In this document: one piece after another, positions 1 to 64,000 of the stretch
Layout of the letters: every line of letters begins with the position of its first letter
How positions within the stretch are numbered: the first letter of the stretch is position 1
Assembly (NCBI GenBank): GCA_028717685.1
Contig: JAQUNI010000001.1
Span: 335,451-399,450 of the forward strand
DNA from: Patescibacteria group bacterium
GTDB lineage: Bacteria; Patescibacteriota; JAQUNI01
Length of the DNA: 64,000 bases
Reading direction: 5' to 3'
Program-made: the position numbers and the translations under genes
The notes under the pieces: generated by a model
The model's database searches: none
The model's input: only the letters and a program-made list of their open reading frames with translations
Told to the model about the DNA's origin: nothing

Positions 1-83
1 CCAGGACCAAGAATTTCCAGGATAGACTCCTCTTTTTGAGCAGGAGGAGTATTTTGGTTGACTTTATTTTTATTGTTGAACAT
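1..83 (-). CDS. Partial ORF running off the window start (N-terminus MFNNKNKVNQNTPPAQKEESILEILGP...); function unknown. It lies downstream of the VirB4-N-like gene on the same strand.
   Basis: The reverse complement of 1..83 reads ATG (81-83) followed by an open frame to the window edge. It is not in the ORF track because it has no stop codon within the window. Confidence 0.3.
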   Translation of the reverse strand, partial: MFNNKNKVNQNTPPAQKEESILEILGP

Positions 84-206
84 CAAAACAAATTAAAAAT
101 GAAAAATGAAAAATTTAAAATTACAATTTAAAATGTAAAAAGAATTGGCTTGAAAGATTTTTAATTTTGCATTGTGGTTTTTCATTTTGCATTTTGCATT
201 TTTAAT

Positions 207-959
207 TTATACCACATTCAACTGCTTAATGTCGGTCATCGGCTGATTTTTGGAAGTCGCGGGATTATAAATATTATAAAATAGCTCAATCAATTCTTGG
301 GTGTTCAGGCGCACGCTTTTCAATCCCATGGCATTCAGAAGCCCCTCCACTCGCGCCACGCGTTGATTCAATAAACTATTATATTTTTGAAATTGCTTCT
401 CATTCTGGCTGATCACCTCCGCGGGACGCAATAAATTTCTCATTCTTGCCATCACACCCAATTCTCTCGCTTCCGTAAAGGCGTAAGGAATCACAATGTA
501 AAAACGTTTCCGCATAATCTTTCCCCACTCTACCAGATTGCTCACATATTCCCGATATTCAATGGTCTGAATACGCAAAAGTTCATTAGTCTGCTTTTTC
601 TCTAATTCTTCCAAACTTTTTAGATAACTTTCAATATTGAGTTCCCTGGACTGAATCACAAACTGCATTGGAAAATCTAAAGAGTTGAGAAAATTCTGGT
701 AACCATAAATAACGGAATTTTGTTCTTCCACGCTCTTTAAGGAAAAATTTAAGCTGGAAACCATCAAAATCGCGCGCAAGGTGCCATCCCGCAAAACCAC
801 GGTATTGTCTCTGACACCCGTAATATCTAAAAACTGCTGGGTGGATTTCTTGGTTTTTGCCTTCGCCAGTTTGGGCGAATGAAGGTTCTCTCTCTTATTT
901 TGCGGCTCTTTATTGCCACTTGCAAGGTTCTCTTTTGGATCTTTGTTTTTTGAAAACAT
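207..959 (-). CDS. VirB4/TraC/PrgJ N-terminal-domain-like protein (250 aa); possibly a stand-alone or split conjugation ATPase N-terminal domain.
   Basis: Six-frame ORF. The block FLDITGVRDNTVVLRDGTLRAILMVSSLNFSLKSVEEQNSVIYGYQNFLNSL..FVIQSREL follows the conserved N-terminal pattern of VirB4/TrbE proteins (LxDGS..xxI.G..F.L..EE.....N.L..L). No Walker motifs were seen in this ORF. Confidence 0.45.
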   Translation of the reverse strand: MFSKNKDPKENLASGNKEPQNKRENLHSPKLAKAKTKKSTQQFLDITGVRDNTVVLRDGTLRAILMVSSLNFSLKSVEEQNSVIYGYQNFLNSLDFPMQFVIQSRELNIESYLKSLEELEKKQTNELLRIQTIEYREYVSNLVEWGKIMRKRFYIVIPYAFTEARELGVMARMRNLLRPAEVISQNEKQFQKYNSLLNQRVARVEGLLNAMGLKSVRLNTQELIELFYNIYNPATSKNQPMTDIKQLNVV

Positions 960-1166
960 GAAAGCTTAAAACTTAAAAAGTAAAGCGTAAATAAAAATTT
1001 AAAGCTTGGTGATGAAAATTTTGTAACTTGTAACTTGAAACTTGTAACACAAGGGATGGAATACTTGAGTTACAGGTTATAAGTTGTAAGTTATAAGTTG
1101 TAAAAAATATGGTTTTACATTTTGCGCTGCTGTTTCGCATTTTTATTTTACTCTTTTACGCTTTCA

Positions 1167-1574
1167 TTACGATGTCTCTAGCGCCTTCTCAATATGAGAT
1201 AAACTGCCACGTTTCATATGGGCCTTGACTACCTCTCTTTTCTCCGCGCCTTCGGCAAACGAAACCTTGATCGTATTCTTAGCGGTTAACTTGCCTGTTT
1301 CGCGGCGCCAAATCCGGATCGGAGGCTTTAAATAGAAACCAAAAACAGCTAAAACAAAATAAATAAACGGCCGATCATTGACTTTTATAAACGCGAAAGC
1401 GGAAGTGATCGCGAGGGTCGGAATGGTTATGACAATAAAGAGAGATAAATCAAAGAAAAACCAATAAATCAATTCCACGGCGGCGGCGGCGAGAAAATAA
1501 AGAAACTGCTTAATGGTGAGGGGTCCCACCACCTTGTCTTCTATGTCAATAAATTGGGGAACAGTAGCTTGCAT
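1167..1574 (-). CDS. PrgI-like small membrane protein (type IV secretion / conjugation system component, VirB3-like).
   Basis: 135 aa with two adjacent hydrophobic helices (FLYFLAAAAVELIYWFFF, LSLFIVITIPTLAITSAFAFI) and a basic C-terminus. The architecture and size match the PrgI family, and it sits next to a VirB4-N-like gene. Confidence 0.5.
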   Translation of the reverse strand: MQATVPQFIDIEDKVVGPLTIKQFLYFLAAAAVELIYWFFFDLSLFIVITIPTLAITSAFAFIKVNDRPFIYFVLAVFGFYLKPPIRIWRRETGKLTAKNTIKVSFAEGAEKREVVKAHMKRGSLSHIEKALETS

Positions 1575-1611
1575 AAAAACAAATTAAAAATGAAAAATGA
1601 AAAATCACAAT

Positions 1612-3063
1612 TTAGTATTGAAATTTTCTGCTCGCGTCGGCAATAGCGTTGAATTCCTCTTCGGTCAAATAAGGCTCTCCTTGCATCATCCTCCTTTTGG
1701 CAATCTCCGTGATCGTCTTGCCTTGAGCAATGCTTTCGCCGCCGATCATAATATATAATTTATAAGGCCCCGAGCCTCGCCAAGCCTCTATACTCTGAAA
1801 TCGGGCAAGTTCGCTCTTACCCACCAAACTATTCACCTGCGCGACGAGACGACTTGACGCTTCGCTGGGCTGACGAATTTTAAAATTCTCCAAACCCAAA
1901 TTTTTAAGGTCGTTAACACTCTTGATTGCCTCAATGGCAAGCCCGGCATTTTGCTTTTCTCCCGCGGCAGAATGAGATTCTAATTTCCGCAAAACATCAG
2001 TAACGACCGTCTTCTTCCCTTCCGGCAGAGAAAACATGGGGGAAGGAACGTCACTCCCCCTGCTCGCCTCGCTAACGCTCTCGCCTCGCTGACGCTCTAG
2101 CGTAGCGGGTTGGCGTAGCGAGCCCGAGGGGGAGGGAGCGGCGCTCACCTCGCGTGAAGACTGTCCAAAAATCGGCGCGGGAGCTTCTATTCTAGAAATA
2201 TCTTTCTTGTCTTGCAAAGGAGCGGACTCTATCAGATGTTTGCTATCTAACGGGGTAAAAATTTTATCCACTGGAAAACCCTGCACATCGGGAGGAACAA
2301 CGGGGAATATAGGTGACTCCTCCCACGCCAAATTTTTGGCAGGAGAGGGCGGAGCTTCTTTTTCCTCTAGAACAGAGGACTTGGTCTCTTCTTCCCGGGC
2401 TCTAAAATCAACATCCTGCTGCGAATTATTCTTCTGGCTATTCTGATACTTGCTCAGAAAATCCGCTTGCCCTTCTTCGGGAAACTCTTCTTTCAAAAGT
2501 TGGGTGATTTGAGCCGCTTCCGCCTGTGAAAGTCCTGCCCCTCCCCGCTCCTCGGGCCGGGTTAGGGCGTCTTCGGTTTCTAATTCGTCCCGAATATCCT
2601 TAATATAAATAAGAATACTGCCTTCAAGACGCGATTTCTGCAAAGGAGACAATTTCAACTTTAAATCGCTCAAAACGCTATCCACAAAATCCCTGATCGC
2701 CCCCGCGCCCAATTTTAACAGGGTTGATTTTTCGGCGGCGGTCTTGGATTCTGGCAAGCCCTCTGGAGGGACGGGAACTTCGCGATCCAAGGCTTGTTTT
2801 TTTTGCTCTGAAGGAATATTGATTACTTTCTCTATAGCCCGGCTTAAATCAACACTTTCCTCAAGCGGCAGATTCAGGTTAATTCTTAGAACGCGCGGCA
2901 GATCAGAATTTTTAATCTCCCCGCTCGCGAGCTTCCCTAAAATTCTCGCTTGCAATCTTCTATCTTTTTCCGAGAGACGAAAAGCATCGCCTATCTTCGC
3001 GAGGCGCGAGGCTGTTTCACGGGAAGAGAGAAGGGTATTAAGATTTTGAGGGAAATTGGTCAT
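1612..3063 (-). CDS. Hypothetical protein (483 aa). Paralog of 3624..5018; carries an in-frame GC-rich repeat insertion.
   Basis: Long ORF. Its N-terminus (QNLNTLLSSRETA) resembles the N-terminus of the 464 aa neighbour (RDLNTLNSEEIT). The Pro/Ser/Gly-rich segment ...SAAPSPSGSLRQPATLERQRGESVSEASRGSDVPSP is encoded by the repeat at about 2040-2150. Confidence 0.6.
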   Translation of the reverse strand: MTNFPQNLNTLLSSRETASRLAKIGDAFRLSEKDRRLQARILGKLASGEIKNSDLPRVLRINLNLPLEESVDLSRAIEKVINIPSEQKKQALDREVPVPPEGLPESKTAAEKSTLLKLGAGAIRDFVDSVLSDLKLKLSPLQKSRLEGSILIYIKDIRDELETEDALTRPEERGGAGLSQAEAAQITQLLKEEFPEEGQADFLSKYQNSQKNNSQQDVDFRAREEETKSSVLEEKEAPPSPAKNLAWEESPIFPVVPPDVQGFPVDKIFTPLDSKHLIESAPLQDKKDISRIEAPAPIFGQSSREVSAAPSPSGSLRQPATLERQRGESVSEASRGSDVPSPMFSLPEGKKTVVTDVLRKLESHSAAGEKQNAGLAIEAIKSVNDLKNLGLENFKIRQPSEASSRLVAQVNSLVGKSELARFQSIEAWRGSGPYKLYIMIGGESIAQGKTITEIAKRRMMQGEPYLTEEEFNAIADASRKFQY

Positions 3064-3150
3064 TTTAGTTCAAAGTTCAAAGTCAAAAGCCAAACTGAAG
3101 ATTGAAAATGACAATTTTTAATTTTTAATTTTTAACTAATTCTTAATGTA

Positions 3151-3526
3151 TTAATTTTTATTGTTTTGTATTATGGAGATTATCTTAGAAAACATTTTAG
3201 CGTACCCTTGGACTTCTTGCCACAATTGATGGCACTCTTCTTTTACGCTCTCATCGGCTTGAGCAAGCATTCTTAGCCAGTGCATTTGTTTCTTTGGCTT
3301 CTTTCTTACAAATATGGATTTTATTCTTAAAATCCTTCCTTGAAGAAGCTCCGTTAGCTTCCATATAATTTGCCCCTATTGAGGTGCCTGAACGAATTAA
3401 TTGATTTATCAACGGCGAGGCAATGGGATTCTTGCAAGCTTTCTTTGATAAAATAATAATTTCTTCACCCAAACGCTCAAATTTCTCTTCTAAATCATAA
3501 TTAACATCATCTTTAGTTTTCTGCAT
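3151..3526 (-). pseudogene. Four-helix-bundle protein (23S rRNA intervening-sequence protein family), frameshifted.
   Basis: The 91 aa ORF 3251..3526 has the family core ...QLIRSGTSIGANYMEANGASSRKDFKNKIHICKKEAKET. The expected C-terminus HWLRMLAQADESVKEECHQLWQEVQGYAKMFSKIISIIQNNKN continues in another frame down to 3151, implying a 1-nt frameshift near 3280. Confidence 0.55.
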
Positions 3527-3623
3527 GCAATAATTCGTTAATTCAACAAAAATTAGTTAAAAATTAAGAAATAAAAATTAAAAATTGTCTTTAAACTTTG
3601 AATTTTGAACTTTTAACTGAATT

Positions 3624-5018
3624 TTATTCCGCCCAAAATGGGCTATTTACAATATAGCTTCTTACTTCCGGCGATAATTGGTTAAAGTTCTGACGGATAA
3701 TTTGCCGCAATCGCCCTTCTTCAACAGGATCTCCTTTTTGCGCCGCGGCTTCTAAAATAGAAATCGTAATTTCTGAATTTGAGGTATCCACTAACTTTTC
3801 GCTCTGAACAAAATTTTTGTTCAGCAATGGAGAGGAAAATCCATCCCCCTTTTGGAAAGGAGAGTTGGGGGCGGGAGTAACACTCCCCCTGCCCGAGGGG
3901 GAGATGGAGGGGGTGGGAGGTTCCGGCATTCTCTGTGATAATAAATCCGTAGGCTCATTTGGAACAGATGTTTGAGACGGCAATGGCTCTTCTCTTCCGG
4001 CAAATGCCGCGGGTCTTTTAATCTCCTCTGTTGTGGGCGGAGCAAATGACGCGGGCTGCTTTGAAACGGCTCCGGCGGTATAGGGAGAAGAGGCGGCACT
4101 CCCTCTGTCTTGAGGGGGGAGAAAGACACTCCCCCTGCTCGCCTCGCTAAAGCTCCGGCGTAGCGGGCCCGAGGGGGAGGCGGAGGGGGAGGGAGTCTCC
4201 GCGGCTAAAGGCGCCCTGTTTTGCGCTTGGGGAAATCTCGTTTCTCCGTTCGCGGGTCGAATATCCCGTAAATCCTGCGGACCTTGATAACCTTGAGGCG
4301 GTCGGTTCGCTCCTTCCGACGCAGTTTGAGCCAAGGCTTGACCCAATCTCACCTGCTTTCTTTCTTCTATACTCACTCCCTGTTCTTGCGTCATTTCCAT
4401 CTCCGCCATTACTCCCAAAGGCTGCAACGCATTATAAAGCTTTAAAAGCTTTGCCAAAATTATTTTATCCCCTTCTGCTAGCTTTTGAACCTCTGTGTTC
4501 TTATTTAAAAAATCCCTTTCCTCAAGCTCTAAAAGCTGCGGCCGACCCGGATAGCTGTGGATAAAGAGGGCGAGCCACTCGCCAATCGTTAAAGAACCTA
4601 TTTTTTGTCTGTTATCGCGCAAGGCTTGCACCAATTTTTTACAAAGCTCTTCCCGTGGTCCAGTCGGGTTGACCCAAAGTAAAGCTTCCAAACGACCCAA
4701 TACAATCTCCTCATCCAAAGGCAAAACCTCTTTAATCTCGCCTTGAAACAATTGAATAATCTCACTGTCCCTCTGCGCCGGCAAACTGACATAATTAACT
4801 AGAGTCGCCCATTTTTTTAGTTGACCTAAAATTTCCGGCTTCGCGCTAAGCTCTCTTCTTTGTAGGACTTCTTTAAACTCTCTGGACAATTTAAAAGCTT
4901 CCTTATCTTCGCAAAAATAAATAATTTCCCCGACCTGCCGGTTCACTTCCTGCAAAACCTCTGGCCGCGTTATCTCTTCTGAATTAAGAGTGTTTAAATC
5001 TCGCATAGATATTATCAT
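3624..5018 (-). CDS. Hypothetical protein (464 aa). Paralog of 1612..3063, with two in-frame GC-repeat insertions.
   Basis: Long ORF. The segments PSPSASPSGPLRRSFSEASRGSVFLPP and PTPSISPSGRGSVTPAP are encoded by GC hairpin repeats at about 4095-4200 and 3880-3925. Confidence 0.6.
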   Translation of the reverse strand: MIISMRDLNTLNSEEITRPEVLQEVNRQVGEIIYFCEDKEAFKLSREFKEVLQRRELSAKPEILGQLKKWATLVNYVSLPAQRDSEIIQLFQGEIKEVLPLDEEIVLGRLEALLWVNPTGPREELCKKLVQALRDNRQKIGSLTIGEWLALFIHSYPGRPQLLELEERDFLNKNTEVQKLAEGDKIILAKLLKLYNALQPLGVMAEMEMTQEQGVSIEERKQVRLGQALAQTASEGANRPPQGYQGPQDLRDIRPANGETRFPQAQNRAPLAAETPSPSASPSGPLRRSFSEASRGSVFLPPQDRGSAASSPYTAGAVSKQPASFAPPTTEEIKRPAAFAGREEPLPSQTSVPNEPTDLLSQRMPEPPTPSISPSGRGSVTPAPNSPFQKGDGFSSPLLNKNFVQSEKLVDTSNSEITISILEAAAQKGDPVEEGRLRQIIRQNFNQLSPEVRSYIVNSPFWAE

Positions 5019-5053
5019 TATTGTCTATTTCGTAATTAAAGATCATTTCCAAT

Positions 5054-8000
5054 TTAAATTCCGCCCCCCATATTCAGCCGATCTTCGTCCTGACGTAATG
5101 TCTCCGCTCTAGAACTCTCTCCTACTGCATCTCTATCTCTACCTCTACGATCACCAGCACCAGCTATTGATCCTCCCTCACCGCCTGTCTGGCCTACTTT
5201 ATCAAAAAGTTTCTTTAGAATTCTTCTCATATCCTGCGCCTTATCCCTTCTCACCTTGGCAGCCCCTTCCTTCCCCTTCTTTTCTAACCTTTCAGCTTCC
5301 TTCTCCATCTCATCAGTGATACCCAAAAGATCCTTCTGGTTCTCTATATATCTTAAGGATTCAATTAGGCGCGGCTGGGCCCAGCTGCCCAATCTATCTA
5401 CATCTTCATCGGTCAAAGGTTCAACCTGCCCCCTACTGCCAGGAGTAAGACCTAAATATTTAGCCCCAGGCGGCGCATTGGCATATTTTATCTGATCTTC
5501 TTTGGACATATCACTAATACTCATATCGCGGAAGAGGAGACCGGGGTGCCACCTTTTTTGATAAGTGCTTCTCTTTGCTTGTTCAGAGCTAATAATTCTT
5601 GTCCGATTTTGATTATAAGTATCCACGACTGTAGCGACCCCTTCGCGCAATTTCTCATCGGCGATAAGAAAGTTCCCTTTTTTGTCTTTTCTTTTTAAAA
5701 TCTCTTCTTTGGAGTAACCAAAATTGTCCAGCATTAAGTTAGACAGTTTTTCAAAAGAAGTATCCACTCCCTCGACTTTTAATTTTTCCGCCTTTTTGCG
5801 CAAATATTTTTGAAACACAGCCGTCTTCTCTAAAAAAGTTACCTGCCCTGTTGCATTTTCCCCTTCTGCTAATTCAATCTTCTGCAGATCTTCATCATCT
5901 TCAGCCGTGTTAAGAGAGCGATTATCAGCCTCATCAAACGTGGTGGAATAAGAGAATTGAGGATAAGTTTGCTTCATTGCTTCAGCAATATCATTCGCGA
6001 ACATCGAGGCACGATCCGAATCCCCGAAGAGCCTTCTTAAGACCGCCGTATCTGAACCCATCACCGCCTTTCCTCCGGAAAACTTCCGCGCGTACTCCGA
6101 ACCCTTCAAAAGATCGTTAATATCACCTCGAGATAAAATTACCTCCAAAAGCCCCTGGACTTCGGCGGTCAAAGCCTGATCTGAACCAAGCCAACCCTTG
6201 CCTTCCATCTCTTTCAATAACTCGTCCAAACGGGTATAAAGAGCTTCTGTTTGAACATCGCTTTCATTAAGAGAGCTTGCCACTTCTTTCACTGCCGCTC
6301 TCTCCGCGCCGCGAGCATAAAGCTTCTCCCGCTCATAACCCGGACCCTTTTTCTGAAAAAAAGCATGCCAGCCGGCAAGCCTCGGTTGCAGTTCTGTAAT
6401 CCGTGGACCATAAATTTCTTTCTCTCGCCGTTTGCGCCGTGCCTCTGTTACCGCCTTCCACACCTTAGGGCTAACCCATTTCAAATACTTCCCTGCTCTG
6501 CTTTCCATCGCCTTGCCCCAACCATACTTTCCTAAAGCCTTAGCTCCCGCCGCCGCGGGTTTACCCATTGTCAGCCATTCTGACCCTGTTTTCCATAATT
6601 TATTCGCGCCTTGCAGAATTCCGGAAGCGCCCATAACGCTCGCTTTGCGCGCCACATAAAGACCCGCCATCATAAAAGCCACAGCGAAAAGAAGCTTCAT
6701 AAAAACTTGGGGAGAAGCGCCTTGCGCCGGCAATCGCCTTAAAGCCTCGCCTTCTGACAATAAACTCTCTAATGTTCCGGCTTTAGATTTAAAATGAGCG
6801 TCTAAATCCGCGCTTAAAACAATCACCGATAAAGTAATGCAAAAAATCATCACCGGCGCGAAGAAAGCGGTGCGCAAAAAAGTATTCCAAAAGCCAGAGA
6901 CGATTTTCTTCTGCCCGACCGCCATCGCGAGGTAAATCAAAGGTGAAATCGCGGTCATTAAAAGCAGAACCACAATCCGGACAGCCAAAAGGAGCGCGGT
7001 CGCACCATAAACAATTACCGCCGACAGCATATAAAGAATCATTAAAATCTGGGCTCCCAAGACAGAGGCGAGAGTAGTAAAATCAGTGGAGCCGGCAAGC
7101 CTGTCCACGCCAAAAAGGCCTCCAAGACCCGCGGCTCCGAAAAGCGCCTTAATCGGAGCAATCTTATTCGGATTGAGATTCAAGAAAATATCCGACAAAA
7201 TTTGTGAGAAATCAACCGCCACGCCGCAAAGCACCTTGGAAAAATTGATTAAAACCACGCCCGCTAAAAAACCAGGCAGCATTTTCTTTAAACTGCGCTC
7301 CTGAATGCCCAAGACCGTGCAAAAGGCGATATAAAGCAGAACGACGATAAAGAACATATTGGAAAAATCGCGCAAGAACCGCCAGACTAAATCCACAATC
7401 CCAAAATCAATTTGGCTGAAATTAAGCACCCACTCCAAGAAGGCGAAAATAAGAAACAAAAGACCCTGCAAAACACCACAGACGACAAGAGCAATAATGC
7501 CAAAAACCACAGAGACCACCAGCCCAATGGAATTGTTAAAAATTTTCCACGCGACCTGGCTTACTAAACTTCCTGCATTGCAATCATATAAAGGTTGAAT
7601 ATTATTCTTAAAGTCATCAAGGTTATTCTGATATTCTGGGATTTGACCAATATAAAAATTTTCTCCTCTACCCGAATTTACATCCCGCTCCATAAAACAC
7701 GAAGCCGGATCAATAGTATCCCGTGGAGAAGCGCAGTAAGCCTTCTCTCCTATATTAATCTGATAACCTGCGGTTCCTACTGTATAGTTGATTGGTATAG
7801 TTACCACAAAAGCGGGAAGCTCGCGCTCTATTTTAGGAGTGCAGGGTTTTTTGGAATCCAAACAAACCTGGGGCAATATTTGCCCGCCTTTTTCATAGAC
7901 CCCCTTTCCCCCGCCGCAAGCATTGGCTATGGTTGCGCAGGTAAAAACAACAGCAGTTTGAGTACTGGAAACCGAAGAGGGAATCTCTGCACAAAATGCT

Positions 8001-8425
8001 GGCGCCTTACAACCCACTTTTCCTGAATTAAAAAGAAATTGATATGACTTCGCTTTGTCAGCGGCTGGAATTAGGTTGATATCAAGAAGAGAAGGAGAAA
8101 AAAGACTGAAGTTAAATTTTTTTTCTCCAGCATTTCCATAACCATTGCACTTCTCACAATCATCTGTACCTACTATACATAGGTTATTGTCTACGCTTGC
8201 ACAGTAATTTTCTTGTACCTGTGTAATACCACTAGTATAAATACTAGAAGCGCAGGCTTTATTTTGATTAGTCTCACATGCCGTCTCTCCCTTTGTCAGT
8301 GGATCGTTAGCACCATCACATGGCACCATTTCGGCCTGCGCTGTCCCAGATCTGCTAAACAATCCCAAGCCCGCGAGGCAGAGAAGAATCAATATTTTCC
8401 AAAAATTTTTGGTTTTAATTTGCAT
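5054..8425 (-). CDS. VirB6/TrbL-like polytopic membrane protein with a Cys-rich extracellular N-domain and a long charged cytoplasmic C-domain (about 1124 aa counted from Met29).
   Basis: Signal peptide MQIKTKNFWKILILLCLAGLGLFSRSGTAQA. About 330 aa with many Cys, then at least six hydrophobic helices over about 300 aa (VirB6/TrbL-like core), then a 500 aa Lys/Glu/Arg-rich tail. The track ORF extends to 8509, but the signal-peptide Met at 8425 is the likelier start. Confidence 0.5.
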   Translation of the reverse strand: MQIKTKNFWKILILLCLAGLGLFSRSGTAQAEMVPCDGANDPLTKGETACETNQNKACASSIYTSGITQVQENYCASVDNNLCIVGTDDCEKCNGYGNAGEKKFNFSLFSPSLLDINLIPAADKAKSYQFLFNSGKVGCKAPAFCAEIPSSVSSTQTAVVFTCATIANACGGGKGVYEKGGQILPQVCLDSKKPCTPKIERELPAFVVTIPINYTVGTAGYQINIGEKAYCASPRDTIDPASCFMERDVNSGRGENFYIGQIPEYQNNLDDFKNNIQPLYDCNAGSLVSQVAWKIFNNSIGLVVSVVFGIIALVVCGVLQGLLFLIFAFLEWVLNFSQIDFGIVDLVWRFLRDFSNMFFIVVLLYIAFCTVLGIQERSLKKMLPGFLAGVVLINFSKVLCGVAVDFSQILSDIFLNLNPNKIAPIKALFGAAGLGGLFGVDRLAGSTDFTTLASVLGAQILMILYMLSAVIVYGATALLLAVRIVVLLLMTAISPLIYLAMAVGQKKIVSGFWNTFLRTAFFAPVMIFCITLSVIVLSADLDAHFKSKAGTLESLLSEGEALRRLPAQGASPQVFMKLLFAVAFMMAGLYVARKASVMGASGILQGANKLWKTGSEWLTMGKPAAAGAKALGKYGWGKAMESRAGKYLKWVSPKVWKAVTEARRKRREKEIYGPRITELQPRLAGWHAFFQKKGPGYEREKLYARGAERAAVKEVASSLNESDVQTEALYTRLDELLKEMEGKGWLGSDQALTAEVQGLLEVILSRGDINDLLKGSEYARKFSGGKAVMGSDTAVLRRLFGDSDRASMFANDIAEAMKQTYPQFSYSTTFDEADNRSLNTAEDDEDLQKIELAEGENATGQVTFLEKTAVFQKYLRKKAEKLKVEGVDTSFEKLSNLMLDNFGYSKEEILKRKDKKGNFLIADEKLREGVATVVDTYNQNRTRIISSEQAKRSTYQKRWHPGLLFRDMSISDMSKEDQIKYANAPPGAKYLGLTPGSRGQVEPLTDEDVDRLGSWAQPRLIESLRYIENQKDLLGITDEMEKEAERLEKKGKEGAAKVRRDKAQDMRRILKKLFDKVGQTGGEGGSIAGAGDRRGRDRDAVGESSRAETLRQDEDRLNMGGGI

Positions 8426-8689
8426 TTTGGCAATCCCCAAATGTGATTTAAGATCGTTGGCTCCCCAGTACACTCTTAGGGCGGAACTATGGAGCCAACA
8501 AGTTAACAATAACCCAAAATTCCCCTCCTAGTCGTTGAATTGAAAACTAAAAGGATTTTTCTTTTCCTTTTTATTTTGGATAATTCTTCTGGCTCTATAA
8601 TTTATTTTGCGCTTTTCGCTTTTAACTACGGCTTTTTATACTATACCACAAAAAAACAATCTCGTAAAAACGAGATTGTTAGTTATCCA

Positions 8690-8975
8690 CATAAAATTTT
8701 GAATCCGAGCGTTGGCTCCACACAGACTTAGACCCCTCCCACCCTCCCCTTGGTAAGGGGAGGTGAAATGCGCTCCCCCTGCTTTCCAAGGGGGGAGAAA
8801 GATTCTCACTCCCCCTGCCAGGGGGGAGGCGGAGGGGGAGGAAGCTTCAGAACCCCACCTAACCTCCCCTTTGAAAGGGGAGGTTAATGCACACTCCCCC
8901 TGCCCGAGGGGGAGATGCCTGCCCGCCATCGCTTCGCTTCAGGCGAGGCGGGGGGGAGGGAGTAAAAAGACGCGA
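8690..8975. repeat. Tandem cluster of GC-rich hairpin repeats (CCTCCCCTT-N-AAGGGGAGG, CTCCCCCTGCCCGAGGGGGAG, GCCCGCCATCGC..GCGAGGCGGG).
   Basis: Several perfect or near-perfect short palindromes sit in an otherwise AT-rich context. The same units recur at more than 12 other sites in the window. Confidence 0.8.
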
Positions 8976-9017
8976 AAATAAAAAACCCAGTATATACTCT
9001 TGAAGTATTATACTGGG
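8976..9017 (-). terminator. Rho-independent terminator of the FGE-domain lipoprotein gene.
   Basis: On the minus strand the sequence reads CCCAGTATAATACTTCAAGAGTATATACTGGG followed by TTTTTTATTTT. The identical module is found at 18218..18261. Confidence 0.6.
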
Positions 9018-9028
9018 ATTGAGAAATT

Positions 9029-9880
9029 TCATTTGGTTGCGTCCATGGCGCAACGAAAGCCAAGAGTGATGTCCGTGAGAATGGGAGCGAGACCAAAGCG
9101 CATAGCTACGCGAAGGCGATGCTGGTCAGAAGAGCTATATTGCCACTCGCCACCGCGCAACACAGTCCATATTCCAGTCTCTGGTCCCGTTGGATTTGAT
9201 TCTGGCGATCTTAAATAATAATCAGAATCATACCAATCAGTACACCACTCGTAGGCATTTCCTGCCATATCATACAAACCATACCCATTCGGAGCAAAGC
9301 TACCAACAGGGAATGTCAATTGCGGTTTACCAAGGCCACTATATACATATACATCATCATAAGTCAGAGTATCTCCCCACGAATAACGTTTGCCGACAAG
9401 ACCACCCCGAGCCGCCTTTTCCCATTCAGCTTCTGTTGGGAGTCGCTTACCAGCCCACTCCGCATAAGCCTTAGCATCATACCATGATACTCCGACTACT
9501 GGATGATCTGGCCCATTGAGAACTGGGTAATTCCAATATTCTGGTGTTGTTTTGTGTCCAGTTGCATCCATGAACTTTTTATATTGTGCATTAGTTACCT
9601 CATAAACATCCATATAAAAGGCGTCAAGATAAACTGTATGCACTGGTCTTTCATCGCTATCGCCTTCATTAAATGAATCGCCCATCTGAAATTCTCCCGC
9701 AGGGATGAGAGCCATCGACGCACCGTCTGAACTGAATATCTCATTTGTTCTCACCTGAAGATTAGAATCTTGAGATTCCAGTGGATTCTGACTGTCTTTA
9801 CCACAACCAACCAACATAACCGCAAGAACCGTAAAAGCCAAAATCACAAAGAAATACTTATAATACAACATCTTTATCAC
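9029..9880 (-). CDS. Lipoprotein with a formylglycine-generating enzyme (FGE-sulfatase / SUMF1-like) domain, 283 aa.
   Basis: Signal peptide plus lipobox (LVGCG). FGE-sulfatase hallmarks are present: YMDVYEVTNAQYKKFMDATGH, RLPTEAEWEKAARGG, GLYDMAGNAYEWCTDWY, and the C-terminal RGG..RCA motif. Confidence 0.8.
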   Translation of the reverse strand: MIKMLYYKYFFVILAFTVLAVMLVGCGKDSQNPLESQDSNLQVRTNEIFSSDGASMALIPAGEFQMGDSFNEGDSDERPVHTVYLDAFYMDVYEVTNAQYKKFMDATGHKTTPEYWNYPVLNGPDHPVVGVSWYDAKAYAEWAGKRLPTEAEWEKAARGGLVGKRYSWGDTLTYDDVYVYSGLGKPQLTFPVGSFAPNGYGLYDMAGNAYEWCTDWYDSDYYLRSPESNPTGPETGIWTVLRGGEWQYSSSDQHRLRVAMRFGLAPILTDITLGFRCAMDATK

Positions 9881-10124
9881 CCTTTTATCCTTCCTACATT
9901 TTGTAGTAATTAACGATAAATTGTCAAAGAAACGCCTCCCTAGCAGAAAATACTAGGTAAAATCGGTAAAACCCTGAATCTTTCTTTAGTCTTCATTATA
10001 GCACCTTTCTTATGTTTTGTCAATGTTTTACTCCTGAATCAAGGAATACCTGATTTCTTCTAAAACAAGCAGAAAAGCAAGCTGACTTAATATTACCATT
10101 TTGAACTTATATTGTCCACTTCCC

Positions 10125-10240
10125 TGCGCCTTTAGGCGGGGAGAAAAGAGGGGGTGGGAGCGGCACTCCCCCTGCTCGCCGCGCTAACGCTCCGGCGTAG
10201 CGAGCCCGAGGGGGAGATGGAGGGGGTCTAAGGGCGCGGG
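10125..10240. repeat. GC-rich palindromic repeat element (long form: ACTCCCCCTGCTCGCCGCGCTAACGCTCCGGCGTAGCGAGCCCGAGGGGGAG...).
   Basis: Near-identical copies occur at 2053-2140 and 4135-4200. Confidence 0.8.
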
Positions 10241-10241
10241 G

Positions 10242-13200
10242 TTAATCCCCAAGCTTCGCCCTCACATAATTTAAGACTCTTTTAATCCTCTGCCCTAATG
10301 TTAAAAACCTTTGAGTACTAGTGCCGAGAGTCTTTGATAACTCTATAGGTACCGATTCAGCCCAATTATTAGATGTATCCTGATCATAATGATCGTCTGT
10401 TTCTATTAAAGAGACCGAGACTTTAGCTTTTTTATAATATTCTGGAATAATGGGACCAAAGCAATAGCCATTGAAATCAATATTTTTGGCTGCCCCTGGC
10501 AGAAGCTTACCCGTAATTTGTTTCTCAAGCTCAGTTATGTGCAACATCTGACCTGGCACCACCCCACCATCTTCATCAAGTATGGTCACGTAAGCATCGG
10601 CATCTTCTACTGTATTTGCCAAATTTAATTCCTCCGATCCAGCATTAACAAGCTCTACACTTCCGTCTATGCAATAATTCCCTCCCCTTTGAGTCTTACG
10701 AGCTTGCACGGATTCAACAACTAAATCTGGTTCTTTAACTTCCGCGAGACCAGAACATTTTCTATGATCATTATTATTATCGTCATTCCATACGCCCGGC
10801 GTCCCGTTAGACTTTATTTCAGTCACATGTACTTCAAATTGGAAGAATCCCCACTTTTTCATGCCTAAATTAATTGGATAATTATCCTCCTTTTCTAATG
10901 GTGGACTGCCCTCCGCCAGATTGTACGAAGGGGCGCTCCAATGATAAGCTTCGGCACCGCCACCATAACATCCTTGGGGATCAGTCTGACCAGTTGGTTC
11001 CTTATCGAAGTAATACACAGTATAACTATAACTTAAATTATTAACATCTTCGGTGCCTTCATTAATAATTTGAAAATAACCATGTAAGATTCTAGCACCG
11101 CTCTGGCTATCTACACTGGCATAGCTTGCACCCTGCTTTATCCATTTTTGATATTGAATTGCTATATTTGTAATAGAAGGCTTTGGTTGGGGCGGTAGCG
11201 GAGCTGTGCATGCTGTGCCATCATTCTTTAATAATTGCGCGCCCAATTTCACAGGCAAGTTCGCGGCAATGATAAATTCTGTACCCGGTTTGTTTGGAGA
11301 ATTATCCGCTTCCTTGCCTTTTAAGGTAAAGGTCAGAGTGTCGTTGTTATTATAAGGATGACCGGCTGTGTCATTCATCGGGATGGTAACATAAAAAAAT
11401 AATTGTTTTGACTCCTTGGCATAAGAAACTATTTCGGGGGTAGTCAAATTGATGCCTGTTTTTGTTCCCGGACCGTCAGTTAAAGTAAAGGTGCTTTTCA
11501 CATCTCTAGATGCTGTATTCATCAAATTGACGGTAAGTAACAAATATTCGCCCGGATTAGCTCTCCAATCACCTTCTGTGCTCGCGACACAGCTTGCGTG
11601 CAGAGAGCTGCATTTATCCGCCGAGGGGCAAGTATATTGGTATTGGAAAGGCGAAGGAGACGGCGTGCCGGTGGGGGGTTTATACCAGTCGCCTTTATCA
11701 CCCACCATAATCTTGTAATCTGTGGCATTATAAAAACTATTCATACACATTGAGAGATAACGTGCTGGCTCGTATGTCGCTTGGGGGAAACTATTGCATT
11801 GGTCTTTGTTGTATAAAGTCAAATAAGCCGTATCCTGACCAGCTTCGCAGAAATAATCAGGCAGACCTGCTTTATTATTCCTTTCATTGAATTCTGGAAT
11901 CACACCCTCTTTTTCGGTGAAATTAGCATCCACCTTTTCATCCGCAAAAACCGCAAAGCGCATATTTTTAGCCTCTCTGACTTCAAAATTAGGTATAATA
12001 AACTCTGCAATCCCTTTGCTGCCCTTTTTCTCATCGTAAAAATCAAACTCATCGGCGAGAGTCCAAGGGATTTCAGTAACTCGTTGATATTTTTTCTTGA
12101 TGCAGTCAATATAATTTTTGTAAGAATCATCTGCCGCATTAGCGCCTGGTTGGTTGGTCTCGTCCGGATTCTCAAAATACTTGGCATAAGTTTCCAGTGC
12201 GCCGCTTGAGGCCGGTGATTTTGATTCACAGTAACATTCGTCAACCGACAGAATAGGATCTGTTGCGGGTGTGCCGCAATAATTGCCCCGATTCCAGCTC
12301 CAGTCCCAAGTCATATGATGTGTCTCTGTTGTCGGTTTGCCGTAGCAAACATAAACGCCCATGGGGATAACCGTGCCCTTTGGAATGGCGCGATCCCCTT
12401 GATTTTTAATTTTGAATTTTAAATCTAATTTTGATCCCTGAACCACGCCAGTAGTGCCAGCAGGAGATGTATTTATTTGAAAGTCTAACCCTGCCGGCAC
12501 CAAATCCGGCTTTTTCAAAATATTGCCATCATCCTCGCTATTGTCGGCAGAGTTTTCGCAACCCCACACATCAGCCGGAAAATCAGTATACCCATCTTTA
12601 TCATTATCCACGCCGTCGCTGCAGCGCGGAAATACCGGCACGGTCAAATCCTGATGGAAGATGATGCGCCCATATTGGTCCCGAAGGTATAAGGGAACCT
12701 TAGCGTTGCCGTCAGATTTAGCATCATCTTTCACGCGCAGGTTGAAATCCTTGTTTAATATTAGAGTTTGCCCCGAGACAATCATGCCAATCTTAATTGA
12801 ACTTTTATTGTCTCCCGAATCATTCTTGCCGCTTCCGACATATTGAAAAACTGGAGAATTTTCTAAATCAATAAAAAGATCCAAACCGCTAAGACTGCCC
12901 GAGTGCAAGGGACGGATATCTTTTAAAGTAACCCCAATTTCAATTTCCTCGCCGGGATTCGCCACTCCTGTGTCATCGCCGTCCGGATGGTCGCCATCGC
13001 CGCGCAAATCAGCGGTCTTGAGTCCGTCACTTATTTTATATTCCGCGGTGACCGGTGAAGCCGACACATTCGCAATCTGGACAATGCGGTTATTGAGCTT
13101 ATTTAAATCCTTATTTTTCGCATCTTTGTCAGAATCAAAAACCATCATCAAAGCGTGGGTGCCGGGCTCAACAGCGGTCCACGTAACTGTGGCAATATCA

Positions 13201-16121
13201 CAAGCCGGCTTGTTGAACCAAGGCTCAGAAGAGCAGTTGATGGGCATTTCTATTGTGTCTTCGTAGACTTTTTTTGCTTTCACACTTGCGATTTCACTTC
13301 CTGCTTCATTAACAAGATCGCCAGTATAAAAATTAGCTTTCCCAAAGAAACCTTCCACGCCCCCTTCCACTCCTGCCAAATCATACAAGGTTACATGGAC
13401 CTTATCCGCGGATTTGTCGAGACCATCATTTCTATAGCGCATTATAATCGGCACTTCCTGACCTTCATAAAATATAGGCGTAGGCGCGAATTGCCGGTCA
13501 AAAACATTCATATTCTGATACGGCGGCGGGTCTTGCGGCAGTTCCAGCATATAATTTTGGGCAAGGTAACCCCTGCCGCAGGGAGCGGGGTTAGAGCTAT
13601 CTGAAGTGAAATATGTTTCTTGATGGCAATTTCTCGCCGCGGTGGTCGGATCAGGTTTATATTTCTCCCCGCTCCAAAGTTGTTTTTCTGTCACTTCGGG
13701 TAACTCATATCCTTGAAAAAATTCTGAAGCGCCATTGACTTCTTTTTTGAAAACAATATTAATATAAACGCTTTTTGTTATTTCGCTCCAAATCTGGTTC
13801 CTTTCGGCAAGACTTAAATCCGTGCTTAAATCCCAGCGGGCGATATGGACTCCTGCCGGCATATTATTAAAAACCAATTTGCGGTAAAGTTTAATATTTT
13901 CATTGGCTGTGTCAGTCGGCCTAAGATAGATTTCCACCGTAACATTGGATTTTTCAGTCAAGCGATAAGGAAATTCTAAAAAATCATAGCGTCCATCCGT
14001 GGATAAATTTATTGTTTCAGTCTTGATTTGATTTTCCTCGGGTTTTAAATTACAAAAATTCAAAAGCTCCAAAACCTTACGAATACCTGATTTAAAAGCA
14101 TAAAAGGTTGCCAAATCGCCAAAAGTGTCTGTAACACCACTTTCAGAAGCCCAATTGCCAACTGCGTCTGTCACTTCTTCAACCACTCCTCCTAATCCTA
14201 CCGTATCCCCCGCCCTAATAAGCAGCCATTTTGCTGCCCTTCCCAAAAGAGACACGCCTTTCTTTCCTGCTTCTGCGACAGATTTAGTTAAGAGAGGCTC
14301 AATTAACTCCTTGTAAACTACAAACTGGGCTAAAGTAGCAACAGAAAGCAAACTTTCTTTCTTATTAACAGAACTTGCTTGAGCTTGGAATTCACCTTGA
14401 TTATTTTTGATCAAAAGAGACGTATAACCATTGGGGTCAGTCTTTGCCGCTTCCTCTCGGGTTTTATTTAAAGCCTCCAAAGATTCTAAATCTAACGCGC
14501 TGACTTGTTTTCTTAACTCTTCCGGCCAAGGATTGCCAACTGTTTCATCTTTATTGGGAACCATTATATAATTTTGCGTGTCAACCCCTTTTCCATCTAT
14601 TGTCAATCGTTCTCCTTTTTTGTCTCCTACATCAAAAATCCAACAAATCAATTTCTTTCCAAGATCTGAAACCCAGCCCACTATCTCACCCAAAAAATTA
14701 GTGTCCACCTGTTTTAAGGCGGCGATTAAACACTGCCCGGCGCTTGGTCTTTGAGGTTCGCCCATTTTCCCCATCGTAGTCCCCAAGTCCGGCTCTATCA
14801 CTTCAAAGCCGACAGGGCATCCAGCGAGAGCCCCTGTAGTCGCTCTTTTAACTTTAAAATTGACATTGGTAAGGTAAGTCTTGCCTAAATCATAGATAAT
14901 GCGGGAGACGCCGGAGAGATCAGTGGCGTCGCCTGCGATTTTCAGTTTGCTCTCAATTAAATCATTGACCATCACCTTCACTTTCTGACCTGGCCTTTTA
15001 ATTAAACCGGTCCAGCCCGAAGCCAAGGGATCAGAAATCGCCCTGGAAGTAAAGGCAATGCTCGCGGGATACACCTCTACAGGCTCTTGCCAAACATTGG
15101 GCTTCACTAAAGTTTCAATCACGTCAATCTTATATTGAATATCACAAAACAAAGCAAAGGGAAAATCGGCGTCCCAGCTCCAAATATCATAACGGTAGAA
15201 ACCATTAGATAATGGATAAACATAATAAGTGCCTTTGCTGGCTAAATTATATCCAGAAATTGCCCCACTTGTTGCCGGGCTCTGAATTGGGGTGTATCCC
15301 CAGCCCTTGAGTTTACTATCAAGCTCGCTCTTTTTAAGATTTTCCCCCCTCTTCAGAAAATAAGATTCTATCGCCTCCGGCATATCGGTTACCTTGCGGC
15401 CGTCGTTATGACCCTCGGAAATTATATAATCCCGATTTCCCTCCGCTTCAGACGACGCCGCCACATCCATTGTCGTGCCCACGGCGCCCCAGAGCAATCC
15501 TTGAGGCGTAGACCAAATTCTTGCCATATTCTTGCTCCAATAATCGCGATCCGAAATAGAAGGGGGGCGGTCCTCTCCGCTCATCTCTTTGGAAACCTTA
15601 TCCAACTCTTTCAAAACAGAATGGCTTAATTTATTGCCGGTCTCTTTAAGTCCGCGGTAGGCTAAATTCTCCAAGCCCAAGAAAGCGTTTAAGAGGGGCG
15701 CGTCTATCTTAGCGTCTCCCACTTCACTAGCGACCCAATTATGGAATTTAGCAAAGCCGAAATCCAAATAAGGCACAAAGACTTGGCGGTTGTAATCCTG
15801 CACTAAATATTCGTCTTCAAAGCTCTTGACCACTTGAGAATAAAAGCGGTCTACCACGGTATTAAGGGAATCCTTGATAATTAATTTCAAAAAATCTCCA
15901 TAATTAAAAGAAGCGAGCCCCGAGAAAAAAGTTTTCATCGGGTCTAAAATCAAGCCTTGCAGCACTCCTTTAGATTGCGTGTCCCCTGTTGCCGCCGTCT
16001 CTGCAGCACGGGCTGGCAACGCCCCTCCCAAGGGGCTCCCCAAAAAACCAATCAGCAAAAGAAGCGCAATTCCCTTGCGATGTTTGTAAAGCAAATGATT
16101 GTGGAAGAAATTTTTGTCCAT
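10242..16121 (-). CDS. Giant secreted/surface protein (1959 aa), function unknown.
   Basis: Uninterrupted 5.9 kb ORF with an N-terminal signal peptide (LLLLIGFLGSPLGGALPARAAE). No catalytic motifs were recognised. Many Asp/Gly/Cys-rich segments. Confidence 0.7.
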   Translation of the reverse strand: MDKNFFHNHLLYKHRKGIALLLLIGFLGSPLGGALPARAAETAATGDTQSKGVLQGLILDPMKTFFSGLASFNYGDFLKLIIKDSLNTVVDRFYSQVVKSFEDEYLVQDYNRQVFVPYLDFGFAKFHNWVASEVGDAKIDAPLLNAFLGLENLAYRGLKETGNKLSHSVLKELDKVSKEMSGEDRPPSISDRDYWSKNMARIWSTPQGLLWGAVGTTMDVAASSEAEGNRDYIISEGHNDGRKVTDMPEAIESYFLKRGENLKKSELDSKLKGWGYTPIQSPATSGAISGYNLASKGTYYVYPLSNGFYRYDIWSWDADFPFALFCDIQYKIDVIETLVKPNVWQEPVEVYPASIAFTSRAISDPLASGWTGLIKRPGQKVKVMVNDLIESKLKIAGDATDLSGVSRIIYDLGKTYLTNVNFKVKRATTGALAGCPVGFEVIEPDLGTTMGKMGEPQRPSAGQCLIAALKQVDTNFLGEIVGWVSDLGKKLICWIFDVGDKKGERLTIDGKGVDTQNYIMVPNKDETVGNPWPEELRKQVSALDLESLEALNKTREEAAKTDPNGYTSLLIKNNQGEFQAQASSVNKKESLLSVATLAQFVVYKELIEPLLTKSVAEAGKKGVSLLGRAAKWLLIRAGDTVGLGGVVEEVTDAVGNWASESGVTDTFGDLATFYAFKSGIRKVLELLNFCNLKPEENQIKTETINLSTDGRYDFLEFPYRLTEKSNVTVEIYLRPTDTANENIKLYRKLVFNNMPAGVHIARWDLSTDLSLAERNQIWSEITKSVYINIVFKKEVNGASEFFQGYELPEVTEKQLWSGEKYKPDPTTAARNCHQETYFTSDSSNPAPCGRGYLAQNYMLELPQDPPPYQNMNVFDRQFAPTPIFYEGQEVPIIMRYRNDGLDKSADKVHVTLYDLAGVEGGVEGFFGKANFYTGDLVNEAGSEIASVKAKKVYEDTIEMPINCSSEPWFNKPACDIATVTWTAVEPGTHALMMVFDSDKDAKNKDLNKLNNRIVQIANVSASPVTAEYKISDGLKTADLRGDGDHPDGDDTGVANPGEEIEIGVTLKDIRPLHSGSLSGLDLFIDLENSPVFQYVGSGKNDSGDNKSSIKIGMIVSGQTLILNKDFNLRVKDDAKSDGNAKVPLYLRDQYGRIIFHQDLTVPVFPRCSDGVDNDKDGYTDFPADVWGCENSADNSEDDGNILKKPDLVPAGLDFQINTSPAGTTGVVQGSKLDLKFKIKNQGDRAIPKGTVIPMGVYVCYGKPTTETHHMTWDWSWNRGNYCGTPATDPILSVDECYCESKSPASSGALETYAKYFENPDETNQPGANAADDSYKNYIDCIKKKYQRVTEIPWTLADEFDFYDEKKGSKGIAEFIIPNFEVREAKNMRFAVFADEKVDANFTEKEGVIPEFNERNNKAGLPDYFCEAGQDTAYLTLYNKDQCNSFPQATYEPARYLSMCMNSFYNATDYKIMVGDKGDWYKPPTGTPSPSPFQYQYTCPSADKCSSLHASCVASTEGDWRANPGEYLLLTVNLMNTASRDVKSTFTLTDGPGTKTGINLTTPEIVSYAKESKQLFFYVTIPMNDTAGHPYNNNDTLTFTLKGKEADNSPNKPGTEFIIAANLPVKLGAQLLKNDGTACTAPLPPQPKPSITNIAIQYQKWIKQGASYASVDSQSGARILHGYFQIINEGTEDVNNLSYSYTVYYFDKEPTGQTDPQGCYGGGAEAYHWSAPSYNLAEGSPPLEKEDNYPINLGMKKWGFFQFEVHVTEIKSNGTPGVWNDDNNNDHRKCSGLAEVKEPDLVVESVQARKTQRGGNYCIDGSVELVNAGSEELNLANTVEDADAYVTILDEDGGVVPGQMLHITELEKQITGKLLPGAAKNIDFNGYCFGPIIPEYYKKAKVSVSLIETDDHYDQDTSNNWAESVPIELSKTLGTSTQRFLTLGQRIKRVLNYVRAKLGD

Positions 16122-16254
16122 TATCTTAATATTGTCATTGCGAGGAGGGCCTTTAAGCCCGACGAAGCAATCTCATCAAGCTATATTAATACAGATTTAG
16201 GAGATTGCTTCGGTCGGCATCAGATGCCTCCCTCGCAATGACGACAATTCATTA

Positions 16255-17751
16255 TTATTCTTTGTTATCAGCGCTATATTTCTTAGATAATTCATCTAAA
16301 TTCTTCTGCATTAATACTTCTAAACTGTCAAAAGACTTCAATTTGCCGATAATAGCATCCGCCTGTCCGGTATCGCTGCTGCGCAAAGAATTTTCATCCG
16401 TCACCTCCTCATAGATGCGGATAATGGTTAAAAAGATTTTATGGATTTCTTTAGTATCCCGCGGCACGGCGATTTTCAGCAGCTCCGCATCAATATTCTT
16501 GAGCGCGTTATAGGTTTGGTTAATGACAGTATAATCATTCTGGGCAATCTGATTTTTTAAAGTAGCGGCGTCAATACTTTGTAAACCGGAAAAATTTTTT
16601 TCAAAAATACCATTGACATCTTGGAAATATTTTTGGATGTCTTCTGCTTTACTGGTATCAAAAATCTTGAGTTCGCTATCAGAGATTTCCGCGGGCGCGG
16701 AAACAGGAATCGCGTTAAACATATCCTGCATTGAACTTTGCATAGAGTCGGAACTTAAAATCTTTTTCTGCATTTCCAGTTTTCCCGAGACATCCACATT
16801 GCCGGACTGCGCCTTAGCAATATCTTCCTCAGACAAACCCAGCTTTTGCAGGGCGCTGTAATCATTGCCGGTTAAATTGCTAAAGTCCGTTTGCCCGCCT
16901 TGGTCCAGCGCGCATTTGCCGCCGGAAGCGCCGGCATCAACCGAACCAGCAGCGCACGAAGCGCTGGTCGTGGACGCGGAGGCAACAGCGGGAGCGGCAC
17001 CAGAGGCGGAGGGGGTGGGAGCAAAACTCACCGCCGGATTTTTCTTCACGGCTGGAGTCAAAGGATCATAGCCATTTTTTACTTCCACGCCGTCAGGATA
17101 ACCATCGCCATCCGTATCCTTCTGGAAAGGATTAGTAGCGAGTTTCTCTTCAATCTCGTCCGAGAGTCCGTCTTGGTCAGAATCAATGCTCAAAGGCAAA
17201 GAATTCGCGGTAACATTGTTATTGCCTGAAGTATTAAAAACACGGCTGTCAGTTTTGGCGGCGATTTGAGGCACGATTGCCCCTCCCTCTTCTTGCGCGG
17301 TCTCTGTCAAAGCCGCGGCTTGCACTGTCGAAATGGAATTTCCCTTTCCGCTTTCGCTCGCTAATGTTTCGCTCATCCTGTTTAAGGAAGCCTGCGTCTC
17401 TTCAAGATTAATTTTGCGGTCTAGAAAAATAAAACCCCCAATAGCGCCGGCGATTATGATTAAAATCGCGACAGTGACTACTTGGAGGGTTGACCTTAAA
17501 ACTGTTTTGGTTTTTTGATTTTGAAGAAAATTAAAACCCCGCACCACTTTCGGTTCAGGGCTTGTAGGATTTGGTTCTTTAATACTCGCGTCTTCAGAAT
17601 AACCGCGATACCAATTTTCTAAATAAGAAGGCAGTCCTCCCGGTAAAGCCGTTTCCGGCGCATAGCTTCCCGCGTTACTAAAATTGGGGTTCGGATTATT
17701 TAAAACCTCAGAATGCCCGGGATAACCCGAGAAATCAAAATGATTTTTCAT
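16255..17751 (-). CDS. Membrane-anchored protein with calcium-binding (thrombospondin type-3-like) Asp-rich repeats, 498 aa.
   Basis: Single transmembrane helix (VVTVAILIIIAGAIGGFIFL) followed by DSDQDGLSDEIE...DTDGDGYPDGVE repeats. Confidence 0.6.
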   Translation of the reverse strand: MKNHFDFSGYPGHSEVLNNPNPNFSNAGSYAPETALPGGLPSYLENWYRGYSEDASIKEPNPTSPEPKVVRGFNFLQNQKTKTVLRSTLQVVTVAILIIIAGAIGGFIFLDRKINLEETQASLNRMSETLASESGKGNSISTVQAAALTETAQEEGGAIVPQIAAKTDSRVFNTSGNNNVTANSLPLSIDSDQDGLSDEIEEKLATNPFQKDTDGDGYPDGVEVKNGYDPLTPAVKKNPAVSFAPTPSASGAAPAVASASTTSASCAAGSVDAGASGGKCALDQGGQTDFSNLTGNDYSALQKLGLSEEDIAKAQSGNVDVSGKLEMQKKILSSDSMQSSMQDMFNAIPVSAPAEISDSELKIFDTSKAEDIQKYFQDVNGIFEKNFSGLQSIDAATLKNQIAQNDYTVINQTYNALKNIDAELLKIAVPRDTKEIHKIFLTIIRIYEEVTDENSLRSSDTGQADAIIGKLKSFDSLEVLMQKNLDELSKKYSADNKE

Positions 17752-17939
17752 TTTTGTTTTTGATCGCCTCTAATTTTGGAGGTGAAAAATTTTTATTTTT
17801 ATTTTAGCGACTCTTGAAAAGCTAATTTTGGCTTCTCAAAAATCAGAGAAAAATCCCCTAGAAGCAGCTTATTTGCCCTCTAGTTATCTAAATATAGTAT
17901 ATCACATCTAAATCTTCAAGTCAATGGGGGGTAATGGGG

Positions 17940-18215
17940 ATAAAAATGAATAATCCCCGCACCTTTAGGCGGGGAGATATCTGTTGGCTCCATAGTCCCC
18001 GAGTGAAGCGAGGGGTCCGCCCGCTAATGCCTGAAGCCGCGCCCGACAGCGCAAGACGCAGTCGTTGCGGGCGGGCGCAAGCGATGGCGGGCAGGCTGTG
18101 GAGCCAGAATGCAAGACGGAGGTATTAAAGATAAAAGTATTAGCAGAAAATGACGGTCTGCATTTTGGCTCCATAGGGCTAGCGCCACTATGGAGCCAAC
18201 TATTCAAAAAAAGGC
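17940..18215. repeat. Repeat cluster containing TTGGCTCCATAG-N11-CTATGGAGCCAA palindromes and a GCGATGGCGGGC unit.
   Basis: There is a perfect 12-bp inverted repeat at 18165-18203. Related GGAACTATGGAGCCAAC units occur at 8480-8500 and 36362-36380. Confidence 0.7.
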
Positions 18216-18217
18216 GC

Positions 18218-18261
18218 GAAAATAAAAAACCCAGTATATACTCTTGAAGTATTATACTGGG
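18218..18261 (-). terminator. Rho-independent terminator of the second FGE-domain lipoprotein gene (duplicate of 8976..9017).
   Basis: The same hairpin-plus-T-run module is present, and the roughly 90 bp flanking sequence is shared with 8965-9065. Confidence 0.6.
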
Positions 18262-18272
18262 AATAAGAAAAA

Positions 18273-19814
18273 TCATTTGGCGTCCATGGCACAACGAAAA
18301 CCTCTGTCATAACCGGGTCGATCAGGAGTATCTTTATCCCGCCACGCCACGCGTAATAAAAATGGTATGGCGTCGCAAGAGCCTCCTCTTATAACCTTTT
18401 CTTTACCGCCGTCCGGACCTTTCGGATTAATCCGGGGTGAATTTGCATAATAGCGGCTATCGTACCAATCGGCACACCATTCAGATACATTGCCTGCCAT
18501 ATCATACAAGCCATAGCCATTGGGAGAAAAGCTACCTACAGGCGCTGTATCTTCATAGCCATCAATTAATTTTTTACCACCAATGGATCCCACGATCTCA
18601 TATTTTATACCTCCAATACTAAAACTAGCATTACGGTCCCCAAAATTACATTGACTACCATCGGGGTTCTGATCACCCCAAGGGAACTTCTTCCCTACCA
18701 GTCTACCTCGCGCCGCTTTTTCCCATTCTGCTTCCGTAGGCAAACGTTTTCCAGCCCATTTAGCATATGCCGAGGCATCATACCAATTAACGCGTACCAT
18801 AGGTTGATTGGGCGCAGAACTATTCCAAAAATCCGGTGCCTTATGTCCAGTCGCATCTATAAACTTCTTATACTGCGCATTGGTAACTTCATAAACATCT
18901 ATGTAAAAGGCATCTAAAAAAACTTCATGTGCCGGTGTCTCTGTCTTGGCAACATCTAAAACCCCATTCCACTCCTGTTGAATCGTGTCCCTCCAGCCCG
19001 GGTCCTTAATGTCAGCAATCTTAAATTCGCTAAAATCACCATGCCCCATCTCCGACATAAACTCCTCCGCCAAAGTGTTGATATCAGAAGTATTAGTTCC
19101 CATCTGAAATTCACCAGCCGGGATTAAGACCATCGGCGCATCTTCTTTAATGACGGGCTCTTGGACTTTATCGTCCCCGTTATCTTTATTCCCATTTTCC
19201 ACTACTGGGACATCTTTCCCATTTGCCTTTGTGTCATCTCCAATTTCCTTGCCACTGGCGACGGCTTGCTCAATCTCTTTTTGCACTGAAATTACAACCT
19301 GTCTATTTCCGTAAACCAAATTCCACTCCCCTATTGGTTCAAGAGGCACAACCGTGAATAAACCTACTAATTCCGTACTTTTTGGTTTAATGACAAACGT
19401 GATCTCATTATCTGAATTCAAAAGATAATTCATTGCCGTGCCGATGGATGATTCTACAGAAGTATAGTCAAAAACAAACACTTCTTTTTGGGAATAAATT
19501 ACAGCGCCCTTCACATCATTTATAATGAACGAAGAGCCATCTATAGTGATCTCTTTGTTACCCAAATTACTGATAGAGACGAGGAACCATGCCTCATAAC
19601 ATTCTTCTCCTGCTATTTTTCCTAAAACAAAATCTGGTTTCGCTTCTGCAAGCACTATTGCCTGCACCTCTATCTCCACCTGCGGATTAGAGTCTTCGGA
19701 CACTATCGGATTCAAATTATCTCCACAACCAACCAACAACACTGCAAGAAACAAAATAACGGAAAATTTTAATCTTAACATTTCAATCACCTTTTTATCC
19801 TTTATGAACTTCAT
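18273..19814 (-). CDS. Lipoprotein with a C-terminal FGE-sulfatase domain and a long N-terminal extension, 513 aa (paralog of 9029..9880).
   Basis: Lipobox LVGCG. FGE motifs: FYIDVYEVTNAQYKKFIDATGH, RLPTEAEWEKAARG, GLYDMAGNVSEWCADWY and RGFRCAMD. Confidence 0.8.
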   Translation of the reverse strand: MKFIKDKKVIEMLRLKFSVILFLAVLLVGCGDNLNPIVSEDSNPQVEIEVQAIVLAEAKPDFVLGKIAGEECYEAWFLVSISNLGNKEITIDGSSFIINDVKGAVIYSQKEVFVFDYTSVESSIGTAMNYLLNSDNEITFVIKPKSTELVGLFTVVPLEPIGEWNLVYGNRQVVISVQKEIEQAVASGKEIGDDTKANGKDVPVVENGNKDNGDDKVQEPVIKEDAPMVLIPAGEFQMGTNTSDINTLAEEFMSEMGHGDFSEFKIADIKDPGWRDTIQQEWNGVLDVAKTETPAHEVFLDAFYIDVYEVTNAQYKKFIDATGHKAPDFWNSSAPNQPMVRVNWYDASAYAKWAGKRLPTEAEWEKAARGRLVGKKFPWGDQNPDGSQCNFGDRNASFSIGGIKYEIVGSIGGKKLIDGYEDTAPVGSFSPNGYGLYDMAGNVSEWCADWYDSRYYANSPRINPKGPDGGKEKVIRGGSCDAIPFLLRVAWRDKDTPDRPGYDRGFRCAMDAK

Positions 19815-19908
19815 TGTTAACGATAGTATAACTAAGACAAAAAATTGTTAAAAGAGCACCTCCCTAGCAAAAACTGCTAGGTAAAATCGGTAAAATCCTG
19901 AATCTTTA

Positions 19909-20466
19909 TTAAGCTTTCATTATAGCACTTTTCATAGAATTTGTCAATGTTAAACCCTCTAAAGCTTTTTTGCGGTGGGAAATCTGGTTTTTCTCGGTTG
20001 CACTCATTTCCGCCCAAGTCTTGCGAAAGCCTTTAGGAATAAAGATGCAATCCCAGCCAAAATTATTCACTCCCCTCGGTTTCGGGCTAATACTGCCTGC
20101 AACCTTGCCTTTGCCGAAACAATATTTTTTGCCGTCATAATAACAGACAACGCATTGGGCATAAGCGCGGCGGTCTTTTAAATCCTTCAGCAAATCCGCG
20201 AATTTATTCCAGCCCATTGTCTTCTCCACCCATTTAGCCAAAGCGCCCGGAAAACCATTTAGGGCGCGGATATATAGTCCCGTGTCTTCCACCAAACAAG
20301 GCTTCTTAACCTTCTCATATGCCAGTTTTGCCTTGAAGCGCGAAATCTCATCCACCTCTACAGCTTGAATTTCGGGCAAATCCAAACTAATCTGCTTGAG
20401 CGGCATTTTAAGAATTGCTTTGGCTTCTAAAAATTTATTTCTGCTGCTAGTAACGAAGTATAGCAT
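19909..20466 (-). CDS. rdgB: Non-canonical purine NTP pyrophosphatase (RdgB/HAM1 family).
   Basis: Motifs FVTSSRNKFLEAKAIL, LVEDTGLYIRALNGFPGA and FGWDCIFIPKG...TWAEM...KNQISHRKKA. Confidence 0.8.
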   Translation of the reverse strand: MLYFVTSSRNKFLEAKAILKMPLKQISLDLPEIQAVEVDEISRFKAKLAYEKVKKPCLVEDTGLYIRALNGFPGALAKWVEKTMGWNKFADLLKDLKDRRAYAQCVVCYYDGKKYCFGKGKVAGSISPKPRGVNNFGWDCIFIPKGFRKTWAEMSATEKNQISHRKKALEGLTLTNSMKSAIMKA

Positions 20467-20598
20467 AGTATAAATTGTTCTAATTATTCTAATTGTTCTA
20501 ATTTCTAAACAAATCCTAATAACTAATATCTAAATGTCCAAAAATTGGTCATTGGTCATTATTTAGGATTTAGGTCAATTAGAGTAATTAGAAATTAT

Positions 20599-21285
20599 TT
20601 AATGATAATTACATTGTCTTTTTAAAACACATTTCTCGCATTTTGGTTTGGGATGGCAAAATTCCTTTATGTGTTTCACGATTAAAGCGTGGAATTCCTG
20701 ATATAATTTTACCTTATTTCCTCTTAAAGTTAAATCTTTACGGACAAAATCCTGAATTGCCGCGTAAGTCGCTTTTCCAGGAATAAGACCCAAGCGCGAA
20801 AATAATCTTTTGGTGTAAGCGTCCACTACAAAACTTGGTTTTCCCAAGGCATAAAGAAGTATGGAATCCGCTGTTTCCTCGCCAATGCCTTTTATCGCGA
20901 GAAAATATCGGCGCAATCGCTCCAAAGAATCATTCTCCTGCCAAGGCTCCTTCAAAATTTTTTTGACCAAATTTTTAATATACCCTGCTTTTTGGTTATA
21001 ATAGCCTGCCGGCTTAACGCACCTGGCAAGGCTGCGCTTGGGTGTATTTTGCAATTTATGCCAATCTAAGAGCCTTGCCCCGGATAAATTTGCTAAAGCG
21101 AGCTCTACATTTTTCCAGGCGGTGTTCTGCGTTAAAATCGCGCCGAGCATAATCTCAAGCTGGGCGCCAGATAAACCGCGTTCACTCTTCTTTCTTGTTC
21201 CGCAAGAAATAGGCCACCAATGCTGGGCGCCGTAATAACATAACAAAAGCGTATATAAATTATTTAAAGATATCTTCGTTGGCAT
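20599..21285 (-). CDS. Endonuclease III-like HhH-GPD DNA glycosylase with a C-terminal 4Fe-4S Cys cluster.
   Basis: LGAILTQNTAWKNVE; helix-hairpin-helix region IKGIGEETADSILLYALG; Cys cluster CHPKPKCEKCVLKRQC (C-x6-C-x2-C-x5-C). Confidence 0.75.
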   Translation of the reverse strand: MPTKISLNNLYTLLLCYYGAQHWWPISCGTRKKSERGLSGAQLEIMLGAILTQNTAWKNVELALANLSGARLLDWHKLQNTPKRSLARCVKPAGYYNQKAGYIKNLVKKILKEPWQENDSLERLRRYFLAIKGIGEETADSILLYALGKPSFVVDAYTKRLFSRLGLIPGKATYAAIQDFVRKDLTLRGNKVKLYQEFHALIVKHIKEFCHPKPKCEKCVLKRQCNYH

Positions 21286-21446
21286 CTATTGCGATAATTT
21301 TTAATTTCTAATTTTCAATTTTTATTCAATTTCTAATTACTTAATTTCTAAACTGGTTGCCATATTTAGAAATTTGTCACTTCTAACTGGGTTTGAAAAT
21401 TTATTCATTGAAAATTTAATAGAAATTAGAAATTGAAAATTGCAAA

Positions 21447-22136
21447 TTATTTCCTCCCCACCGTTACAAGATTCTGCCCCTTCCATCTATCCGTCTTTAT
21501 TCCATCCTTTTCATAATAATTTTCTACAACCCGCAAGCCAGCATTTTGCAAAAGCCTCCCTATTTCCCTTTTAGTAAATCCGTGGTAATATCTTTTTTCT
21601 TTATAAAGGACATCATTAAAATCCATTTTATTTTTCCCCAACACTTTCTTTAAATTATAACGCAGTCGCAGGGAACAAAACTTGGTTTGGAAAAGATTCC
21701 AATTCGTGAGCAACACTAATCCGCCAGCTTTGACTAACTTTGCCGCATTGCAAAGAGCCTCTTGCCGCAACGCGCGGCTTGGGATATGGTGCAAAACCGC
21801 AATTAACACAGCTACATCAAAAGACTGCGGAGGCAGTTTTAGGTCTAAAATATTTCCTGCCTGGAATTCTGCGCTGCCGTAATCCCTTTTTGCTTCTTGC
21901 AATAATCTTTTACTTGCATCTACGCCAAGATAACTTGCCCCTTTCTGCGAAACTAAAGGATAAAGCCTGCCGTTGCCGCAGCCCAAATCTAACACTCTAT
22001 CACCTTTTTTGATATAGTTAGCGAAAGAGATAAAAAGCGGCCAATCCCGCTGGCGCGAGGCGGAAAAATCCTGCGCCCGCTGTTCATAATAATCCTGGGT
22101 TTTTTCAATTAATTTTTGGGCGAAAACAGCATCCAT
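21447..22136 (-). CDS. Class I SAM-dependent methyltransferase.
   Basis: Motif I VLDLGCGNGRL, followed by GVDAS and VAVLIAVLHH. Confidence 0.75.
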   Translation of the reverse strand: MDAVFAQKLIEKTQDYYEQRAQDFSASRQRDWPLFISFANYIKKGDRVLDLGCGNGRLYPLVSQKGASYLGVDASKRLLQEAKRDYGSAEFQAGNILDLKLPPQSFDVAVLIAVLHHIPSRALRQEALCNAAKLVKAGGLVLLTNWNLFQTKFCSLRLRYNLKKVLGKNKMDFNDVLYKEKRYYHGFTKREIGRLLQNAGLRVVENYYEKDGIKTDRWKGQNLVTVGRK

Positions 22137-22223
22137 AAATCATTGTTTCATTGTCCAATTGTTCCATTGCTTAAAAAATGACAACAATGAAACAATGAAG
22201 CAATAGAACAATGGCCAATAATT

Positions 22224-23777
22224 ATGAATAAAATCAATCAATTAGCTATTGAACGCGCTATTGACGAAAAAATTAAATCAAAGGCAGAATTAAACGGTTT
22301 AAAGCGCAGAATTCTGAAAAAAACACACGGTCAATTTCCGCGCGATTTGGATTTATTGAAAACCTATCGCGCCCTTTTAAGGCAAAAAAAAATAAAAAGA
22401 AACCCAGCCTTAGAAAATTTATTAACCACCCGTGCTGTCCGCACGCTCTCCGGCATTGCCGCGATCACAGTTTTAACCAAGCCTTTTAAATGCAAGGGGC
22501 GATGTATTTACTGCCCGCAGGAAGAAGGGATGCCGAAAAGCTATCTTAAGAATGAACCGGCGGCGAGCCGCGCTTTTTTAACCGCTTTTGACCCCTCTCT
22601 GCAAGTCAAAACCCGGCTTGCTTCTCTCACTCTCACAGGGCACAATACGGAAAAAATTGAACTTATTATTTTGGGCGGCTCTTTCGCGGCTTACCCCAAA
22701 GCATACCAAAGGATTTTTATGCAAAGATGCATTGAGATGTTAAACGGACGGAAAAGCCGCAACCTTGCGCGAGCCCAAAAACAGAATGAAACTGCCTGCC
22801 ACCGCTTGGTAGGTCTTTCTATTGAGGTAAGACCAGACGAAGTCAACCTGAAAAATCTAAAGTGGTGGCGCAGCTTGGGCGTAACGCGCGTGGAAATCGG
22901 CGTCCAGACCATTCACGACGATATCCTTAAAAAATGCCGGCGCGGCCACAGCGTCAAGGCGACGGCGCTCGCCACGCGACTGCTCAAAGACTGGGGCTTT
23001 AAGGTTGTTTATCACTTAATGCCTAATCTGCCCTGCTCCACGCCCCAAAAAGATTTAAAAGTATTCCAGACTTTATTTTCCGATGCCCGTTTTCAGCCAG
23101 ACCAAATCAAAATCTATCCCGTAGTCGTTTTAAAGACCGCGCCCCTTTACAAGGTCTGGAAGGCTGGGTGTTTCCAGCCTTATTCCGCCGCCACGCTCAA
23201 CCATCTGCTCATTAAAATCAAAAAGGGCGTGCCGCCCTATGTCCGCATTATCCGTTTAATCCGCGATATTCCGAGCAACTCAATCATTGCGGGCAATAAA
23301 ATCACGAATCTGCGCCAGATTTTAAAAGAGAATAACGTGCAATGCCGTTGCATCCGCTGCCGCGAAGCCAAAAACGCGCCCTTGGGCAAAATCTATCCGC
23401 GCATACTAAAATATCCAGCCTCTTCCGGCACTGAATATTATTTAAGCTACGAAAATAAAAGTAAAACCACGCTTTACGCGCACCTCCGCCTGCGTTTTCC
23501 CTCGCTCAAATCTGCCTTCCATACTTGCGCCATTATCCGCGAGGTGCATACCTACGGTCAAGTAGCATCGCTTCAAACTCAAAATCAGTCTGCCACACAG
23601 CACCACGGTTTGGGCAAAAGGTTGATTAAAAAAGCAGAACAAATTGCGCAAAAGAATGGTTATCAAAGAATTATGGTGATCGCTGGAATTGGAGTAAGAG
23701 AATATTATCGGAGACTAGGATATAAATCAGGCAAATTTGGCTATATGGTTAAAAGCATAAAAACCCGATTCTTATAA
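22224..23777 (+). CDS. Elp3-like tRNA uridine(34) acetyltransferase (radical SAM plus GNAT domains).
   Basis: Radical SAM Cys motif CKGRCIYCP, GVTRVEIGVQTIHD, and a C-terminal GNAT segment HHGLGKRLIKKAEQIA..GYQRIMV. Confidence 0.75.
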   Translation: MNKINQLAIERAIDEKIKSKAELNGLKRRILKKTHGQFPRDLDLLKTYRALLRQKKIKRNPALENLLTTRAVRTLSGIAAITVLTKPFKCKGRCIYCPQEEGMPKSYLKNEPAASRAFLTAFDPSLQVKTRLASLTLTGHNTEKIELIILGGSFAAYPKAYQRIFMQRCIEMLNGRKSRNLARAQKQNETACHRLVGLSIEVRPDEVNLKNLKWWRSLGVTRVEIGVQTIHDDILKKCRRGHSVKATALATRLLKDWGFKVVYHLMPNLPCSTPQKDLKVFQTLFSDARFQPDQIKIYPVVVLKTAPLYKVWKAGCFQPYSAATLNHLLIKIKKGVPPYVRIIRLIRDIPSNSIIAGNKITNLRQILKENNVQCRCIRCREAKNAPLGKIYPRILKYPASSGTEYYLSYENKSKTTLYAHLRLRFPSLKSAFHTCAIIREVHTYGQVASLQTQNQSATQHHGLGKRLIKKAEQIAQKNGYQRIMVIAGIGVREYYRRLGYKSGKFGYMVKSIKTRFL

Positions 23778-23858
23778 CTTGTAACCTATAACTCAAGTAA
23801 TATCATCCTTGCGTTACAAGTTTCAAGTTACAAGAATAAGGTTTCCAGATTTTAGTAG

Positions 23859-24731
23859 TTATAGATTTGACTTTTTACTTTTTAATAAGTTTATCCAATC
23901 CACCACGCCCAGCTCCTGCGCCCTCGCTGTCCTTTTGACTCCCGCGGCTTTAAGCCAAGAGGTTACCTCTTCATCCGTTAAAAGATAACCATTTTTTAAA
24001 TTATTATGGATTTGTTTTCTGGGACTCGCAAAGCCAATTTTAATTAAACGAAAAAACTCCGCTTCTTTGTTATCCATCTCCTCGGCAGTAACGCGCAAAA
24101 ACCCGCGGCGATTATACCAGTGAAGTTCGCGGGCAAGCTCGGAGTGCGGATACATCCTGATCCTTAAAATCGCTGAATCTACCTCCGGCGGAGGTGAAAA
24201 TTTATCGCGGCTTACATAATCCACAATTTCCGGGCTGCCAAAGGTCTGCACCGCGACTGTTAAAACACTCATTTTCCCAGGGCGGGCGCAAACCCGTTTC
24301 GCCACTTCCTTTTGCACCAACAAGACCATCATTTTAGGTCTTTTTTTACTGGCGGTAAATTTTCTTAAAATCTTCCCCGTGATGTAAAAAGGGATGTTGC
24401 CAATAACTTTATAATCTTTGGCAAACTTAAAATTGAAAATGGAAAACTTGATGATGTCGTCCGGAACTATTACCACGGCGCGGAAAGGCTTGAATTTGCG
24501 TTCCAACTCGCGAGCCAAATCTCTGTCTAATTCCACGGCGACAACTTTGCGCGCCCGCATCGCCAATTTTTGGGTAAGGTCGCCCTTGCCCGGACCAATT
24601 TCCAAGATGACATCGCTCCGCCGCACCTCCCCCGCGTCCACGATTTTATTTAAAATCGTCTCGTCAAACAAAAAATGCTGACCGAGTTTTGGTTTGATTG
24701 TTTTTTGTTTTCTGGAGTTAAAATTTTTCAT
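23859..24731 (-). CDS. rsmA: 16S rRNA (adenine1518/1519-N6)-dimethyltransferase RsmA/KsgA.
   Basis: LGQHFLFDETILNKIVD..VILEIGPGKGDLTQKL..VVAVELDRDLA, with the family length and layout. Confidence 0.85.
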   Translation of the reverse strand: MKNFNSRKQKTIKPKLGQHFLFDETILNKIVDAGEVRRSDVILEIGPGKGDLTQKLAMRARKVVAVELDRDLARELERKFKPFRAVVIVPDDIIKFSIFNFKFAKDYKVIGNIPFYITGKILRKFTASKKRPKMMVLLVQKEVAKRVCARPGKMSVLTVAVQTFGSPEIVDYVSRDKFSPPPEVDSAILRIRMYPHSELARELHWYNRRGFLRVTAEEMDNKEAEFFRLIKIGFASPRKQIHNNLKNGYLLTDEEVTSWLKAAGVKRTARAQELGVVDWINLLKSKKSNL

Positions 24732-24865
24732 AAAGTCAATAATGAATTGTCTATGTTCATACTAACAAAATCAGAATCAGGAAGCAATAAAACAGCTTTT
24801 TTAAATTTAAGCTGTTTTAAATGATTTTTTCATTTTTAATTTTTCATTTTACATTTGAACGTTAG

Positions 24866-24890
24866 CGATTGTGCCCGGGGCGGGACTCGC
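24866..24890 (-). repeat. Partial duplicate of the tRNA-Leu 3' end (T-loop to acceptor stem; 21 nt identical CGAGTCCCGCCCCGGGCACAA).
   Basis: Direct sequence identity with the 3' end of tRNA-Leu at 25046-25068; located about 160 bp downstream of it. Confidence 0.7.
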
Positions 24891-25045
24891 CCCGTCGCTA
24901 AAGCTCCTTGAAACCTTGCGGTTTCAATGCTTCCACATCGGGGAAACTACCGTTTCCCCGACCCCTTTCCCGGGTTCTCGTCCCTATTCCTTTAAACCTT
25001 GTATTTTTGAAAAAAACGAATAGACGCAAAGCGATATCTTTTTTG

Positions 25046-25129
25046 TGCCCGGGGCGGGACTCGAACCCGCAAGGTCTCGCGACCACAAGATTTTAAGTCT
25101 TGCGTGTATACCAGTTCCACCACCCGGGC
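25046..25129 (-). tRNA. tRNA-Leu(UAA), type II with a long variable arm.
   Basis: GCCCGGG acceptor stem, anticodon loop CTTAAAA, variable arm TGGTCGCGAGACCT, T-arm GCGGGTTCGAGTCCCGC. Confidence 0.85.
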
Positions 25130-25191
25130 GAAATAAATTAAAAATTGAAAATGAAAAATTTAAAATTGTCATCGCTTCGCGAGATCTCGTC

Positions 25192-25265
25192 ATCAAGATC
25201 TGGCAAAGCCAGACACCCACGAATCACGGTTTTGTCCCGCTATGCGGGATCTCGCGCAGCGAGAC
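25192..25265. repeat. Composite repeat module (CGAGATCTCGTCATCAAGATCTGGCAAAGCCAGAC plus ATCACGGTTTTGTCCCGCTATGCGGGATCTCG) that includes a scrambled partial copy of tRNA-Cys.
   Basis: The same two sub-modules recur in permuted order at 25598-25651. The segment CACCCACGAATCACGGTTTTG also occurs inside tRNA-Cys (25300-25321). Confidence 0.7.
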
Positions 25266-25282
25266 AGACCGTTAATCTTTTG

Positions 25283-25355
25283 AGGCCTAGGTGGGATTTG
25301 CACCCACGAATCACGGTTTTGCAGACCGTTGCGTTAACTACTTCGCCACTAGGCC
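25283..25355 (-). tRNA. tRNA-Cys(GCA).
   Basis: GGCCTAG acceptor stem, anticodon stem-loop ACGGT-CTGCAAA-ACCGT, T-arm GTGGGTGCAAATCCCAC. Confidence 0.8.
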
Positions 25356-25598
25356 ATATTCAACTTTCAGCAAATCCTTCTGTTGGTGAGTTTTATAGAA
25401 TTTCTCCATTTCCATTGCCTCACTACGGGTCGGAAATTCCTTATAAACTAACAACCGCCACGGACAATATGCTTTAGTTGATTTTACCTTAACGCTGTTA
25501 TGTCGTTTAAATCTAACTTTCACATTTTCCGTACTGCCTACATACAAATTATTATTTTTTAGGCTAAGTAAAAAATATACATAATACATAGAAATCAC
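25338..25598 (-). CDS. Small stand-alone GIY-YIG nuclease family protein (YhbQ/UPF0213-like), 86 aa.
   Basis: YVYFLLS...NNLYVGSTENVKVRFKRHN...YKEF.TRSEAMEMEKFYK. The last six codons and the stop overlap the 5' 18 nt of tRNA-Cys. Confidence 0.65.
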   Translation of the reverse strand: MISMYYVYFLLSLKNNNLYVGSTENVKVRFKRHNSVKVKSTKAYCPWRLLVYKEFPTRSEAMEMEKFYKTHQQKDLLKVEYGLVAK

Positions 25599-25651
25599 GG
25601 TTTTGTCCCGCTATGCGGGATCTCGTCATCAAGATCTGGCAAAGCCAGACA
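25598..25651. repeat. Second, permuted copy of the tRNA-associated repeat modules.
   Basis: ATCACGGTTTTGTCCCGCTATGCGGGATCTCG followed by TCATCAAGATCTGGCAAAGCCAGACA. Confidence 0.7.
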
Positions 25652-25850
25652 AAGTGAGACAGACTGTTGCCTTACTACTTGCCTACTCGCCAAATAAAAA
25701 AACAAAAGATGTCTCTTAAAGACATCTCCATTTTAGCATTTATACGGTTTTGGTCAAACAATAAAAAAGGAAGCAGGCAGTAGGAATAAGGAATTATGAA
25801 TAATAAATAATTCCTTTATCTCTTTATTTCTAATTCATGATTCCTAATTC

Positions 25851-26432
25851 CTAATTCACATTTTCCAAGATCTCCACTTCCAATTTGCGCGCGCCAAAAA
25901 ATTTTGCCTTCAAATAACTGGGAAACCAGACATCAACGCGACCCCAATGTCTTCCCGCCATCCGATCCTGGACTTCAAAAACCTGATCACCAAAAATGGA
26001 TGGAATCTTAAACTTGGTGCCAAAGGGTAAAAAATTCGCCGCCGCGATCCCTTCACGCACTCTTTCGCCGGAAGCGGTAATAAAAGGCGTGGCGTCGCAT
26101 TGAGCCACAGTAGACGAATAGCCAGTAACCACAATCGGATAGATGCCGGGGCTAACGAGGGATTCTTTACTGTAAAAACGCTCTTTGATAATACTGTCTA
26201 CTGTTTTTTTGTCAAAATAAAACCTGCCTTCCACATCAATAGGCGTTAAAGGCTGATGCTTTTGCGGTCTTAGAATTTCTCCTATTCGCGCCGCGTCTCT
26301 CCCGACCCATCCTTGAACCAATCTGTCTATCTTTTGCGAAGATAAAAAAACCTTCTGGATATCCTGCTCGGGTATCCCTAAGAACAGTGTAAAAGCCAAA
26401 AAGACCAAAAGGGAAATGGCGTAATATTTCAT
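25851..26432 (-). CDS. 3D-domain protein (YuiC/MltA-like cell-wall-associated), with a signal peptide.
   Basis: TGYSSTVAQCDATPFITASGERVREGIAAANFLPFGTKFKIP...VFEVQDRMAGR...VDVWF. Confidence 0.75.
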   Translation of the reverse strand: MKYYAISLLVFLAFTLFLGIPEQDIQKVFLSSQKIDRLVQGWVGRDAARIGEILRPQKHQPLTPIDVEGRFYFDKKTVDSIIKERFYSKESLVSPGIYPIVVTGYSSTVAQCDATPFITASGERVREGIAAANFLPFGTKFKIPSIFGDQVFEVQDRMAGRHWGRVDVWFPSYLKAKFFGARKLEVEILENVN

Positions 26433-26599
26433 TGATTTTTAAAAATTTTTGTTTTTATTTTAGGTTGCGCCCTTATCTCTTTGAAACCTACTTTTATTTT
26501 ATCATAATTAGCATAAAAAGTCAATCCAGTTAGAAACTCGTGCGGGGCATGGTTTCTAACGGGGTCAAAAAGAAAAACCCCAACTGATTGGGGCTTTTC

Positions 26600-27133
26600 T
26601 TATAGAACTTCAATTTTTATCTGTTTTAAGCCGAACTGTATAGCTTCTCCGCGGCTCGGCATCCAGAAGTCAACGCGAGTGCTATACCGCGCGTTCATTC
26701 GGTCTTGCACCTCAAAGACCTTGTCGCCGTAAAGCTCCGGAACCTTCACTTTGGTCCCAAAAGGCAAGAAGTTAGTAGCGATAATACCATCGCGGACATG
26801 CTGACCCGACGCCGTAATAAACGGGGTGGAGTCGCACTGATCCACGGTGGAAGAATAAGCCGTGGCGGAAACAATATACGCGCCGGGCTTTGCTTCTCTC
26901 CTTGTCCGCTGTGGTGATTTAATAGAAATTATGTTTTTTGACTGATATTCGGCTAATTTTTGATCCAATTCCTCTTTGGATAAATATGTCTTATCCTCTA
27001 AAGAAATATGGGTTAACGCGCCAGACGCAGGCTCTTCCTTATTCCAATCAAAGGGACCAAAACCGGCAGTGACTAAAAAGACTGGTAAAATAATGAGTCC
27101 TTTGAGAGTAAAATTTGCTCTAATAAACCTCAT
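26600..27133 (-). CDS. 3D-domain protein (paralog of 25851..26432).
   Basis: ATAYSSTVDQCDSTPFITASGQHVRDGIIATNFLPFGTKVKVP..VFEVQDRMNARYSTRVDFWM. Confidence 0.75.
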   Translation of the reverse strand: MRFIRANFTLKGLIILPVFLVTAGFGPFDWNKEEPASGALTHISLEDKTYLSKEELDQKLAEYQSKNIISIKSPQRTRREAKPGAYIVSATAYSSTVDQCDSTPFITASGQHVRDGIIATNFLPFGTKVKVPELYGDKVFEVQDRMNARYSTRVDFWMPSRGEAIQFGLKQIKIEVL

Positions 27134-27441
27134 TGGGCTTCAATTAATGAATTAATTCCCGCCTTTAGCCGTAAAAAAGGCCTAGTAAAGCGAGATTTTA
27201 GCTAATCTTAGGCAATCCCAAGGAACCGATCCCCTAAGCGCCTAATTTCGCTAAAATAAGGTTAAATCATCCTGAATTTCTAGTTGTTTTAACTAATATA
27301 AGCCAAAACAAAAAAATCCTTGACAGATTTAAGAAAGTATTGTAGCATATCTTTTCTTAAAAGTCAAGGATCTATAACAAAAAACAGCTTCTCGATAAAG
27401 AAAGCTGTTTTCTGTTTTTTGGATATGAGCAAAAATTTTTG

Positions 27442-27513
27442 AGCGGGTGAGCGGAATTGAACCGCCTTCTCATCCTTGGCAAGGATGTATAATAACCGTT
27501 ATACGACACCCGC
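27442..27513 (-). tRNA. tRNA-Gly(GCC).
   Basis: GCGGGTG/CACCCGC acceptor stem, anticodon stem-loop CATCC-TTGCCAA-GGATG, T-loop TTCAATT. Confidence 0.8.
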
Positions 27514-27534
27514 TTCGTCGGCCTTTCGGCCTCC

Positions 27535-27783
27535 TCAGCGTAAACTAAACTCTTTTATTAAATTTTCTTTTTTCTCTCTCCTCCAACCTTTGATTTCTTT
27601 TTCTCTACTATGTGCTTGCTGGCGAATTCCAAAACTTTCCACATAAACCAATTTGACTGGTAATTTGTTTTTTGTGAATGGAGTCAATCCGAGATTGTGT
27701 TCTTTTATCCTTTTCGCTAAATTCCAAGTGATGCCAGTATACAAACAATCATCTTGGCAACGTAAAATATAAACAAAATACAT
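27535..27783 (-). CDS. Small stand-alone GIY-YIG nuclease family protein (YhbQ-like), 82 aa.
   Basis: YFVYILRC.DDCLYTGITWNLAKRIKEHN...LVYVESF....AHSREKEIKGWRREKK. Confidence 0.65.
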   Translation of the reverse strand: MYFVYILRCQDDCLYTGITWNLAKRIKEHNLGLTPFTKNKLPVKLVYVESFGIRQQAHSREKEIKGWRREKKENLIKEFSLR

Positions 27784-27842
27784 AAAATCAAACTAAGTAC
27801 AACAAAAAAAGTTTACACCGAGTAAACCTAAGGTTTACGAGG

Positions 27843-28163
27843 TGCCGAGGGGCAGAATCGGACTGCCGACACGATGATTTTCCATATTTTCTCTTGAATT
27901 TCTTCAAGGATTGGACTATATCTTCTGCCTCTTTTTAATCAAAAAGAGGAGCTGGGCGCTATTTGCAGGATTATTGTCGGGGCTCACCTGCTAGTCTCTA
28001 CACCTTCTCCTTAAAATTATCCCCTTAAGGAGCTTGGCTCGGGATTACCATATCCTTTTTTACGAGATTTAGGCTCCCCCGAATTCACCCAGTTTTCAAT
28101 CCCGAATTACTTCGGGTTGGACCGAAAATTCAGTCATCTGCTCTACCACTGAGCTACCTCGGC
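27843..28163 (-). tRNA. tRNA-Phe(GAA) interrupted in the anticodon loop by a roughly 245 nt group I intron.
   Basis: 5' exon GCCGAGGTAGCTCAGTGGTAGAGCAGATGACTGAA (28163 down to about 28129). 3' exon AAAATCATCGTGTCGGCAGTCCGATTCTGCCCCTCGGCACC (about 27881 down to 27841). The exons match tRNA-Phe (variable region CGTGTC, acceptor stem pairing). Confidence 0.7.
27882..28128 (-). ncRNA. Group I intron within tRNA-Phe; no ORF.
   Basis: The group I core S element AAGATATAGTCC (27912-27927 on plus) and the R-like GAGACTA (27988-28005 on plus) are both present. Size is similar to cyanobacterial tRNA-Leu introns. The P3-P7 core contains UAUGGUAAU...GCCAAG. Confidence 0.6.
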
Positions 28164-28300
28164 AAGTTGGTAATCAGTAATCGGTAATTCGTAATTAGGG
28201 TAAACCCAGCACTGTCCGCCTTTAGCGGACTGGTGCGTGGGTAAACTCGCCCTTTGGGCGAGAAATTCCTGATTACTAGTTACTGATTACCGATTACTAA
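28164..28300. repeat. Long inverted repeat (TAATCAGTAATCGGTAATTCGTAATTAGGG ... CCTGATTACTAGTTACTGATTACCGATTACTAATTAC) flanking a GC hairpin.
   Basis: The arms are reverse complements of each other. The same family occurs at 40430-40545, flanking ATCGGCCGAAGGCCGAT. Confidence 0.7.
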
Positions 28301-28414
28301 TTACTATTTTCTAACCCATTGACATAAACATAATATCCTAAACTACCCAGGTTGTAAACCCCGCACCGAATCTTTTTCTAATAAAAAACAGGGCTGATTA
28401 GCATAAAATCCAAT

Positions 28415-30199
28415 TCAGTCTGCCTGATTCACTAATATTGTAACTTCTGGTACAGAGTAAACTCTAAGATTATAATACCCTCCTCCTTTTCCCCAATCTT
28501 TCGTGAACCCCCAGCCATTCCAAGAAAGAACATTTAAATTTTGGGAGGTTTTACTTTCAGGATGCTCGTATGCTCCTTCCAAAGCGACCAGTTCTGATTT
28601 CTGATCCTTATTGAAATCTCCCGCCTCAATCTCTAAAAGAGGTTTATCTAAAATTGACGAGCCCCAGATTAAATCAAGCGCGCCCTGCCCGCCATCGCGA
28701 GCTTCAGGCGAGGCGGGCGTGGCTCTTTTCAGATTATATAAAAACAAGTGGCTTCCCCAATGTTCTTTGTTTTCCGTATTCGCAAGGGGCGAGTTCTCCG
28801 CGTAATCCCCTTTTTTCCACAGGGCTAAAGCAAGGTCGGGTTTGGCGTCGCCGTTAAAATCGCCAACCGTATAATCATTAACCACCCAAGCGGGATCGCT
28901 TTCCCAAATCTTTGTTTCATTTTGAAAAACTTTAACCAAGCCTTGATCCAAAGTAATCTTTTCTTCTTTGGTATCCTGATCTAAATCTTGATTAAGGAGA
29001 GAAGGAATCCCCGCAAAGACAGCCCCGCTTTTCAAGCCTAAACTTATCCCTTCCTGATACGCTCCATTTTGAAAAGAAAAGGAAGGCTGTTCGTCTAAAG
29101 CAATGCCCAACATTTTAAGGAGCCTGTTCTGTTCGCTTGGAGAAACAAACTGGGGCTGACTGTAATCAAAAATTTTGACGGGTAAAAAATTCAGCTCTAC
29201 TACGCCATCGCGGTCCAGATAAATGTCCGCGACCATCCCCTCCCGCGTCTCCTCACTCCACATCTGGTCAAAAACAAAATTACCCAAAGAATAGATAATA
29301 TATTTGCCTTTATATTTTTCCACGGTCTGAAACCAATGCGGATGATGGCCAATCACTAAATCCGCGCCCGCGTCAATCGCTTGGCGGGCAAAAGCGATTT
29401 GCCTCTCGTTGGGGGCGCGCTTATACTCTGTGCCCGCGTGCATAGAAACAATCACCAAATCCGCTTCTTTTTTCGCTCGCGCTAAATCACTTTTTAAATC
29501 CTCTGCGTTCATTATCGCCGCGCCGGCGTTATTCTCCTTGGCTTCGGTGTTGCCAGCGTAAGTATAAGCTAAAAAAGCGATTTTAAGATTATTTCTTTCC
29601 ACTATTGCCGCTTGATGCGCCTTTTCGCGACTCAATCCGGCGCCAATGCCTTGAATGCCCTCTTGCTCTAATAATTCCAAAGTTTTTTTAAGACCTTTAT
29701 CCCCTTGGTTCATAATATGGTTATTGGCTAAGGATAAAACATCAAAACCGACCTTGGTCAGCGCTCCCGCGCATTCCGGATCCGCGCGAAAAACCATACT
29801 GGGAGTATACACGGGCTCACCGGCAAGCAAGGGCGACTCTAAATTGCCGAAAGTGATATCCGCGTTTTGCAAAAATTGCCCCATTTTCCGAAAAGGATAT
29901 TGATAATCATTATATTCCACCATCTTTTGGCCTACATTGCGCGAAAGCATCATATCGCCCACTGCCACGAGATGAACTAAAGGATCTGCGGGAACGGGCA
30001 GACTCGGCTTTTCTAATACTGCTTCACTTTTCTCTTTAACTTCCGCGGACAGAGGTAATCTTTTTCGGCTCTCTTTAAAGTAAGTGAACGGCTCGTTAAT
30101 AGGCAAAATTCTAAAAAGCGCCACCCCAATAATGACAATAAGCGGAACGATGGACCAAAATAAAATTTTGGAAAACATAAAAAATAAATCAAAAATCAA
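28415..30199 (-). CDS. CapA family (poly-gamma-glutamate synthesis / metallophosphatase) protein with a C-terminal FG-GAP-like extension.
   Basis: LVAVGDMMLSRNV, FGNLESPL, DVLSLANNHIMNQG and GHHPHWFQ (metallophosphoesterase motifs). The C-terminus has DFNGDAKPDLALALW and DFNKDQKSELVALEG repeats. Confidence 0.75.
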   Translation of the reverse strand: MIFDLFFMFSKILFWSIVPLIVIIGVALFRILPINEPFTYFKESRKRLPLSAEVKEKSEAVLEKPSLPVPADPLVHLVAVGDMMLSRNVGQKMVEYNDYQYPFRKMGQFLQNADITFGNLESPLLAGEPVYTPSMVFRADPECAGALTKVGFDVLSLANNHIMNQGDKGLKKTLELLEQEGIQGIGAGLSREKAHQAAIVERNNLKIAFLAYTYAGNTEAKENNAGAAIMNAEDLKSDLARAKKEADLVIVSMHAGTEYKRAPNERQIAFARQAIDAGADLVIGHHPHWFQTVEKYKGKYIIYSLGNFVFDQMWSEETREGMVADIYLDRDGVVELNFLPVKIFDYSQPQFVSPSEQNRLLKMLGIALDEQPSFSFQNGAYQEGISLGLKSGAVFAGIPSLLNQDLDQDTKEEKITLDQGLVKVFQNETKIWESDPAWVVNDYTVGDFNGDAKPDLALALWKKGDYAENSPLANTENKEHWGSHLFLYNLKRATPASPEARDGGQGALDLIWGSSILDKPLLEIEAGDFNKDQKSELVALEGAYEHPESKTSQNLNVLSWNGWGFTKDWGKGGGYYNLRVYSVPEVTILVNQAD

Positions 30200-30342
30200 A
30201 TATCCCCTGCTCGCCTCGCGTTAAATATAGTCTACCAATAATCACTCATTTATATCTCTTAAAATAGCATCAATTGGCAGACAAGTTAAAGGCGAGCGGG
30301 GCAGGCAAAATGCAATTTGATTTTTGATTTTTACATTTTGAT

Positions 30343-32727
30343 CTATTCAGCAATAAAACTCTCCGTCCATTTCGGTAAACTCGGCATCTTCTGGCTGCTT
30401 TCGCCGGATAAAATTTTCCACCATTCTTCGTCTGTTAAACGGTTGGATAAAGGCTGTAGAAATTCATAATGAGAATAAATCCCGCCTTTCGCGATTTTCA
30501 GTTTACCTTCCACTGGCGCCACCACATAGATAGGAAAAATATTACCCGTGGCTTCTTCCAGCACGACGCCGTTCGGGTCAGTAGCAACATCGGCGGCAAG
30601 CGCTCCAGGATGATCATCTACCTCACTCGCGCTTTGAACATTCATATCCTTCATCACAGAGAGCCAAAGATGCTCCAGCTCCCCGCCGTAAAAGCGGATA
30701 AAATTATACTCTTCCTCGGACAAACCCTTGCCTTCCAATTCTTTTTCCGCGATGATTTTGAGCTGATCCGCGATTTCTTTTAATTGGTTAATGCTCTCCC
30801 CCTGTTCCTCCGATAAAATCCCGCGCATTTCCAGACCATCCGAAAGCATCTTGGCTAGACCAGCTAACCTTGCATAGACCTCTGGCTCGGGCTCCACATA
30901 GCCGCGGTCATCATATTTTTCTGATGGCCCTGCGCCCATTTCGGCATAAACCTGCTTGGCATAAAGAATCGTATCATGCTTTAACTCTGTCCAAGAACCA
31001 AGATAGCCATTTAAGTTTTTCCTTACCCAAGCTTCATTTTGCATAAACTCCGGATAGCCTTCTCCCTTAGCAAGCAATATTGGATTTAAGGAATAAAGCC
31101 AGCCCCAATAAAGATTCTGGGTCCAAGTTTGTTGGTCAAGGCCTGCTAAATATTCACGCATTTTGCGCATATTTTCAGGATAATTCTGGTAATCATCCGC
31201 TCCACCCGCTTTTAGAATGCTGTATGCCTCCTCACTACCCAAGGCCGCTGGAATATCCAACCCCTCCGGCAGCATCCTCCGCTGACCCTTTTTGTTTTCC
31301 TTAACCTCGCGGTAAATCAGTCTTTGAAAAATAGAGGCGTCAATCGTAAATCGCTGACCCATCACACGGAAACCTTTAATCTCCTCCTCGCGATCCGGAT
31401 TAATTGATTCATCAAAAATAGGTATTGAGTTAATCTGTGGCGGCGTCAGCTCCTTGGCTTGTCCCATAAAAATAATGAAGTTGTCTTGCGAGAGCAATTT
31501 ATCCAGATTAATGTCATCGCCGTAAACCCGCTTTAGAATCTCTAAATATTGGTAAAAAGTGATGTCGTCCGATTTACCGACAAAAAAGTTCGTCGGCTCG
31601 TAAATCTTCTCCCAATTCGTGAAATTCGCTTCTTTTTGGCCTAGAGCTAAACTTGCCAAAATCGCGGAGCGGGTTTCATCATCGCTTTTTTGCCTAAAGG
31701 TCATCCGACCATACCACATCATTGTTTTAAAATATCTTTGCAAATCTTCGGACTTGGAGTAATGACCGCGCGGAATATACTGCGAATAATCTTCCCTATA
31801 ATCAGCGCTAGCCTGACCCTTGTTCATTAAAGGCGACTCTGTAATACCCTCGCGCTTCTCTATAAGATTTAGCTCCTCGCCCACCACATCCGCAACCTCG
31901 CCCCCCACTGGCGCCGCGGGTTCTAATAGTTTCGTGGCAACTGTGAAAAAGGCAACATTGCGCAAAGCCGCGTTTTCCCAAGCCGTCCCGCGCAAAGCCT
32001 CTAATTGCGTTTCCGAAGCAACAAGCATTCCGGCATTAAGCTCCCGCAGGGCCTGAATCAGCTTCTCCTCTTCTAGTTTTTTTAAACTATAGTCAAAAAG
32101 AAGGTGAAAATTGTGCAAAACCGAATCCACGGTAATGAAATTGGGCACAGAATCGTAACGGTTGTTTTCATAAATTTGAAAGAACTCCTTATAGCTCCCT
32201 TCTGTCACCACGAAAGTATTCTTTTCTAATAAATTCTGCGCCGCCGCAGTCAATTCGCTAAACTGCTCTTTATTTTCCACATTTTCCAAATCCTTTTCTA
32301 TTTTGTAAGAAGCCACTTTCGGCGTTACGTTTACCTTTTCCGCCTCAAAGCTCGCGAAATTCTGCGCCGCCGCGCCTTTCACCTGCACCAAACTCCCGAT
32401 ATTGCTCTTAAAATCAAGGGCAGTAACTGGCTTTTTTCCCTCTCCTTTGGCTTTAAAATAGCGATTATAGGCAACATAGCCCCCAGCCGAAACCACGGCT
32501 AAAAATACCACAGCCGCCGCAGCGATTGCCCACCAAAACCATCTTTTTTTTGGAGAAGGCTCCGGGAGCGAAAGAGAGCTTATTGGAGAAGCGCTCTCCA
32601 ACTCATTAGGGCTATTACTTGCGGATTCTTGTTTGTTTAATTCTGCTTTGGGTTGTTCTAAAGGAGTCTTTGTTTGTTTCATATTTTTTATTTTAGTTAA
32701 AACATTTAATGCCGCGGAGCGCTGCAA
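30343..32727 (-). CDS. Hypothetical membrane-anchored protein (794 aa).
   Basis: Long ORF with an N-terminal Ser/Pro-rich region and a single transmembrane helix (WFWWAIAAAAVVFLAVVSAGGYVAY). Confidence 0.6.
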   Translation of the reverse strand: MQRSAALNVLTKIKNMKQTKTPLEQPKAELNKQESASNSPNELESASPISSLSLPEPSPKKRWFWWAIAAAAVVFLAVVSAGGYVAYNRYFKAKGEGKKPVTALDFKSNIGSLVQVKGAAAQNFASFEAEKVNVTPKVASYKIEKDLENVENKEQFSELTAAAQNLLEKNTFVVTEGSYKEFFQIYENNRYDSVPNFITVDSVLHNFHLLFDYSLKKLEEEKLIQALRELNAGMLVASETQLEALRGTAWENAALRNVAFFTVATKLLEPAAPVGGEVADVVGEELNLIEKREGITESPLMNKGQASADYREDYSQYIPRGHYSKSEDLQRYFKTMMWYGRMTFRQKSDDETRSAILASLALGQKEANFTNWEKIYEPTNFFVGKSDDITFYQYLEILKRVYGDDINLDKLLSQDNFIIFMGQAKELTPPQINSIPIFDESINPDREEEIKGFRVMGQRFTIDASIFQRLIYREVKENKKGQRRMLPEGLDIPAALGSEEAYSILKAGGADDYQNYPENMRKMREYLAGLDQQTWTQNLYWGWLYSLNPILLAKGEGYPEFMQNEAWVRKNLNGYLGSWTELKHDTILYAKQVYAEMGAGPSEKYDDRGYVEPEPEVYARLAGLAKMLSDGLEMRGILSEEQGESINQLKEIADQLKIIAEKELEGKGLSEEEYNFIRFYGGELEHLWLSVMKDMNVQSASEVDDHPGALAADVATDPNGVVLEEATGNIFPIYVVAPVEGKLKIAKGGIYSHYEFLQPLSNRLTDEEWWKILSGESSQKMPSLPKWTESFIAE

Positions 32728-33164
32728 TGTGGAGACGTTGTGATATAACGTCTCTATAAATCATTATAAGCTCTCCATCATTTAAAGGCAATAAAACGCA
32801 TTTAATGTCACCCTCAATTTGATCGGGAATCCATATTAGAGACACTATTCCTAGATTTCCGCGCTTCAATTATTATTTTTTATTTTGTATTTTTTATTCA
32901 TTTTTTATTTAACCATTTCTTATTTCTTAGGTCATTACACTATCTTTCTTAACCAGAGTTTACTTTATTGAAATAAGAATTAAAAAATAAGAAATGAATA
33001 AGAAACAAGAAATAACAAATAAGAAATACTGAAGGGAATGACAATAAATATCTAAATTTAATTATTTATGAAACGCGAAAGTCTTGGGACTGCTTCCGAA
33101 TTTTATTTCCTCTCCCTTTTGAACTATGGTAGAATAATGATATCTTGATATTCAAAATAAAAAA

Positions 33165-33689
33165 ATGAAATACAATCTTAAAACCATCTTGTTCTTTCTT
33201 TTAATGTCATCCGCTGTTATTCTAATCTCCTCCCCTGTCGCTCAAGCCGTCTGCCCAGTCTGCACGATCGCGGTTTGCGGCGCCGTGGGCTTGTCGCGCT
33301 GGCTCAAAATTGATGATTCTATCACTGGTTTATGGATTGGCGGCTTAACCGTTTCTTTAATCGTCTGGACCGTAACTTGGCTCCGCAAAAAAAATTGGCG
33401 ATTTCCGGGTATGCCCATTGCGGTCGTTCTCATATATTATTTAATTGTTTGCCTGACCTTATACTTCGCGAAATTTTTAGGCCAGCCCGTTAATTGTTTC
33501 TGGGGCGTAGATAAGCTGTTATGGGGCATCATCATCGGCAGTATCTTTTTTTCTGCTGGCGCCTCTTTTTATTCTTATCTGAAGAAAAAAAATGGCGGCA
33601 AAGCTTATTTTCCTTTCCAGAAAGTGGTGATGCCAATTATTCCGCTTTTGATTTTAAGCGTGATTTTTTATCTTTTAACCAAAAAATAG
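33165..33689 (+). CDS. Hypothetical integral membrane protein (174 aa, about 4 transmembrane helices).
   Basis: Signal-like N-terminus, a CPVCTIAVCGAV motif and multiple hydrophobic helices. Confidence 0.55.
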   Translation: MKYNLKTILFFLLMSSAVILISSPVAQAVCPVCTIAVCGAVGLSRWLKIDDSITGLWIGGLTVSLIVWTVTWLRKKNWRFPGMPIAVVLIYYLIVCLTLYFAKFLGQPVNCFWGVDKLLWGIIIGSIFFSAGASFYSYLKKKNGGKAYFPFQKVVMPIIPLLILSVIFYLLTKK

Positions 33690-33878
33690 AGTTTATTCAT
33701 CATTGCGAGCAGTTCCTTGCACTCCCCTTGCCTTGAGCGGGGAGACAAGAGGGAAAGGGAATGGCTCTCCCCCTGCCCGAGCCTGCCTGCCGGTAGGCAG
33801 GGGGGAGATGAAGGGGGAGGGAGGAAAAATTGTAAAGAAAGACCCCACCTCGCTTTGCTCGCAACGACGGTCATATCT

Positions 33879-34412
33879 ATGCCTACACCTGACATTGAAA
33901 AATTAAACCAATTTATTCAAAAAGTGGACCAGATGAAAAAACAGGAAAAGATGGATCTCTCATCGGATCAGGATTTAAGTTTGGCGATTATGAACTTGGT
34001 GAGTATTGAAGAGCATTTTTTCTTCACAGGCGCGAAAACGGGTAAAACTGAATATTATGATCTGATTTCCGAGGTAAGGGAAATGCGCAAGGCACTCTTA
34101 AAAAAAATCATCAAAGAATATGAGGGTGAAATTTGGTGCATTTCCAAGCATCTCCTCGCCGCTTCCATGCGGCTTATGGAAGTCGGCACAAAACAGCTCG
34201 GGATAGGACGCAAGGAAGAAGCTTATAATTTATTTGATAAGGCTTACAAACTTTATTCCCTCTTTTGGGGCTTAAATATGAAATTGATGAAAACCGAGGA
34301 TTTAAAAAAGATTGACGCGAACGCGCTCAACAAGCACGACAAAGAGAAAAAGGGATTCTTGGGCAAACTCGGGGACTTAGTCAAAAAAGTGGTTGATTGC
34401 TGCATTGAATAG
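33879..34412 (+). CDS. Hypothetical protein (177 aa counted from MPTPDIEKL).
   Basis: The track ORF starts at 33717, but the first 54 codons are a translation of the GC-rich repeat at 33720-33835. The Met at 33879 is the likelier start. Confidence 0.5.
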   Translation: MPTPDIEKLNQFIQKVDQMKKQEKMDLSSDQDLSLAIMNLVSIEEHFFFTGAKTGKTEYYDLISEVREMRKALLKKIIKEYEGEIWCISKHLLAASMRLMEVGTKQLGIGRKEEAYNLFDKAYKLYSLFWGLNMKLMKTEDLKKIDANALNKHDKEKKGFLGKLGDLVKKVVDCCIE

Positions 34413-34480
34413 AAAACATAACAAAAAAACAGATTACTTTTCATAAGTAATCTGTTTTTTTGTTATATTGCGCTTGTTCT

Positions 34481-35665
34481 TTATCCATTAATATCAGGGA
34501 AATTATCAGTTATAAATTTATCAATGCCAGGAAGGTTTGTTTTGAGATAGTCGGGAGCAGTAGTTTTTAATCTTACTGCTTCAGTGAAGAATTCATCATA
34601 TTTCAATTTATGTTTGGCGTATGAGGCGGCATATTCTGTTATTGCCCCCGATCTATCAACTAATTCCTTCCATTCTTTCCGTTTATCAGCGTCCAGCAAA
34701 TAATCGTAGATGTGATGAGCGACTTCGTGCGCCACTGCTCCTAATTTGTATTGTCTCATTTTTTCCTCCGCCGGAACATGTTCCAGATAATCCAACTTTT
34801 CCGGCTTCTCGCCGTAAAAACTGTAGAAATATATCGGCGTAGGAATGAATTTTTTACTGAAATTGGGATCAGTATTCCAACGCACAAAGGATTCGGCGCG
34901 GAATTTGCGATTTTTGACTTCTGGCATTTGTTTTTCCCATTCCACATAAACATCCACAGGCAACATATAATCAGCGCCACTTATACTCACATTCACCTTA
35001 TCAGGCGCGTATTTCATTTTTGAAATCAGGCATTTCCGCAATAATTCCCCGCCGAAAACCCGATAAACAAATTCCTTGGCGTCTGGAATATCAGGGTCAT
35101 TTTCAAAACCAGAAAAATCAATTTCTTTGTCCTTATTTTGCTCTATGGCTTCATTATAACTTTGGGCTTTCAATACTGCTTCCAAAAGCGCGCGCGCTTT
35201 TGTTTGCTCATCTTCTTCACTGGCGAGCAAACTCTCATAATCAAAATTTGCCTGCCGCAGAAGGGTGGCAATTTGTTCGTCCCTGTTTTCTTCAATGAAA
35301 CCTAAAACCCTATCAATCAATTCATCTGATACTTTCGGTAAAGTTTCGTTTTCAAACTTTTCGCAATTTACACCGATGGTATCTAACAGCTCAATAATTT
35401 CAGAATCAACTTCCGCATAATCTGCATAATACTCTTTAGCATATTGGGAAAGTTTCTCAATTTGAGCCTTGCTTTCCTGTCCGATAATGAACTCCTGCCT
35501 CCTTAATTTTTCCGCGCCTTGGTATTCTTGGGTAGATTTTACTCGCTCTAAAATTTCTCTCCGCTTTGCTTTATCGGGTTCTTGTTTAATTTCCTTTACT
35601 AAACTATCTCGATATTTTTGGAATTCAAAATTTTCCATATTTTTATCCAATGAGCTCATTAGCAA
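34481..35665 (-). CDS. Hypothetical protein with an HExxH (HEVAHH) metallopeptidase-like motif.
   Basis: 394 aa acidic protein with a C-terminal GAVAHEVAHHIYDY motif. Confidence 0.55.
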   Translation of the reverse strand: MLMSSLDKNMENFEFQKYRDSLVKEIKQEPDKAKRREILERVKSTQEYQGAEKLRRQEFIIGQESKAQIEKLSQYAKEYYADYAEVDSEIIELLDTIGVNCEKFENETLPKVSDELIDRVLGFIEENRDEQIATLLRQANFDYESLLASEEDEQTKARALLEAVLKAQSYNEAIEQNKDKEIDFSGFENDPDIPDAKEFVYRVFGGELLRKCLISKMKYAPDKVNVSISGADYMLPVDVYVEWEKQMPEVKNRKFRAESFVRWNTDPNFSKKFIPTPIYFYSFYGEKPEKLDYLEHVPAEEKMRQYKLGAVAHEVAHHIYDYLLDADKRKEWKELVDRSGAITEYAASYAKHKLKYDEFFTEAVRLKTTAPDYLKTNLPGIDKFITDNFPDING

Positions 35666-35699
35666 ATTCTTCTAATATTTCTTTTGAAATCCCGCCAAA

Positions 35700-36326
35700 C
35701 TAAATTTTAATTTCTGCACCATTGCCTACCAATTTAATCTTCCCATTTCTCACAAGAATCGCTTGTTCATCTGTAAGTATTTTAACCGGATACTTTGAAG
35801 TTGAAATTTCCTTCTTGAGAACTGAAGCATATTCTGGCTTAAAATGTACTGACAGCAGAAAGGGTACTAAGTTTAAAGCTCTCAAATCGGTTAATCCGAA
35901 TGTATTTCTATCTGGATGTTTCCAATATGCCATTTCTATTGTAGGGCAAGCGATACAACTTCCCGCGCTGACGCCAATATAAATAACGCCTTTTTGAATA
36001 AGCTCCTTTACAATCTTGCCAAAGCCGCTCTCTCTAACGCATTTCAATAAATAAAAAGTATTGCCACCTTGAACATAAATAATATCCTGATCGCCAAAGA
36101 GCCTCCTTAATTCATCCTCGTTCTTGCCCTCAATATCAATTTCTTGCACATCAAATCCAACATCAGCCATTATTTGGCTGTCTTTTTTAACATAAGAAAT
36201 GTCATCCTCGGCTTTTGAAGCAGTAGTAATATGGGCAAGTTTTATTTGATTGGCTGGTCTAGGGAGAAGTTTTAAAATTTCTTCCTTGACATTCATACCA
36301 GCAGAGGTTAAGAGTAGTGTTTTCAT
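35700..36326 (-). CDS. Peptidase E / S51 family (type 1 glutamine amidotransferase-like) dipeptidase.
   Basis: LLLTSAG...IYVQGGNTFYLL...IYIGVSAGSCIACPTIE. Confidence 0.7.
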   Translation of the reverse strand: MKTLLLTSAGMNVKEEILKLLPRPANQIKLAHITTASKAEDDISYVKKDSQIMADVGFDVQEIDIEGKNEDELRRLFGDQDIIYVQGGNTFYLLKCVRESGFGKIVKELIQKGVIYIGVSAGSCIACPTIEMAYWKHPDRNTFGLTDLRALNLVPFLLSVHFKPEYASVLKKEISTSKYPVKILTDEQAILVRNGKIKLVGNGAEIKI

Positions 36327-36395
36327 AATCTAGATCGTTGACTCAACAGTACGCCTCGGACGGAACTATGGAGCCAACAAAGATTTTTCTAACAT

Positions 36396-36469
36396 GGTGG
36401 ACCGAGTGGGAATTGAACCCACGACCTCCTCATTGCAAATGAGGCGTTCTACCACTGAACTACCGGCCC
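36396..36469 (-). tRNA. tRNA-Ala(UGC), with CCA encoded.
   Basis: G3:U70 acceptor pair, anticodon stem-loop CCTCA-TTTGCAA-TGAGG, T-arm GTGGGTTCAATTCCCAC, 3' ACCA. Confidence 0.85.
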
Positions 36470-36540
36470 TCGGGATTTATTCTTGATAATTTTATTAAGA
36501 TCATTGTCTCGCTTTGCGAGATCCCGCGTAGCGGGACAAA

Positions 36541-36572
36541 TGTGGCGCTCTAGCCAACTGAGCTACAGGCCC
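36541..36572 (-). pseudogene. tRNA-Ile-like 5' half (acceptor plus D-arm) fused to a repeat module; no 3' half.
   Basis: GGGCCTGTAGCTCAGTTGGCTAGAGCGCCACA matches the tRNA-Ile(GAT) 5' half. It is followed by TTTGTCCCGCTACGCGGGATCTCGCAAAGCGAGACAATG, which is the repeat module also seen at 25226-25260. Confidence 0.55.
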
Positions 36573-37544
36573 GTTTCAATTTAAAATTAAAAATGAAAAA
36601 TTAAAAATTCAAACTTTATTATTCTTGTCATTAAACGAAGTATACTTTTAAGGACAAATTAATCTTTATGGAGATTGCTTCGTCGTCCGCTTTAGGGCGT
36701 CCTCCTCGCAATGACGAATACAATAAAATAACAATGCAATAATGAAGCAATGAAACAATAAAAATTATTTCATTAAAAATTGAATAAAAAATTAAAAATT
36801 AAGAATTAAAAATTCTTTATACTATTATACAAAAAAAGACCCTTAAAAACAAGGTTCTTTTTTTATCCGCAAAGGAGTTTTCCTTTGGCAATTAAACAGT
36901 GATAGGAAACATCTTAAGATTTAAAACACATTTTGTTTAAAACGCCGTGTTTTAAGCTGGCCACTACCGTGTGGCTTTTTGGCGTTTGTTTGATAACAGT
37001 ATCCCTCGCGGGATACCGCGACAATATTTTTCTCCCTAGAAAGGAGGTGATCCATCGACAGCTTCCGCTACCGATGCCTTGTTACGACTTCGTCCTAATT
37101 ACCGATCCTACCGTGGATCCACCAAAAGGCGGAACTTCGGGTATTACCGGCTCTTCTGACGTGACGGGCGGTGAGTACAAGACCTGGGAACGTATTCACC
37201 GCGACATGGCTGATTCGCGGTTACTAGCGATTCCGGCTTCATGAGGTCGAGTTGCAGACCTCAATCCGAACTGGGGGTGCTTTTGATGGGATTAGCTATA
37301 GCGTTACCGCGTCGCGTCCCATTGTTACACCCATTGTAGCACGTGTGTCGCCCAGGGCATCAAAGGCCATGCTGACTTGACGTCGTCCCCACCTTCCTCC
37401 GACTATATGCCGGCAGTCTCGCGTGACAATAGTAACACGCGACAGGGGTTGCGTTCATTCCCGGACTTAACCGAACATCTCACGACATGAACTGACGACA
37501 GCCATGCAGCACCTGATCCCAAGGTTCCCCCCACAAGAGATCCA

Positions 37545-37712
37545 AATTCCAAACACTAAGCACCAAATTACAAACAATATCCAATAATCAAAGTTCCAAT
37601 GACCAAAACAGATTTGGAATTTTGAAAATTGAAATTTAGAATTTATTTGTCTGGCTATGCCAGATCTCGCTAGAAGCGAGAAAATTTGTGATTTGCGATT
37701 TGGGATTTCTAT
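37545..37712 (-). other. Insertion/expansion in the 16S V6 region (about 170 nt, AT-rich with internal palindromes).
   Basis: Lies between the conserved AACCTTACC and GGTGCTGCATGG. Contains the ATCTCGCTAGAAGCGAGAT and TCTGGCTATGCCAGA palindromes. Confidence 0.65.
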
Positions 37713-37791
37713 CTTGAATCCCTTATGGGGGCACATCTTAGTTTCCTAAGATCTCCTTGAGCGTCTTGCCCTGGTAAGGTTCCTCGCTTAC

Positions 37792-37825
<34 letters not shown>

Positions 37826-37837
37826 AGGTCCCCGTCT

Positions 37838-37869
<32 letters not shown>

Positions 37870-38291
37870 TCCCAGGCGGGACACTTAACGCGTTAGCTTA
37901 CGACACTGAAGGGGTCGAGCCTCCAATGCCTAGTGTCCATCGTTTACAGCGTGGACTACTGGGATATCTAACCCCATTCGCTCCCCACGCTTTCGTCCTA
38001 TGAGCGTCAGAATCGTTCTAGTAAGCTGCCTTCGCTATTGGTGTTCCTGCCGATATTAACGCATATCACTACTACACCGGCAGTTCCGCTTACTTCTCCC
38101 GACCTCTAGTCTTGAAAGTATCCGACCCTTTCCCTTGGTTAAGCCAAGGTCTTTAAGGTTAGACTTTTCAGACCGCCTAGGGACGCTTTACGCCCAATAA
38201 ATCCGGATAACGCTTGGACCACTCGAATTACCGCGACTGCTGGCACGAGTTTAGTCGGTCCTTATTCGTAGGGTACACTCAACCGCACCTC

Positions 38292-38458
38292 GCTGGGCTC
38301 GGTGGCGGTAATTCCTAATTTCTAATTTTTAATTTCTAATCAAATCCCAATGACCAAATGACCAATGACCAAACTTTAGACATTAGACATTTAGACATTA
38401 GAAATTGATTAGAAATTAGGTCAATTAGGAATTAGAAATTCCGAACCGAACGCAGTGA
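38292..38458 (-). other. IVS-like insertion in the 16S V3 region, with conserved GC-clamp termini.
   Basis: Lies between GGGGAACAAACCGTACCTCACTGCGTTCGG and CCGAGCCCAGCGAGGTGCGGTTGAGTG. AT-rich hairpin core. Confidence 0.65.
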
Positions 38459-38845
38459 GGTACGGTTTGTTCCCCTATAAAAGCAGTTTACACTGAAGAA
38501 CAGCTTCTTCCTGCACGCGGCGTCGCTCCTTCACCCTATTTCGGGCATTGAGGAAGATTCTCGACTGCAGCCTCCCGTAGGAGTCAGGGCAGTGTTTCAG
38601 TCCCCGTGTGCGAGGGCATCCTCTTAGACCTCGTAACCGTCATAGCCTTGGTGAGCCTTTACCCCACCAACTAGCTGATAGTCCGCAGGCCCTTCCTGAA
38701 GCGATAAATCATTTACCATAACTAATGAATAGCTATGGCACATCGGGAATTAGTCCGCCTTTCGGCGAATTATGCCCGTCTTCAGGGTAGGTTACCAACG
38801 TGTTACTCACCCGTTTGCCACTGGCCGCACCTCGCTACGCTCGGG

Positions 38846-38998
38846 CGGAATTTACCAATTTTCAATTTTCAATTTTCAATCAATTTTCAATTTTCAAACA
38901 TTACCGCAACTTAATCTGTTTGAAAATTAAATCATTAATTTATTTGATATTGATTGAAAAATTCGAAAATTTGTAAATTGAAAATTCCGTGCCAAACA
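38846..38998 (-). other. IVS-like insertion in the 16S V1 region with termini similar to the V3 insertion.
   Basis: 5' end GCCTCACTGTGTTTGGCACGGAATTT and 3' end AATTCCGCCCGAGCGTAGCGAGGTGCGG, compared with ACCTCACTGCGTTCGGTTCGGAATTT / AATTACCGCCACCGAGCCCAGCGAGGTGCGG in V3. Confidence 0.65.
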
Positions 38999-39197
38999 CA
39001 GTGAGGCACGGCCCGTTGACTTGCATGCCTTATCCACGCCGCCAGCGTTCATCCTGAGCTAGGATCAAACTCTCAAAAAAGATAATCAGCAATTAACTCA
39101 TAAAAGCTAGATCACTGATTATATAAATAGACGTTCCTATCACTATTTAATTGTCAAGGTTCAAAAATATTTTTGCTCTTGAACTAGAGCATAATTT

Positions 39198-39226
39198 ATA
39201 TTAATCTATGGATAATGGTTTGTCAA
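39198..39226 (-). promoter_or_regulatory. Putative sigma70-type promoter of the 16S rRNA gene.
   Basis: On the minus strand: TTGACA (39221-39226), a 17-bp spacer, then TAATAT (39198-39203), about 115 nt upstream of the 16S 5' end. Confidence 0.5.
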
Positions 39227-39286
39227 GTTTTAAAACAGGGCTAATTTTAGCACAAAATGCAAGCCTTAGATTTATTGCTCAAAACA

Positions 39287-39315
39287 TTGACAAAAGTATT
39301 AAAATGTGCTAAAAT
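39287..39315 (+). promoter_or_regulatory. Putative sigma70 promoter for the 39448 ORF.
   Basis: TTGACA, then a 17 bp spacer, then TAAAAT on the plus strand, followed by a nested palindromic leader (39330-39395) and a strong RBS AAGGAGG (39431-39437). Confidence 0.5.
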
Positions 39316-39447
39316 TAAAGTATTGAAATTCATCATTATTGCGAGGAATCCGCCACCTTTTTTGAAAAAGGTGAGGGGGCTCCTAGCAATGATGAATGTT
39401 CTTATTTTGTACTTTGTCTGTAGTTAGATAATAAGGAGGGATAAAGG

Positions 39448-39708
39448 ATGAATTTGCCGGATTACCGCAAACTCCAAGACTCCCAATGGAAGACCGAGAA
39501 GCCAATGGTTTGGCCCATTGTGCTTCTTATAATTTTCTTGATGGTTTTTTTCGCGATCGGAGCAGGAGTCTGGGTCCATAGCGGCACGAAGGATGGGCTC
39601 GGAAAGGATATTGGCATTGCCGACGCAGTCGGCTTTGCCCTATGGTTTATAATTTTCCGCATCAAACGAGGAGCGGAGAAGGCGAAATTTTACGGGAGAT
39701 ACCGCTAA
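39448..39708 (+). CDS. Small membrane protein (86 aa), hypothetical.
   Basis: Strong Shine-Dalgarno sequence and two hydrophobic helices. Confidence 0.6.
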   Translation: MNLPDYRKLQDSQWKTEKPMVWPIVLLIIFLMVFFAIGAGVWVHSGTKDGLGKDIGIADAVGFALWFIIFRIKRGAEKAKFYGRYR

Positions 39709-39747
39709 ATCTCTCCTCAATCAGCCGTGTTCACAAACGGCTGTTTT

Positions 39748-40422
39748 TTATTTTTTATTTTTCTCCCTCCACTCTTTTATTTTCTGATGATTGCCGGATA
39801 AAAGCACCTGCGGAACTTTCAAGCCTTGAAAATTCTCGGGGCGGGTGTAATGGGGGTATTCAATATTATTTTCGGGCAGAGAAAATGATTCCTCATTCAA
39901 GGATTCCGCGTTGCCTAAAACTCCGGGAATGAGCCGGCTCACTGCGTCCACAATCACCATCGCGGGAAGCTCGCCGCCGGTTAAAACAAAGTTGCCGATG
40001 GATATCTCTTCATCCACAAAATAATCCGCCACTCTTTGATCCACGCCTTCATAATGCCCGCAAACAAAAATCAATTTTTTAAAATGGCTAAGATCGCGAG
40101 CCATTTTCTGGTTAAAAGTCTTGCCACGGCTGGAAAGCAGAATTACCCGGCTGGAAGAATTGTGGCGGGAGATGCCCTCGGGGCTAACTCTCTTCGGGAG
40201 AATCTTTTTTAAAGCGCGATGGATAGGCTCAATTTTCATCACCATCCCAGCGCCGCCTCCGTAGGGCACATCATCCGTGGTTTTATGTTTGTCGCGCGCG
40301 TAATCCCGCAAATTATGAATCTTAATTTTGACCAATCCTTTATTCTGGGCGCGCCCTAAAATACTCCCGCTAAAATAGGAGTCAAAAATTTTGGGGAAGA
40401 TTGTGAGAATGTCAAAAGTCAT
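39748..40422 (-). CDS. trmD: tRNA (guanine37-N1)-methyltransferase TrmD.
   Basis: FDILTIFP, VPYGGGAGMV, FVCGHYEGVDQRV and LTGGELPAMV. Confidence 0.9.
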   Translation of the reverse strand: MTFDILTIFPKIFDSYFSGSILGRAQNKGLVKIKIHNLRDYARDKHKTTDDVPYGGGAGMVMKIEPIHRALKKILPKRVSPEGISRHNSSSRVILLSSRGKTFNQKMARDLSHFKKLIFVCGHYEGVDQRVADYFVDEEISIGNFVLTGGELPAMVIVDAVSRLIPGVLGNAESLNEESFSLPENNIEYPHYTRPENFQGLKVPQVLLSGNHQKIKEWREKNKK

Positions 40423-40611
40423 TGTGTTAGTAATCGGTAATCAGTAATTAGTAATTAGGGAAGATTTTATCGGCCGAAGGCCGATTTGTTTTAGTTACCA
40501 ATTACCAGTTACTAATTACTGATTACTAGTTAATATATCCATTAAACCAAAAACCGCTTGTTTTAGCAAGCGGTCTCTAGCGTATCGAAAGCTTGAATTA
40601 AAAGCTTATCT

Positions 40612-40938
40612 TTACAGTTTCAGATCATCAACTACGTCAGTAGCTTGATCTTTCGGAGCTTCACTTCTGCCACGGCCTCGGGTAGAACCCTCGGGCTCAA
40701 GAATCTTGAGGTTTACACGGGCATTGTTTTTTGCTCCGACCACTCTTAAAAGAGTTCGGATTGAAGATGCAGTCTGGCCGTTGCGTCCGATGATTTGACC
40801 CATATCCGCAGGGTCAACCTCTAAAGTGATCAGCACTCCCATTTCGTCAACTGTGCGATTAGCTTTCACTTTATCCGGATTATCAACTAGCATCTGCACT
40901 ACATACTCCAGGAACTCTAAATCCTTTTCTTTGGCCAT
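40612..40938 (-). CDS. khpA: KH-domain RNA-binding protein (KhpA/YlqC family).
   Basis: GQIIGRNGQTASSIRTLL is a KH motif. The gene sits next to trmD, as in the rpsP-khpA-rimM-trmD cluster (rimM and rpsP are absent here). Confidence 0.7.
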   Translation of the reverse strand: MAKEKDLEFLEYVVQMLVDNPDKVKANRTVDEMGVLITLEVDPADMGQIIGRNGQTASSIRTLLRVVGAKNNARVNLKILEPEGSTRGRGRSEAPKDQATDVVDDLKL

Positions 40939-41060
40939 ACTTCTTTTTGGACTTACTTAACTTATTATTTCAATAAATAAAGTGAAGGTCGACCTAAAAA
41001 GCTTTCACTTTATTCACTGTTAACAAAATACACTATTTTTTCAATTTTGTCAAGGAAAAA

Positions 41061-42470
41061 CTATCTCATCACATTTAAAGGATTGACCGCTCCTTGACTT
41101 GTTCTAATCTCAAGGTGCAAATGAGGACCCGTGGACCAGCCGGTAGAACCCATATAGCCGATTAATTCTCCAGCCTTCACGTTTCCAACAGTCCTTTTAT
41201 AACTGGATAAATGGGCATAAAGCGTTTCAGTACCATTAGGATGAGAAATAATAATGTTTTTACCATAACCGCCTCGCCAACCGGAAAAAGTAATGGAACC
41301 ACTGGCAGCGGCATAAATAGGCGAACCAATATCGCCATCAATATCAACACCATGATGACGATAACTGTAATACTGGTTGATTCTATGTGAAGTCGTAGGC
41401 CAAATCCAACCCCCTTTGCTTTTCGCGGGAATGGAAGGAGATTCCTTTTCCTCATTTTGAGGCTCGTAAACCAAAGCGCGGGAAGATTCTTCGCTCGGCG
41501 CATACTGCGGGGGAGGCGGGATCTTCCCGCCCGGAATCATTAAACTTTGACCGATTTGAATATTCGCCTCACTTCCTAAATTATTATATTCAACAATCTT
41601 CTGGAGATCCCCTTGATAAGTCTTGGAAATTTCACCCAAGGTATCACCGGATTTAACAGTATATAAAACCCCTGAAACGGGAGGAATCTTTAAAATATCG
41701 CCCGGGCGGATATAAGACGTTTCGGAAAGGTTGTTAGCGGAAAGAATAGTGGCTACGCTCAACCCATATTGCAAAGCAATGGAACTTACCGATTCTCCAG
41801 GGGTCACGATGTGCTGCACCACCTCTGTGCGCGCTTCTTCCACGGGTCCGGCTTTTACCTCTTGTTCCAAAAGAGGCAAAGGAATCAAGGCATTACCTTG
41901 CACTGTCGGGAGAGCCGCAGGATCGGATGCGGATCCTCCTCTCTCTTCGCTATTATCCGCCGCAGCCAAAACGGTAGCTGACACTTCCGAGGTGAAACCG
42001 CCTATGCCGCGAGGGAGAGCTTCTGGATCATTGCGGCTTTCCACCAAACGTTCCTCTTCGCTTTTTAAAATACCGCTGAATAAAATACTCGTACCCTGTC
42101 TTTCCTCGCCTTGGTTTTGATCCTTGCGACCCTCTATATTATTCCAAACCACCAATAAAGCAATCAAAATTACCGTTAAATGCACAACATAAGAAGGCGC
42201 GAAGGGGAGAAAATTTCGGGGAGCCTTTTGCAAAGAGCTCCGTTTAATATGATTTTTGAAAAAAATAAAAGACCTTTCTGCTTTCTTTGCTAAACTACCT
42301 GAAAGATGAACCTTATTTATCGTGGGATCAACCTGCACCTGAGAAAGGGTTTTGTCTAATTTTTGATTAAATTGTTTGCCTGCTTCCTCTATTTCTTCTG
42401 GATTTGTCTGATATTGTTTCCTTCTTTTCCTTGCCGTCCAACTTAAGAAAGAAATTATATTTTGAGACAA
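41061..42470 (-). CDS. M23 family metallopeptidase with two LysM domains.
   Basis: Two LysM segments (HIVTPGESVSSIALQYG...; YTVKSGDTLGEISKTYQG...) plus the M23 catalytic HHGVDI...GSTGWSTGPHLHLEI. Confidence 0.85.
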   Translation of the reverse strand: MSQNIISFLSWTARKRRKQYQTNPEEIEEAGKQFNQKLDKTLSQVQVDPTINKVHLSGSLAKKAERSFIFFKNHIKRSSLQKAPRNFLPFAPSYVVHLTVILIALLVVWNNIEGRKDQNQGEERQGTSILFSGILKSEEERLVESRNDPEALPRGIGGFTSEVSATVLAAADNSEERGGSASDPAALPTVQGNALIPLPLLEQEVKAGPVEEARTEVVQHIVTPGESVSSIALQYGLSVATILSANNLSETSYIRPGDILKIPPVSGVLYTVKSGDTLGEISKTYQGDLQKIVEYNNLGSEANIQIGQSLMIPGGKIPPPPQYAPSEESSRALVYEPQNEEKESPSIPAKSKGGWIWPTTSHRINQYYSYRHHGVDIDGDIGSPIYAAASGSITFSGWRGGYGKNIIISHPNGTETLYAHLSSYKRTVGNVKAGELIGYMGSTGWSTGPHLHLEIRTSQGAVNPLNVMR

Positions 42471-42652
42471 TATAACTCACTCCTCTTTAAGCGAATTAGA
42501 TATCCTTAAAATGCATCCAAAACTGCTAATTTATAGCTTAGCATAGGGATTAAACCCTGTCAAAAGATTTATCCCCACTCTTATAGATAGAGAACCATTG
42601 CTCCCTGCACCATACGTGATGCAGTGTTCTATTGTTCAATTGTTAAAATAAA

Positions 42653-43930
42653 TTATTCAGGACACAACATCTTGATTACCTTTTTATTCCGAATTAAACT
42701 CTGAATGTAATCGCGATAGACAGGACTCTTAAACTTATCTTTTGCCTCTGATGTCTTGGGATAAAGTTTCAACATTTCATTTATTTCCGCTTCTATCTCT
42801 TTGTCTGCGACACGGACTTTCTCGCGACGCGCGATTTCCCGCAGTACCAAGCTCGTTTGAATCCTTTTCTCCGCGGCCCTGTCCCAAGCCTGCAACAGAT
42901 CGGCGCGGCTTTTTTTGATGCTTTTTAAATAATCCTCAAACCTGCCTCCTTGACTCTCTATATCTTTCTTTAGTTCCTGCATCATCCTTTCTTTTTCCGC
43001 GTCTAATAGAACAGGAGGGATTTCTATTTTTACCGAAGCGCATACCTTGTCTAAAACTTTGAGTTCATATTTTTCCCGCGCCTTCATTTCTGCCTCTGTT
43101 TGAAGATTTGTCCGCAGTTTCTTTTTTAAAATCGCTAAAGAAGTAAAACGCGGACCTATGCTCTGCGCGAATTCGTCGCTCAATTCAGGGATTTTGACCT
43201 CTTGCACCAGATTCATTTTGACCTTGAAGCGCGCTAAACGCCCGGCGAGACGCTGATGCAAATATTCCTTCGGAAACCTTAAATTAAACGCCTTTTCATC
43301 ACCCTTCTTCATCCCTAGAATTTGATCCTCAAAGCCTGGCACAAATTGCCCTTGCCCTAAAATTAAAGGGTGATTTTGGCTGACTCCCCCCTCAACAAGG
43401 TTGTTTTTAAAATAACATTTGAAGTCAATTTCCACGCGGTCTCCCTTTCGCGCTTCACGGGAAACAGTAATATACGCGGCGCGCATCTCCTGCAACTTCT
43501 TCACCAAGTCCTCTGCGTCTTGCGCCGTCACTTTTTTTACTTTCGGCTTAGCAACTTTTACGTTCTTATAACTGCCTAAAATTACTTCCGGCATCACGGC
43601 TACCACTGCTTTAAAAAGCAAGGGATTGTCCGGCGCTATTTTTAAAATACTTATCTGGGGTTTGCCCAGAACATCCATCTTCTTTTCGGTAAATGCTTCT
43701 TTAAGAAAAGAAGGCAAGCCTAACTTCACGGCTTCTTCCCAAAGCTGCGCCCTGCCCACCTGTCTTTCCACCAATGCTCTAGGAGCGGCGCCGGGGCGAA
43801 ATCCGTTGATTTTGATTCCCCGCGCAATCTCCCGGCTGGCAGATTCTAAAAAGGGCTTAATTTCCTCCGTGTCCACTTCCATATTTAATTCCACTTGCGA
43901 TTGAGGTAATTTTTTGGATTCAATTTTCAT
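42653..43930 (-). CDS. tig: Trigger factor.
   Basis: N-terminal ribosome-binding region with GFRPG, central FKBP-like domain, overall 425 aa layout. Confidence 0.8.
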   Translation of the reverse strand: MKIESKKLPQSQVELNMEVDTEEIKPFLESASREIARGIKINGFRPGAAPRALVERQVGRAQLWEEAVKLGLPSFLKEAFTEKKMDVLGKPQISILKIAPDNPLLFKAVVAVMPEVILGSYKNVKVAKPKVKKVTAQDAEDLVKKLQEMRAAYITVSREARKGDRVEIDFKCYFKNNLVEGGVSQNHPLILGQGQFVPGFEDQILGMKKGDEKAFNLRFPKEYLHQRLAGRLARFKVKMNLVQEVKIPELSDEFAQSIGPRFTSLAILKKKLRTNLQTEAEMKAREKYELKVLDKVCASVKIEIPPVLLDAEKERMMQELKKDIESQGGRFEDYLKSIKKSRADLLQAWDRAAEKRIQTSLVLREIARREKVRVADKEIEAEINEMLKLYPKTSEAKDKFKSPVYRDYIQSLIRNKKVIKMLCPE

Positions 43931-44038
43931 TCTGTTTAATTTTAATCCCCCCTACTTAATCTCTGAAAAGATAAAAAGGAGTGAAAACCCCTTTTTTACC
44001 CGAGAGCGGAGTCCTCCAAAAAAGCTTTGGGGAGTTAT

Positions 44039-46027
44039 TTAATGAATCATTTTAACAAGCAAAGGAGCAATAAGTAAGGCAACAATAGCCATTAGTTTAA
44101 TTAAAATATTCAAGGCGGGACCAGAAGTGTCTTTAAAGGGGTCGCCGACCGTATCGCCCACCACGGCTGCTTTATGGCTATCAGAACCCTTGCCGCCTAA
44201 ATGGCCTTTTTCAATGTATTTCTTGGCATTATCCCAGGCGCCGCCGGCGTTAGCCATCATCACGGCTAGCAAAAATCCAGTTACTGTCGCGCCCGCCAGA
44301 AGACCGCCTAAGGCGGCGGCTCCCATCCCAAAACCAACCACAAGCGGCGCGCCGATAGTGACAATGCTGGGCAGAACCATCTTCTTGAGAGCCGCGCTGG
44401 TGGATATAGAGACACAGCGGCTGTAATCTGGTTTTGCTTTGCCTTCCATTAAACCCTCAATCTCCCGAAATTGGCGGCGCACCTCTGCCACCATTTCCAT
44501 TGCCGCGCTACCGACTGCCCGCATGCTCAAAGCTGAAAAAAAGAAAGGAAGCGCGCCCCCAATAAACATTCCCGCCATCACTCTGGGATCGCTAATATCA
44601 ATAAATTTAAGACCAATACTTTCAGTATAGCTTGCGAATAAAGCTAGAGCGGTCAAAGCAGCGGATCCAATGGCAAATCCTTTACCCATAGCGGCAGTGG
44701 TGTTGCCCACAGCGTCCAGACTTTCGGCGCGCTCTCTCACCTCCCTGCCCATACCCGCCATTTCCGCAATGCCGGCGGCATTATCCGCGACGGGACCATA
44801 GGTATCCGCCGCGAGCGTGATCCCTAAAGTAGAAAGCATACCCACAGCGGCAATGGCAATGCCATACAGGCCAAACAAAGCATAGCTTGCCCAGATGCCT
44901 AAGGCAATCACCAAAACTGGAATAATCGTGCTTAACATCCCCAAAGAAAGTCCTTGAATAATATTGGTAGCCGCTCCCGTCTCTGAACTCTCCGCGATTC
45001 TTTGGGTAGGCTTATTATTATCTGAAGTGTAATATTCGGTCACATAACCAATAATTACGCCTGCCACTACCCCCACTAAGGTGGCGTAAAAAATTTTGAT
45101 GTCGTCAACAATGTGAAAAACCTCTACCACCAAATAAGATCCGACAATCATCAAGAGAGCGGCGCCATAAATGCCGCGATTTAAAATACTGCTCACTTTC
45201 TTGGCACCACGAGAGACCTGAACGATAATGTTGCCAAAAAGGGAAGCTAAAATACCTACTGCGGCTAAAAGCAAGGGCAGAGCTACGGCATCACCCTGCA
45301 AAGTCGCTGGAAAGACCAAAACAGCGATTGCCATCGCCGCAATAATAGAATCCACATAAGATTCGAAAAGATCAGCGCCCATACCCGCCACATCGCCCAC
45401 ATTATCGCCCACATTATCCGCTATTACCGCCGGGTTGCGCGGATCATCCTCGGGAATGCCTTTTTCTATTTTGCCGACTAAATCTGCCCCCACATCCGCG
45501 GCCTTGGTGTAAATCCCGCCTCCTACTCTCGCGAACAAGGCGATGGAAGAAGCGCCAAAGCCAAAACCATAAATAATCCTAGGGTCGCGCACGAGCCAGT
45601 ATAATAAAGCTACGCCCAAAAGCCCCACGGAAACCACGGATAATCCCATCACCGAACCCGAGGAAAAAGCAAGCGACAGACCATCTTTCACGCTTTTTGC
45701 TGAAGCCTGAGCAGTCCGCACATTGGCGCGCGTCGCAATCCGCATGCCGATATTGCCTACCAGCGCCGAAAAAATCGCTCCCAACAAAAAAGCTCCGGCG
45801 GTTTTGTAACCCAACACAATATACAAAACAAAACCAAAAGCTAAAACAAAAACGGCGATGATTTTATACTCTTTATGCAAAAAAGCCATCGCTCCTTCAT
45901 GAATTGCCGCGGCGATCTCGCGCATTTTTTCCGTGCCTGCATCCTGACGCAAAATTTTCATAGCCAGAAAGAAAGCGAACAAAAGACCCAAAAGAGCAAT
46001 AATAACGGAAAAGATAATAGCAGACAT
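44039..46027 (-). CDS. hppA: Membrane-bound proton- or sodium-translocating pyrophosphatase.
   Basis: [26 protein letters not shown] and [14 protein letters not shown] motifs; about 15 transmembrane segments. Confidence 0.9.
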
Positions 46028-46398
46028 GATTTTTTGAAAAATTTAATAATGATAATCTAAAATTATAGTTTGTATATTTAAAAAGTCAATGTACAATGAA
46101 TCAAAGTCTCACGCTTCGGGTGATCACCCATCAGTCAAGGCAGTAAGAACAAGCATAAATACAAAGCATTTTTTATTTCTTATTTCTTGTTTCTTATTCA
46201 TTTCTTATTTAACTATTTCTTATTTATTTTTAAAAATTCATAAAACAAAAAACAAAAAATAAGAAACGAATAAGAAATAAAAAATACAAAATAAGAAATA
46301 TTAAGAATGCTAAAGAATGAACTCCGCCAACCTCTTTTTACTAAAGTTGCAAAAGGTCAAAGTCTTAAAAAATTAAAAATGGGAATTGCGTTGATAAT

Positions 46399-47649
46399 TT
46401 ATAATCCCTCCTGACTACTTTTCTCCTTTGATTTAGCCTTAGTCTTACTTTTCTTCTCTTTGGATTTCACTTTTTCTTCAACTTTCTTCTCTGCCTCCTT
46501 TTCTGGTTCTTCAGACTTTATTTCTTCCGCCTTGGGTTCTTCTGTTTTTGTTTCTTTTACCTTCGGTTCTTCCACAATTTCCTTTTTCACACTTTCTTTC
46601 TCTACGGCTTTCACATCTATCTTCCAATCCGTGAGCTTGGCGGCGAGGCGCACATTCTGCCCTTCTTTGCCAATCGCCAAAGACAATTGATCGGGTGCGA
46701 CAAAAACGCGAGCCAGCCTTTCTTTTTCATTTAATTGGACACGAGACACTTTAGCCGGAGCAAGGGCATTGGTCACAAAACGCGCCTGATCTTCGCTCCA
46801 TTCAATAATATCAATTTTTTCGCCATTAATTTCATTAATCACGGCTTGCACCCTGGACCCGCGCTGACCTACGCAAGCGCCGATAGGATCCACCTCTCTG
46901 TCGCTGCTTGTAACCGCGATTTTACTGCGCAAACCCGCTTCTCTAGCCACGATTTTAATTTTCACTACCCCAGAATTCACCTCTGGCACTTCCAGACCAA
47001 AAAGGATCTTAATAATTTCCGGGCTGGTGCGCGACAGAATAATTTCCGGCCCCTTCGCTCCCTCCCGCACTTCGGTAATATAAACTTTTAGCCTCTGGTT
47101 CACTTGGTAACGCTCGTTGCGCACCTGCTCCGAAGGCGGAACAAAACCGGTAGTCTGCCCTAAATCCACAAAAATCGTGCTCCCTTCCACTCTTTGGATC
47201 ACTCCGTTCACAAGCTCGCCCTCCCGCCCCTTGAAGGCGAGAAACAGCGCATCGCGCTCGGCTTCGCGAATCCTTTGGATAATTACCTGTTTCGCGGTCT
47301 GGGCTGCCACCCGACCATAATCGCCAGGGGGGTCTATGGGAGTGATAAGCTCATCGCCCACTTTTATTTTTTTCTTCTTTTGCTTGGCCTCCGAGAGAAT
47401 AATCTCTTTCCGCGGATCTTTGATTTCGGCATCGTCCGCCACTACCTCTTTCACGTCAAAAAGGTCAAAATTGCCGGTTTTAGGATTATATTTGGCTCTG
47501 GCATTTTCATTGGGTTTTCCATAATCCTTGCGGTAAGCCGCGGCGAGCGCCGCCTCCACGGTTCCGAAAACGACATCACGGCTAATCCCCTTTTCATCGC
47601 AGATTTGATTAATTGCCGCGTCAAATTCTTTGTTGATAAAATTGTTCAT
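46399..47649 (-). CDS. nusA: Transcription termination/antitermination factor NusA.
   Basis: N-terminal domain, S1 domain (GELVNGVIQRVE) and KH domains (ACVGQRGSRVQAV; IGKEGQNVRLAAKLT), plus a Lys/Glu-rich tail. Confidence 0.9.
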   Translation of the reverse strand: MNNFINKEFDAAINQICDEKGISRDVVFGTVEAALAAAYRKDYGKPNENARAKYNPKTGNFDLFDVKEVVADDAEIKDPRKEIILSEAKQKKKKIKVGDELITPIDPPGDYGRVAAQTAKQVIIQRIREAERDALFLAFKGREGELVNGVIQRVEGSTIFVDLGQTTGFVPPSEQVRNERYQVNQRLKVYITEVREGAKGPEIILSRTSPEIIKILFGLEVPEVNSGVVKIKIVAREAGLRSKIAVTSSDREVDPIGACVGQRGSRVQAVINEINGEKIDIIEWSEDQARFVTNALAPAKVSRVQLNEKERLARVFVAPDQLSLAIGKEGQNVRLAAKLTDWKIDVKAVEKESVKKEIVEEPKVKETKTEEPKAEEIKSEEPEKEAEKKVEEKVKSKEKKSKTKAKSKEKSSQEGL

Positions 47650-47798
47650 AAAGACATTTTAATTTTTAGAATGTTGTAAAAAATAATTTTATAAAAATAT
47701 CCTGTCCAAAACAGGATTTGCTGACCATTCACAATCTCACTATTTGAAGTATAGCACAGGGCTTTAAAAAGGCAACTATTTCATTGTTTTATTGCTTG

Positions 47799-47822
47799 CC
47801 CTGCACCACGTAGGGTGCAGGG
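47799..47822. repeat. Perfect palindrome CCCTGCACCACGTAGGGTGCAGGG upstream of nusA, flanked by CAATGAAACAATG-type AT repeats.
   Basis: A second copy (CCCTGCGCCACGTAGGGTGCAGGG) lies at 61119-61142 upstream of infB, and a variant at 42603-42626. Confidence 0.75.
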
Positions 47823-47915
47823 CTCAATTGTTCTATTGTTGATCACATCGTTTTTTAAGAGCAATGCTTTAATAATAACCAAACAATTGAACAATGAAAC
47901 AATGAAGCAATGGAA

Positions 47916-48347
47916 TTATTCTTCCACCGCATTCTTAAAATGTTCCAAGTGCGCCGACCTTTTCGGATAATCCAAAGTAATGCCGACCACGTCAATGCGA
48001 AAATCCTGTTCCATTCCTTTATGATTCAGATAAGCGTAAGCGGTCTTTAATAATTTTCTTTGTTTAAAAAAATCAACCGCTTCCTGCGGTTCGCCAAAAT
48101 CCCCATCTGTCCTTGTCTTAACCTCCACAAAAACCAACATCTTGGCTTTCTTGTCCCAAGCTAAAATATCAATCTCCCCCTCTCTATTTTGAAAATTGCG
48201 CTCCAAAATTTTATAGCCTTTTTTCTCCAGATAACGACAAGCCAAATTCTCGCCTAGCCTCCCCACTCTTTGCTTCCTCAACATAATCCTAAAATTATTT
48301 TTTGTAGACCAACGCGTAATGATAAGGGCTCGGATCCCAAGAATCAA
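47916..48347 (-). CDS. YraN family (UPF0102) endonuclease.
   Basis: RLGENLACRYLEKKGYKILERNFQ..GEIDILAWDK..LVFVEVKTR. Confidence 0.8.
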   Translation of the reverse strand: MILGIRALIITRWSTKNNFRIMLRKQRVGRLGENLACRYLEKKGYKILERNFQNREGEIDILAWDKKAKMLVFVEVKTRTDGDFGEPQEAVDFFKQRKLLKTAYAYLNHKGMEQDFRIDVVGITLDYPKRSAHLEHFKNAVEE

Positions 48348-48837
48348 GCAAATCTAAGCCCAAATCTTGAGCAAGCTCCTTCACCTTGTGTTCTGAAATT
48401 CTATTGTTCGGCAAAGGCCCAAAGGGCAAATCCTGGAGTTTCCAATCAATGATTAAAATCTTGCCATCTTCCTTGGTGATCCGTTTCGCCTCTTTGAAAA
48501 TTTCCTGTGGTTTATCGTTTTGAAACAAAACGTCAACCAGCATAGCTAAGTCCAAAGTGTTATCGGGTAACTTTGTACTTTGATAAACCTCCAAGTCCGC
48601 CCAAACCATTTTTACAATATCATCCAAACCCTCCATATGCGCCTTATCTTCCACCCCCGATAAAGCAGAGTGCTGAATATCAATAGCATAAGCCACCCCT
48701 TTCTCGCCAACAATCTTTGCCGCCGGCAGGATGAAAAAACCCGCCCCGCAGCCTAAATCCGCGGTTTTCATTCCTTGTTTTAAACCCACGCGGTCTAAAA
48801 CTTCTTCTGGTTTAATAAAACCTTCAATTCTAGGCAT
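48295..48837 (-). CDS. Class I SAM-dependent methyltransferase.
   Basis: DLGCGAGFF motif I. Its 3' end overlaps the yraN start by 53 nt. Confidence 0.7.
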   Translation of the reverse strand: MPRIEGFIKPEEVLDRVGLKQGMKTADLGCGAGFFILPAAKIVGEKGVAYAIDIQHSALSGVEDKAHMEGLDDIVKMVWADLEVYQSTKLPDNTLDLAMLVDVLFQNDKPQEIFKEAKRITKEDGKILIIDWKLQDLPFGPLPNNRISEHKVKELAQDLGLDLLDSWDPSPYHYALVYKK

Positions 48838-48968
48838 AAGAGTAAAAATTTTTAATTTTTGATTTTTAATTTTTAACGAATTTTTATTTGCTTAATTCTT
48901 ATTGTCATTACCATAAGACAATAATCCAATAAATAAATAAAAATTAGCTAAAAAATAAGAAATAAAAA

Positions 48969-49607
48969 TTAAAAATTATCTAACAACATCTTGATCGGTC
49001 CGAAACTCTTTCTATGAATCGCGCACGGTCCGAATTGCGCCAACTTTTCTCTATGTTCTATTGTACCATAACCTTTATGGGAATCAAAGCCATATTGGGG
49101 ATATTTTTGGTGGAGGGCAAACATAATCCTGTCCCGCGTCACCTTGGCAATAATGGAAGCGGCGGCGATTAAACGTTCCGAACCATCTCCTTTCACAACT
49201 GTCTTTTGAACATAAGGAAAAGCGGGAATTTCAAGATTGCCGTCCACTAAAACGCAATCAACTTTTTTGCGAAGCCCTAAAGCCAAATTTCGCACTGCTA
49301 TTCTCATTGCCCGAAAAGTGGCGCCCAAGATATTCAGTTCATCAATTAAATATGGGCTCGCCGCCCCTAAACCATATTGGCCTTCAGCTGCGATTAGCCT
49401 AAAAAGTTCCTCCCGCTTTTCCGGGTTGATTTTTTTAGAATCGGCAATCTCTTTCAAAAAAAGATTACCCTGCGCATTATAAGGCAGAAAAACCGCCGCC
49501 GCGATGACCGGCCCGGCCCAAGGGCCTCTGCCCGCTTCATCAACGCCAATGATAATTTTTTGACCGTCATTGATTAATTTTTTTTCAATTTCGGAGAGTA
49601 AGGACAT
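48969..49607 (-). CDS. rnhB: Ribonuclease HII.
   Basis: IIGVDEAGRGPWAGPVIAAAV, with DSKK. Confidence 0.9.
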   Translation of the reverse strand: MSLLSEIEKKLINDGQKIIIGVDEAGRGPWAGPVIAAAVFLPYNAQGNLFLKEIADSKKINPEKREELFRLIAAEGQYGLGAASPYLIDELNILGATFRAMRIAVRNLALGLRKKVDCVLVDGNLEIPAFPYVQKTVVKGDGSERLIAAASIIAKVTRDRIMFALHQKYPQYGFDSHKGYGTIEHREKLAQFGPCAIHRKSFGPIKMLLDNF

Positions 49608-49929
49608 TTTATTACCTTGAATTGCGAAATGCGATTAGATTATATATAGCCTCCATTGTCAGGGGAGAGGAATTCAACTCCCCTCTAATCTCCCCTTATC
49701 CTCCTTCCTGACATTTCTTTAATGAGTCTGTTGTATTCTTATTACAATGAACAAATCCAACTAAATTCTTTCACCTCCTATGATTTAGTTGTGGAATCTA
49801 ATATAGACCTTCAACACGGCAAAAAAAGTATTAATCTATTATAAAGGAAATTCATCTAAAAATCCATATTAAACCAAACAAAATATTTGACAAAAAAACT
49901 CCTTGGCTTTCCGCAAGGAGCAATGGATA

Positions 49930-50547
49930 TTATTCTGCATTCTCTCTAAAGAGCTTCATCTCGCCTACGCCCAGACGGTTCACTTTAAAGATCAAATTTC
50001 TCCCTCCCCTTTTGTCTGCGCAAGTGAGTACCCCTTCATATTTTTCACCTGGCGTATCAGAAGAAGAAACTTTAAGCTCATTGCCTGTCTTGACAATGGC
50101 TAAGATTTTTACGATTTGCCAAGGATTATAAGCGGGCTGATCCGTGTTCCATATTTGCTGGTCTATAATCATCCCATCGCTAGCCGTGATTTCCAGCCCT
50201 CTTCCCTTCGCATACAGCACCACTAATAAATGGACTCTGGAATGCGACTTCAAATTTGGAGCGGCTAAAATTCTTTTTCCGCCTCTCTTTTTCTGGAGAT
50301 TAACATATCTCACCAGATTTTTCACGGATTTTCGAGAAAACCAAGGCACAATCGGCTTACGGACAACTTTTATTTTTAGAAGCTCTTCTATACAAGCTTC
50401 TTGAACGGGAATGAATGTCTCCCCCACCTGAATTCCAGGCGGGTATCGGTCTAAGGGAATTTCAATCCCGCCCATTATACCTACTTCTTGCAGGTTCAGT
50501 TCTTTAAAGGGTGAAAACCAATACACAGTGGCACAACGCAAATTCAT
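49930..50547 (-). CDS. Hypothetical protein (205 aa).
   Basis: ORF with no recognisable motifs; forms a two-gene unit with 50561..50779. Confidence 0.5.
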   Translation of the reverse strand: MNLRCATVYWFSPFKELNLQEVGIMGGIEIPLDRYPPGIQVGETFIPVQEACIEELLKIKVVRKPIVPWFSRKSVKNLVRYVNLQKKRGGKRILAAPNLKSHSRVHLLVVLYAKGRGLEITASDGMIIDQQIWNTDQPAYNPWQIVKILAIVKTGNELKVSSSDTPGEKYEGVLTCADKRGGRNLIFKVNRLGVGEMKLFRENAE

Positions 50548-50560
50548 TATTAATTTCCTC

Positions 50561-50779
50561 CTATACTTCGGTAAAGACCCTATAGAAATGCCTTCTGATT
50601 CTGTTTATTATTCCTTTATTAGGGATCGTTTGCCACTTTGGCTTGAATTCCGCAAGCTTTTTGAAATGATCAAAGTCACCATAATAACCAAAGTTATCTT
50701 CATCTTGTGCTAGCATTACGCGGAATTCATCAGAAACTCTCCGCAACATTTTCTCCCGCTCTTCTTCCGGCTGATTCAT
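50561..50779 (-). CDS. Hypothetical small acidic protein (72 aa).
   Basis: ORF 14 bp upstream of the 205 aa gene. Confidence 0.45.
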   Translation of the reverse strand: MNQPEEEREKMLRRVSDEFRVMLAQDEDNFGYYGDFDHFKKLAEFKPKWQTIPNKGIINRIRRHFYRVFTEV

Positions 50780-50962
50780 AATAACACCTCTTTTTTCAGC
50801 AAAAAGATTGCTGATTTAAGCTTAATAGAACTACTTTTTACATCTTTATAAAAAGAACAAATGTGAAAATTTTATGGGATTTTTCTGTTTTTTAAAAAAT
50901 TACTTAATTCCTGCTTATAAAAATCAATTCTGGATTGATATTCTTCTGTTTGCTTCGCAAAT

Positions 50963-51448
50963 CTAACGGGGCAGGTATTTTTTATGAGGTTCTTCGACAG
51001 TTTTTCTCTTGGCAGCAGATTCTTTTTTAGCTTCTCGGTCTAGACCCTGCCATTTACCTCCGCGTTTAAATGACCAAATCGCATCGTATGCAAAATCCTT
51101 TCGCGTCAACTCTGACTTATCTTTTATTGAGAAGTCAAAAAATATAAAAGCTGGTATTTCGGGAGTCGGCTTTGGCTGATCGAATGGAGGAAGTACGAAT
51201 TCAAATGCAACCGGAATTCCAGAGCGATATCTGGACCGAAACTTGGGAAAATAAGAATCTTTGCCTACTTCGCATCGTTTGCCAAGTACGAGTGTTAAAT
51301 GATGCTCTGTAACTTCGTCTACAAGTGAAGAATTGCGAAGCTTATCTCGAGCGCTTTGAAAGAAATTCTGTGCTATGGGTCTTTTCGGACTCGGGTAGCA
51401 TAAGAAGATATATTCGTTGGGTTTGGTAACCACAACAATAATTTGCAC
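50963..51448 (-). CDS. Hypothetical protein (161 aa).
   Basis: ORF 28 bp downstream of a two-transmembrane-helix protein gene. Confidence 0.5.
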   Translation of the reverse strand: MQIIVVVTKPNEYIFLCYPSPKRPIAQNFFQSARDKLRNSSLVDEVTEHHLTLVLGKRCEVGKDSYFPKFRSRYRSGIPVAFEFVLPPFDQPKPTPEIPAFIFFDFSIKDKSELTRKDFAYDAIWSFKRGGKWQGLDREAKKESAAKRKTVEEPHKKYLPR

Positions 51449-51475
51449 ATTTTTTGAGTCATCCTCATAATTTCC

Positions 51476-51928
51476 TTAAGTCCATTTCAGAAAAAGACCT
51501 TCAAGCTTTTTTGCATATTCCAAATCAGTTATCATCATTGAGACCAATGGGATATTATATTTACCACCCGGTGGCGTGGCGTACCCGAAGCCAACACCGA
51601 CCCATTTATCTGGGTCCAATTCAAAATCGGGTAAGAGATGAATAAATGCATGAGGATGTGCAAACGCCGTCTTTTCCAAGAGCAATGATATCAAATACAC
51701 CACGCAACCAAATGCAAAAGCGACCCACACAGAATCAAAAATAATGAATGCGGATAATAGTGTTATGGCTGTAGAAAAGTATTTGAGAAATTTAATCTTT
51801 CCCCTGTGATGCTCGGGAATAACGATTTTGAAGTGCTTGTTTTTTCTACGCAGCTGATACTCAAATCGAAAACGATTGAAACGCAGTCGCAATCTTCGAA
51901 TGAATTGATAAAGTTTCTCGATAATCAT
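51476..51928 (-). CDS. Hypothetical membrane protein (150 aa, two transmembrane helices, basic N-terminus).
   Basis: Hydrophobic helices AITLLSAFIIFDSVWVAFAFGCVVYLISLLL. Confidence 0.5.
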   Translation of the reverse strand: MIIEKLYQFIRRLRLRFNRFRFEYQLRRKNKHFKIVIPEHHRGKIKFLKYFSTAITLLSAFIIFDSVWVAFAFGCVVYLISLLLEKTAFAHPHAFIHLLPDFELDPDKWVGVGFGYATPPGGKYNIPLVSMMITDLEYAKKLEGLFLKWT

Positions 51929-51946
51929 GTTTTGGACGGCAAATTC

Positions 51947-52681
51947 TTAAGAAACTGGAACTTTACCCTTAAGTAGTTTCTTAATAATTTTGGGAGCGAA
52001 CAATACACCAATTACATAAAAAGCAATTAAAGCAAAAAACAGGTATTTATTTGTAAGCAATGACGCCCCTATGAAAATAGTTACAGAAACTGGCACAATC
52101 ATTCCAAGAAATGACACAAGAATAAAAGTTGGATATTTCATTTTCGCTATCCCCGAAATATATGCTATCAAGTCTGTATCAGTGCTCGGTAGAAAACGGG
52201 AAATAAAAACTGCCTGCCATCCAATTTTTTCTGTATATTTTTTTAACTTTTCTTGCTCTTCTTCATTAATTAGCTTTATATATATTCCTTTTCTTATTTT
52301 TGTTCCTAGCCAGTAATTTATGGTCGAACCAATTATTCTTGCGATAAGGCCAAATACTAATGCTTTCCAGAACCCAAAAACAATACCGCCAGCTATCGGG
52401 ACGACGTCATTTGGTATTGGTGGCGCAATTACCACAACAATACTTAACAAAACGTAGACCAAAATCGCCCATTTTTCATAAGAAAGAACAAAAGTTTTGA
52501 TACTTTCGGGTTCGGTAAATAGTTTAGAAAAAGGTGTCCATATGAGTATCGGTACTAAAAAGATAACAAAAATAATGAGTGCAGATAGTAGTAATAACAT
52601 CCACAGTCGGTGCTTAAAATATATTTCTTTAAGTTTTATATGTGTATGATTAAAAAAATTTTCCCTAAACAAAACCGCCAA
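51947..52681 (-). CDS. TVP38/TMEM64 (DedA-like, SNARE-associated) family membrane protein.
   Basis: VPIAGGIVFGFWKALVFGLIARIIGSTINYWLG and FISRFLP....LIAYISGIAKM. Confidence 0.75.
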   Translation of the reverse strand: MAVLFRENFFNHTHIKLKEIYFKHRLWMLLLLSALIIFVIFLVPILIWTPFSKLFTEPESIKTFVLSYEKWAILVYVLLSIVVVIAPPIPNDVVPIAGGIVFGFWKALVFGLIARIIGSTINYWLGTKIRKGIYIKLINEEEQEKLKKYTEKIGWQAVFISRFLPSTDTDLIAYISGIAKMKYPTFILVSFLGMIVPVSVTIFIGASLLTNKYLFFALIAFYVIGVLFAPKIIKKLLKGKVPVS

Positions 52682-52867
52682 CTGATTTTTCGCCCAACCC
52701 GCCTGCTCACAAGCCTGTGCCCCTCAAGAAGAGTCGCCCCGAGATGAACTCGGGGCGCCACGGGTTCATCCCGTGGCGAACCATAATCTCCGCAGTACTA
52801 AGCATACGTTAAAACATAGATTGAATGCAGGGTAAAAGTCCCTTGTTTCCCGCCCGCCTGGCTCGTC

Positions 52868-52942
52868 TGGTGCCCTCATCTGGAATCGGACCAGAATCTA
52901 GGGCTTAGGAGTCCCTTGTTCTATCCATTGAACTATGAGGGC
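52868..52942 (-). tRNA. tRNA-Arg(CCU), with CCA encoded.
   Basis: GCCCTCA/TGAGGGC acceptor stem, D-arm GTTCAATGGATAGAAC, anticodon loop CTCCTAA, T-arm TCTGGTCCGATTCCAGA, 3' ACCA. Confidence 0.7.
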
Positions 52943-53107
52943 GTCAGGCGAGTCGGGCGGGTATCCGTTGAACTACAGGGGCAAAGGCACTGGCGGGCAA
53001 ATCAAAGTAAAAAGTGAATGATGTTATGTCTACTCAATTATATTCTCAAACTCATTGCTTGTAAATTTTTCTGATGCTAGAATAAGGAGAATAACTAAAA
53101 ATAGAAA

Positions 53108-54571
53108 ATGAAAATTAAGACTAAAAATAGCATCACTTTTTTGAAATATTTTTTCTTTTTTCTTTTTGCCTTATCTATCCCCTTCCAGAAACGGCATATC
53201 TTTTTTTATTACCCTATTGCGGGAGAATTTAATGAATGGACGGCAATCAGTATTTATGTTTCAGATATTCTTTTATTCTTAAGTTTGATTTTTTGGCTTG
53301 GCGAACTTGTTATTTCTAGAAATCATTTAAGATTACGGAATATTATAACCCCTCTTTATCTCCCCTTGTCAGGGGAGAAACATACCCCCCTGATAAGGGG
53401 GGTTAGGGGGGTCTTAAATTATTTCCGTGAGGGCATACTAAATCTTAAAAAGAAAAATAAATTATTGATTATTGGTTACTGGCTGCTGGTTACCCTGCTC
53501 GCCATTGCTTTTTTTTCCTTAATTAATGCCCAAAATTTAAACATTGCCCTCTTCCGCCTATTAAAATTAGGAGAAGTAATTCTCCTATTTATTTTTATTG
53601 TCTCCAACTTTGGCTCCAGAAAATTACGGTTGCTTTTATATTTATTTTTACTGACTAGCGGAATAGCACAGGGAATAATTGCAGTAGGACAGTATTTTCA
53701 CCAACATTCTCTGGGTCTCAAAATTTTAGGCGAGAATGACCTTGCCCCTAACATAATTGGCGTGGCAAAGATAGTCGTCAATGGCGGCAAAATTATCCGG
53801 GCTTACGGCGCCTTCCCCCACCCCAACATTTTAGGCGGCTTTTTAATCGCCACTATTTTATTTTGTTTTTACCTCTGGACCAAAATACCAAGAGTAAAAT
53901 GGGGCAAATTTCTAAAAATCATTCTTCTTTTTATTCTTTCTCTCTTTACCATCACCATCACCCTCACCTTTTCCCGCACGGCTTGGCTAGGGCTCATCAT
54001 TGCTTTATTAGGCTTGCTCATCATTAACCTCCACAAAATCAAAAACTACGCTCCCCCACTAGGTATCATTATTATTACCGCCCTAACCTTATTTTACTTT
54101 CTCCAACCCCAAATTCTAACTCGTCAAACGATTAGTGATTCTTCTGGGGATTTCGCTCTGTCCAATCGCGCGTTTTTAAACCAAATTGCTTTGCTCGCAA
54201 TTGCCAAACACCCATTTTTAGGGGTTGGCATAGGCAATTTCGTGCTAAGCATCTCCGATTTTACGAAGGCGGACCTGCCGGCTTGGCGCTATCAACCAAG
54301 CCACAATCTCTATTTAGCTATGGCTTCAGAGACGGGGCTCCCCAGTTTATTAATCTTTCTAACCTTTTTATACCTAACCATCACTCACGCTCTCGGGCAG
54401 ATTAGAAACGACCCTGAAATCGGAATTATATTTTGGATTTTTATTGCTTACCTCTTTATTAGCTGCTTAGACCACTACTTTTATGATCTCCAACAAGGAA
54501 TGCTCTTATTTTGGCTTATCTTAGGGATTATTTGGGCAATTTCTTTACAAAAACTAAATAATATTGCATAA
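53108..54571 (+). CDS. O-antigen ligase/polymerase-like polytopic membrane protein.
   Basis: At least 10 transmembrane helices with a central loop carrying FSRTAWLGL (Wzy_C-like). An in-frame GC-rich repeat at 53375-53420 encodes LSGEKHTPLIRGVRGV. Confidence 0.6.
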   Translation: MKIKTKNSITFLKYFFFFLFALSIPFQKRHIFFYYPIAGEFNEWTAISIYVSDILLFLSLIFWLGELVISRNHLRLRNIITPLYLPLSGEKHTPLIRGVRGVLNYFREGILNLKKKNKLLIIGYWLLVTLLAIAFFSLINAQNLNIALFRLLKLGEVILLFIFIVSNFGSRKLRLLLYLFLLTSGIAQGIIAVGQYFHQHSLGLKILGENDLAPNIIGVAKIVVNGGKIIRAYGAFPHPNILGGFLIATILFCFYLWTKIPRVKWGKFLKIILLFILSLFTITITLTFSRTAWLGLIIALLGLLIINLHKIKNYAPPLGIIIITALTLFYFLQPQILTRQTISDSSGDFALSNRAFLNQIALLAIAKHPFLGVGIGNFVLSISDFTKADLPAWRYQPSHNLYLAMASETGLPSLLIFLTFLYLTITHALGQIRNDPEIGIIFWIFIAYLFISCLDHYFYDLQQGMLLFWLILGIIWAISLQKLNNIA

Positions 54572-54764
54572 TCAGATTCTTTTCTGCATCTCATTTTTTT
54601 AGTAGTTTAACCTGTGGATAACTCCATCTACTTATCCATATACTACATTTTTCATTTAACACAAGCCAAAATATATATATTGACAAATGCATAGAAGATG
54701 TTACTATCCGATATGTAAAAAAATATTAAAAAATGTTCCACGTGGAACATTTTTGATTTCCTTA

Positions 54765-54897
54765 AATTACGAAATTTCCGTAGAATTATAAAATATTCCT
54801 CCCCTTGGGAAGCGGGAGACCAGGAGGGGTCTCAAATAAATATAACTCCCACCCCCTCCATCTCCCCCTCAGGCAGGGGGGGTGAGTTTCGTAATTC
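54765..54897. mobile_element. MITE-like element with terminal inverted repeats AATTACGAAA / TTTCGTAATT and an internal GC-hairpin cluster.
   Basis: Terminal inverted repeat at 54765-54774 versus 54888-54897. The subterminal ATAAAATATTCCTCCCC and the internal ...CTCCCACCCCCTCCATCTCCCC...GTGAGTTTCG are shared with the copy at 58254-58484. Confidence 0.6.
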
Positions 54898-54922
54898 ACA
54901 GCATATTAAAATGAAACCTTGC

Positions 54923-55657
54923 TTATTGTATACCTAAACTCCACAAAAGCTTAAATTTTTGTTCCTCCATCTTTGCCAAATCAGGACTTTGAACAACCAC
55001 ACCTATCAATTCTTTAATTGAGGATATAAGGGCTATTTTATCCTGAAAAATAAACATAGAACTAGGAAAAAAATAACCATCAGGCAAGAATCTGGTCTCC
55101 CGTAAATTCTCCTTAGCTGTCTTTTTTAAAAGCAATGCGTCTTTATCAAAAAAAACCAGTGCTTTAAATTTAATGTCTTTCTTCAATCGTGAAGGAATAT
55201 AATGCTCATAATCATATTCTCGGCTAATAATCTTATAAATATCTTTCACAGAGCCAATATACATAATTTCGCTATGCGGTTTCTCTAATGTTTGTTCCAA
55301 AATACTAAAGCACCCCTCTCTGCCCTCATAAAAACGCACTTCCGGCCTTCTCTCCTCCAAATTTTTCGCTAATGCTTCCAATTGCGGCATTATCTCCCTT
55401 AAAGCGCTTTGCCTTTCTTTAAGAATAAAATTCAATTTTTGCGGTTCCTCCGCGATAAATTTCTTGGTATTCTTGGACTGATAATAACTCATCAGCCCTT
55501 TTTGGATTAAAGAATCAACCACGACATAAACAGTGGTTCTTTTAATTTTGGACTTACGGGCAATATCGGGAATTTTTGAGGGACCGAGCTCCAAGTTCGC
55601 CAAATATATCCTGGCTTCTTTCTCGGTCAAACCTATTTTCTGAAGATGCTTTAACAT
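54923..55657 (-). CDS. TrmB family transcriptional regulator.
   Basis: N-terminal winged helix-turn-helix: LTEKEARIYLANLELGPSKIPDIARKSKIKRTTVYVVVDSLIQKGL. Confidence 0.75.
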   Translation of the reverse strand: MLKHLQKIGLTEKEARIYLANLELGPSKIPDIARKSKIKRTTVYVVVDSLIQKGLMSYYQSKNTKKFIAEEPQKLNFILKERQSALREIMPQLEALAKNLEERRPEVRFYEGREGCFSILEQTLEKPHSEIMYIGSVKDIYKIISREYDYEHYIPSRLKKDIKFKALVFFDKDALLLKKTAKENLRETRFLPDGYFFPSSMFIFQDKIALISSIKELIGVVVQSPDLAKMEEQKFKLLWSLGIQ

Positions 55658-55830
55658 CCTTATTTGTCAATAATGTTGTCAACTTAATTTTATGTTATCA
55701 TAGGGTAAATATAGTGTCAATATATGAAACTTGACAAAAGTATTGACAAGACTTTTAAGATCATATAAACTAACCGGTTACTAATATAAACCGTTCTTTT
55801 TACACAATTCACCCTAAAGGAGGAAGTTTT

Positions 55831-56328
55831 ATGAAATTCGCTTTACTGATAATGCTTGGGTTGTTGTTTCTGATAGTGGCTGTTATAACTTGGGATCATG
55901 CTATCAGCTCCTCTGAACTCAAAATTCTAGCAATCTATCTAATGCTGGCCGGAGCAGGCGGTTTTATCTATGCTCACTATCCTCACAAGAGCAAGAAAAA
56001 ACCACTGACTGAAAATCCACAGAATTGCACAACATGTCAAAAGCAGGAGAAGGAGAGAAATAAAATTATAGAACAAACAACGAGTGCGACGAGTAAAGAA
56101 GAGATAGATCTAGACAAAATGGCAGAGGAGATTATGAATAGTCCTAACAAAATAGACTCACTCATAACCAAAGCGGAGGAATTGGGCAGACAATATGCCT
56201 TTGATGAAATCTCCGAATTGTATAAGAGGATTAAAATCCACCTAACACAAGAGGAAAAGATTGAATTATTGAAAGAACTACGAGTAAAAAATTTTGTGGA
56301 GCCCTTTCGAAGGAGGATTGGATTATGA
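55831..56328 (+). CDS. Small membrane protein (165 aa), tandem paralog A.
   Basis: Two N-terminal transmembrane helices. The C-terminus EEIMNSPNKIDSLITKAEELG..EEKIELLKELR is shared with the next ORF. Confidence 0.6.
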   Translation: MKFALLIMLGLLFLIVAVITWDHAISSSELKILAIYLMLAGAGGFIYAHYPHKSKKKPLTENPQNCTTCQKQEKERNKIIEQTTSATSKEEIDLDKMAEEIMNSPNKIDSLITKAEELGRQYAFDEISELYKRIKIHLTQEEKIELLKELRVKNFVEPFRRRIGL

Positions 56329-56831
56329 AGAATCTTGTTCTGATATGTATAGCTATGGGGTCTCTTATTTTATTGTTGGTTATTGGAGTTTTAGTGTTGC
56401 CAATTTCGGTAATGCTGTCAGCCACCCCTTTTCAACGGGAAATTCTAAGAATATCTTGTATTATTTGTGCTATCGTAGCGCTCTTTTGCGAAATTTGGGT
56501 CTGGCTAAATATAAGAAAACAAGACAAATTCAAGGAGAAACAGGATCTTGAAAAGGAACAAATAAGACGGGCAAGATTTAGAAAGCAAATGGAAATTATT
56601 GAACAAGCGCAGAATGTCCCATTGTCCAAGACAGTAGAATGTTGCGATTTAGACAAAATGATAAAAGAGATTGTGAATAGTCCTAACAAAATAGATTCAC
56701 TAATAGCTAAAGTGCGAGTATTATGTTCACAATTCAAATTTGATAAAATCCCAGAATTATTTGAGAGGGCTAACTTAACTAAAGAGGAAAAACTTGAGCT
56801 AGATAAAAAATTGCGTGCAATGGGATTCTAA
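56325..56831 (+). CDS. Small membrane protein (168 aa), tandem paralog B.
   Basis: ATGA start/stop overlap with the preceding gene. C-terminus KEIVNSPNKIDSLIAKVRVL..EEKLELDKKLR. Confidence 0.6.
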   Translation: MKNLVLICIAMGSLILLLVIGVLVLPISVMLSATPFQREILRISCIICAIVALFCEIWVWLNIRKQDKFKEKQDLEKEQIRRARFRKQMEIIEQAQNVPLSKTVECCDLDKMIKEIVNSPNKIDSLIAKVRVLCSQFKFDKIPELFERANLTKEEKLELDKKLRAMGF

Positions 56832-57122
56832 AAAAAATATGACCATCATCAAACTAGATGATGGTTTTTTTATTTGTAGTATTGCGAAGCTCATTACTTC
56901 TACCTTCCGCAAAGAAATTTAACAACCCACCCCTAACCCTCCCTTGTCAGGGAGGGAGAAAATCTTTCCCCCTGCCTACCGGCAGGTAGGCAGGGGAGAA
57001 GTTTTATCCTCCCTTGGCGAAGTAATATTCCCAATAATGCTTACAAAAATAATAAAAACAGGTTTCAAACCTGCTTTTTGCTCTAAGAATCACTGAAAAT
57101 GATTTTGAAGATAGGGGTTTTG

Positions 57123-57506
57123 TCAAAAACGCATTGCGCGATACAAATAGTCCACTCCCAATGCAAAAAGATTGGTTTTTAATTTAAAAACATACAAAAC
57201 AATCAAAAAGACGGTAAATCCCAAGGAGAGATACATTGCTTGGCGCAAATCCTGAAGCGAGGAATGCAACAAAACGGGGTTAGCGATTTTCTTCTCCGGC
57301 TTAAAATTCCCCAGCGGCTCTTGGAGAATCCCTGGTTGCCCTTCCTCTTCAGGCTTCAATAATTCGTCTATTCGCGTTTCCTCCTGCACCTTCTCAATTC
57401 CAGGTGCGGGGACTCTTTCATTTTGGATCACTGGCGCGCCAGACAGATGATGCATCTTACGAAACTTGCGGCTTTTGTTTTTGTGAAAACGATTTTTATG
57501 GCTCAT
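57123..57506 (-). CDS. Hypothetical protein with a basic N-terminus and a C-terminal transmembrane helix (127 aa).
   Basis: ORF with a hydrophobic C-terminal helix. Confidence 0.45.
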   Translation of the reverse strand: MSHKNRFHKNKSRKFRKMHHLSGAPVIQNERVPAPGIEKVQEETRIDELLKPEEEGQPGILQEPLGNFKPEKKIANPVLLHSSLQDLRQAMYLSLGFTVFLIVLYVFKLKTNLFALGVDYLYRAMRF

Positions 57507-57717
57507 GGGATTACTACTTTATTTGTTGATGAAATGCATCTTTGTCTATTAGTGATCTCCTAAATCTGTATAAATGCATCTCGATGAGATTGCTTCGTCG
57601 TCCCTCGACAAGCTCGGGACTCCTCGCAATGACGACTCCAAAATAAATATAGCATAATCAAGGAGCGAAGACAATAAAAAAACGTTACCAAAGTTCTGGT
57701 AACGTAAGAGATAAACA

Positions 57718-58107
57718 TTACGACCACCCATAATAATCTGAAAGGGAATATGGGCTCTCCATCTCAAACAAGTAGCCACTGGGGTCAATACAAATCTCTT
57801 CGCAGTAATGGAGATTATAACTGTAATTCCCCTTCTTGGCCTTCGCGAGGTAGGTAACATTGATATAGGTATCAGCCTTTGGCTCCACGGTCACGGTTTC
57901 AGTATAGCCAACCGTGAATTCCGCAGAACTATAATGCTTGCCATTGTAATAAAAGTCCCCCTGAATCCTAATACTGATACTTTCTACCCCATAAGTTTCA
58001 TTTTTAACATTCAACTCATAGCCAGATTCATCCACGGGCGAGAGCCCGACATAACAGCCAGGAAAACACACTACCAACACTAAAACTAACCATATCATCT
58101 TTCGCAT
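57718..58107 (-). CDS. Putative lipoprotein (129 aa).
   Basis: Signal peptide plus lipobox (LVLVVCFPGC). Confidence 0.5.
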   Translation of the reverse strand: MRKMIWLVLVLVVCFPGCYVGLSPVDESGYELNVKNETYGVESISIRIQGDFYYNGKHYSSAEFTVGYTETVTVEPKADTYINVTYLAKAKKGNYSYNLHYCEEICIDPSGYLFEMESPYSLSDYYGWS

Positions 58108-58253
58108 TTCTTCACCTCATTGTAAATCAAGTAACCCAATATAGTAGCATAGCACCACCATTTAAATCCTTTTTATGATGGTTTTATCATATCACAAATA
58201 CTTTAAAATGTCAAATAAATTGTTGCGGTTCAATATCTTGAAAACACTTTGTA

Positions 58254-58484
58254 CCTTGAATTACGCAACTTCCATAAAGTAATAAAATATTCCTCCCTCT
58301 TAGACCTGTGGGAGGTGGGGGTCTGGATCAGAACCTCCCCTAACCCCTCCTTGGAAAGGAGGGGATAATCCTCCCCTTTCTAAGGGGAGGAAGGATGGGG
58401 TTCTGAAGCTCCCACCCCCTCTATCTCCCCCCTGCTTACCGGCAGGCAGGCTCGTGCAGGGGGAGTGAGTCTCGTAATTCAAGG
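58254..58484. mobile_element. Second, longer copy of the MITE-like element (terminal inverted repeat CCTTGAATTACG).
   Basis: Terminal inverted repeat at 58254-58265 versus 58473-58484. The internal GC-hairpin array and the ends are shared with the 54765-54897 copy. Both copies are in the same orientation. Confidence 0.6.
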
Positions 58485-58620
58485 CTTTGTAAATATTTCA
58501 TAAGGAGTTTAAGATTTGCCCTCACTTCTTGACTCTTGATTCTAGCTTCTATATTCTAGCCTCTATTCTTTAAATTGACAAACAAGCCCAAATGAAGATA
58601 TAATAAACTAGAAATTAATC

Positions 58621-59085
58621 TTGAAATCAATGGTTTGGATTTTGATCCCGCTTATTTTAATTCTTTTATTAGCGATCTGGACTTTCTATCTGCATCACTA
58701 TCTTTTTAAAATCCGCAGCGCGAGCAGAGAATTGTTCAAACAAGCCAAGGGGAGTAATTTGGAAGAAATCTTAAATCTGCAGAACCAGCATCTCAAGAAA
58801 CATTCCGAAGAATTAAAAGATCTGCAAAATTTTACCCGCGAACTGGAAAAAAATCTAGGCTTCACTATTCAAAAAACTAATATCGTCCGATTTAACGCCT
58901 TTCCCGGGGAAGGCGGCGACCAAAGTTTCAGCATTGCCCTTTTAGACCAACACCAAAACGGCGTAGTAGTCTCTAATCTCCGCAACAGAAACAATGATCG
59001 CATCTACGCCAAACCAGTCAAAAATGGCCAATCGCCATATCATTTAACCAAAGAGGAATTAGAAGCCATTAACCCAAGGAAATAG
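58621..59085 (+). CDS. Hypothetical membrane-anchored protein (154 aa; DUF4446-like).
   Basis: N-terminal transmembrane helix and a coiled region. Confidence 0.5.
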   Translation: MKSMVWILIPLILILLLAIWTFYLHHYLFKIRSASRELFKQAKGSNLEEILNLQNQHLKKHSEELKDLQNFTRELEKNLGFTIQKTNIVRFNAFPGEGGDQSFSIALLDQHQNGVVVSNLRNRNNDRIYAKPVKNGQSPYHLTKEELEAINPRK

Positions 59086-59133
59086 GAAGACTCGCTTTTT
59101 TGAAAGTCTTCCAAAAATCCTTCTAAAATCTTT

Positions 59134-59520
59134 ATGAGTGAAAAAAATCACGAAGAAACTCAAGCGGAAACCATTGTGGGACCTTCGGTTAAAGTAGAGG
59201 GGGAGTTGTCCTCCGAGGGCAATGTTCGGATTGACGGACAAGTGGCAGGCAATGTGCAAACCAGCCAAAATTTAGCCGTGGGGGAACAGGCTGTTATTTC
59301 CGCAAACGTGAAAGCCTTGAACGCGGTAATCGCGGGCAAAATTAAAGGTAATATTACCGTAGAGGAAGCTTTGGAAATTACTGAAACTGGACAAGTGGAA
59401 GGCGACATCACAGCCAAGATTATTTCCATTTCTCCGGGCGCTATTTTCCAAGGTCAATGCCAAATGCCTCTTCCCACTGACCGAGAAACGGAAATTGAAG
59501 TGGAAGAGGTGATGGAATAA
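59134..59520 (+). CDS. Bactofilin family cytoskeletal protein.
   Basis: Repetitive beta-helical pattern: VEGELSSEGNVRIDGQVAGNVQTSQNLAVGEQAVISANVKA..VIAGKIKGNITV. Confidence 0.75.
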   Translation: MSEKNHEETQAETIVGPSVKVEGELSSEGNVRIDGQVAGNVQTSQNLAVGEQAVISANVKALNAVIAGKIKGNITVEEALEITETGQVEGDITAKIISISPGAIFQGQCQMPLPTDRETEIEVEEVME

Positions 59521-59721
59521 ATAAGGGAATTTTTAATTTTCAATTTCTAATTTTTATTAAATTTCTAATTTTTGCATTTTTAAACCAAATTTTTAATTTT
59601 GATTTCTTAATTTTTAGCTAATTTTTATTGTATTATTGCCTTATTTTCTTTCAATAAAAATTAAGCAAATAAAAATTAGTTAAAAATCAAAAATTAAAAA
59701 ATAGAAATTGAGAATTCTCCA

Positions 59722-60591
59722 ATGTATTACTATATCTACGATTCTTTCTTAGAAAATCCTAAATATCGTAAAATCCTGGACCGGATTGAAATTAGACTGT
59801 CCGATCTTGCCATTGCGGGCGAAGCAAGCCATGTCCGTCCTTTAAGAAACCTAGAGGAGATTGTTTTAGAAGGACTAATACAGGGAAAACGCACAATTAT
59901 CGCCGTAGGCAATGATTACACATTCAAAAAAATCGCGCATACTGTTTTAAACCAGAGTGAAACCCCTCTCTCTGAAATCACGATCGGTGTCATCCCAGTC
60001 GGGCAGCCAAACTTTATCAGCCAAGGTCTCGGAGTGCCCATAAACGAGCCGGCTTGCGAAGTTATTTCCGGACGGATTATTAAAATTATTGACGTCGGGA
60101 AGGTTAATTCCGAATATTTTCTCACCCAAGCGGTTTGCGGTTTCGGGGGACGGGATGAGGAACGCAATAAAAAAGGGGACCTATCTTATCTTCAATCCCT
60201 GCGTTATCGGCCCCAGGATGTTATTCTTAAAATTGACAGTAAATTTCAAGTCCGCCTGAACTTATTTCACGCCGCCTTCGTAAATTTATCTTTAAAAAGG
60301 GAAGCCTTACCTCTTGCCAATCCTTGCGACGGAATTTTGAATGTGTTTGTGACTGCGAATCTTTCCCGCTTCTCTCTTTTAAAAAAACTAAAGCTCATAG
60401 AATCAGAAAAATATTCTTTGCTTCCTAAGACTTCTGTGTTTCGCGCGAGTAAAATTGAAATCTTGTCTCCGCGCCAAGAGCAAATTGATATCTTGGGCGA
60501 TTTGCAAAAAATAGGCCGCACGCCGGCGACTATTACAATTTTGCCCCGTAAATTAAGAGTGATTGTGGGGAAAGAAAGAGCATTTAATTAA
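59722..60591 (+). CDS. Diacylglycerol kinase catalytic-domain family lipid kinase (YegS/BmrU-like).
   Basis: TIIAVGNDYTF and GVIPVG..NFISQGLG motifs. Confidence 0.55.
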   Translation: MYYYIYDSFLENPKYRKILDRIEIRLSDLAIAGEASHVRPLRNLEEIVLEGLIQGKRTIIAVGNDYTFKKIAHTVLNQSETPLSEITIGVIPVGQPNFISQGLGVPINEPACEVISGRIIKIIDVGKVNSEYFLTQAVCGFGGRDEERNKKGDLSYLQSLRYRPQDVILKIDSKFQVRLNLFHAAFVNLSLKREALPLANPCDGILNVFVTANLSRFSLLKKLKLIESEKYSLLPKTSVFRASKIEILSPRQEQIDILGDLQKIGRTPATITILPRKLRVIVGKERAFN

Positions 60592-60803
60592 TTTATAGAC
60601 CTTTTGCAAAATAACCTTTTCTACTGCAATTGCTAGATTTCGGCTGCAAATGTTTCAGGGCTCGTCGCTGTATTTTAGAGTAAAATACAGCTTCCTCCCG
60701 CCCGCCTCGCCTGAAGCGAAGCGATGGCGGGCGCGGCGCCCTTCAACATTTTCGCTCGAAATCCGTCAATTTCGTAACGAAAAAATTATTTCACAAAAGG
60801 TCT

Positions 60804-61049
60804 ATGGGCAAACACCGCCAAAATATTAAAAAATATTTTAAAGAACCGTTTTATAATATCTCGGGTATTTTTGCGGATTATCTGCCGGTGCCTGTGCGCT
60901 GGCTCATCGGCCTTGCGATCGCGGGATTAGTTTTAGTTTTTACCGGCTTCTGGGGCTTGGTTAAATTGATTTTATGTCTCTTCTGGATCAGCGCTATTTT
61001 CTTAATTGCGGCTTTGATTTATCAGATTGTTAAGAATAAGAAGAAGTAA
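60804..61049 (+). CDS. Small membrane protein (81 aa).
   Basis: Two hydrophobic helices. Confidence 0.45.
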   Translation: MGKHRQNIKKYFKEPFYNISGIFADYLPVPVRWLIGLAIAGLVLVFTGFWGLVKLILCLFWISAIFLIAALIYQIVKNKKK

Positions 61050-61118
61050 ATTCCATTGCTCTATTGCTCAATTGTGCAATTGTTATAAAAAGCAAATTTT
61101 CCCTGATTTACAATAGAA

Positions 61119-61142
61119 CCCTGCGCCACGTAGGGTGCAGGG
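61119..61142. repeat. Palindrome CCCTGCGCCACGTAGGGTGCAGGG upstream of infB (second copy).
   Basis: See 47799-47822. Flanked by CAATTGTTCTATTG-type motifs. Confidence 0.75.
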
Positions 61143-61194
61143 CAAGCAATCGAACAATAAAACCATCAAAAGGGAAGGTTAATGGTTAAAATTT

Positions 61195-62940
61195 ATGGAT
61201 TTAAATAAAGCTCCCAAGATAGTTGTAATTCCTAGTATGGTCAGGGTCAAAAACTTGGCTTCTGTTTTGAATTTGCCTGTCGCGCGGGTAATGCAAGAAC
61301 TCATTAAAAACAATATTTACACCACCATCAATGAAGAGCTTGATTATGAAACCGCCGCCATCATTGCCGAAGATTTAGGATATCAGGTAGCGCCTCAAGG
61401 CAAAGCAGAGGAAAACCTCAAAGAACCGGTTGGAGAAAATATTTCCAATAAAGAGATCTTAAAACTTTCAACACGACCGCCAGTAGTAGCAGTGATGGGG
61501 CATGTGGACCACGGCAAAACCACTCTTTTGGATTATATTCGCAAAACTAATGTGGCAGGCGGAGAGGCAGGAGGGATTACCCAAAATATCGGCGCTTACC
61601 AAATTCAATATAAAAAACATCGGATCACTTTTATTGATACCCCCGGACACGAGGCTTTTCAAAGCATGCGGGCGCGAGGAGCGCGCCTCACTGATCTTGC
61701 TATTTTGGTTGTCGCCGCGGATGACGGGGTGAAGCCGCAAACCAAGGAAGCAATTACTCATATCCGAAACGCTAAAATCCCGATGATCATAGCGATTAAT
61801 AAAATGGATAAGCAAGATGCTAAAGTGGATAAGGTAAAACAAGAACTGGCTCAAGAAGGCGTGCAAATTGAAGAATGGGGAGGCGATGTGCCTCTTGTGG
61901 AAATCTCGGCAAAAACGGGTCAAGGCGTAGAGGAACTTCTAAAAACTATTATCGTCGTCGCGGAAATGGAGGAGTTAAAAGCCCCTCTTTCCGGTCCTGC
62001 TCTAGGCACAATCATTGAGTCTCATCTTTCTTCTCGGCAGGGACCAGAAACCTCGGTTTTGGTGCAATCCGGCACTTTTAAGATAGGGGATATAATCACC
62101 GCAGCATCTGCGCAAGGAAAAATCAAAATGATGGAGGACTACCGCGGTCAAATAATTCGAAAGGCAGGACCTTCCGAGCCCGTCAAGATTGTTGGGTTTA
62201 AGGAAGTGCCAGAGGTCGGCAGTATCGTGCAGAACGGAGAAGAATCCTTAATTAATCGCGAGAAATTCACCCCTCAAGAAAAGAAAATACTGACGCTCAT
62301 CAACCAAAAAGCATCGAACCCCAAAATTAAAAAATTAAATCTTGTTATCAAGGCCGGCAGCCAAGGATCCAAAGAGGCAATTCTGGAAAACTTGGCTCGC
62401 GTGCAATCTTCCGAGGTCGCGCCCTATATTATTCAAGAGGGGGTAGGCAATATAACAGAATCGGATGTCTTGAAAAGCCACATCACCAACGCCAAACTTA
62501 TTGGTTTCGAGGTGAAGACCACTACCGTGGCTAAGAAATTGGCTAGGCAGCTCGAACTGAAAATTAATATTTACGAGATTATCTATGAACTCATTGACGC
62601 CATAAAAGAAGGTCTGGAAGAAATACTTGAACCGGAGGAGGAGATAGTGGAATTGGGCAAGTTAGAGATACTCGCCATCTTTCACACTGAAAAGGGCAAG
62701 ATGATCGTAGGCGGTAAAGTCACGCAAGGAACGATCCAAAGAGAGAGCCATATCCGCGTTCAAAGAAAAGGTCAAATGATTGGAGAAGGAACTATAACGG
62801 AGTTGCAAAGCAACAAGCAAAAAGTAAAAGAGGTCAAAAATGGCCAAGAATGCGGCATTAAATTCCTGGGCGACGTGAAGATTGAAATTGGAGATATCCT
62901 GGAATTTTATAAAATAGAAAAGAAAAAGAAAACACTATAA
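61195..62940 (+). CDS. infB: Translation initiation factor IF-2 (short form).
   Basis: GTPase G1 VAVMGHVDHGKTTLLD, G3 DTPGHEAF, G4 AINKMD, and the C-terminal beta-barrel domains. Confidence 0.9.
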   Translation: MDLNKAPKIVVIPSMVRVKNLASVLNLPVARVMQELIKNNIYTTINEELDYETAAIIAEDLGYQVAPQGKAEENLKEPVGENISNKEILKLSTRPPVVAVMGHVDHGKTTLLDYIRKTNVAGGEAGGITQNIGAYQIQYKKHRITFIDTPGHEAFQSMRARGARLTDLAILVVAADDGVKPQTKEAITHIRNAKIPMIIAINKMDKQDAKVDKVKQELAQEGVQIEEWGGDVPLVEISAKTGQGVEELLKTIIVVAEMEELKAPLSGPALGTIIESHLSSRQGPETSVLVQSGTFKIGDIITAASAQGKIKMMEDYRGQIIRKAGPSEPVKIVGFKEVPEVGSIVQNGEESLINREKFTPQEKKILTLINQKASNPKIKKLNLVIKAGSQGSKEAILENLARVQSSEVAPYIIQEGVGNITESDVLKSHITNAKLIGFEVKTTTVAKKLARQLELKINIYEIIYELIDAIKEGLEEILEPEEEIVELGKLEILAIFHTEKGKMIVGGKVTQGTIQRESHIRVQRKGQMIGEGTITELQSNKQKVKEVKNGQECGIKFLGDVKIEIGDILEFYKIEKKKKTL

Positions 62941-63043
62941 ATAAATCAAAATGCAAAATTCAAAATGCAAAATTGCAATTCAAAATTAAAAATGATGCTT
63001 TAGATTGTAATTTTGAACTTTACACTTTGAATTTTGAACTGAT

Positions 63044-63388
63044 TTGTCCCACCGCATTCTTCAATTAAATAGCTTAATCCAACAAGAGCTTAGCCGCGCT
63101 TTTTTAACGGAAGTCTTTTTGAATCGTCACGCATTAACCACTATCACCAAGGTGGAGACTTCCCGCGACTTAGATCACGCGAAAATCTGGGTCTCCGTTC
63201 TACCCTTTGAAAAAGGTCAAAACATTCTCAAGACTTTACAAAAAAACGCGGGCAGGCTACAATCCTTTCTCAACGCAAGGTTAGTCTTAAGAAAAATACC
63301 CCGCCTTAAATTTGTCTTGGACGCAACTGAATTAAAAGCAGACAGGATTAACAGACTTCTTAACGCGGAATTTCCCAAAGGGGTTTAA
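63044..63388 (+). CDS. rbfA: Ribosome-binding factor A.
   Basis: TITKVETSRDLDHAKIWVSV...LRKIPRLKFVLD..ADRINRLL. Confidence 0.75.
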   Translation: MSHRILQLNSLIQQELSRAFLTEVFLNRHALTTITKVETSRDLDHAKIWVSVLPFEKGQNILKTLQKNAGRLQSFLNARLVLRKIPRLKFVLDATELKADRINRLLNAEFPKGV

Positions 63389-63446
63389 TTTTATTTAATC
63401 TGAACAAGCGGGCTTCAAATAAGCCACGCCCTCCATAAAAAATATA

Positions 63447-64000
63447 ATGCACAGAAAAGATTTTAATTTAGTGATTAAAGCCTTAAAAGGATATAACACT
63501 TTTCTCATCGCGAGCCATGAAAATCCGGATGGAGATTCTGTGGGCTCAATTCTGGCTCTCTGTATGGCTTTGGAAAAGATGAAGAAGGAAGTTTCGCTAT
63601 TTACCCCAGACCCTATTCCGGAAAATTTACAGTTTCTGCCCCAAAGCGCCAGAATCATCAGCTCTTCTCCCAAAAAAAACTTTGATGTCGTAATTGCTTT
63701 GGACGCGAGCGACGTTAAACGTCTGCATTTAAAATGGTCCAATATCAAGCATCAAATCCTTGTTAATATTGACCATCATCCGCAAAAAAAACCATTCGGC
63801 GATCTGAATTTAATCGCCCCCCTTGCCTCCTCCACCTCGGAAATTATTTATTTGATCATTAAAGCCCTTAAAAGTATAGACGCTAAAATTGCCACTTGTC
63901 TTTTAACAGGAATATTTACGGATACGGGCAGCTTCCAACACGCCAATACCTCTCCTTATACCATGGAGATCGCCGCCCACCTGATGAAAAAGGGGGCAAA
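63447..64000 (+). CDS. nrnA: DHH family phosphoesterase NrnA (oligoribonuclease / pAp phosphatase), 3'-partial at the window end.
   Basis: Translation of 63447 onward: MHRKDFNLVIKALKGYNTFLIASHENPDGDSVGSILAL...VNIDHHPQ...GIFTDTGSFQHAN. The minus-strand track ORF 63395..63748 is antisense to it. Confidence 0.8.
   Translation, partial: MHRKDFNLVIKALKGYNTFLIASHENPDGDSVGSILALCMALEKMKKEVSLFTPDPIPENLQFLPQSARIISSSPKKNFDVVIALDASDVKRLHLKWSNIKHQILVNIDHHPQKKPFGDLNLIAPLASSTSEIIYLIIKALKSIDAKIATCLLTGIFTDTGSFQHANTSPYTMEIAAHLMKKGA

Follow-up and report, generated by a model that had tools for sequence, protein, structure and literature searches.

A chromosomal Patescibacteria-clade type IV secretion operon and its surface-protein neighbours in a Doudnabacteria-like genome

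Described systems and the organization of the locus

Type IV secretion systems (T4SSs) of Patescibacteria have been described in Southlakia epibionticum (SEML1_0006-0019), where the machinery is essential for epibiotic growth and comes without relaxase and coupling protein (Wang et al., 2023; PMC10633639), and in a survey that found the loci to be typically marked by TrsD, PrgI, VirB6 and proximity to KsgA (Quinonero-Coronel et al., 2025; PMC12102498). According to the same survey, TrsD is specific to the pGO1/pSK41/pIP501-type subclass of MPF_FATA, and the pGO1 subclass is without a recognisable VirB6. Plasmids of this type (TrsC-TrsD-TrsE) share with the locus studied here the triplet of VirB3-like, TrsD and VirB4 genes, but they transfer DNA and, in addition to a relaxase and a coupling protein, encode VirB8-like proteins and a VirB1 hydrolase; none of these proteins was found here. 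The Prg/Pcf system of Enterococcus faecalis plasmid pCF10 has a comparable core of PrgH (VirB6), PrgI (VirB3) and PrgJ (VirB4) and, unlike the present locus, belongs to a conjugative plasmid with relaxase and coupling protein. In pCF10, the region of the T4SS genes also contains, upstream of them, genes for large surface adhesins (PrgB). PrgB is counted as the MPF_FATA adhesin (PMC12102498).

The stretch of DNA that we analyzed (64,000 nucleotides, hereafter the window) belongs to a Doudnabacteria-like genome. Its bases 1-8425, on the minus strand, make up the promoter-proximal portion of a chromosomal Patescibacteria-clade T4SS operon related to MPF_FATA of Gram-positive conjugative elements, with the gene order extended VirB6-like, E464 (X family), C483 (C family), PrgI/VirB3, TrsD-like and VirB4. 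The system is not new, being the Patescibacteria T4SS of Wang et al. (2023) and Quinonero-Coronel et al. (2025), and the cluster type has already been described for ultra-small bacteria of the candidate phyla radiation. It shares with those systems the chromosomal location, the monoderm-type component set, the order VirB6-like, PrgI/VirB3, TrsD, VirB4, the nearby KsgA gene and the lack of an adjacent relaxase or coupling protein. It differs from them in that no VirB2-like pilin array occurs among the small window ORFs scanned, the VirB6-like protein is extended at its N-terminus by a Cys-rich ectodomain, there is no counterpart of the small two-transmembrane (TM) protein that stands before VirB6 in 63 of 80 related loci, and genes for a giant protein and a TSP3-repeat protein lie upstream, whereas no adhesins were detected in the survey (PMC12102498).

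All the ORFs named in a preliminary description of this DNA, which regarded the first 20 kb or so as a single co-directional block, are present on the minus strand where it had placed them. However, the minus strand carries nearly all genes from position 1 to about 52 kb, with a negative GC skew throughout, and co-directionality alone is therefore weak evidence for a unit; promoter- and terminator-like sites divide the block into several transcription units. The suggestion that the secretion core is fused to large extracellular proteins did not hold, these being separate genes in separate transcription units. We consider it probable that the block combines a T4SS core, a surface arm of TSP3 and giant proteins to which conserved position points, and FGE-sulfatase genes that are lineage-specific neighbours outside the machine.

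The secretion core and its conservation

The operon leaves the window through the gene of the VirB4 ATPase, whose first 27 codons occupy positions 1-83 of the minus strand (ATG at 83-81). A complete VirB4 ATPase had been reported as not visible, with the advice to look beyond position 1, and it was there that the gene was recovered: the ORF is carried on for 187 aa in Logan contig L001, from the same organism, and in L004, the closest relative, the orthologous protein has 659 aa, carries P-loop_TraG (E 2.5e-24), AAA_10 and CagE_TrbE_VirB domains and matches the L001 fragment at E 9.4e-118. The adjacent TrsD-like protein (207-959, minus strand; 250 aa) has remote similarity to VirB4/TraC N-terminal regions, as shown by NCBIfam VirB4_plasma (E 5.5e-12, model positions 95-233 of 894), the precomputed Pfam assignment TraC-like PF26593, and NF041427 TrsD/TraD (E 6.1e-7), the last at 29 bits and thus under the NCBI curated cut-off of 200. 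Its initial reading as a stand-alone VirB4 N-terminal domain was right as to these model matches, but the protein belongs to a separate TrsD-like family, with homologs (E about 1e-70) in 55 of the 80 loci, always directly before VirB4. Comparison with its own VirB4 neighbour gave no similarity, and its origin as a split-off piece of that gene was rejected. The 135 aa protein encoded at 1167-1574 (minus strand) is, as first proposed, PrgI-like, i.e., the VirB3 equivalent: it scores 32.9 bits with Pfam PF12666 (gathering score 27), has two TM helices (residues 25-43 and 45-63) and is present in 56/80 loci.

The polytopic membrane protein encoded at 5054-8425 (minus strand), an extended VirB6/TrbL-like protein, starts at the ATG at 8425 and counts 1123 aa (identical to NCBI PHW01_01760), instead of the 1134 aa given earlier; the size of "1.1 kb" in the preliminary description should read 1.1 thousand amino acids, while the VirB6/TrbL-like character assigned there agrees with topology, fold and family HMM. 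A signal peptide and a Cys-rich ectodomain of ~290 aa are followed by 6-7 TM helices at 328-620 and a hydrophilic, cytoplasmic tail of ~530 aa. Extended VirB6 proteins likewise join at least five hydrophobic helices to large hydrophilic domains (PMC12857230). Neither the signal peptide with Cys-rich N-terminal ectodomain nor the ~530-aa charged tail has a characterised counterpart. The protein itself gave no significant TrbL/VirB6 match in Pfam, NCBIfam or PDB sequences, a weak match was to BrkB (E 0.014), and the confidence of its model is medium, all of which would suit an unrelated syntenic membrane protein, e.g., a transporter or flippase-like, with no equivalence to VirB6. We hold this to be improbable, since TrbL is the only Pfam family recurring among the homologs (matched by 9 of 60, the best at E 7.2e-7), a comparison with 48,164 chains placed TrwI/VirB6 of R388 first among the natural fold matches of the TM domain (sequence identity about 9%), the gene does not change its position with respect to VirB3 and VirB4, and the architecture is that of the extended VirB6 type. 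In the available entries of Table S3 of PMC12102498, Saccharibacteria have a VirB6 annotated at the equivalent position (VirB6-x-VirB3-TrsD-VirB4), and in one ABY1 genome the gene of this family is not listed as VirB6. Fold model and family profiles thus point to a VirB6/TrbL-type polytopic channel protein, and the inner-membrane module recognized at the outset (PrgI/VirB3, VirB4-N-like, VirB6-like) has HMM support for two of its three proteins, with structure and family-level HMM for the third.

Two soluble proteins are encoded between these components. C483 (1612-3063, minus strand; 483 aa) is Patescibacteria-specific and combines three helical modules with a long disordered linker carrying a GC-rich repeat insertion; no TM helices were found, the AF2 model has a C-terminal module (372-483) with pLDDT above 90 and disorder at residues 198-371, and its comparison with the PDB returned no fold match. 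Homologs were found in 45 of 80 loci, where they immediately precede PrgI. E464 (3624-5018, minus strand), a member of a conserved family, is encoded directly after the VirB6-like gene, has a middle part derived from the GC-rich repeat, and matches an HMM built from same-position ORFs of 63 loci (E 1.4e-19). The two had been taken for paralogs, but pairwise paralogy is not detectable by BLASTP (E 0.19) and their likeness is mainly due to the inserted repeat; a distant relationship does persist at the family level, in an N-terminal domain (about 90 aa) common to both families (hhalign 96.3%, E 1.6e-9).

The VirB6-like family is encoded in at least 570 stretches of species-representative genomes. 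Where at least 8 kb downstream of its gene could be inspected (47 loci), PrgI was found in 44, TrsD in 43, VirB4 in 40 and a C483-like protein in 38, so that the synteny check proposed in the preliminary description revealed strong conservation of the block in relatives.

Inserted elements, undetected components and the FGE lipoproteins

The GC-rich repeat element is inserted in the C483 (2036-2149) and E464 (3840-4200) genes and occurs between genes at 8727-8953 and 10121-10238. The cluster of hairpin repeats at 8727-8953 separates an FGE gene from the VirB6-like gene, and a 97-aa ORF within it is spurious. A truncated four-helix-bundle gene of the 23S rRNA IVP family (3251-3526, minus strand; Pfam PF05635, E 1.8e-12; TIGR02436) is flanked by AT-rich inverted repeats (3064-3154 and 3538-3621), and in L004 a homolog occupies a different intergenic site, between TrsD and VirB4; it is probably a mobile insertion and not a part of the T4SS. 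This mobile-looking gene and the dispersed repeats, together with the IS481 transposase adjoining the giant gene in the relative L084 and the homology of the components to conjugation proteins of monoderm plasmids and integrated conjugative elements, are what a remnant of such an element, as opposed to a resident cellular machine, could leave behind. Such an origin seems very unlikely to us: no relaxase, coupling protein or integrase appeared among the scanned window ORFs, the GC content of the block is close to that of the surrounding chromosome, the KsgA, radical SAM and methyltransferase neighbourhood is kept in distant species, and the clade is monophyletic, chromosomal and mostly without relaxase (PMC12102498).

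Neither relaxase nor coupling protein had been seen in the window before, and none was found among its scanned ORFs of 390 aa or more; a 517-aa ORF (22224-23777) lay outside the scan, and its equivalent in the relative L087 is a radical SAM protein. A relaxase and a VirD4/TcpA-type coupling protein could be encoded elsewhere in the genome. No VirB8/PrgL match was obtained with Pfam or NCBIfam among the ten block proteins, nor by structure comparison for C483, and VirB8 is rarely found in the phylum too (PMC12102498). T4SS_pilin and TrbC gave no VirB2-like match in the block proteins and the scanned small window ORFs, the DNA downstream of VirB4 lying outside the window; VirB2-like pilin genes near virB4 are frequent in the clade, not universal. 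No VirB1-like protein was found in the window.

Both FGE-sulfatase lipoproteins of the preliminary description were confirmed by Pfam PF03781 (234.9 and 205 bits, gathering score 23.3) and an LVGC lipobox, but not as parts of an apparatus. The 283 aa protein (9029-9880, minus strand; E 1.6e-69) is the duplicated copy and the 513 aa protein (18273-19814, minus strand; E 2.1e-60), next to the Ham1 gene, the ancestral one; they are 44% identical, and their flanks are duplicated as well, 9913-10027 matching 19837-19951 and 8964-9036 matching 18208-18280. Each is an independent transcription unit with a 12/12 promoter (10023-9995 and 19947-19919, respectively), and the duplicated hairpin at 18208-18280, downstream of the 513-aa gene, is read as a terminator. 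The position of the 513-aa gene is also occupied in L084; FGE genes are absent from 79 of the 80 related loci and present only in the closest relative. A role as T9SS PorK/GldK ring lipoproteins was dismissed, both proteins reaching only 125 and 134 bits, over partial coverage, with TIGR03525 (equivalog cut-off 350 bits). The FGE pair is therefore a recent, lineage-specific local duplication outside the T4SS machine, in view of its restriction to the closest relative and its own promoters and terminators.

The giant protein, its TSP3 neighbour and a possible role in host contact

The 1959 aa secreted giant protein (I1959; 10242-16121, minus strand) was recovered as described, with a Sec signal peptide, a conserved N-terminal domain of ~500 aa and a variable remainder in which CARDB-like stretches can be discerned by eye. 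A search of 1.84 billion representatives gave only four related clusters, whose alignment with I1959 is limited to the N-terminal 500 aa; one of these relatives (P0035) bears a Pfam CARDB domain, and a TSP3 membrane protein always precedes them. I1959 has no Pfam family at E below 0.1, no PDB sequence match, and neither LPXTG motif nor C-terminal TM helix in its sequence; adhesin domains or a cell-wall anchor, the marks of known adhesins, are thus lacking and, in contrast to pCF10, there is no sequence similarity to PrgB or any Pfam adhesin family. The calcium-binding-repeat membrane protein also stood: J498 (16255-17751, minus strand; 498 aa) is a single-pass protein (TM helix at 91-109) with bacterial TSP3 repeats (Pfam TSP3_bac, E 1.5e-9), to which its matches in relatives are mostly confined. 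With a promoter-like site upstream (17924-17896), it probably leads a unit of two genes, the second being that of the giant protein. A promoter-like site also belongs to the giant protein gene itself, which is set apart from the T4SS operon by an FGE gene carrying both promoter and terminator.

The association of these proteins with the T4SS, as it was first proposed, is supported by position only: many Patescibacteria have an analogous pair upstream of their VirB6-like gene, but I1959 has no detectable homology to the giants at the equivalent position in ABY1-type genomes. In 50 loci the upstream DNA extends for 9 kb or more; 32 of them have a same-strand ORF of at least 1500 aa there and 18 have no giant ORF; a TM+TSP3 protein precedes the upstream giant ORF in 14 loci, often with KsgA before it, and the pair is kept in both Doudnabacteria-like relatives, L084 and L087. 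That the T4SS core is real while the giant, TSP3 and FGE genes are unrelated surface-protein neighbours, kept in place by descent and not by function, is a serious contender, although we would rate its chances at somewhat under even. It would agree with the separate promoter- and terminator-like sites, the failure of I1959 to show sequence homology to giants from other classes, the loci devoid of a giant ORF, the limitation of the FGE genes to this lineage and the co-directionality of almost the whole window. On the other hand, the order KsgA, TM+TSP3, giant, VirB6-like recurs at only ~30% identity in the best-conserved domain, when neutral synteny is usually lost, and Gram-positive T4SS operons such as that of pCF10 likewise begin with surface adhesin genes. 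Conserved position thus suggests that the TSP3 and giant unit is a cell-surface arm of the T4SS locus.

By analogy with known T4SSs, the VirB6-like protein would form the membrane channel or stalk base, PrgI would anchor the hexameric VirB4 ATPase to the membrane, and TrsD, C483 and E464 would be clade-specific cytoplasmic accessories. As no relaxase or coupling protein is encoded nearby and the locus belongs to the housekeeping chromosome, the most likely function of the machine is protein transport or support of host contact, not DNA conjugation. The fast-evolving giant protein may mediate host contact, either as an adhesin or as a secreted partner, in a role like that of the surface adhesin genes preceding the pCF10 T4SS genes. 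More tentatively, and as a possibility that we regard as rather doubtful, the TM+TSP3 protein and the hypervariable giant could be an extracellular arm of the Patescibacteria T4SS, conserved but not recognised until now, and evolving too fast for anything but its position to survive; in this lineage, the Cys-rich ectodomain of the extended VirB6 would take over from the small two-TM protein as docking partner of the arm. If this is true, the arm would represent the 'missing adhesin', the host-specificity determinant or the main secreted substrate of the Patescibacteria T4SS.

Core genes of a type IV secretion system

Gene content and order along the minus strand show the inner-membrane platform of a monoderm-type type IV secretion system (T4SS), lying in chromosomal Patescibacteria (CPR) DNA with a 16S rRNA gene (itself with an insertion), tRNAs and genes for KsgA, NusA, IF-2, trigger factor and an H+-pyrophosphatase. 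The preliminary description had seen no complete VirB4 ATPase and advised looking beyond position 1. An ORF starting at base 83 (−), directly after the TrsD-like gene, exits the window and is extended to 187 aa on a Logan contig from this organism; the fragment matches (E 9.4e-118) a 659-aa protein of the closest relative having P-loop_TraG, AAA_10 and CagE_TrbE_VirB domains, and on its sequence we assign the ORF to VirB4. For the TrsD-like protein (250 aa; 207-959, −), matches were found to the TrsD/TraD family (E 6.1e-7) and, at E 5.5e-12, to the N-terminal region of a mycoplasma ICE VirB4 model; its precomputed Pfam annotation is TraC-like, in agreement with its earlier description as a stand-alone VirB4-N-like protein. 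Its origin as a recently split fragment of VirB4 was ruled out, because neither BLASTP nor profile-profile comparison (hhalign) detected similarity between the TrsD family and the N-termini of the VirB4 proteins that these genomes encode; the neighbouring VirB4 has its own CagE_TrbE_VirB region. The protein previously read as PrgI-like (1167-1574, −) scored above the Pfam gathering score. As already noted for the first two, no relaxase, coupling protein or integrase was present among the window ORFs scanned. A protein combining LysM and peptidase M23 domains, as some VirB1-like hydrolases in Patescibacteria are reported to do, is encoded 33 kb away from the T4SS genes (41061-42470, −).

The polytopic 1123-aa protein (5054-8425, −) is identical to NCBI PHW01_01760 ('Patescibacteria group bacterium'), and its nearest named relatives are Candidatus Doudnabacteria (74-90 % identity). 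Searched singly or as a family profile, it had no match in Pfam, NCBIfam or PDB sequences. Its transmembrane (TM) domain contains the invariant motifs W..RD..NMFF, LINFSK, ID.SQ and RI..LW...SPL, and a scan of species-representative genomes with the alignment of this domain recovered at least 570 encoding stretches. TrbL/VirB6 was the sole Pfam family matched repeatedly when members were scanned singly (9 of 60, best E 7.2e-7), and the position of the gene relative to VirB3, TrsD and VirB4 is that of the annotated VirB6 of Saccharibacteria in Table S3 of Quinonero-Coronel et al. (2025; PMC12102498). Since its homologs match TrbL and its syntenic position is that of annotated VirB6, we consider the protein a VirB6 equivalent, so that the VirB6/TrbL-like reading of the preliminary description holds through the family, the protein itself giving no direct match. 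With a Cys-rich ectodomain (~290 aa) behind its signal peptide and a hydrophilic tail (~530 aa), it fits the 'extended VirB6' type mentioned in a 2025 FEMS review (PMC12857230).

Beyond the T4SS genes, the 16S rRNA gene (37040-39080, −) measures 2041 nt against a 1533-nt model, an excess that corresponds to an insertion of about 500 nt; tRNA-Ala comes next, and a 23S gene is absent from the window. A group I intron (27892-28141, −; Rfam RF00028, 88 bits) splits the anticodon loop of an apparent tRNA-Phe(GAA), missed by ARAGORN, with exons at about 28176-28142 and 27887-27849.

Conservation of the operon and its accessory proteins

Window proteins were searched against 80 fetched loci, and in the 47 whose sequence continues for 8 kb or more beyond the VirB6-like gene on its downstream side the order was constant wherever genes were present: PrgI occurred in 44, TrsD in 43, VirB4 in 40 and C483-like genes (C483 being the 483-aa soluble protein at 1612-3063, −) in 38. 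The block is strongly conserved in relatives, a condition that the preliminary description had set for its reading, the FGE lipoprotein genes not included. Many of the loci, L005, L006 and L008 among them, come from TPA metagenome-assembled genomes whose title is 'uncultured Gammaproteobacteria bacterium'; as carriers of this Patescibacteria-type locus, these genomes are probably mislabelled.

The genes immediately 3' of the VirB6-like gene constitute a separate family, whose HMM, derived from 63 ORFs at this position, matched the 464-aa soluble protein E464 (3624-5018, −; E 1.4e-19). C483 and E464, previously described as paralogs, showed no detectable pairwise similarity; their families have in common an N-terminal domain of ~90 aa (hhalign 96.3 %, E 1.6e-9), hence the two are remote relatives at the family level. 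The visible resemblance between them comes instead from a GC-rich hairpin repeat that is inserted in both genes and present in nearby intergenic DNA. The AF2 model of C483 comprises three confident helical modules and a disordered linker, and a Foldseek search of PDB returned no fold match (best E 0.8).

The repeats, made of CCCCTC...GAGGGG units with the shared core GGCGTAGCGAGCCCGAGGGGGAG, are dispersed at 2036-2149, 3840-4200, 8727-8953, 10121-10238, 17954-17977, 33767-33814 and 58334-58459. The two clusters within C483 and E464 are translated as Pro/Ser/Gly-rich linkers, and a 97-aa ORF at 8636-8929 is made of the same repeats and is probably spurious. Between the two accessory genes stands a truncated four-helix-bundle gene of the 23S rRNA intervening-sequence protein family (3251-3526, −), which together with its flanking AT-rich inverted repeats spans 3064-3621. 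In the closest relative the homolog (L004, 12577-12867) lies between two other genes of the operon, and a small mobile insertion is therefore suggested.

Giant, TSP3 and FGE proteins upstream of the operon

The giant protein (1959 aa; 10242-16121, −) carries a Sec signal peptide, and the gene before it encodes a membrane protein with one TM helix and TSP3 repeats (16255-17751, −). The giant protein had no match in Pfam and PDB searches, and self-BLAST found no internal repeats. Word-indexed search recovered one relative and exhaustive HMMER search of 1.84 billion representatives four clusters, alignable solely over the N-terminal ~500 aa. Two of the relatives likewise have a TSP3 membrane protein encoded ahead of the giant gene, and in one KsgA, a methyltransferase and a radical SAM gene also precede it, as in the window.

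A comparable layout recurs in many loci of Falkow-, Uhr- and Magasanikbacteria-type genomes, placed in ABY1 by PMC12102498, where KsgA is followed by a TM and TSP3 protein (~225 aa), a signal-peptide protein of 2200-2900 aa, a small two-TM protein and the VirB6-like protein. Where at least 9 kb were available upstream, a same-strand ORF of at least 1500 aa was found in 32 of 50 loci and the small two-TM protein in 39. The latter (~210 aa; e.g., L012 9193-9870) carries the motif LLxxAWxNLIxSFGLT...H.FL...FCKLGxEW and lies just upstream of the VirB6-like gene in 63 of the 80 loci. It gave no pilin Pfam match, and its fusion into the ectodomain of the VirB6-like protein was tested and is not the case. 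The window shares this layout except for the small two-TM protein, also missing from L004, and for the 1959-aa protein, in which phmmer, hmmsearch --max and hhalign revealed no similarity to ABY1 giants. The earlier association of the giant and calcium-binding-repeat proteins with the T4SS is supported by recurrent upstream position, and homology to the ABY1 giants was not detected; the tie is therefore one of position, not of homology or experiment. A surface or host-contact arm formed by the two proteins is possible if somewhat doubtful, and such a reading is speculative.

Two large proteins are encoded at 28415-32727 (−), one with PGA_cap and FG-GAP-like repeats (594 aa) and one with DUF3160 (794 aa). 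In L087, a Doudnabacteria-like relative, the giant/TSP3 pair likewise has a PGA_cap gene in its vicinity. In another such relative (L084) an IS481-family transposase (11456-12403) directly follows the giant gene at the contig end, and probably accounts for the assembly break between this gene and the T4SS operon.

The two FGE lipoprotein genes (9029-9880 and 18273-19814, both −) lie within a duplicated segment of ~1.1 kb (copies 8964-10027 and 18208-19951), with a perfect sigma-70 promoter (TTGACA-17-TATAAT, extended -10 TG), a hairpin 3' of the gene that we read as a terminator and that the terminator scan missed, and an upstream copy of the Ham1 gene 3' end. The copies form direct repeats bracketing the TSP3 and giant gene pair. 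FGE genes beside the T4SS are confined to the window's own lineage (one of the 80 loci, plus L084). A role as PorK/GldK-like ring components was rejected because scores were far below the cut-off. The preliminary description had listed these lipoproteins among the proteins interleaved with the T4SS module; duplicated with their own promoter and seldom adjoining the T4SS, they are here regarded as independent neighbours.

Relation to the Patescibacteria T4SS

The locus encodes the T4SS described for Patescibacteria by Wang et al. (2023; PMC10633639) and Quinonero-Coronel et al. (2025; PMC12102498), whose hallmarks TrsD, PrgI and KsgA are all present. It differs in the N-terminal extension of VirB6, in that no pilin-like gene was found in the window, in the nearly orphan giant protein and in the duplication of FGE lipoprotein genes, differences that mark a lineage variant and not a system of a new kind. 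Adhesins were not detected in the survey (PMC12102498), and for the one ABY1 genome compared its table lists no VirB6 beside TrsD and VirB4; the family-level VirB6 assignment and the syntenic giants are therefore small additions.

From established T4SS biology, the VirB6-like protein would form the channel and VirB3 (PrgI) would anchor the VirB4 ATPase, with TrsD and the two soluble proteins as putative clade-specific cytoplasmic accessories. A non-conjugative role may be proposed because relaxase, coupling protein and integrase were lacking among the ORFs scanned and the chromosomal neighbourhood is a housekeeping one. In Southlakia, epibiotic growth requires the homologous system, for which protein export or a part in host interaction is assumed (PMC10633639).

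The Patescibacteria T4SS is the first shown to be essential to its own bearer, and the present locus adds a Doudnabacteria-like example. The divergent extended VirB6 family, mostly missed by standard profiles yet present in at least 570 species-representative loci, the two conserved soluble accessory families with their common N-terminal domain, and the recurrent giant secreted and calcium-binding membrane proteins just upstream, candidates for host recognition, may serve as starting points for annotation and for experiments on relatives that can be grown in culture.

Follow-up and report, generated by a model that had tools for sequence, protein, structure and literature searches.

A family of modular, GC-rich hairpin repeats occurs both in intergenic DNA and in frame within two genes, at 1612-3063 and 3624-5018 (genes 1 and 2), of the 64-kb stretch of DNA analysed here (the window). 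The copies, intergenic as well as genic, are gained, lost, nested, and swapped between near-identical genomes, and the genic copies that survive keep the frame, use stop-free frames only, and map to either a disordered linker or a loop at the protein surface. We consider it likely that the hairpins are selfish palindromic repeats, probably mobile or copied by recombination, whose genic survivors are frame-preserving and stop-free and sit in tolerant loops or linkers.

Build and distribution of the repeats

The repeats of the window are GC-rich palindromes of about 20–100 nt in the AT-rich genome (42% GC) of an ultra-small bacterium of the Patescibacteria (CPR). The core of the main family, family A, is CTCCCCCTGC-loop-GAGGGGGAG followed by the tail ATGGAGGGGGTGGGAG. 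Its basic unit, a hairpin with a G-rich tail, measures 37–39 nt, and composites reach about 100 nt (at most 102 nt). The 5' end of the unit reads [A/C]CTCCCCC ([A/C]CTCCCCCTG), with variable bases upstream. The basic unit contains no stop codon in any of the six frames, and only three of the six open frames of the short unit were seen in genes. The fold z-scores of short units against shuffled sequences were unremarkable.

A 52-nt consensus matched exactly at 4128-4179, inside gene 2, and at 10165-10216, in intergenic DNA, and gave no match in shuffled sequences; the genic and intergenic copies share 49 of 52 nucleotides. The short form CTCCCCCTGCCCGAGGGGGAG, which was also absent from the shuffles, occurs at 3883-3903 in gene 2 and at 8894-8914 and 54862-54882 between genes. 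These copies, with the doubled-loop version in gene 1, confirm the original observation that one repeat is both intergenic and in frame in the two genes. The accompanying statement that the repeat litters intergenic DNA is true of the wider family, which is common between genes, but not of the exact 52-nt variant, which has a single intergenic copy in the window. The intergenic elements are as follows.

8743..8958, plus strand: cluster of about six hairpins of families A, B, and C; modules of 32 and 31 nt are absent from a close relative (L001)
10120..10238, plus strand: composite element lying just past the stop codon of gene 10242-16121 and containing the other exact match to the 52-nt consensus
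17954..18105, strand not assigned: GC-rich, family-B-like hairpins
33722..33830, plus strand: family-A composite whose loop carries a different insert (GCCTGCCTGCCGGTAGGCAGG); the likely true ATG, at 33879, comes after it
54799..54884, minus strand: family-A element in reverse orientation
56937..56996, plus strand: family-C-like hairpin followed by a family-A-like stem whose loop is GCCTACCGGCAGGTAGGC
58293..58465, minus strand: cluster of family-C hairpins and a reverse-orientation family-A element
60696..60740, minus strand: family-B hairpin, the reverse complement of the copy at 8917-8953

The element at 33722..33830 lies inside a mechanical ORF (33717-34412) but is classed as intergenic because the likely ATG at 33879 is downstream of it; the ORF was accordingly rejected as a further genic copy.

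Genic copies and the reading frame

Hairpins were found inside four genes of the window.

1612..3063, minus strand: gene 1, hypothetical protein of 483 aa in a type-IV-secretion-like cluster, uninterrupted ORF
2046..2137, plus strand: family-A element with a doubled 30-nt inner loop, 81 nt from stem to stem (2054-2134), inside gene 1
3624..5018, minus strand: gene 2, 464 aa, uninterrupted ORF
3880..3920, plus strand: short family-A unit in gene 2 (hairpin 3883-3903 plus the tail ATGGAGGGGGTGGGAG), encoding PTPSISPSGRGSV and common to the relatives L001 and L003
4091..4192, plus strand: composite insert of 102 nt in gene 2 (small hairpin 4099-4121, spacer, long family-A hairpin 4129-4179, tail 4180-4192)
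28415-30199, minus strand: CapA
28686..28724, plus strand: family-B hairpin (GCCCGCC..GGCGGGC) of 39 nt inside CapA, corresponding to 13 aa (RATPASPEARDGG; segment ATPASPEARDGGQ)
53342..53420, plus strand: two small hairpins, CTCCCCTTGTCAGGGGAG and CCCCCCTGATAAGGGGGG, with a G tail, inside the Wzy_C/O-antigen-ligase-like gene 53108-54571

Gene 1, whose neighbours are PrgI, TraC-like, and VirB4-like genes, encodes conserved N- and C-terminal domains and, between them, a variable linker holding the repeat, as judged from homologs. Read on the minus strand, the element at 2046..2137 encodes ..APSPSGSLRQPATLERQRGESVSEASRGSDV..; its RNA fold is -53.6 kcal/mol (z -3.2). Three genomes show three states at exactly this site, where the relatives L001 and L003 carry other repeat contents. 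A further genome, L218, has a near-identical copy of the doubled-loop variant, about 70 nt long, in a gene that is not homologous to gene 1. An ATG directly follows the repeat in gene 1.

In gene 2, AlphaFold predicted a helical N-domain (aa 1-237), a disordered linker (aa 237-413), and a helical C-domain (aa 419-463), and both inserts fall within this 175-aa coil linker. The insert at 4091..4192 (RNA fold -45.6 kcal/mol) comprises 34 codons (SPSASPSGPLRRSFSEASRGSVFLPPQDRGSAA). DNA and protein alignment showed that the ortholog in L001 does not have it, the empty site reading GCGGAGACTC|CTTCTCC. In gene 2, filled/empty comparison with L001 revealed an insert of 102 nt on the window side and one of 42 nt on the L001 side.

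The two uninterrupted ORFs encode the Pro/Ser/Gly-rich peptides that had been reported for them (GESVSEASRGSDVPSP, RRSFSEASRGSVFLPP, and SPSGRGSV), and the predicted junction peptides include SFSEASR, GSVFLPPQDR, ATPASPEAR, and ALPLSEGEVEGVGAR. The assumption that genes 1 and 2 are paralogs was rejected: BLASTP found the repeat peptide alone, and hhalign of the two families gave a probability of 4.6%. The shared peptides might still be read as a protein-level motif, from a low-complexity linker or paralogy, with the DNA similarity merely a consequence. Their richness in Pro, Ser, and Gly resembles that of natural linkers, and paralogy had been assumed earlier. However, genes 1 and 2 have no similarity outside the repeat, the same DNA occurs between genes and in three frames and orientations that encode unrelated peptides, and the identity reaches synonymous positions. 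By these sequence comparisons, the protein-motif explanation is effectively refuted.

The segments in CapA and the O-antigen-ligase-like gene had been taken for the same repeat. The segments are real, but they belong to hairpin families different from that at 2040-4200. The CapA insert is 39 nt in the window, 33 nt in a 91%-identical ortholog, and missing from a 73%-identical ortholog and from 11 more distant homologs. In the AlphaFold model, pLDDT falls below 50 within the folded part of CapA only at residues 495-504; the insert is placed in this low-confidence loop, between two strands. The Wzy-like element, a third hairpin family (RNA fold -46.2 kcal/mol, z -4.6), sits in a loop between transmembrane helices 2 and 3; only one of its six frames is open, and this is the frame used. 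As a related-locus search found no relatives of this protein in metagenomes, the comparison was limited to homologs of at most 54% identity. These homologs do not have the segment, suggesting that it is probably a lineage-specific in-frame insertion.

For filled/empty comparison, relatives at about 88–92% DNA identity were used, in which copies were absent or rearranged, with inserts of, for example, 102, 42, and 45 nt. All five repeat indels in coding DNA (102, 42, 45, 39, and 33 nt) are multiples of three, whereas among the eight intergenic indels from the same genome pair (32, 31, 106, 28, 6, 1, 1, and 1 nt) only the 6-nt one is. Such a count had been proposed as a check, as had a disorder prediction for the encoded segments, which in gene 2 and CapA are predicted to form a disordered linker or loop. 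Ortholog alignment identified the segments in gene 1, gene 2, and CapA as lineage-specific in-frame insertions, and this ortholog test, together with the exclusive use of stop-free frames, supports the suggestion of selection for frame-preserving insertions. The limits of frame, stop codons, and location imply that the copies still present in genes have passed a filter.

Homolog comparisons also showed that the conserved domains resume downstream of the inserts in the same frame, and hence the genes are not pseudogenes. It is extremely improbable that the long ORFs are decayed genes, chance fusions of adjacent genes over a GC-rich spacer that lacks stops, or chimeras assembled at repeats. Stop-free GC-rich repeats can fuse ORFs mechanically, as does happen at 33717-34412, and the ATG directly after the gene 1 repeat would fit such a fusion. 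Against this, homologs lacking the repeat are single proteins that cover both flanks, their N- and C-terminal domains being conserved, the same architectures recur in independent NCBI, ENA, JGI, and Logan assemblies, and the NCBI annotation (PGAP) of this Patescibacteria MAG calls both genes intact.

We also regard as very unlikely an explanation in which the elements, present in the DNA, are cut from the transcript or bypassed by the ribosome and thus remain untranslated. The hairpins are very stable (-16 to -54 kcal/mol by RNA fold), CPR genomes are rich in intervening sequences, and the rRNA of the window has insertions and a group I intron, all of which would suit excision or bypass. Either process would free the length and frame of the inserts, yet the coding indels are invariably multiples of three and stop-free frames are used exclusively. 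In addition, no Rfam family, introns included, matched the repeats of the window.

On our preferred reading of the hairpins as selfish repeats, the frame conservation suggests that the genic copies would be transcribed and translated with the host protein, adding Ser/Pro/Gly/Arg-rich flexible peptides. A G+C-rich unit of 37–39 nt that has no stops in six frames is likely to survive in genes. Repeat copies within one gene may further promote in-frame deletion and replacement, which would lead to variation in linker length.

No transposase was seen among the 25 Pfam families listed for the 40 ORFs scanned in the window (23 further families are unlisted), and no RAYT gene within these 64 kb of the approximately 722-kb contig, whose locus tags have the form PHW01_*. 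Neither target-site duplications nor MITE-like terminal inverted repeats were found at the six filled/empty pairs examined; the arms of the elements are themselves inverted repeats, but on one side the unit ends in the G-rich tail, which is not palindromic. Given these results, we infer mobility from the presence/absence patterns alone. Such patterns could also result from precise deletion, gene conversion, or template switching.

The same unit in other genomes

The phenomenon is wider than originally stated. In other contigs, the 37-nt unit was found inside XseA, RecJ, Obg, and IleS, the XseA contig being annotated as Patescibacteria. In all four proteins, the alignment gaps against solved structures coincide with the element, and compatibility with a loop and with the fold is judged there from these gaps alone. 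Among Cas4-like nucleases, the element is present or absent in proteins that are more than 93% identical; the alleles have 45 nt in place of 12 nt, which is not a clean insertion, and one of them has an 18-nt hairpin nested in the element loop. LeuS (L157) was rejected as an insertion case, as the element falls in a variable stretch that exceeds its counterpart in T. thermophilus LeuS by just about 4 aa. A link to a diversity-generating retroelement, considered because of the nearby Avd-like and FGE-sulfatase/C-type-lectin genes, was dropped because no reverse transcriptase was seen and because unrelated housekeeping genes contain the elements.

When contigs were scanned for the bare hairpin (ACTCCCCCTGCN{4,34}GGGGGAG), the matches listed came from many phyla; with the tail added, only CPR genomes remained among the matches listed. 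The 37-nt unit is near-identical across lineages of 31–59% GC (Doudnabacteria, Uhrbacteria, and other Patescibacteria).

[quoted passage not shown] Candidates would be a DNA-uptake or recombination signal like DUS/USS, an RNase or RNA-stability site, or an interdomain translational pause site. The constancy of the unit despite the very different GC contents of its hosts is in line with a signal, as are the two orientations, the lack of target-site duplication, the swapping of common variants at orthologous sites in a manner resembling gene conversion, the placement of genic copies between domains, and the location of window copies in a type-IV-secretion or competence-like cluster. On the other hand, the copies are patchy even among near-identical strains, which argues against a site-specific function; their host genes are unrelated, and three different frames are used. 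Known uptake sequences occur at about 1 per kb; the cross-lineage conservation seen here recalls DUS/USS, but the density of family A, with about 11 copies in 64 kb (roughly 0.2 per kb), is lower. Family-A copies lie in both orientations with no consistent orientation relative to flanking genes, and no receptor or factor was identified. We therefore consider a selected signal unlikely.

A different, tentative possibility, which we rather doubt, is that the 37–39-nt unit is one family, probably shared horizontally across much of the Patescibacteria and present in essential genes (IleS, XseA, RecJ, and Obg), and that it is near-invariant at 31%–59% GC because conserved machinery recognises it, such as a HUH-type single-strand hairpin transposase or a DNA-uptake/recombination system. 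If so, it would be the first protein-coding palindromic element to span a phylum, and CPR proteins would continually gain new loops and linkers from it. That the unit is nearly identical in distant CPR lineages gives a handle for finding the copying machinery. For a purely neutral parasite, the 37-nt unit is more conserved than expected, hinting at a recognising factor or a function.

Relation to known palindromic repeats

The elements are best read, by analogy, as acting like the Rickettsia palindromic elements (RPEs), which were reportedly described by Ogata et al. in Science in 2000 and whose effect on activity has reportedly been examined for the Rickettsia gmk gene, expressed with and without the insert. 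Both are dispersed stem-loop repeats that occur between genes and in frame inside unrelated genes with intact host ORFs, at positions compatible with the protein fold, and in both several families coexist. RPEs are found in the reduced genomes of Rickettsia, in intergenic DNA and in many unrelated, often conserved housekeeping genes; they comprise several families, are 105–146 bp long with terminal inverted repeats of about 12 bp, and are restricted to Rickettsia (PMC10969869, PMC2229807). In contrast, the unit of the window is 37–39 nt (composites at most 102 nt), strongly G+C-rich, and composed of a hairpin and a G-rich tail, and the elements are modular, nested, and common to several Patescibacteria lineages. 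The window repeats are not members of the RPE families, from which they are set apart by length, host, and composition rather than by base-by-base comparison of consensus sequences. The original description of the phenomenon as unusual needs qualifying because RPEs are a known precedent (PMC10969869, PMC2229807), although the bacterial group is a different one.

Other small repeats share fewer of these features. REP/REPIN elements, which owe their mobility to RAYT (Y1/HUH) transposases, bear a GTAG or CGTC tag on one of their ends and lie outside genes (PMC3733652, PMC5581495). The elements described here resemble them as imperfect palindromes of 20–40 nt that are clustered, of high copy number, and free of target-site duplications, but family A has no 5' GTAG/CGTC tag, its only GTAG being in the optional inner loop (GGCGTAGCG), and a substantial share of the copies is genic. 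Bacterial MITEs with in-frame genic copies include ERIC, the 107-bp Correia element, YPAL, and the Coxiella QMITE; MITEs are 100–200 bp long, mostly AT-rich, and bear terminal inverted repeats, TA ends, and target-site duplications (PMC2229807, PMC5896051). They too are small non-autonomous repeats with open frames fused to host ORFs, but neither TA ends nor target-site duplications were found at the six filled/empty sites. Mitochondrial counterparts are the GC clusters of yeast and the double-hairpin elements (DHEs) of Allomyces. In the mitochondrial genomes of Nematomorpha, coding palindromes occur (PMC6649704). Such GC-rich hairpins likewise invade AT-rich reduced genomes, including coding regions, with the frame unbroken, but the genomes are organellar and the sequences probably unrelated.

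Protein-coding palindromic repeats have so far counted as an almost unique peculiarity of Rickettsia, and a literature search of incomplete coverage found no published description of such elements in CPR/Patescibacteria. CPR bacteria likewise combine reduced genomes with a symbiotic way of life. Finding the phenomenon a second time in this group, independently and apparently widely, would suggest that invasion of coding DNA by stop-free hairpins recurs in small AT-rich genomes. The inserts enlarge and diversify CPR proteins and complicate orthology assignment and alignment; they can also fuse or extend annotated ORFs, for example 33717-34412. As strain-level length polymorphisms, they are usable as markers.

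Modular repeats in genes and spacers

The GC-rich repeats in the window are modular and comprise the following types.

Family A: stem CTCCCCCTG / CAGGGGGAG around a variable loop, then a G-rich tail, (A/G)(T/C)GGAGGGGG(T/A)GGGAG
Family B: GCC(T)GCCCGCC...GGCGGGC
Small hairpins accompanying families A and B in clusters: for example, CCTCCCCTT-GNNA-AAGGGGAGG and CTCCCTCTGTCTTGAGGGGGGAG

The stem-to-stem length of family A is 21, 51, or 81 nt, the 30-nt steps arising from the inner hairpin TCGCCNCGCTAANGCTCCGGCGTAGCGNGC; other family-A loops carry GCCTGCCTGCCGGTAGGCAGG. A 52-nt consensus is present in two exact copies, inside gene 2 (4128–4179) and in intergenic DNA (10165–10216), and had no match in shuffled sequence. 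Gene 1 contains a version in which the inner loop is doubled (2054–2134), and a loop-less form, CTCCCCCTGCCCGAGGGGGAG, is found at 3883–3903 (genic), 8894–8914, and 54862–54882. Scanning the window for perfect GC-rich hairpins revealed approximately eight intergenic clusters and, together with the gene-1 copy, which has a loop too long for the scan, five genic sites.

1612–3063, minus strand: gene 1, one site
3624–5018, minus strand: gene 2, two sites
28415–30199: CapA, one site
53108–54571: Wzy (O-antigen-ligase-like), one site

Because approximately 77% of the window is coding, the hairpins are several-fold enriched in intergenic DNA, yet they are not barred from genes. In addition, gene 16255–17751 (minus strand) contains a lone family-A tail without a hairpin, GGCGGAGGGGGTGGGAG, at 16995–17020. 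Read in the usual frame, this tail contributes APTPSASG to a low-complexity linker and is probably the remnant of a degraded genic element.

The original prediction that the same repeat occurs between genes and, with the frame unbroken, inside genes 1 and 2 was confirmed: both reading frames are uninterrupted and give the expected peptides. The accompanying claim that the two genes are paralogous was rejected, as BLASTP aligned only the repeat-derived peptide and the profile-profile comparison of the families gave a probability of 4.6%. The fact that two unrelated proteins share a stretch identical at 49 of 52 positions to an intergenic copy strengthens the repeat interpretation. In-frame hairpin segments were also present in CapA and Wzy as proposed, but several repeat families, rather than a single one, are involved. 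With these two corrections, the interpretation is supported.

Repeat segments among orthologs

In the homologs of gene 1 and of gene 2, the N- and C-terminal domains are conserved, and the region between them varies. DNA-level comparison was performed with the syntenic contig L001 from a close relative (88–92% DNA identity; a Candidatus Doudnabacteria MAG according to the name of its protein) and two further contigs, L003 and L218. As anticipated, the repeat segments in genes 1 and 2 and CapA differ or are missing among relatives. One site in gene 1 exhibits three states in three genomes: a family-B hairpin only in L003, the same hairpin together with a short A unit (family-A hairpin and tail) of 45 nt in L001, and an A unit with a doubled loop in the window. 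Gene 2 contains a clean 102-nt insert (4091–4192; 34 codons) missing from L001, where the empty site is GCGGAGACTC|CTTCTCC; L001 has its own 42-nt small hairpin beside a shared short A unit. The differences between the window and L001 in the shared A unit are exactly the substitutions turning one common subfamily (..GAGATGGAGG.., loop CCCGAG) into another (..GAGGCGGAGG.., loop CCAGAG), a pattern suggestive of gene conversion and not of point mutation. In L218, the ortholog of gene 2 contains the doubled-loop variant, with approximately 70 nt almost identical to the gene-1 copy in the window, and the linker between its two element sites is missing, consistent with a repeat-mediated in-frame deletion. 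Upstream of the TrbL-like gene, the intergenic spacer of the window contains two modules missing from L001, one of 32 nt (family B, inside an A-unit tail) and one of 31 nt (short A unit), and L001 has its own additional segments of 106 and 28 nt.

In CapA, a 39-nt family-B hairpin gives rise to a 13-residue insert, RATPASPEARDGG. An ortholog at 91% identity has 33 nt at this site; the insert is missing from one at 73% identity and from eleven homologs that are more divergent. The five repeat indels in coding sequence (102, 42, 45, 39, and 33 nt, the last two in CapA) are all multiples of three, compared to one of the eight intergenic indels (6 nt). The Wzy-like protein has a segment of approximately 30 residues between transmembrane helices 2 and 3 that is missing in its nearest homologs (≤54% identity); its boundaries are loose because the metagenome search found no close ortholog. 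Only one of the six frames of the Wzy element is open, and that one is used.

AlphaFold models predicted that the segments encoded in gene 2 and CapA are disordered. Both gene-2 inserts (residues 276–309 and 366–380) lie in a 175-residue coil linker (pLDDT 30–45) flanked by two confident helical domains. In the CapA model (mean pLDDT 81), the only residues with pLDDT below 50, apart from the N-terminal tether, are 495–504, a loop between two strands that corresponds exactly to the insert.

The family-A unit beyond the window

A tail-motif scan of metagenomes found 89 loci, including approximately 43 distinct instances with the full hairpin and tail on contigs of 33–59% G+C; additional Cas4-like loci reach 31–33%. 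Of these 43 instances, 13 (11 independent sites) were genic, with an ORF extending at least 70 codons on each side of the element. The host proteins include the following.

XseA (exodeoxyribonuclease VII large subunit): 15-residue gap exactly at ALPLSEGEVEGVGA in the alignment to 8txr
RecJ: gap at TPPAQGGDGGGGS in the alignment to 8y30
Obg: 34 residues replacing 5, compared to 5m04
IleS: 33 residues replacing 6, compared to 1ile
Others: two methyltransferases, an FG-GAP/YkuD protein, and a Cas4-like PD-(D/E)XK nuclease

LeuS was discarded as an insertion case, its element sitting in a variable segment. Genic A units use three frames, encoding PTPSISPSGRGS in the reverse orientation and TPPARGGDGGGG and LPLPEGEMEGVG in the forward orientation. 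The other three frames, likewise open, are unused and would encode Cys/Trp/His-rich or poly-Pro peptides. The Cas4-like nucleases of one cluster at 90% identity vary at the element: six possess APTPSTSPSGRGRE, and four have KKGQ in its place. At the DNA level, 45 nt stand in place of 12 nt, and no target-site duplication was found at this replacement; one allele has an additional 18-nt hairpin nested in the loop. The named hosts, a small and biased sample, are all Patescibacteria (Candidatus Doudnabacteria, Candidatus Uhrbacteria, and two "Patescibacteria group" MAGs).

On a 1.9-kb metagenome contig (L129, 551–640), three head-to-tail copies of a 42-nt unit, CTCTCCCCCTGCCAGAGGGGGAGGTGGAGGGGGTGGGAGCGG, were observed, and thus this unit is also able to amplify in tandem. 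Outside CPR, a Hyphomicrobium MAG (L122, 5911–5950) and a Bacteroidales MAG (L044) contain a C-rich/G-rich hairpin followed by a G-rich tail (e.g., CCCCTCGACGGGGAGGTGTAAGGGGTGGGGTG) differing in sequence from family A. The hairpin-plus-tail design may therefore recur in other phyla.

Possible origin and genomic setting

The findings are most simply explained by a selfish family of palindromic repeats, which would be copied again and again into new sites and into one another. Genic copies would persist only when the frame is kept, stop codons are absent, and the position is a loop or linker. These constraints, together with the conserved downstream domains, suggest that the repeats are translated within their host proteins. 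The repeats showed neither a target-site duplication nor a GTAG tag, nor any terminal inverted repeat beyond the hairpin arms themselves, and no transposase was present in the window among the matches listed. Single-stranded-hairpin transposition, gene conversion, and template switching are possible routes of spread. Neutrality does not explain why the 37-nt unit varies so little among divergent lineages, and thus a conserved recognizing factor may have a role. The palindromic elements of Rickettsia, which lie in frame within housekeeping genes (PMC10969869, PMC2229807), are a functional match, but they differ in size, composition, architecture, and host, and the present repeats are therefore not members of that family. 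The repeats also lack the 5′ tag defining REPs and the target-site duplication defining classical MITEs. In a literature search of incomplete coverage, no account of elements of this kind from CPR bacteria was encountered, and an earlier one may exist.

The window (42% G+C) encodes proteins identical to NCBI "Patescibacteria group bacterium" MAG entries (locus tags PHW01_01745 and PHW01_01755, 722-kb contig) and carries a type-IV-secretion-like cluster at 1–9000 (PrgI, TraC-like, VirB4-like, and a 1151-residue membrane protein). A 23S_rRNA_IVP/Avd-like four-helix-bundle gene (PF05635; segment of approximately 300 bp at 3196–3494, ORF 3251–3526, minus strand) is positioned between genes 1 and 2; it is missing from L001 and is a 125-residue gene in L218. 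Two FGE-sulfatase/C-type-lectin-like paralogs (9029–9880 and 18273–19814, both minus strand) share a common 3′ end (GFRCAMD*) and identical terminator hairpins (8985–9020 and 18229–18264), with strong divergence directly upstream of the conserved end. This layout is reminiscent of diversity-generating retroelement target genes; no reverse transcriptase was seen within the window. AT-rich quasi-periodic repeats (AAATTAAAAATGAAAAATGAAAAAT and relatives, period approximately 7–8) lie beside many genes in most intergenic regions (e.g., 81–206, 1572–1631, 3083–3175, 3545–3611, 21276–21365, 48846–48992, and 59526–59724).

The window also contains a bacterial 16S rRNA gene with large insertions (37040–39080, minus strand; 2041 nt compared to a 1533-position model, with two insertions of approximately 170 and 175 nt in the alignment portion listed), one group I intron (27892–28141, minus strand) in a region without a long ORF, and five tRNA genes. 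Among four copies of a small hairpin, TTGTCCCGCTATGCGGGATCTCG (25222–25254, 25593–25625, 36494–36526, and 37637–37669), three adjoin tRNA genes and one is within the 16S rRNA gene; two are 100% identical. The tRNA-Arg gene (52868–52942) is flanked by complementary GC-rich arms, CCCGCCCGCCTGGCTCG / CGAGTCGGGCGGG (52848–52866 and 52943–52962), which look like family-B stems and may represent a processing stem or a hairpin element containing the tRNA.

Follow-up and report, generated by a model that had tools for sequence, protein, structure and literature searches.

In formylglycine-generating enzymes (FGEs), such as human SUMF1 and the enzymes of Streptomyces coelicolor (PDB 2Q17 and 6MUJ) and Thermomonospora curvata (6S07), two active-site cysteines (C-x4-C after RGGS) bind Cu(I), and this pair defines the FGE; we take the titles of the 6MUJ and 6S07 entries, along with the FGE literature, to attest to this role of the pair. 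The fold also occurs without the catalytic cysteines. pFGE/SUMF2 (1Y4J) and PvdO (5HHA), which both lack them, are soluble proteins of the endoplasmic reticulum or periplasm encoded by single conserved genes, and PvdO, ToxD, and CalU17 are FGE-fold proteins that take part in chemistry without the cysteine pair. PorK/GldK and GldJ, from the type IX secretion system (T9SS) and gliding machinery, are non-enzymatic FGE-fold lipoproteins found beside a secretion apparatus.

Retroelements of the DGR type are common in CPR bacteria. The FGE-type C-type-lectin fold is a main DGR target class, and target genes can be non-adjacent to the reverse transcriptase (RT) or more than 100 kb away from it (PMC5758913). 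Treponema denticola variable protein 1 (TvpA, PDB 2Y3C), which has no FGE activity (PMC5758913), and other DGR variable proteins are of the surface lipoprotein type and combine a constant scaffold with variation in C-terminal loops that precede a constant last strand; an inverted repeat follows the constant 3′ end that several paralogs have in common. In the Vsp (Mycoplasma bovis) and Vpma (M. agalactiae) families, the 5′ untranslated region (UTR) and signal peptide are conserved, and the rest is unrelated between members (PMC2268961). These are multigene lipoprotein families of small-genome, host-dependent bacteria, with repeat-rich products and with switching by Xer-type site-specific inversion onto a single promoter.

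Attachment to other microbes is the way of life of Patescibacteria, and epibiotic growth requires their type IV secretion system (T4SS); how hosts are recognized is largely unexplained. A 2025 survey of the Patescibacteria T4SS found no adhesin, and the portion of its supplementary tables that was available makes no mention of PF03781, the Pfam family of FGE-type domains (PMC12102498).

We analyzed a stretch of 64 kb (the window) from the 722-kb genome of an ultra-small bacterium (Patescibacteria/Doudnabacteria), in which two genes for FGE-type lipoproteins, FGE_A and FGE_B, lie on either side of genes for a TSP3-repeat membrane protein and a 1959-aa secreted protein (the giant protein), as stated in a preliminary description of this DNA. 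The reading that we favor, and consider probable, is that both genes encode variable, lipid-anchored, catalytically dead binding proteins of the FGE/C-type-lectin fold, housed in monocistronic cassettes and diversified by recombination through their conserved ends. The features of the locus are the following.

1..8509, minus strand: type IV secretion cluster of the Patescibacteria type, immediately following cassette A
before position 83, minus strand: start of VirB4, which is seen in the syntenic relative
207..959, minus strand: TrsD-like protein with TrsD/VirB4-N matches
1167..1574, minus strand: PrgI/VirB3 (PrgI, 32.9 bits; cut-off 27)
5054..8509, minus strand: 1151-aa polytopic membrane protein of the T4SS cluster, alongside two unknown proteins
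8964..10027, minus strand: cassette A, whole (promoter, leader, lipoprotein gene, terminator)
8964..9061, minus strand: conserved 3′ box A, with GFRCAMDATK, stop, spacer, hairpin (8986-9017), and U-run (8975-8985)
9029..9871, minus strand: FGE_A, 280-aa lipoprotein with predicted signal peptide (residues 1-22) and predicted lipid-modified Cys23
FGE_A residues 54-278: domain of the FGE-type C-lectin fold with both catalytic cysteines missing, from Pfam, PDB alignment, AF2, and Foldseek
9062..9142, minus strand: hypervariable loops of FGE_A: residues 244-252, where FGEs have the CxxxxC loop, and residues 257-270, immediately ahead of GFRC
9872..9994, minus strand: leader A, ~120 nt, with the box CCTAGTATTTTCTGCTAGGGAGG and a Shine-Dalgarno sequence (AAGGGTGA)
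9995..10023, minus strand: promoter A, TTGACA, 17-nt spacer, TATAAT, TG extension (12/12 match)
10242..16121, minus strand: giant secreted protein, 1959 aa, no Pfam family
16255..17751, minus strand: TSP3 membrane protein, 498 aa, with the bacterial TSP3 (calcium-binding type) repeat
18208..19951, minus strand: cassette B, whole
18208..18302, minus strand: conserved 3′ box B, with GFRCAMDAK, stop, hairpin (18230-18261), and U-run (18219-18229)
18273..19781, minus strand: FGE_B, 502-aa lipoprotein, Cys19
FGE_B residues ~35-175 and ~215-500: beta-rich N-terminal domain and, after a linker, FGE-type domain with two insertions
19919..19947, minus strand: promoter B, TTGACA, 17-nt spacer, TATAAT, TG

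The open reading frames (ORFs) originally assigned to the two genes, 9029..9880 and 18273..19814, both exist on the minus strand, but the likelier starts are ATG codons further downstream. The FGE_A ORF opens with GTG, and the ATG at 9871 yields a 280-aa product identical to the NCBI-annotated protein P0001; exact-protein look-up gave a match from the ATG start and none from the GTG start. For FGE_B, the ATG at 19781 yields 502 aa, identical to P0122. The LVGC lipobox attributed to both genes was recovered, with a positively charged n-region and a hydrophobic h-region preceding L-V-G-C (Cys23 in FGE_A, Cys19 in FGE_B); by inspection, both agree with the signal peptidase II (SPase II) pattern [LVI][ASTVI][GAS]C (MLYYKYFFVILAFTVLAVMLVG and MLRLKFSVILFLAVLLVG, each followed by the cysteine). 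The same lipoprotein signal is present at the 5′ end of all intact genes of the cassette family, and the lipobox is retained in a pseudogene copy (L011_A2) that carries a stop at codon 3 and a frameshift. The mature proteins would be lipid anchored on the outer face of the cell membrane.

Both proteins contain a complete FGE-type domain, as had been described, with matches to nearly the full PF03781 model (E = 1.6e-69, positions 3-254 of 255, for FGE_A; E = 2.1e-60, positions 23-254 of 255, for FGE_B). The best matches, with the same domain boundaries, are true FGEs: the closest PDB sequences show E values of 3e-58 and 36-42% identity, and the TM-scores are 0.72-0.74. The AF2 model of FGE_A (pLDDT 83.9) reached a TM-score of 0.74 to the FGE 2q17 in a Foldseek search, which also retrieved pFGE, PvdO, PorK, and TvpA; similarity to pFGE/SUMF2 and PvdO was below that to true FGEs, and that to TvpA was lower (E = 7e-21, TM-score 0.62). 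The AF2 model of FGE_B, built from 7 sequences, was too poor for use (pLDDT 44), so that its N-terminal domain is described here just as beta-rich; an alignment of this domain run against the genome contigs yielded no contig beyond one already known. Thus, from domain matches and modeling, the products of both cassettes are predicted to have the FGE-type C-type-lectin fold. The coding bodies of the two genes are ~65-72% identical at the nucleotide level and the proteins 53% identical, and therefore these are not near-identical paralogs; just their ends are.

Like pFGE/SUMF2 and PvdO, and unlike the FGEs, both proteins lack the Cu(I)-binding cysteine pair. In the alignment to the FGEs of known structure, which had been proposed as a check, FGE_A has Tyr and Gln in the two columns; in FGE_B the first Cys is kept and the second is replaced by Pro, and the loop is shorter by 3 residues. 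About 30 FGE residues between the two HMMER segments are also absent. The pair is missing from all six Doudnabacteria relatives aligned, no C-x4-C was seen by eye in the other cassette copies, and RGGSxxCxxxxC was found in none of the 235 nearest homolog clusters. A scan for the target motif C/SxPxR, suggested at the same time, gave no hit in the giant protein, the TSP3 protein, or the 1151-aa membrane protein. Consistent with the statement that no sulfatase gene is present, no sulfatase family was detected among the 36 scanned ORFs of at least 150 aa in the window and no sulfatase signature in its six reading frames. Whereas FGEs have the cysteine pair, these presumably lipid-anchored proteins have neither it nor a sulfatase or CxPxR substrate nearby, and hence, judging from sequence, should be unable to act as formylglycine-generating enzymes; FGE activity, and with it the proposed enzymatic maturation of the giant proteins, is not supported. 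The one active-site Cys remaining in FGE_B counts against full certainty on inactivity, as do PvdO, ToxD, and CalU17, whose involvement in chemistry does not require the pair.

The two loops that hold the catalytic cysteines in FGEs, and that make up the DGR-diversified binding site in TvpA and Mtd, appear here as hypervariable segments. In an alignment of 90 homologs, column entropy is 3.3-3.8 bits in both loops, compared to less than 1 bit for the scaffold, which is nearly invariant, as is the GFRC motif across the whole family. The FGE_A loops align to CHDSYC of the Streptomyces FGE, and the variable region of TvpA and Mtd occupies the same location, with the last strand constant (PMC5006420). 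Thus, FGE_A and FGE_B share with the TvpA-type proteins the lipoprotein character, the fold, the lack of FGE activity, the constant scaffold with variation in C-terminal loops ahead of a constant last strand, and the occurrence as several paralogs whose constant 3′ end precedes an inverted repeat. Conversely, pFGE/SUMF2 and PvdO are not variable multicopy lipoproteins.

Each of the two genes appears from its sequence to form a self-contained monocistronic cassette, with a consensus sigma-70 promoter, an ~120-nt leader, an SPase II signal peptide, and a strong intrinsic terminator. Similarity between the cassettes runs from AACATTGACA (10027) to the end of the terminator T-run (8964), with a divergent interior, and the end boxes are AACATTGACAAA...GCTAGGGAGG and TTYCGTTGYGYCATGGACGC with the hairpin. 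Promoters A and B are the only two 12/12 sigma-70 matches between positions 8500 and 20600; promoter B sits within the last 11 codons of the Ham1 gene (ORF 19909..20466), which in the relative ends just before the -35 hexamer. The duplication of the 5′ flanks (9913-10027 versus 19837-19951, 83-86% identical, E = 5e-29) was not part of the preliminary description. A riboswitch or other structured leader was rejected: leader A is not significantly structured (z = 0.13, no better than shuffled sequences), and no Rfam family matched at the gathering threshold or at E ≤ 1.

On the 3′ side, the near-identical ends with about 90 bp of downstream sequence, including a hairpin and T-run, proved to be real and part of a repeat larger than claimed (93% identity over 73 nt, 8964-9036 versus 18208-18280; 95-98 nt at ~90% identity by BLAST, E = 1e-27 to 6e-33), of which the coding share is only the last ~10 codons (GFRCAMDA..). 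The 32-nt hairpin CCCAGTATAATACTTCAAGAGTATATACTGGG, identical at 8986-9017 and 18230-18261 and followed by TTTTTTATTTT, has a folding energy of -15.7 to -17.5 kcal/mol (z = -4.1 to -4.9) and the features of a Rho-independent terminator, namely, a stem of 13-14 bp with one bulged A and then U6AU4. A simple terminator scan missed it because of the bulge and the low GC content, and direct folding was used instead. In the copy denoted L013, the stem is kept through compensatory changes in its upper part. Conservation also covers the spacer that separates the stop codon from the hairpin and the bases past the U-run; the hairpin pattern was absent from viral contigs. The previously noted "duplicated terminator module" is therefore genuine, but it is merely the 3′ half of a promoter-to-terminator cassette with a replaced middle.

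The conserved 5′ UTR and signal peptide in divergent members of a lipoprotein family resemble the arrangement in Vsp and Vpma. Unlike in those families, each copy has a promoter and a terminator, the 3′ end is conserved, and the product contains a globular FGE-fold domain. Inversion switching of the mycoplasma type was rejected, given that each window copy has its own consensus promoter and that no recombinase was seen next to the cassettes. Integron cassettes were rejected as well: the hairpin, by inspection, contains no GTTRRRY core of attC, the cassettes have their own promoters, and no integrase family was found in the scans.

The one available related genome with long contigs is a Doudnabacteria metagenome-assembled genome with 92% identity (including contig JBAZQX010000021.1); the cassette copies outside the window and this relative lie on contigs of ~2 kb. 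Joining contig L007, an IS481 element, and contig L011 gives the gene order Ham1, FGE, TSP3, giant, FGE, T4SS in the relative, so that the co-occurrence suggested earlier as a check was found in this one relative, where FGE-like lipoproteins likewise flank the giant protein. The layout is thus the same as in the window, but the alleles are different, the leader types are swapped, and one copy is a pseudogene; the Doudnabacteria cassette family counts two copies in the window and at least three, including the pseudogene, in the relative. An IS481 transposase is located near the cassettes in the relative, and no recombinase was seen beside them. The preliminary description had made its proposal depend on catalytic residues and on co-localization: the former are lost in both paralogs, whereas the latter is kept in one relative.

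Neighboring genes are 91-93% identical to those of the relative at the nucleotide level (dS 0.15-0.27), and the TSP3 gene, with its own promoter-like site at 17896-17924, is 93% identical. By comparison, dS between FGE_B and its positional counterpart is 1.0, and that between FGE_A and FGE_B is saturated; their bodies are not recent duplicates. While the bodies are synonymously saturated, conservation extends from the promoter to ~codon 40 at the 5′ end and from the GFRC codons to the terminator at the 3′ end, and these two segments have discordant nearest relatives. The 3′ UTR goes with position (A versus A′, 95%; B versus B′, 93%), and the proximal leader and signal peptide are swapped (window copy B versus L011_A1, 88% and 83%); the signal peptide of window copy B is 92% identical to that of a further copy, L010. 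The body of FGE_A groups among non-cassette homologs with 100% bootstrap support (neighbor joining, Kimura distances, midpoint root), although the identity gap is modest (70% versus 59-64%). Copies L013 and L014 are mosaics. In L010, the cassette (~980 bp) alone matches, with compositionally different flanks and an unrelated genomic context; L010 may be an assembly chimera, or it may come from another Patescibacteria lineage rather than from a different organism. Selection on signals for expression and export, and not recombination, could be part of the reason why the ends are conserved.

The giant protein has a single homolog cluster in 5.8 billion, and its C-terminal ~350 codons are replaced compared with the relative. 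Because each FGE gene is its own transcription unit, adjacency is the one indication that they work together with the giant protein or the T4SS. The position of the cassettes by the giant protein and the T4SS genes suggests that their products take part in contact with a host or partner.

Several other explanations of these genes have to be weighed. Active FGE-like oxidases that modify Cys or Ser of the giant or TSP3 protein are extremely unlikely: the kinship to solved true FGEs, the Cys left in FGE_B, and the conserved adjacency to the giant protein fit such a role, but the pair is absent from FGE_A, incomplete in FGE_B, and absent from the whole clade, the candidate substrates lack C/SxPxR, no sulfatase was found in the window, and nowhere is the protein more variable than in the loop that would carry the active site. 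Alternatively, like PorK/GldK in the type IX system, the proteins might be structural lipoproteins of the T4SS machine or of giant-protein assembly, which we consider quite unlikely. GldK/PorK is the top NCBIfam match (E = 4e-36 to 6e-39), but the scores of 125.4 and 134.4 bits are far under the TIGR03525 equivalog cut-off of 350 bits. Foldseek TM-scores to PorK are 0.62-0.68, and cassette A directly precedes the T4SS cluster in the window as well as in the relative. One would expect a structural subunit to be as well conserved as its partners (91-93% nucleotide identity), and PorK/GldK is conserved; these genes are hypervariable and replaced (dS ≥ 1), one copy is a pseudogene, the L010 copy is away from any T4SS gene, and there is no T9SS in this member of the Patescibacteria, which has a monoderm-type T4SS.

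Mutagenic retrohoming from a distant template repeat, with the 3′ box as IMH and the hairpin as guiding cruciform, would account for the fold, for variation at the position of the TvpA variable region, and for several copies sharing a constant 3′ end and an inverted repeat. We nevertheless regard the genes as very unlikely DGR targets. Unlike in the TvpA type, no template repeat or RT was found: neither 3′ coding end has a second copy in the 64-kb window, and the RVT family is missing among its 36 ORFs of at least 150 aa, from contigs L007 and L011, and from L003 and L004, contigs of tandem homolog pairs in other lineages. A, B, and B′ differ in the length of their variable stretches, which cannot be aligned with one another and so cannot share one template. 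Divergence spans the whole gene, including synonymous sites, and whole gene bodies and leaders are exchanged rather than the variable region only; in the close pair L011_A1 and L010, the differences are, by eye, mixed substitutions that are not adenine specific. The layout is IMH-like, but the inverted repeat is AT rich with a U-run, as fits an intrinsic terminator, whereas the DGR IMH is followed by a GC-rich one. Ordinary paralogs, resulting from an ancient duplication with normal divergence, ends kept alike by purifying selection, no cassette exchange, and no special role, are an unlikely explanation too. The near-invariant GFRC, the functional signal peptide and Shine-Dalgarno sequence, and the compensatory change in the hairpin, which argues for selection on structure, all accord with it. 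Against it stand the conservation of non-functional spacer bases (stop to hairpin and after the U-run), positional counterparts at dS ~1 in genomes otherwise at 0.15-0.27, leader and signal-peptide types swapped between loci while 3′ UTRs follow position, and the same cassette in an unrelated context in L010.

Lost catalytic residues, together with constant ends and reshuffled middles, therefore make FGE_A and FGE_B most likely variable surface binding proteins and not maturation enzymes; the non-enzymatic binding role, one of the options raised at the outset, is the one favored by the evidence. Under the cassette-recombination scenario, the proteins would act as variable ligand-binding proteins at the surface, and homologous recombination through the conserved end boxes, with no DGR involved, would move alleles between loci, between strains, and possibly between organisms. 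The placement on either side of a hypervariable giant protein and directly upstream of the T4SS genes may then reflect a function in contact with the host or partner.

For annotation, the name "formylglycine-generating enzyme" is misleading for such genes, which belong to a clade of hundreds of clusters without the catalytic cysteines. More tentatively, we can envisage DGR-independent exchangeable cassettes in Doudnabacteria, and perhaps in other Patescibacteria, whose bodies and loops are swapped between loci, strains, and organisms and which, with the giant protein, might provide the T4SS with its missing host-recognition or adhesin component. The three elements adjoining the T4SS, namely, two variable lectin-fold lipoproteins and a giant protein with a replaced C-terminus, are concrete candidates for host contact, and the FGE-type fold, a known scaffold of retroelement-driven hypervariation, may also be diversified by plain cassette recombination.

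The two genes lie in a minus-strand series, given here in transcription order:

19909..20466, minus, Ham1/ITPase (first)
18273..19781, minus, FGE_B, a 502-aa lipoprotein (second)
16255..17751, minus, membrane protein with TSP3 repeats (third)
10242..16121, minus, giant, a 1959-aa secreted protein (fourth)
9029..9871, minus, FGE_A, a 280-aa lipoprotein (fifth)
downstream of FGE_A, minus, 1151-aa polytopic membrane protein, then further genes

An NCBI protein from a "Patescibacteria group bacterium" MAG is identical to FGE_A read from the ATG at 9871, and two Logan contigs match the window at 100% identity. Both FGE_A and FGE_B open with a lipoprotein signal whose last residues are L-V-G-C and are covered nearly end to end by PF03781, the domain of formylglycine-generating enzyme (FGE), in Pfam profile matches. 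The closest solved structures to FGE_A are genuine FGEs (E 3e-58), and its AF2 model (pLDDT 84, confident) superposes on true FGEs at TM 0.72-0.74. At the two cysteine columns of Streptomyces FGE (...RGGSYLCHDSYCNRYR...), HMMER alignment places Tyr and Gln in FGE_A and Cys and Pro in FGE_B, in which the loop is three residues shorter; the catalytic pair, singled out for checking in the preliminary description, is gone in FGE_A and incomplete in FGE_B. The pair is absent from all six aligned Doudnabacteria relatives, no C-x4-C is visible by eye in the C-terminal sequences of the remaining cassette copies, and the RGGSxxCxxxxC arrangement occurs in none of the 235 closest clusters retrieved for FGE_A and FGE_B.

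The C/SxPxR motif is missing from the giant (chance expectation ~0.24), the TSP3 protein, and the 1151-aa protein, and the sulfatase signature is absent from every frame of the window, bearing out the earlier statement that no sulfatase gene is present here. Because the Cys pair is lost and neither a C/SxPxR target in these three proteins nor a sulfatase signature in the window was found, we reject FGE_A and FGE_B as maturation enzymes, and with them the suggested post-translational maturation of the giants. By the defining features tested, both proteins are outside the FGE, PorK/GldK, and DGR-target families (DGR, retroelement with reverse transcriptase and template repeat). The Cys-less FGE-like family is large and routinely annotated as "formylglycine-generating enzyme." Tandem pairs of such short lipoproteins occur in unrelated metagenomic contigs (L003, 5751-7480; L004, 4030-5987; L015, 8-2336), and fusions to TIR, caspase, DnaJ, dockerin, PEGA, or kinase domains are seen in close homologues.

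The duplicated 3' module noted in the preliminary description is real: a 73-nt stretch is 93% identical between the two loci, and BLAST extends it to 95-98 nt of ~90% identity (E 1e-27 to 6e-33), including a 32-nt hairpin, identical between cassettes A and B, and a U-run (folding energy -15.7 to -17.5 kcal/mol, z -4 to -4.9). The 5' flanks, overlooked there, are duplicated as well (9913-10027 vs 19837-19951, 83-86% identity). This repeat begins 3 bases before a TTGACA-17-TATAAT promoter that carries a TG extension and spans the leader, Shine-Dalgarno sequence, signal peptide, and ~40 codons; besides the promoters of the two cassettes, 12 kb of sequence contain no other 12/12 match. Since the 5' flank, leader, and signal are repeated in addition to the 3' end, the repeat unit is the whole promoter-to-terminator cassette (A, 10027..8964; B, 19951..18208), and the original observation is confirmed and enlarged. 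The ends are alike, and the interiors are 65-72% identical in nucleotide and 53% in protein sequence. Leader and terminator matched no Rfam family. The hairpin of the cassette copy on contig L013 is retained through compensatory upper-stem changes, consistent with selection for the terminator structure.

A single homologue cluster among 5.8 billion was found for the giant (79% identity, Candidatus Doudnabacteria MAG). Contig L007 of this relative encodes HhH-GPD, Ham1, FGE (425 aa), TSP3, the giant, and IS481, ending inside the IS. Contig L011, from the same sample and found by scanning JGI metagenomes for the hairpin pattern, starts with the other end of that IS481, followed directly by GTAA-AACATTGACAAA, the cassette promoter, and then by a 284-aa FGE-like lipoprotein, a coiled-coil gene, an FGE-like pseudogene, and orthologues of the 1151-aa protein and subsequent genes. 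Because the same IS481 joins the two gene orders, the layout with FGE lipoproteins on both sides of the giant holds in the one related genome compared. The element (L007 11434-12459; L011 14126-14255), flanked by an apparent GTAA target duplication, splits the assembly into two contigs and lies 5 bp upstream of the -35 hexamer in the cassette at position A. The pseudogene (L011 10490-11352, minus; TAG at codon 3 and one frameshift), the second FGE-like copy on L011 and third cassette copy in the relative, retains the full 3' box and hairpin and may be either a silent donor or just a decaying copy. At 19909-19951, the window Ham1 is 11 codons longer than its counterpart in the relative, and its reading frame takes in both FGE_B promoter hexamers (-35 and -10); Ham1 of L007 ends at TAA right before the -35 hexamer, and the ancestral stop-codon context is still present at the start of cassette A (AGTAAAACATTGACAAA).

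Neighboring genes of the window and the relative are 91-93% identical in nucleotide sequence (dS 0.15-0.27); FGE_B differs from its positional counterpart at dS 1.0 and dN 0.31, and FGE_A vs FGE_B is saturated. In the giant, the last ~350 codons (codons ~1600-1959; 10242-11300) show dS 1.1-1.4 against the relative, compared with 0.07-0.32 in the rest of the gene, and have apparently been replaced by recombination, like the FGE genes. Within the cassettes, the 3' UTR and terminator track genomic position (window A vs the A-position copy of L011, L011_A1, 95%; window B vs the B-position copy of L007, 93%), and the proximal leader and signal peptide are off-position: those of window B are nearest to L011_A1 (88% and 83%), L013, and L010 (signal peptide 92%), those of window A to the B-position copy of L007, with the 5' switch point at the leader box GCTAGGGAGG. 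The FGE_A body clusters among homologues that do not belong to the cassette family (100% bootstrap; up to 70% identity, vs 59-64% to any other cassette copy). Both short contigs, L013 and L014, are mosaic, and their segments have different copies as nearest relatives; in L014, Ham1 is 91% identical to that of L007 and the adjoining FGE gene only 74%. In the few genomes compared, the sequences of cassette ends and bodies favor exchange over simple divergence.

Contig L010 carries, between alr/pyrE and rsmE, a ~980-bp stretch (2111-3094) from proximal leader to terminator that is 88% identical to L011_A1. Its flanks show tetranucleotide correlations of 0.66-0.76 with Doudnabacteria sequences, vs 0.95-0.98 among the latter; this cassette may have been transferred between organisms, or the assembly may be chimeric. 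A small antitoxin-like ORF precedes it where the consensus promoter would be. A ~110-nt leader insert (GGAATTCAGGC...GGGTAAATTCCCAAATAGTCTGGAATTTCCGCC) without an Rfam match is conserved at ~81% between three loci (L007 1640-1760; L013 ~100-215; L016 ~290-400) and absent from both window copies.

Elsewhere in the window, the 16S rRNA gene (37040-39080, minus) spans 2041 nt vs a 1533-position model and therefore carries an insertion of roughly 500 nt, of a kind often seen in CPR bacteria. A group I intron (27892-28141, minus; complete RF00028 match, 88 bits) is not inside any ARAGORN-called tRNA. GC-rich intergenic repeats of CTCCCCCTGCCCGAGGGGGAG-type palindromes occur on both sides of cassette A and, in the relative, also follow the giant gene; a spurious 97-aa ORF (8636..8929) consists of them. 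AT-rich periodic repeats of type AAATTAAAAATGAAAAATG are present, in either orientation, in most intergenic regions and at many gene boundaries.

GC-rich repeats:
2037-2114
3866-4201
8760-8962
10151-10238
33750-33829
54846-54884
56949-56983
58365-58465
60691-60732

AT-rich repeats (examples):
81-208
1572-1631
3083-3175
3528-3611
21276-21452
36568-36839
48846-49002
59508-59741
62928-63040

Judged by its genes, the region downstream of cassette A (1-8509) is a type IV secretion system (T4SS) cluster of the Patescibacteria type:

within 1-8509, minus, 1151-aa polytopic protein with Cys-rich ectodomain, in the VirB6 position (no family match)
within 1-8509, minus, two unknown proteins
1167..1574, minus, PrgI/VirB3 (PF12666, above cut-off)
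207..959, minus, TrsD/VirB4-N-like protein
start at window edge, minus, VirB4 (seen in L011)

The reported Patescibacteria T4SS gene set comprises TrsD, PrgI/VirB3, VirB6, and VirB4; in one cultured strain, epibiotic growth requires components of this system, for which no adhesin has been identified (PMC12102498). As each FGE cassette forms a monocistronic unit, conserved adjacency is all that ties it to the giant and the T4SS.

Across 90 homologues, scaffold columns are almost invariant (entropy mostly <1 bit), with peaks of 3.3-3.8 bits in two stretches of FGE_A:

residues 244-252, hypervariable stretch 1, exactly the former Cys loop
residues 257-270, hypervariable stretch 2, between LRVAxR and GFRC

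A DGR was not found in the sequence examined: there is no template-like repeat in the window and no reverse transcriptase among its scanned ORFs, the variable stretches are unalignable and of differing lengths, and the close pair L011_A1 and L010 differs, by eye, by mixed substitutions.

TvpA and Mtd, DGR-diversified proteins with FGE-type C-lectin folds, carry their diversified ligand-binding region in the same C-terminal part and keep the last strand constant (PMC5006420); TvpA lacks FGE activity and is presumed to bind surfaces (PMC5758913). FGE-like "FGS" domains that occur joined to TIR, caspase, and further modules have been read as binding elements (PMC7159879), and such fusions are frequent among homologues of FGE_A and FGE_B. 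The closest analogues are the Mycoplasma Vsp/Vpma families, in which divergent bodies likewise follow a conserved 5' UTR and signal peptide (PMC2268961), and TvpA-type variable lectin-fold lipoproteins for binding mechanism and location of variation. Of the two roles initially offered for FGE_A and FGE_B, the enzymatic one does not stand, and non-enzymatic binding is favored.

Follow-up and report, generated by a model that had tools for sequence, protein, structure and literature searches.

The tRNA-Phe(GAA) gene at positions 28163 to 27843 on the minus strand of the window (the whole 64,000-nt stretch of DNA analysed here) is split by a structurally intact group I intron. The identity proposed for this element in the original prediction is confirmed by a full-length match to the Rfam group I model RF00028 and by an intron-mode call of the host tRNA with ARAGORN. 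Judged from its sequence and predicted fold, the element is very probably a self-splicing group I intron that lacks an ORF and has an IC3-like core, lodged between U33 and G34 of tRNA-Phe(GAA) in a Doudnabacteria-like member of the Patescibacteria.

The interrupted gene and its splice sites

Run over the whole window in its default mode, ARAGORN missed the interrupted tRNA-Phe and found no other tRNA-Phe gene either. Intron mode recovered tRNA-Phe(gaa) with a 249-nt intron; the spliced form is a standard 74-nt cloverleaf with anticodon GAA and A73, and the two halves pair perfectly in the acceptor and anticodon stems. The span of 27843 to 28163 originally assigned to the feature proved to be exactly that of the tRNA gene, the sole tRNA-Phe gene seen in the 64-kb window, and its halves are indeed separated, by a measured 249 nt and not by the predicted 245 or so. 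The gene and its immediate surroundings comprise the following features.

28330-28358 (-): sigma-70-like promoter match, TTTACA-17-TATTAT, about 165 nt upstream of the tRNA; a consensus match that is no commoner than in shuffles
28132-28163 (-): 5' exon of tRNA-Phe, 32 nt, positions 1-33, up to U33; from ARAGORN intron mode, the spliced cloverleaf and sequence
27883-28131 (-): group I intron, 249 nt, starting GAAUUUUCGGUC and ending AUAUG, with omega-G at 27883; from Rfam, the spliced tRNA and 23 homologues
27843-27882 (-): 3' exon of tRNA-Phe, from G34, A35 and A36 to A73; from sequence and ARAGORN intron mode
27535-27783 (-): stand-alone GIY-YIG nuclease-domain ORF of 82 aa, outside the intron; Pfam PF01541, E = 1.9e-16

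Reading from 28163, the 5' exon (GCCGAGG-UA-GCUC-AGUGGUA-GAGC-A-GAUGA-CU) contains the acceptor and D-arm sequences, the 5' strand of the anticodon stem, C32 and U33. The 3' exon, read from 27882 (GAAAA-UCAUC-GUGUC-GGCAG-UCCGAUU-CUGCC-CCUCGGC-A), continues with the anticodon GAA, A37, A38, the 3' strand of the stem, the variable loop, the T arm, the acceptor strand and A73. Once joined, the exons read ...GAUGACU/GAAAAUCAUC... across the junction, giving the anticodon loop CUGAAAA. Two peculiarities of the gene itself may be recorded. The end of the tRNA reads ACCT (27840-27843, -), that is, A73, CC and then T; the 3' CCA is incompletely encoded and would therefore need completion after transcription. 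The T loop (27856-27862, -) is UCCGAUU, with C at position 55, which is nearly universally U (pseudouridine 55) in tRNA T loops; the same variant occurs in 4 of 23 homologues (L155, L170, L173 and L175). The leader of the gene also carries one of two copies of a palindromic element (28170-28311), in which 29-nt arms of GTAATNN heptad repeats flank small GC hairpins; the other copy lies at 40430-40533, upstream of a trmD-like ORF. Matches to the heptad pattern number 14 against 0.15 expected, and the leader with the first copy has a fold z of -7.7. The element may be a MITE/REP-like repeat.

GAA begins both the intron and the 3' exon, and four possible junctions give an identical spliced product. 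We place the junction at 33/34, with the 5' exon ending at U33 (28132), because this is the sole option that combines a preceding U with an intron-terminal G, and this fixes the insertion position within the anticodon loop; subtracting intron position i from 28132 gives the window coordinate. The Rfam alignment likewise sets U33 in the conserved splice-site U of P1, opposite G 28123. The covariance-model match extends from 28141 to 27892, spans model positions 1-253 of 253, and scores 88.4 bits against a gathering score of 50 (38 bits above it; E = 3.2e-21), far more than chance would give. The motifs by which the element had first been recognized were all recovered on the minus strand, namely AAGATATAGTCC at 27923..27912, GAGACTA at 27998..27992, TATGGTAAT at 28052..28044 and GCCAAG at 28038..28033. 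An ORF scan found no frame of at least 60 aa overlapping the intron. There is thus no ORF here for an intron-encoded homing endonuclease, and all 23 homologues (205-291 nt) are too short for one.

Fold, covariation and proposed splicing

We aligned 24 precursors, those of the window and of 23 full-length homologues, and specified the structure for pair counting, with the P7 pseudoknot included, for a total of 78 pairs. The elements of the fold are listed from the 5' to the 3' end of the intron.

28120-28135 (-): P1 hairpin, exon GACU and intron GA(A) with guide (U)UCGGUC; Rfam alignment, invariant in 24/24
28097-28119 (-): P2 hairpin with GUAA tetraloop; 7/7 pairs with compensatory changes
28086-28092 (-): P3 5' strand, CUGGGUG, pairing with 27958..27952; two outer pairs covary in 11/24
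28039-28082 (-): P4-P5 domain, where P4 is UCGGGG (28082..28077) with UCCCGA (28044..28039)
28048-28073 (-): P5, CCUAAA...UAUGG; from sequence
28002-28038 (-): P6 with GGGG loop, GCC..AAGCUCCUUAA / UUAAGGAG..GGU; 6 pairs with compensatory changes
27992-27996 (-): P7 5' strand, GACUA, preceded by GGUGUAGA (J6/7) and pairing with UAGUC (27918..27914); invariant in 24/24
27965-27991 (-): extra P7.1-like hairpin between P7 and the 3' strand of P3, stem GCAGG/CCUGC, conserved loop UGAGCCCCGACAAUAAU; an insertion relative to Rfam, 4/5 stem pairs covary
27952-27958 (-): P3 3' strand, CGCCCAG; alignment pair count
27925-27951 (-): P8 hairpin; 4/5 counted pairs covary
27914-27924 (-): J8/7 and P7 3' strand, GAAGAUAUAGUC, the 'S element' of the original prediction; Rfam, sequence and alignment
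27893-27908 (-): P9 hairpin with GAAA tetraloop; 6/6 pairs covary in the 16 sequences that have P9

In this alignment, standard pairs occupy 97.6% of the cells, compensatory changes are seen at 41 of the 78 pairs, and covariation scores 0.409. Shuffled alignments gave 83.7% paired, 26.6 pairs and a score of 0.137, with the observed values reached by 0 of 500, and controls in which the structure was slid by 1-3 columns fell to 32-50% paired. P1, P2, P3, P4, P6, P8 and the extra hairpin are also predicted independently by RNAalifold. The splice-site U·G pair (U33 at 28132 with G at 28123), omega-G, P7 and the J8/7 sequence are invariant in all 24 sequences; P1 and P7 therefore neither support nor contradict the fold model, since they never vary, P7 being always pairable. 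The maintenance of helices by compensatory changes across 24 genomes requires that the fold be under selection. Two pairs of P4 are compensated in three sequences each, and P9 is missing altogether from 8 homologues (the Berkelbacteria-labelled ones, most of those labelled Saccharibacteria and one unclassified Patescibacteria locus).

Some details of the fold deserve comment. The loop of P1 is very small: with the innermost two predicted pairs in place, just 2 nt would be left in it, and these two pairs are unlikely to form. The GGG of the P6 loop could pair with a CCC in the loop of the extra hairpin, and the only two sequences with GAG (L176 and L177) also have CUC; this is suggestive of a loop-loop contact, at the level of one or two events. 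The idea that the extra hairpin is unique to the tRNA-Phe intron family was rejected, as its motif GGUGAGUCCCAACGAUAA also occurs in non-tRNA group I introns on viral contigs (L021 and L038).

Splicing, as we infer it from this fold, would take the usual two-step route initiated by guanosine and would start from a precursor transcribed with the intron included. P1 would form between the guide UUCGGUC and exon GACU plus the first bases of the intron, setting U33 in the U·G wobble, and an external guanosine bound in P7 would attack the bond between U33 and G1 of the intron. The segment UUUUC of the guide (28128..28124) is complementary to GAAAA of the 3' exon, a potential P10 read from sequence, and would then hold the anticodon together with A37 and A38. 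Omega-G (27883) would enter the G site and the freed 3'-OH of U33 would join G34, restoring the loop CUGAAAA. As the whole anticodon lies in the 3' exon, the intron can in effect read the anticodon through a putative P10. Splicing is presumably needed for tRNA-Phe, because no other tRNA-Phe gene is present in the 64-kb window.

Two other readings of the gene bear on this proposal. The intron could be a decaying relic that no longer splices, in a pseudogene copy of tRNA-Phe whose functional counterpart lies outside the window. The survey of tRNA-Phe genes covers 64 kb of the genome, and the C at position 55 of the T loop is unusual, both of which leave some room for such a view; however, that variant is common to four other homologues, all elements of the catalytic core are intact and the Rfam match is full length, and helices are kept by compensatory changes over 24 genomes, with the acceptor and T stems of the exons covarying as well. 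CPR genomes generally carry a minimal tRNA set, which also counts against a dispensable copy, and we consider the relic very unlikely. The other reading takes the halves for tRNA fragments with no relation to each other, or for a split tRNA that proteins join, and the likeness to group I introns for an incidental one; it draws on the failure of default tRNA detection and on nothing further. It is refuted by the Rfam match, 38 bits above threshold for the intervening sequence, by the intron-mode call, and by the perfect pairing and joint covariation of the acceptor and anticodon stems across genomes; nor does the gene need a bulge-helix-bulge motif. We give this reading practically no weight, and retain that of an intact intron that very probably splices.

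Distribution and relation to known introns

To place the intron among its relatives, we scanned one genome per GTDB species with a pattern made up of the tRNA-Phe D arm, CUGAA and the guide sequence, in which a pyrimidine after CTGAA and the string TTTCGG were required. A looser pattern (GGTAGAGC N6 CTGAA N0-10 TTCGG) was abandoned, its matches being mostly ordinary tRNA-Phe genes whose anticodon stem reads ..TTCGG. The scan returned 38 loci, 13 of them chance matches and 25 of them tRNA-Phe genes interrupted at the same site; 23 of the 25 are complete and have introns 205-291 nt long, each with a terminal G, and the other two are truncated where the locus stops. The genome of the window is absent from the 25 loci, even though the window itself fits the pattern. 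The introns were found in MAGs that bear the labels Saccharibacteria, Berkelbacteria, Peregrinibacteria, Falkowbacteria, Buchananbacteria, Magasanikbacteria, Doudnabacteria or 'Patescibacteria group', and in a few co-assembly bins under other labels. Four Berkelbacteria-type loci were called tRNA-Ile(gat) by ARAGORN, a call we reject, as acceptor-stem pairing shows them to be tRNA-Phe genes with longer introns.

A second scan, of metagenomes, used an intron-internal pattern of P7 and the extra hairpin and matched at least 120 loci, a biased sample in that part of the intron is fixed by the pattern. Among the 120 loci listed, ARAGORN resolved 95 interrupted tRNAs, and 77 of these 95 are tRNA-Phe(GAA) genes with the intron at 33/34 and with U before and omega-G at the end of the intron, a proportion to be read with the same pattern bias in mind. 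About 10 further listed loci resemble tRNA-Phe with mis-set boundaries, and several odd isotype calls are probably the same ARAGORN boundary artefact. A few listed introns lie in tRNA-Asp(GUC) and one in tRNA-Leu(UAA) (L249), the latter also at 33/34. The original prediction held a tRNA-Phe host to be unusual, which stands against the classical list of bacterial tRNA hosts (Leu, fMet, Arg, Ile) but not within Patescibacteria, where this host is frequent in both the 25 species genomes and the resolved metagenome loci. On these sequences, the intron belongs to a common, Patescibacteria-wide family that is specialized on the 33/34 site and overwhelmingly on tRNA-Phe. Synteny with the window is seen at one intron-bearing locus, L175 (JBAZQX010000007.1, Ca. 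Doudnabacteria SO_2017_SWC_9), where neighbouring proteins are 93-97% and flanking DNA about 90% identical, and because of this synteny and these identities we regard the window as coming from a close relative of that MAG.

Among well-studied introns, the IC3 introns of Azoarcus tRNA-Ile and cyanobacterial tRNA-Leu come nearest to the tRNA-Phe intron. Like the Azoarcus intron, the tRNA-Phe intron is a small, ORF-less group I intron in the anticodon loop of a bacterial tRNA. The core strings AAUUCGG, CCGAGCCAAGC, GAAGGUGUAGAGACUAG and AUAGUCC appear to be shared between the two, and the same strings are found in IC3-type tRNA introns retrieved by sequence search. Apparently also shared are the receptor-like CCUAA..UAUGG of P5, with CCUAAA...UAUGG here presumably akin to the 11-nt GAAA-tetraloop receptor of Azoarcus, and GNRA tetraloops in L2 and L9. 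The layout traits compared with IC3 introns were P2, the P5 receptor, the P9 tetraloop and the lack of P2.1 and P5abc, while the hairpin between P7 and the 3' strand of P3 is foreign to the Azoarcus layout. We call the core IC3-like, a tentative assignment made by matching core strings to the retrieved introns and to Azoarcus and cyanobacterial sequences. The differences from the Azoarcus intron lie in the host (tRNA-Phe), in the site, which is 33/34 (after U33) and not 36/37 (after the third anticodon base), in the conserved hairpin of about 27 nt added between P7 and P3', and in the length of 249 nt versus about 205 nt. With the cyanobacterial tRNA-Leu intron it shares the anticodon loop, the general core type, a long inheritance and the usual lack of an ORF, whereas that intron is inserted at 34/35, inside the anticodon, and ours at 33/34 in a Patescibacteria host. 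Loci on viral contigs (L008, L012, L020, L024, L026, L030 and others) were retrieved alongside the IC3-type tRNA introns; if these contigs are truly viral, they conflict with a 2014 review in which phage introns occur in protein-coding genes only.

CPR tRNAs were already known to carry group I introns. Such introns are remarked on by Lui et al. 2021 (PMC8172020), and are the subject of a preprint by Nakagawa, Amikura, Omae & Suzuki 2025 (bioRxiv 10.1101/2025.07.03.662931, cited in PMC12641178). The intron described here is almost certainly an instance of those surveyed in these works, given the same phylum, element class and type of host gene, and is a good example and not a rarity in the phylum. 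Reviews of bacterial group I introns (PMC3984707, PMC4090602) treat tRNA hosts in general terms only, and our literature search for tRNA-Phe group I introns turned up nothing specific. Insertions in CPR rRNA, group I introns included, are documented for structural RNA genes (Brown et al. 2015; Tsurumaki et al. 2024, PMC11270868), and these rRNA introns often encode LAGLIDADG or GIY-YIG endonucleases, whereas the tRNA-Phe intron encodes nothing.

The window holds a 16S rRNA gene of its own (37040-39080, -), which measures 2041 nt against a 1533-nt model. Close to model positions 80 and 455, some 170 and 175 nt are inserted, and there are more insertions elsewhere, none of them reaching the Rfam group I threshold. 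The gene is followed by tRNA-Ala(UGC) at 36395-36469. No 23S gene was found anywhere in the 64-kb window, and the rRNA genes therefore appear to be unlinked.

The neighbourhood of tRNA-Phe and the inheritance of the intron

The GIY-YIG ORF fills the gap between tRNA-Phe and tRNA-Gly(GCC) (27441..27513). In the corresponding slot of L175, the flanks of which are otherwise collinear, a 222-aa HTH protein (4063-4728, -) takes its place. A consistent tie between the GIY-YIG ORF and the intron was rejected, given this absence from the L175 slot and adjacency in just 5 of the 120 listed metagenome loci. A second stand-alone GIY-YIG ORF of 86 aa (25338-25598, -) abuts tRNA-Cys in the window and has an L175 counterpart that is 94% identical.

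The HTH protein is one of a family with 782 or more members, all unnamed or called 'HTH domain', with no copy in the window; copies are present at L175, L149, L155, L156, L177, L181, L182, L184, L185-L192 and L313-L317. An N-terminal Tc1/IS630-like HTH is followed by an alpha/beta domain in which the motifs LYWAEG, N.D, H and GW are invariant. Sequence-profile searches of Pfam, NCBIfam and PDB recovered only the N-terminal HTH and left the C-terminal domain unmatched; Foldseek comparison of an AlphaFold model (pLDDT 86) with PDB and BFVD gave nothing significant and no nuclease fold; and no LAGLIDADG domain was detected by profile or fold. Intact or decayed copies stand beside the interrupted tRNA-Phe in 14 of the 25 genome loci. 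Among the 120 listed metagenome loci, 55 have a copy no more than 1.3 kb from the intron (25 of the 52 whose flanks are long enough); the copy may stand on either side and point either way, and the order tRNA-Phe, HTH ORF, tRNA-Gly is frequent. When contexts were sampled from the side of the protein, all 9 adjoined tRNA-Phe, of which 4 were intron-less, 3 had the 33/34 intron and 2 had a different insert, some 470 nt long, in the T arm. Because 4 of these 9 tRNA-Phe genes lack an intron, the protein is linked to tRNA-Phe and not specifically to the intron. The T-arm insertion (L189, 1370-1895; L316, from about 884 onward) follows the 5' strand of the T stem. Rfam models of group II intron domains (D1-D4 and domain V) match it collinearly but below threshold (E = 0.002-0.013), and the insertion may represent a group II intron without an ORF, lodged in a bacterial tRNA gene.

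These neighbours raise the question of whether the intron is mobile. The introns group roughly by host label and no endonuclease gene is found in any of them, a pattern that fits the mostly vertical inheritance, with losses, that the family appears to have. Intron-less tRNA-Phe genes in other Patescibacteria (L185, L191, L314 and L315) fit repeated loss and mobility alike. In the alternative, the Patescibacteria tRNA-Phe locus would be a hot spot for selfish nuclease genes, and the 33/34 intron would have been spread or retained with help in trans from a nuclease gene beside the tRNA ('collaborative homing'), either the GIY-YIG ORF of the window or the 222-aa HTH protein: the free-standing protein would cut an intron-less tRNA-Phe, and the ORF-less intron would protect the site or be copied during repair. 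Phage free-standing endonucleases reportedly target intron insertion sites. The GIY-YIG ORF directly downstream of tRNA-Phe and those flanking the intron at a few metagenome loci, the frequent proximity of the HTH family, the different cassettes in the slots of the window and L175 despite flanks about 90% identical, and the related introns in tRNA-Asp and tRNA-Leu(UAA) genes would all fit such a history. However, the HTH protein has no detectable nuclease domain and accompanies tRNA-Phe whether or not an intron is present, the 82-aa GIY-YIG protein lacks a DNA-binding domain, and the introns cluster by host lineage. We therefore hold collaborative homing to be unlikely, albeit less so than a decayed intron, and prefer largely vertical descent. 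If collaborative homing were nevertheless true, it would extend to a tRNA gene of a bacterial chromosome a pathway that has until now been proposed from phage genes, and would give a function to an HTH family of at least 782 proteins.

The classical list of bacterial tRNA hosts for group I introns is too narrow. In Patescibacteria the dominant host is tRNA-Phe, in which the intron follows the universally conserved U33. Because default tRNA finders miss the interrupted gene, genomes may be scored as being without tRNA-Phe, and inferences on completeness or codon usage can go wrong. The natural variants of this intron, with their covarying extra hairpin and probable loop-loop contact, offer material for studies of ribozyme folding. 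If the interrupted copy is the sole tRNA-Phe gene of the organism, all phenylalanine decoding in the cell would depend on a ribozyme.
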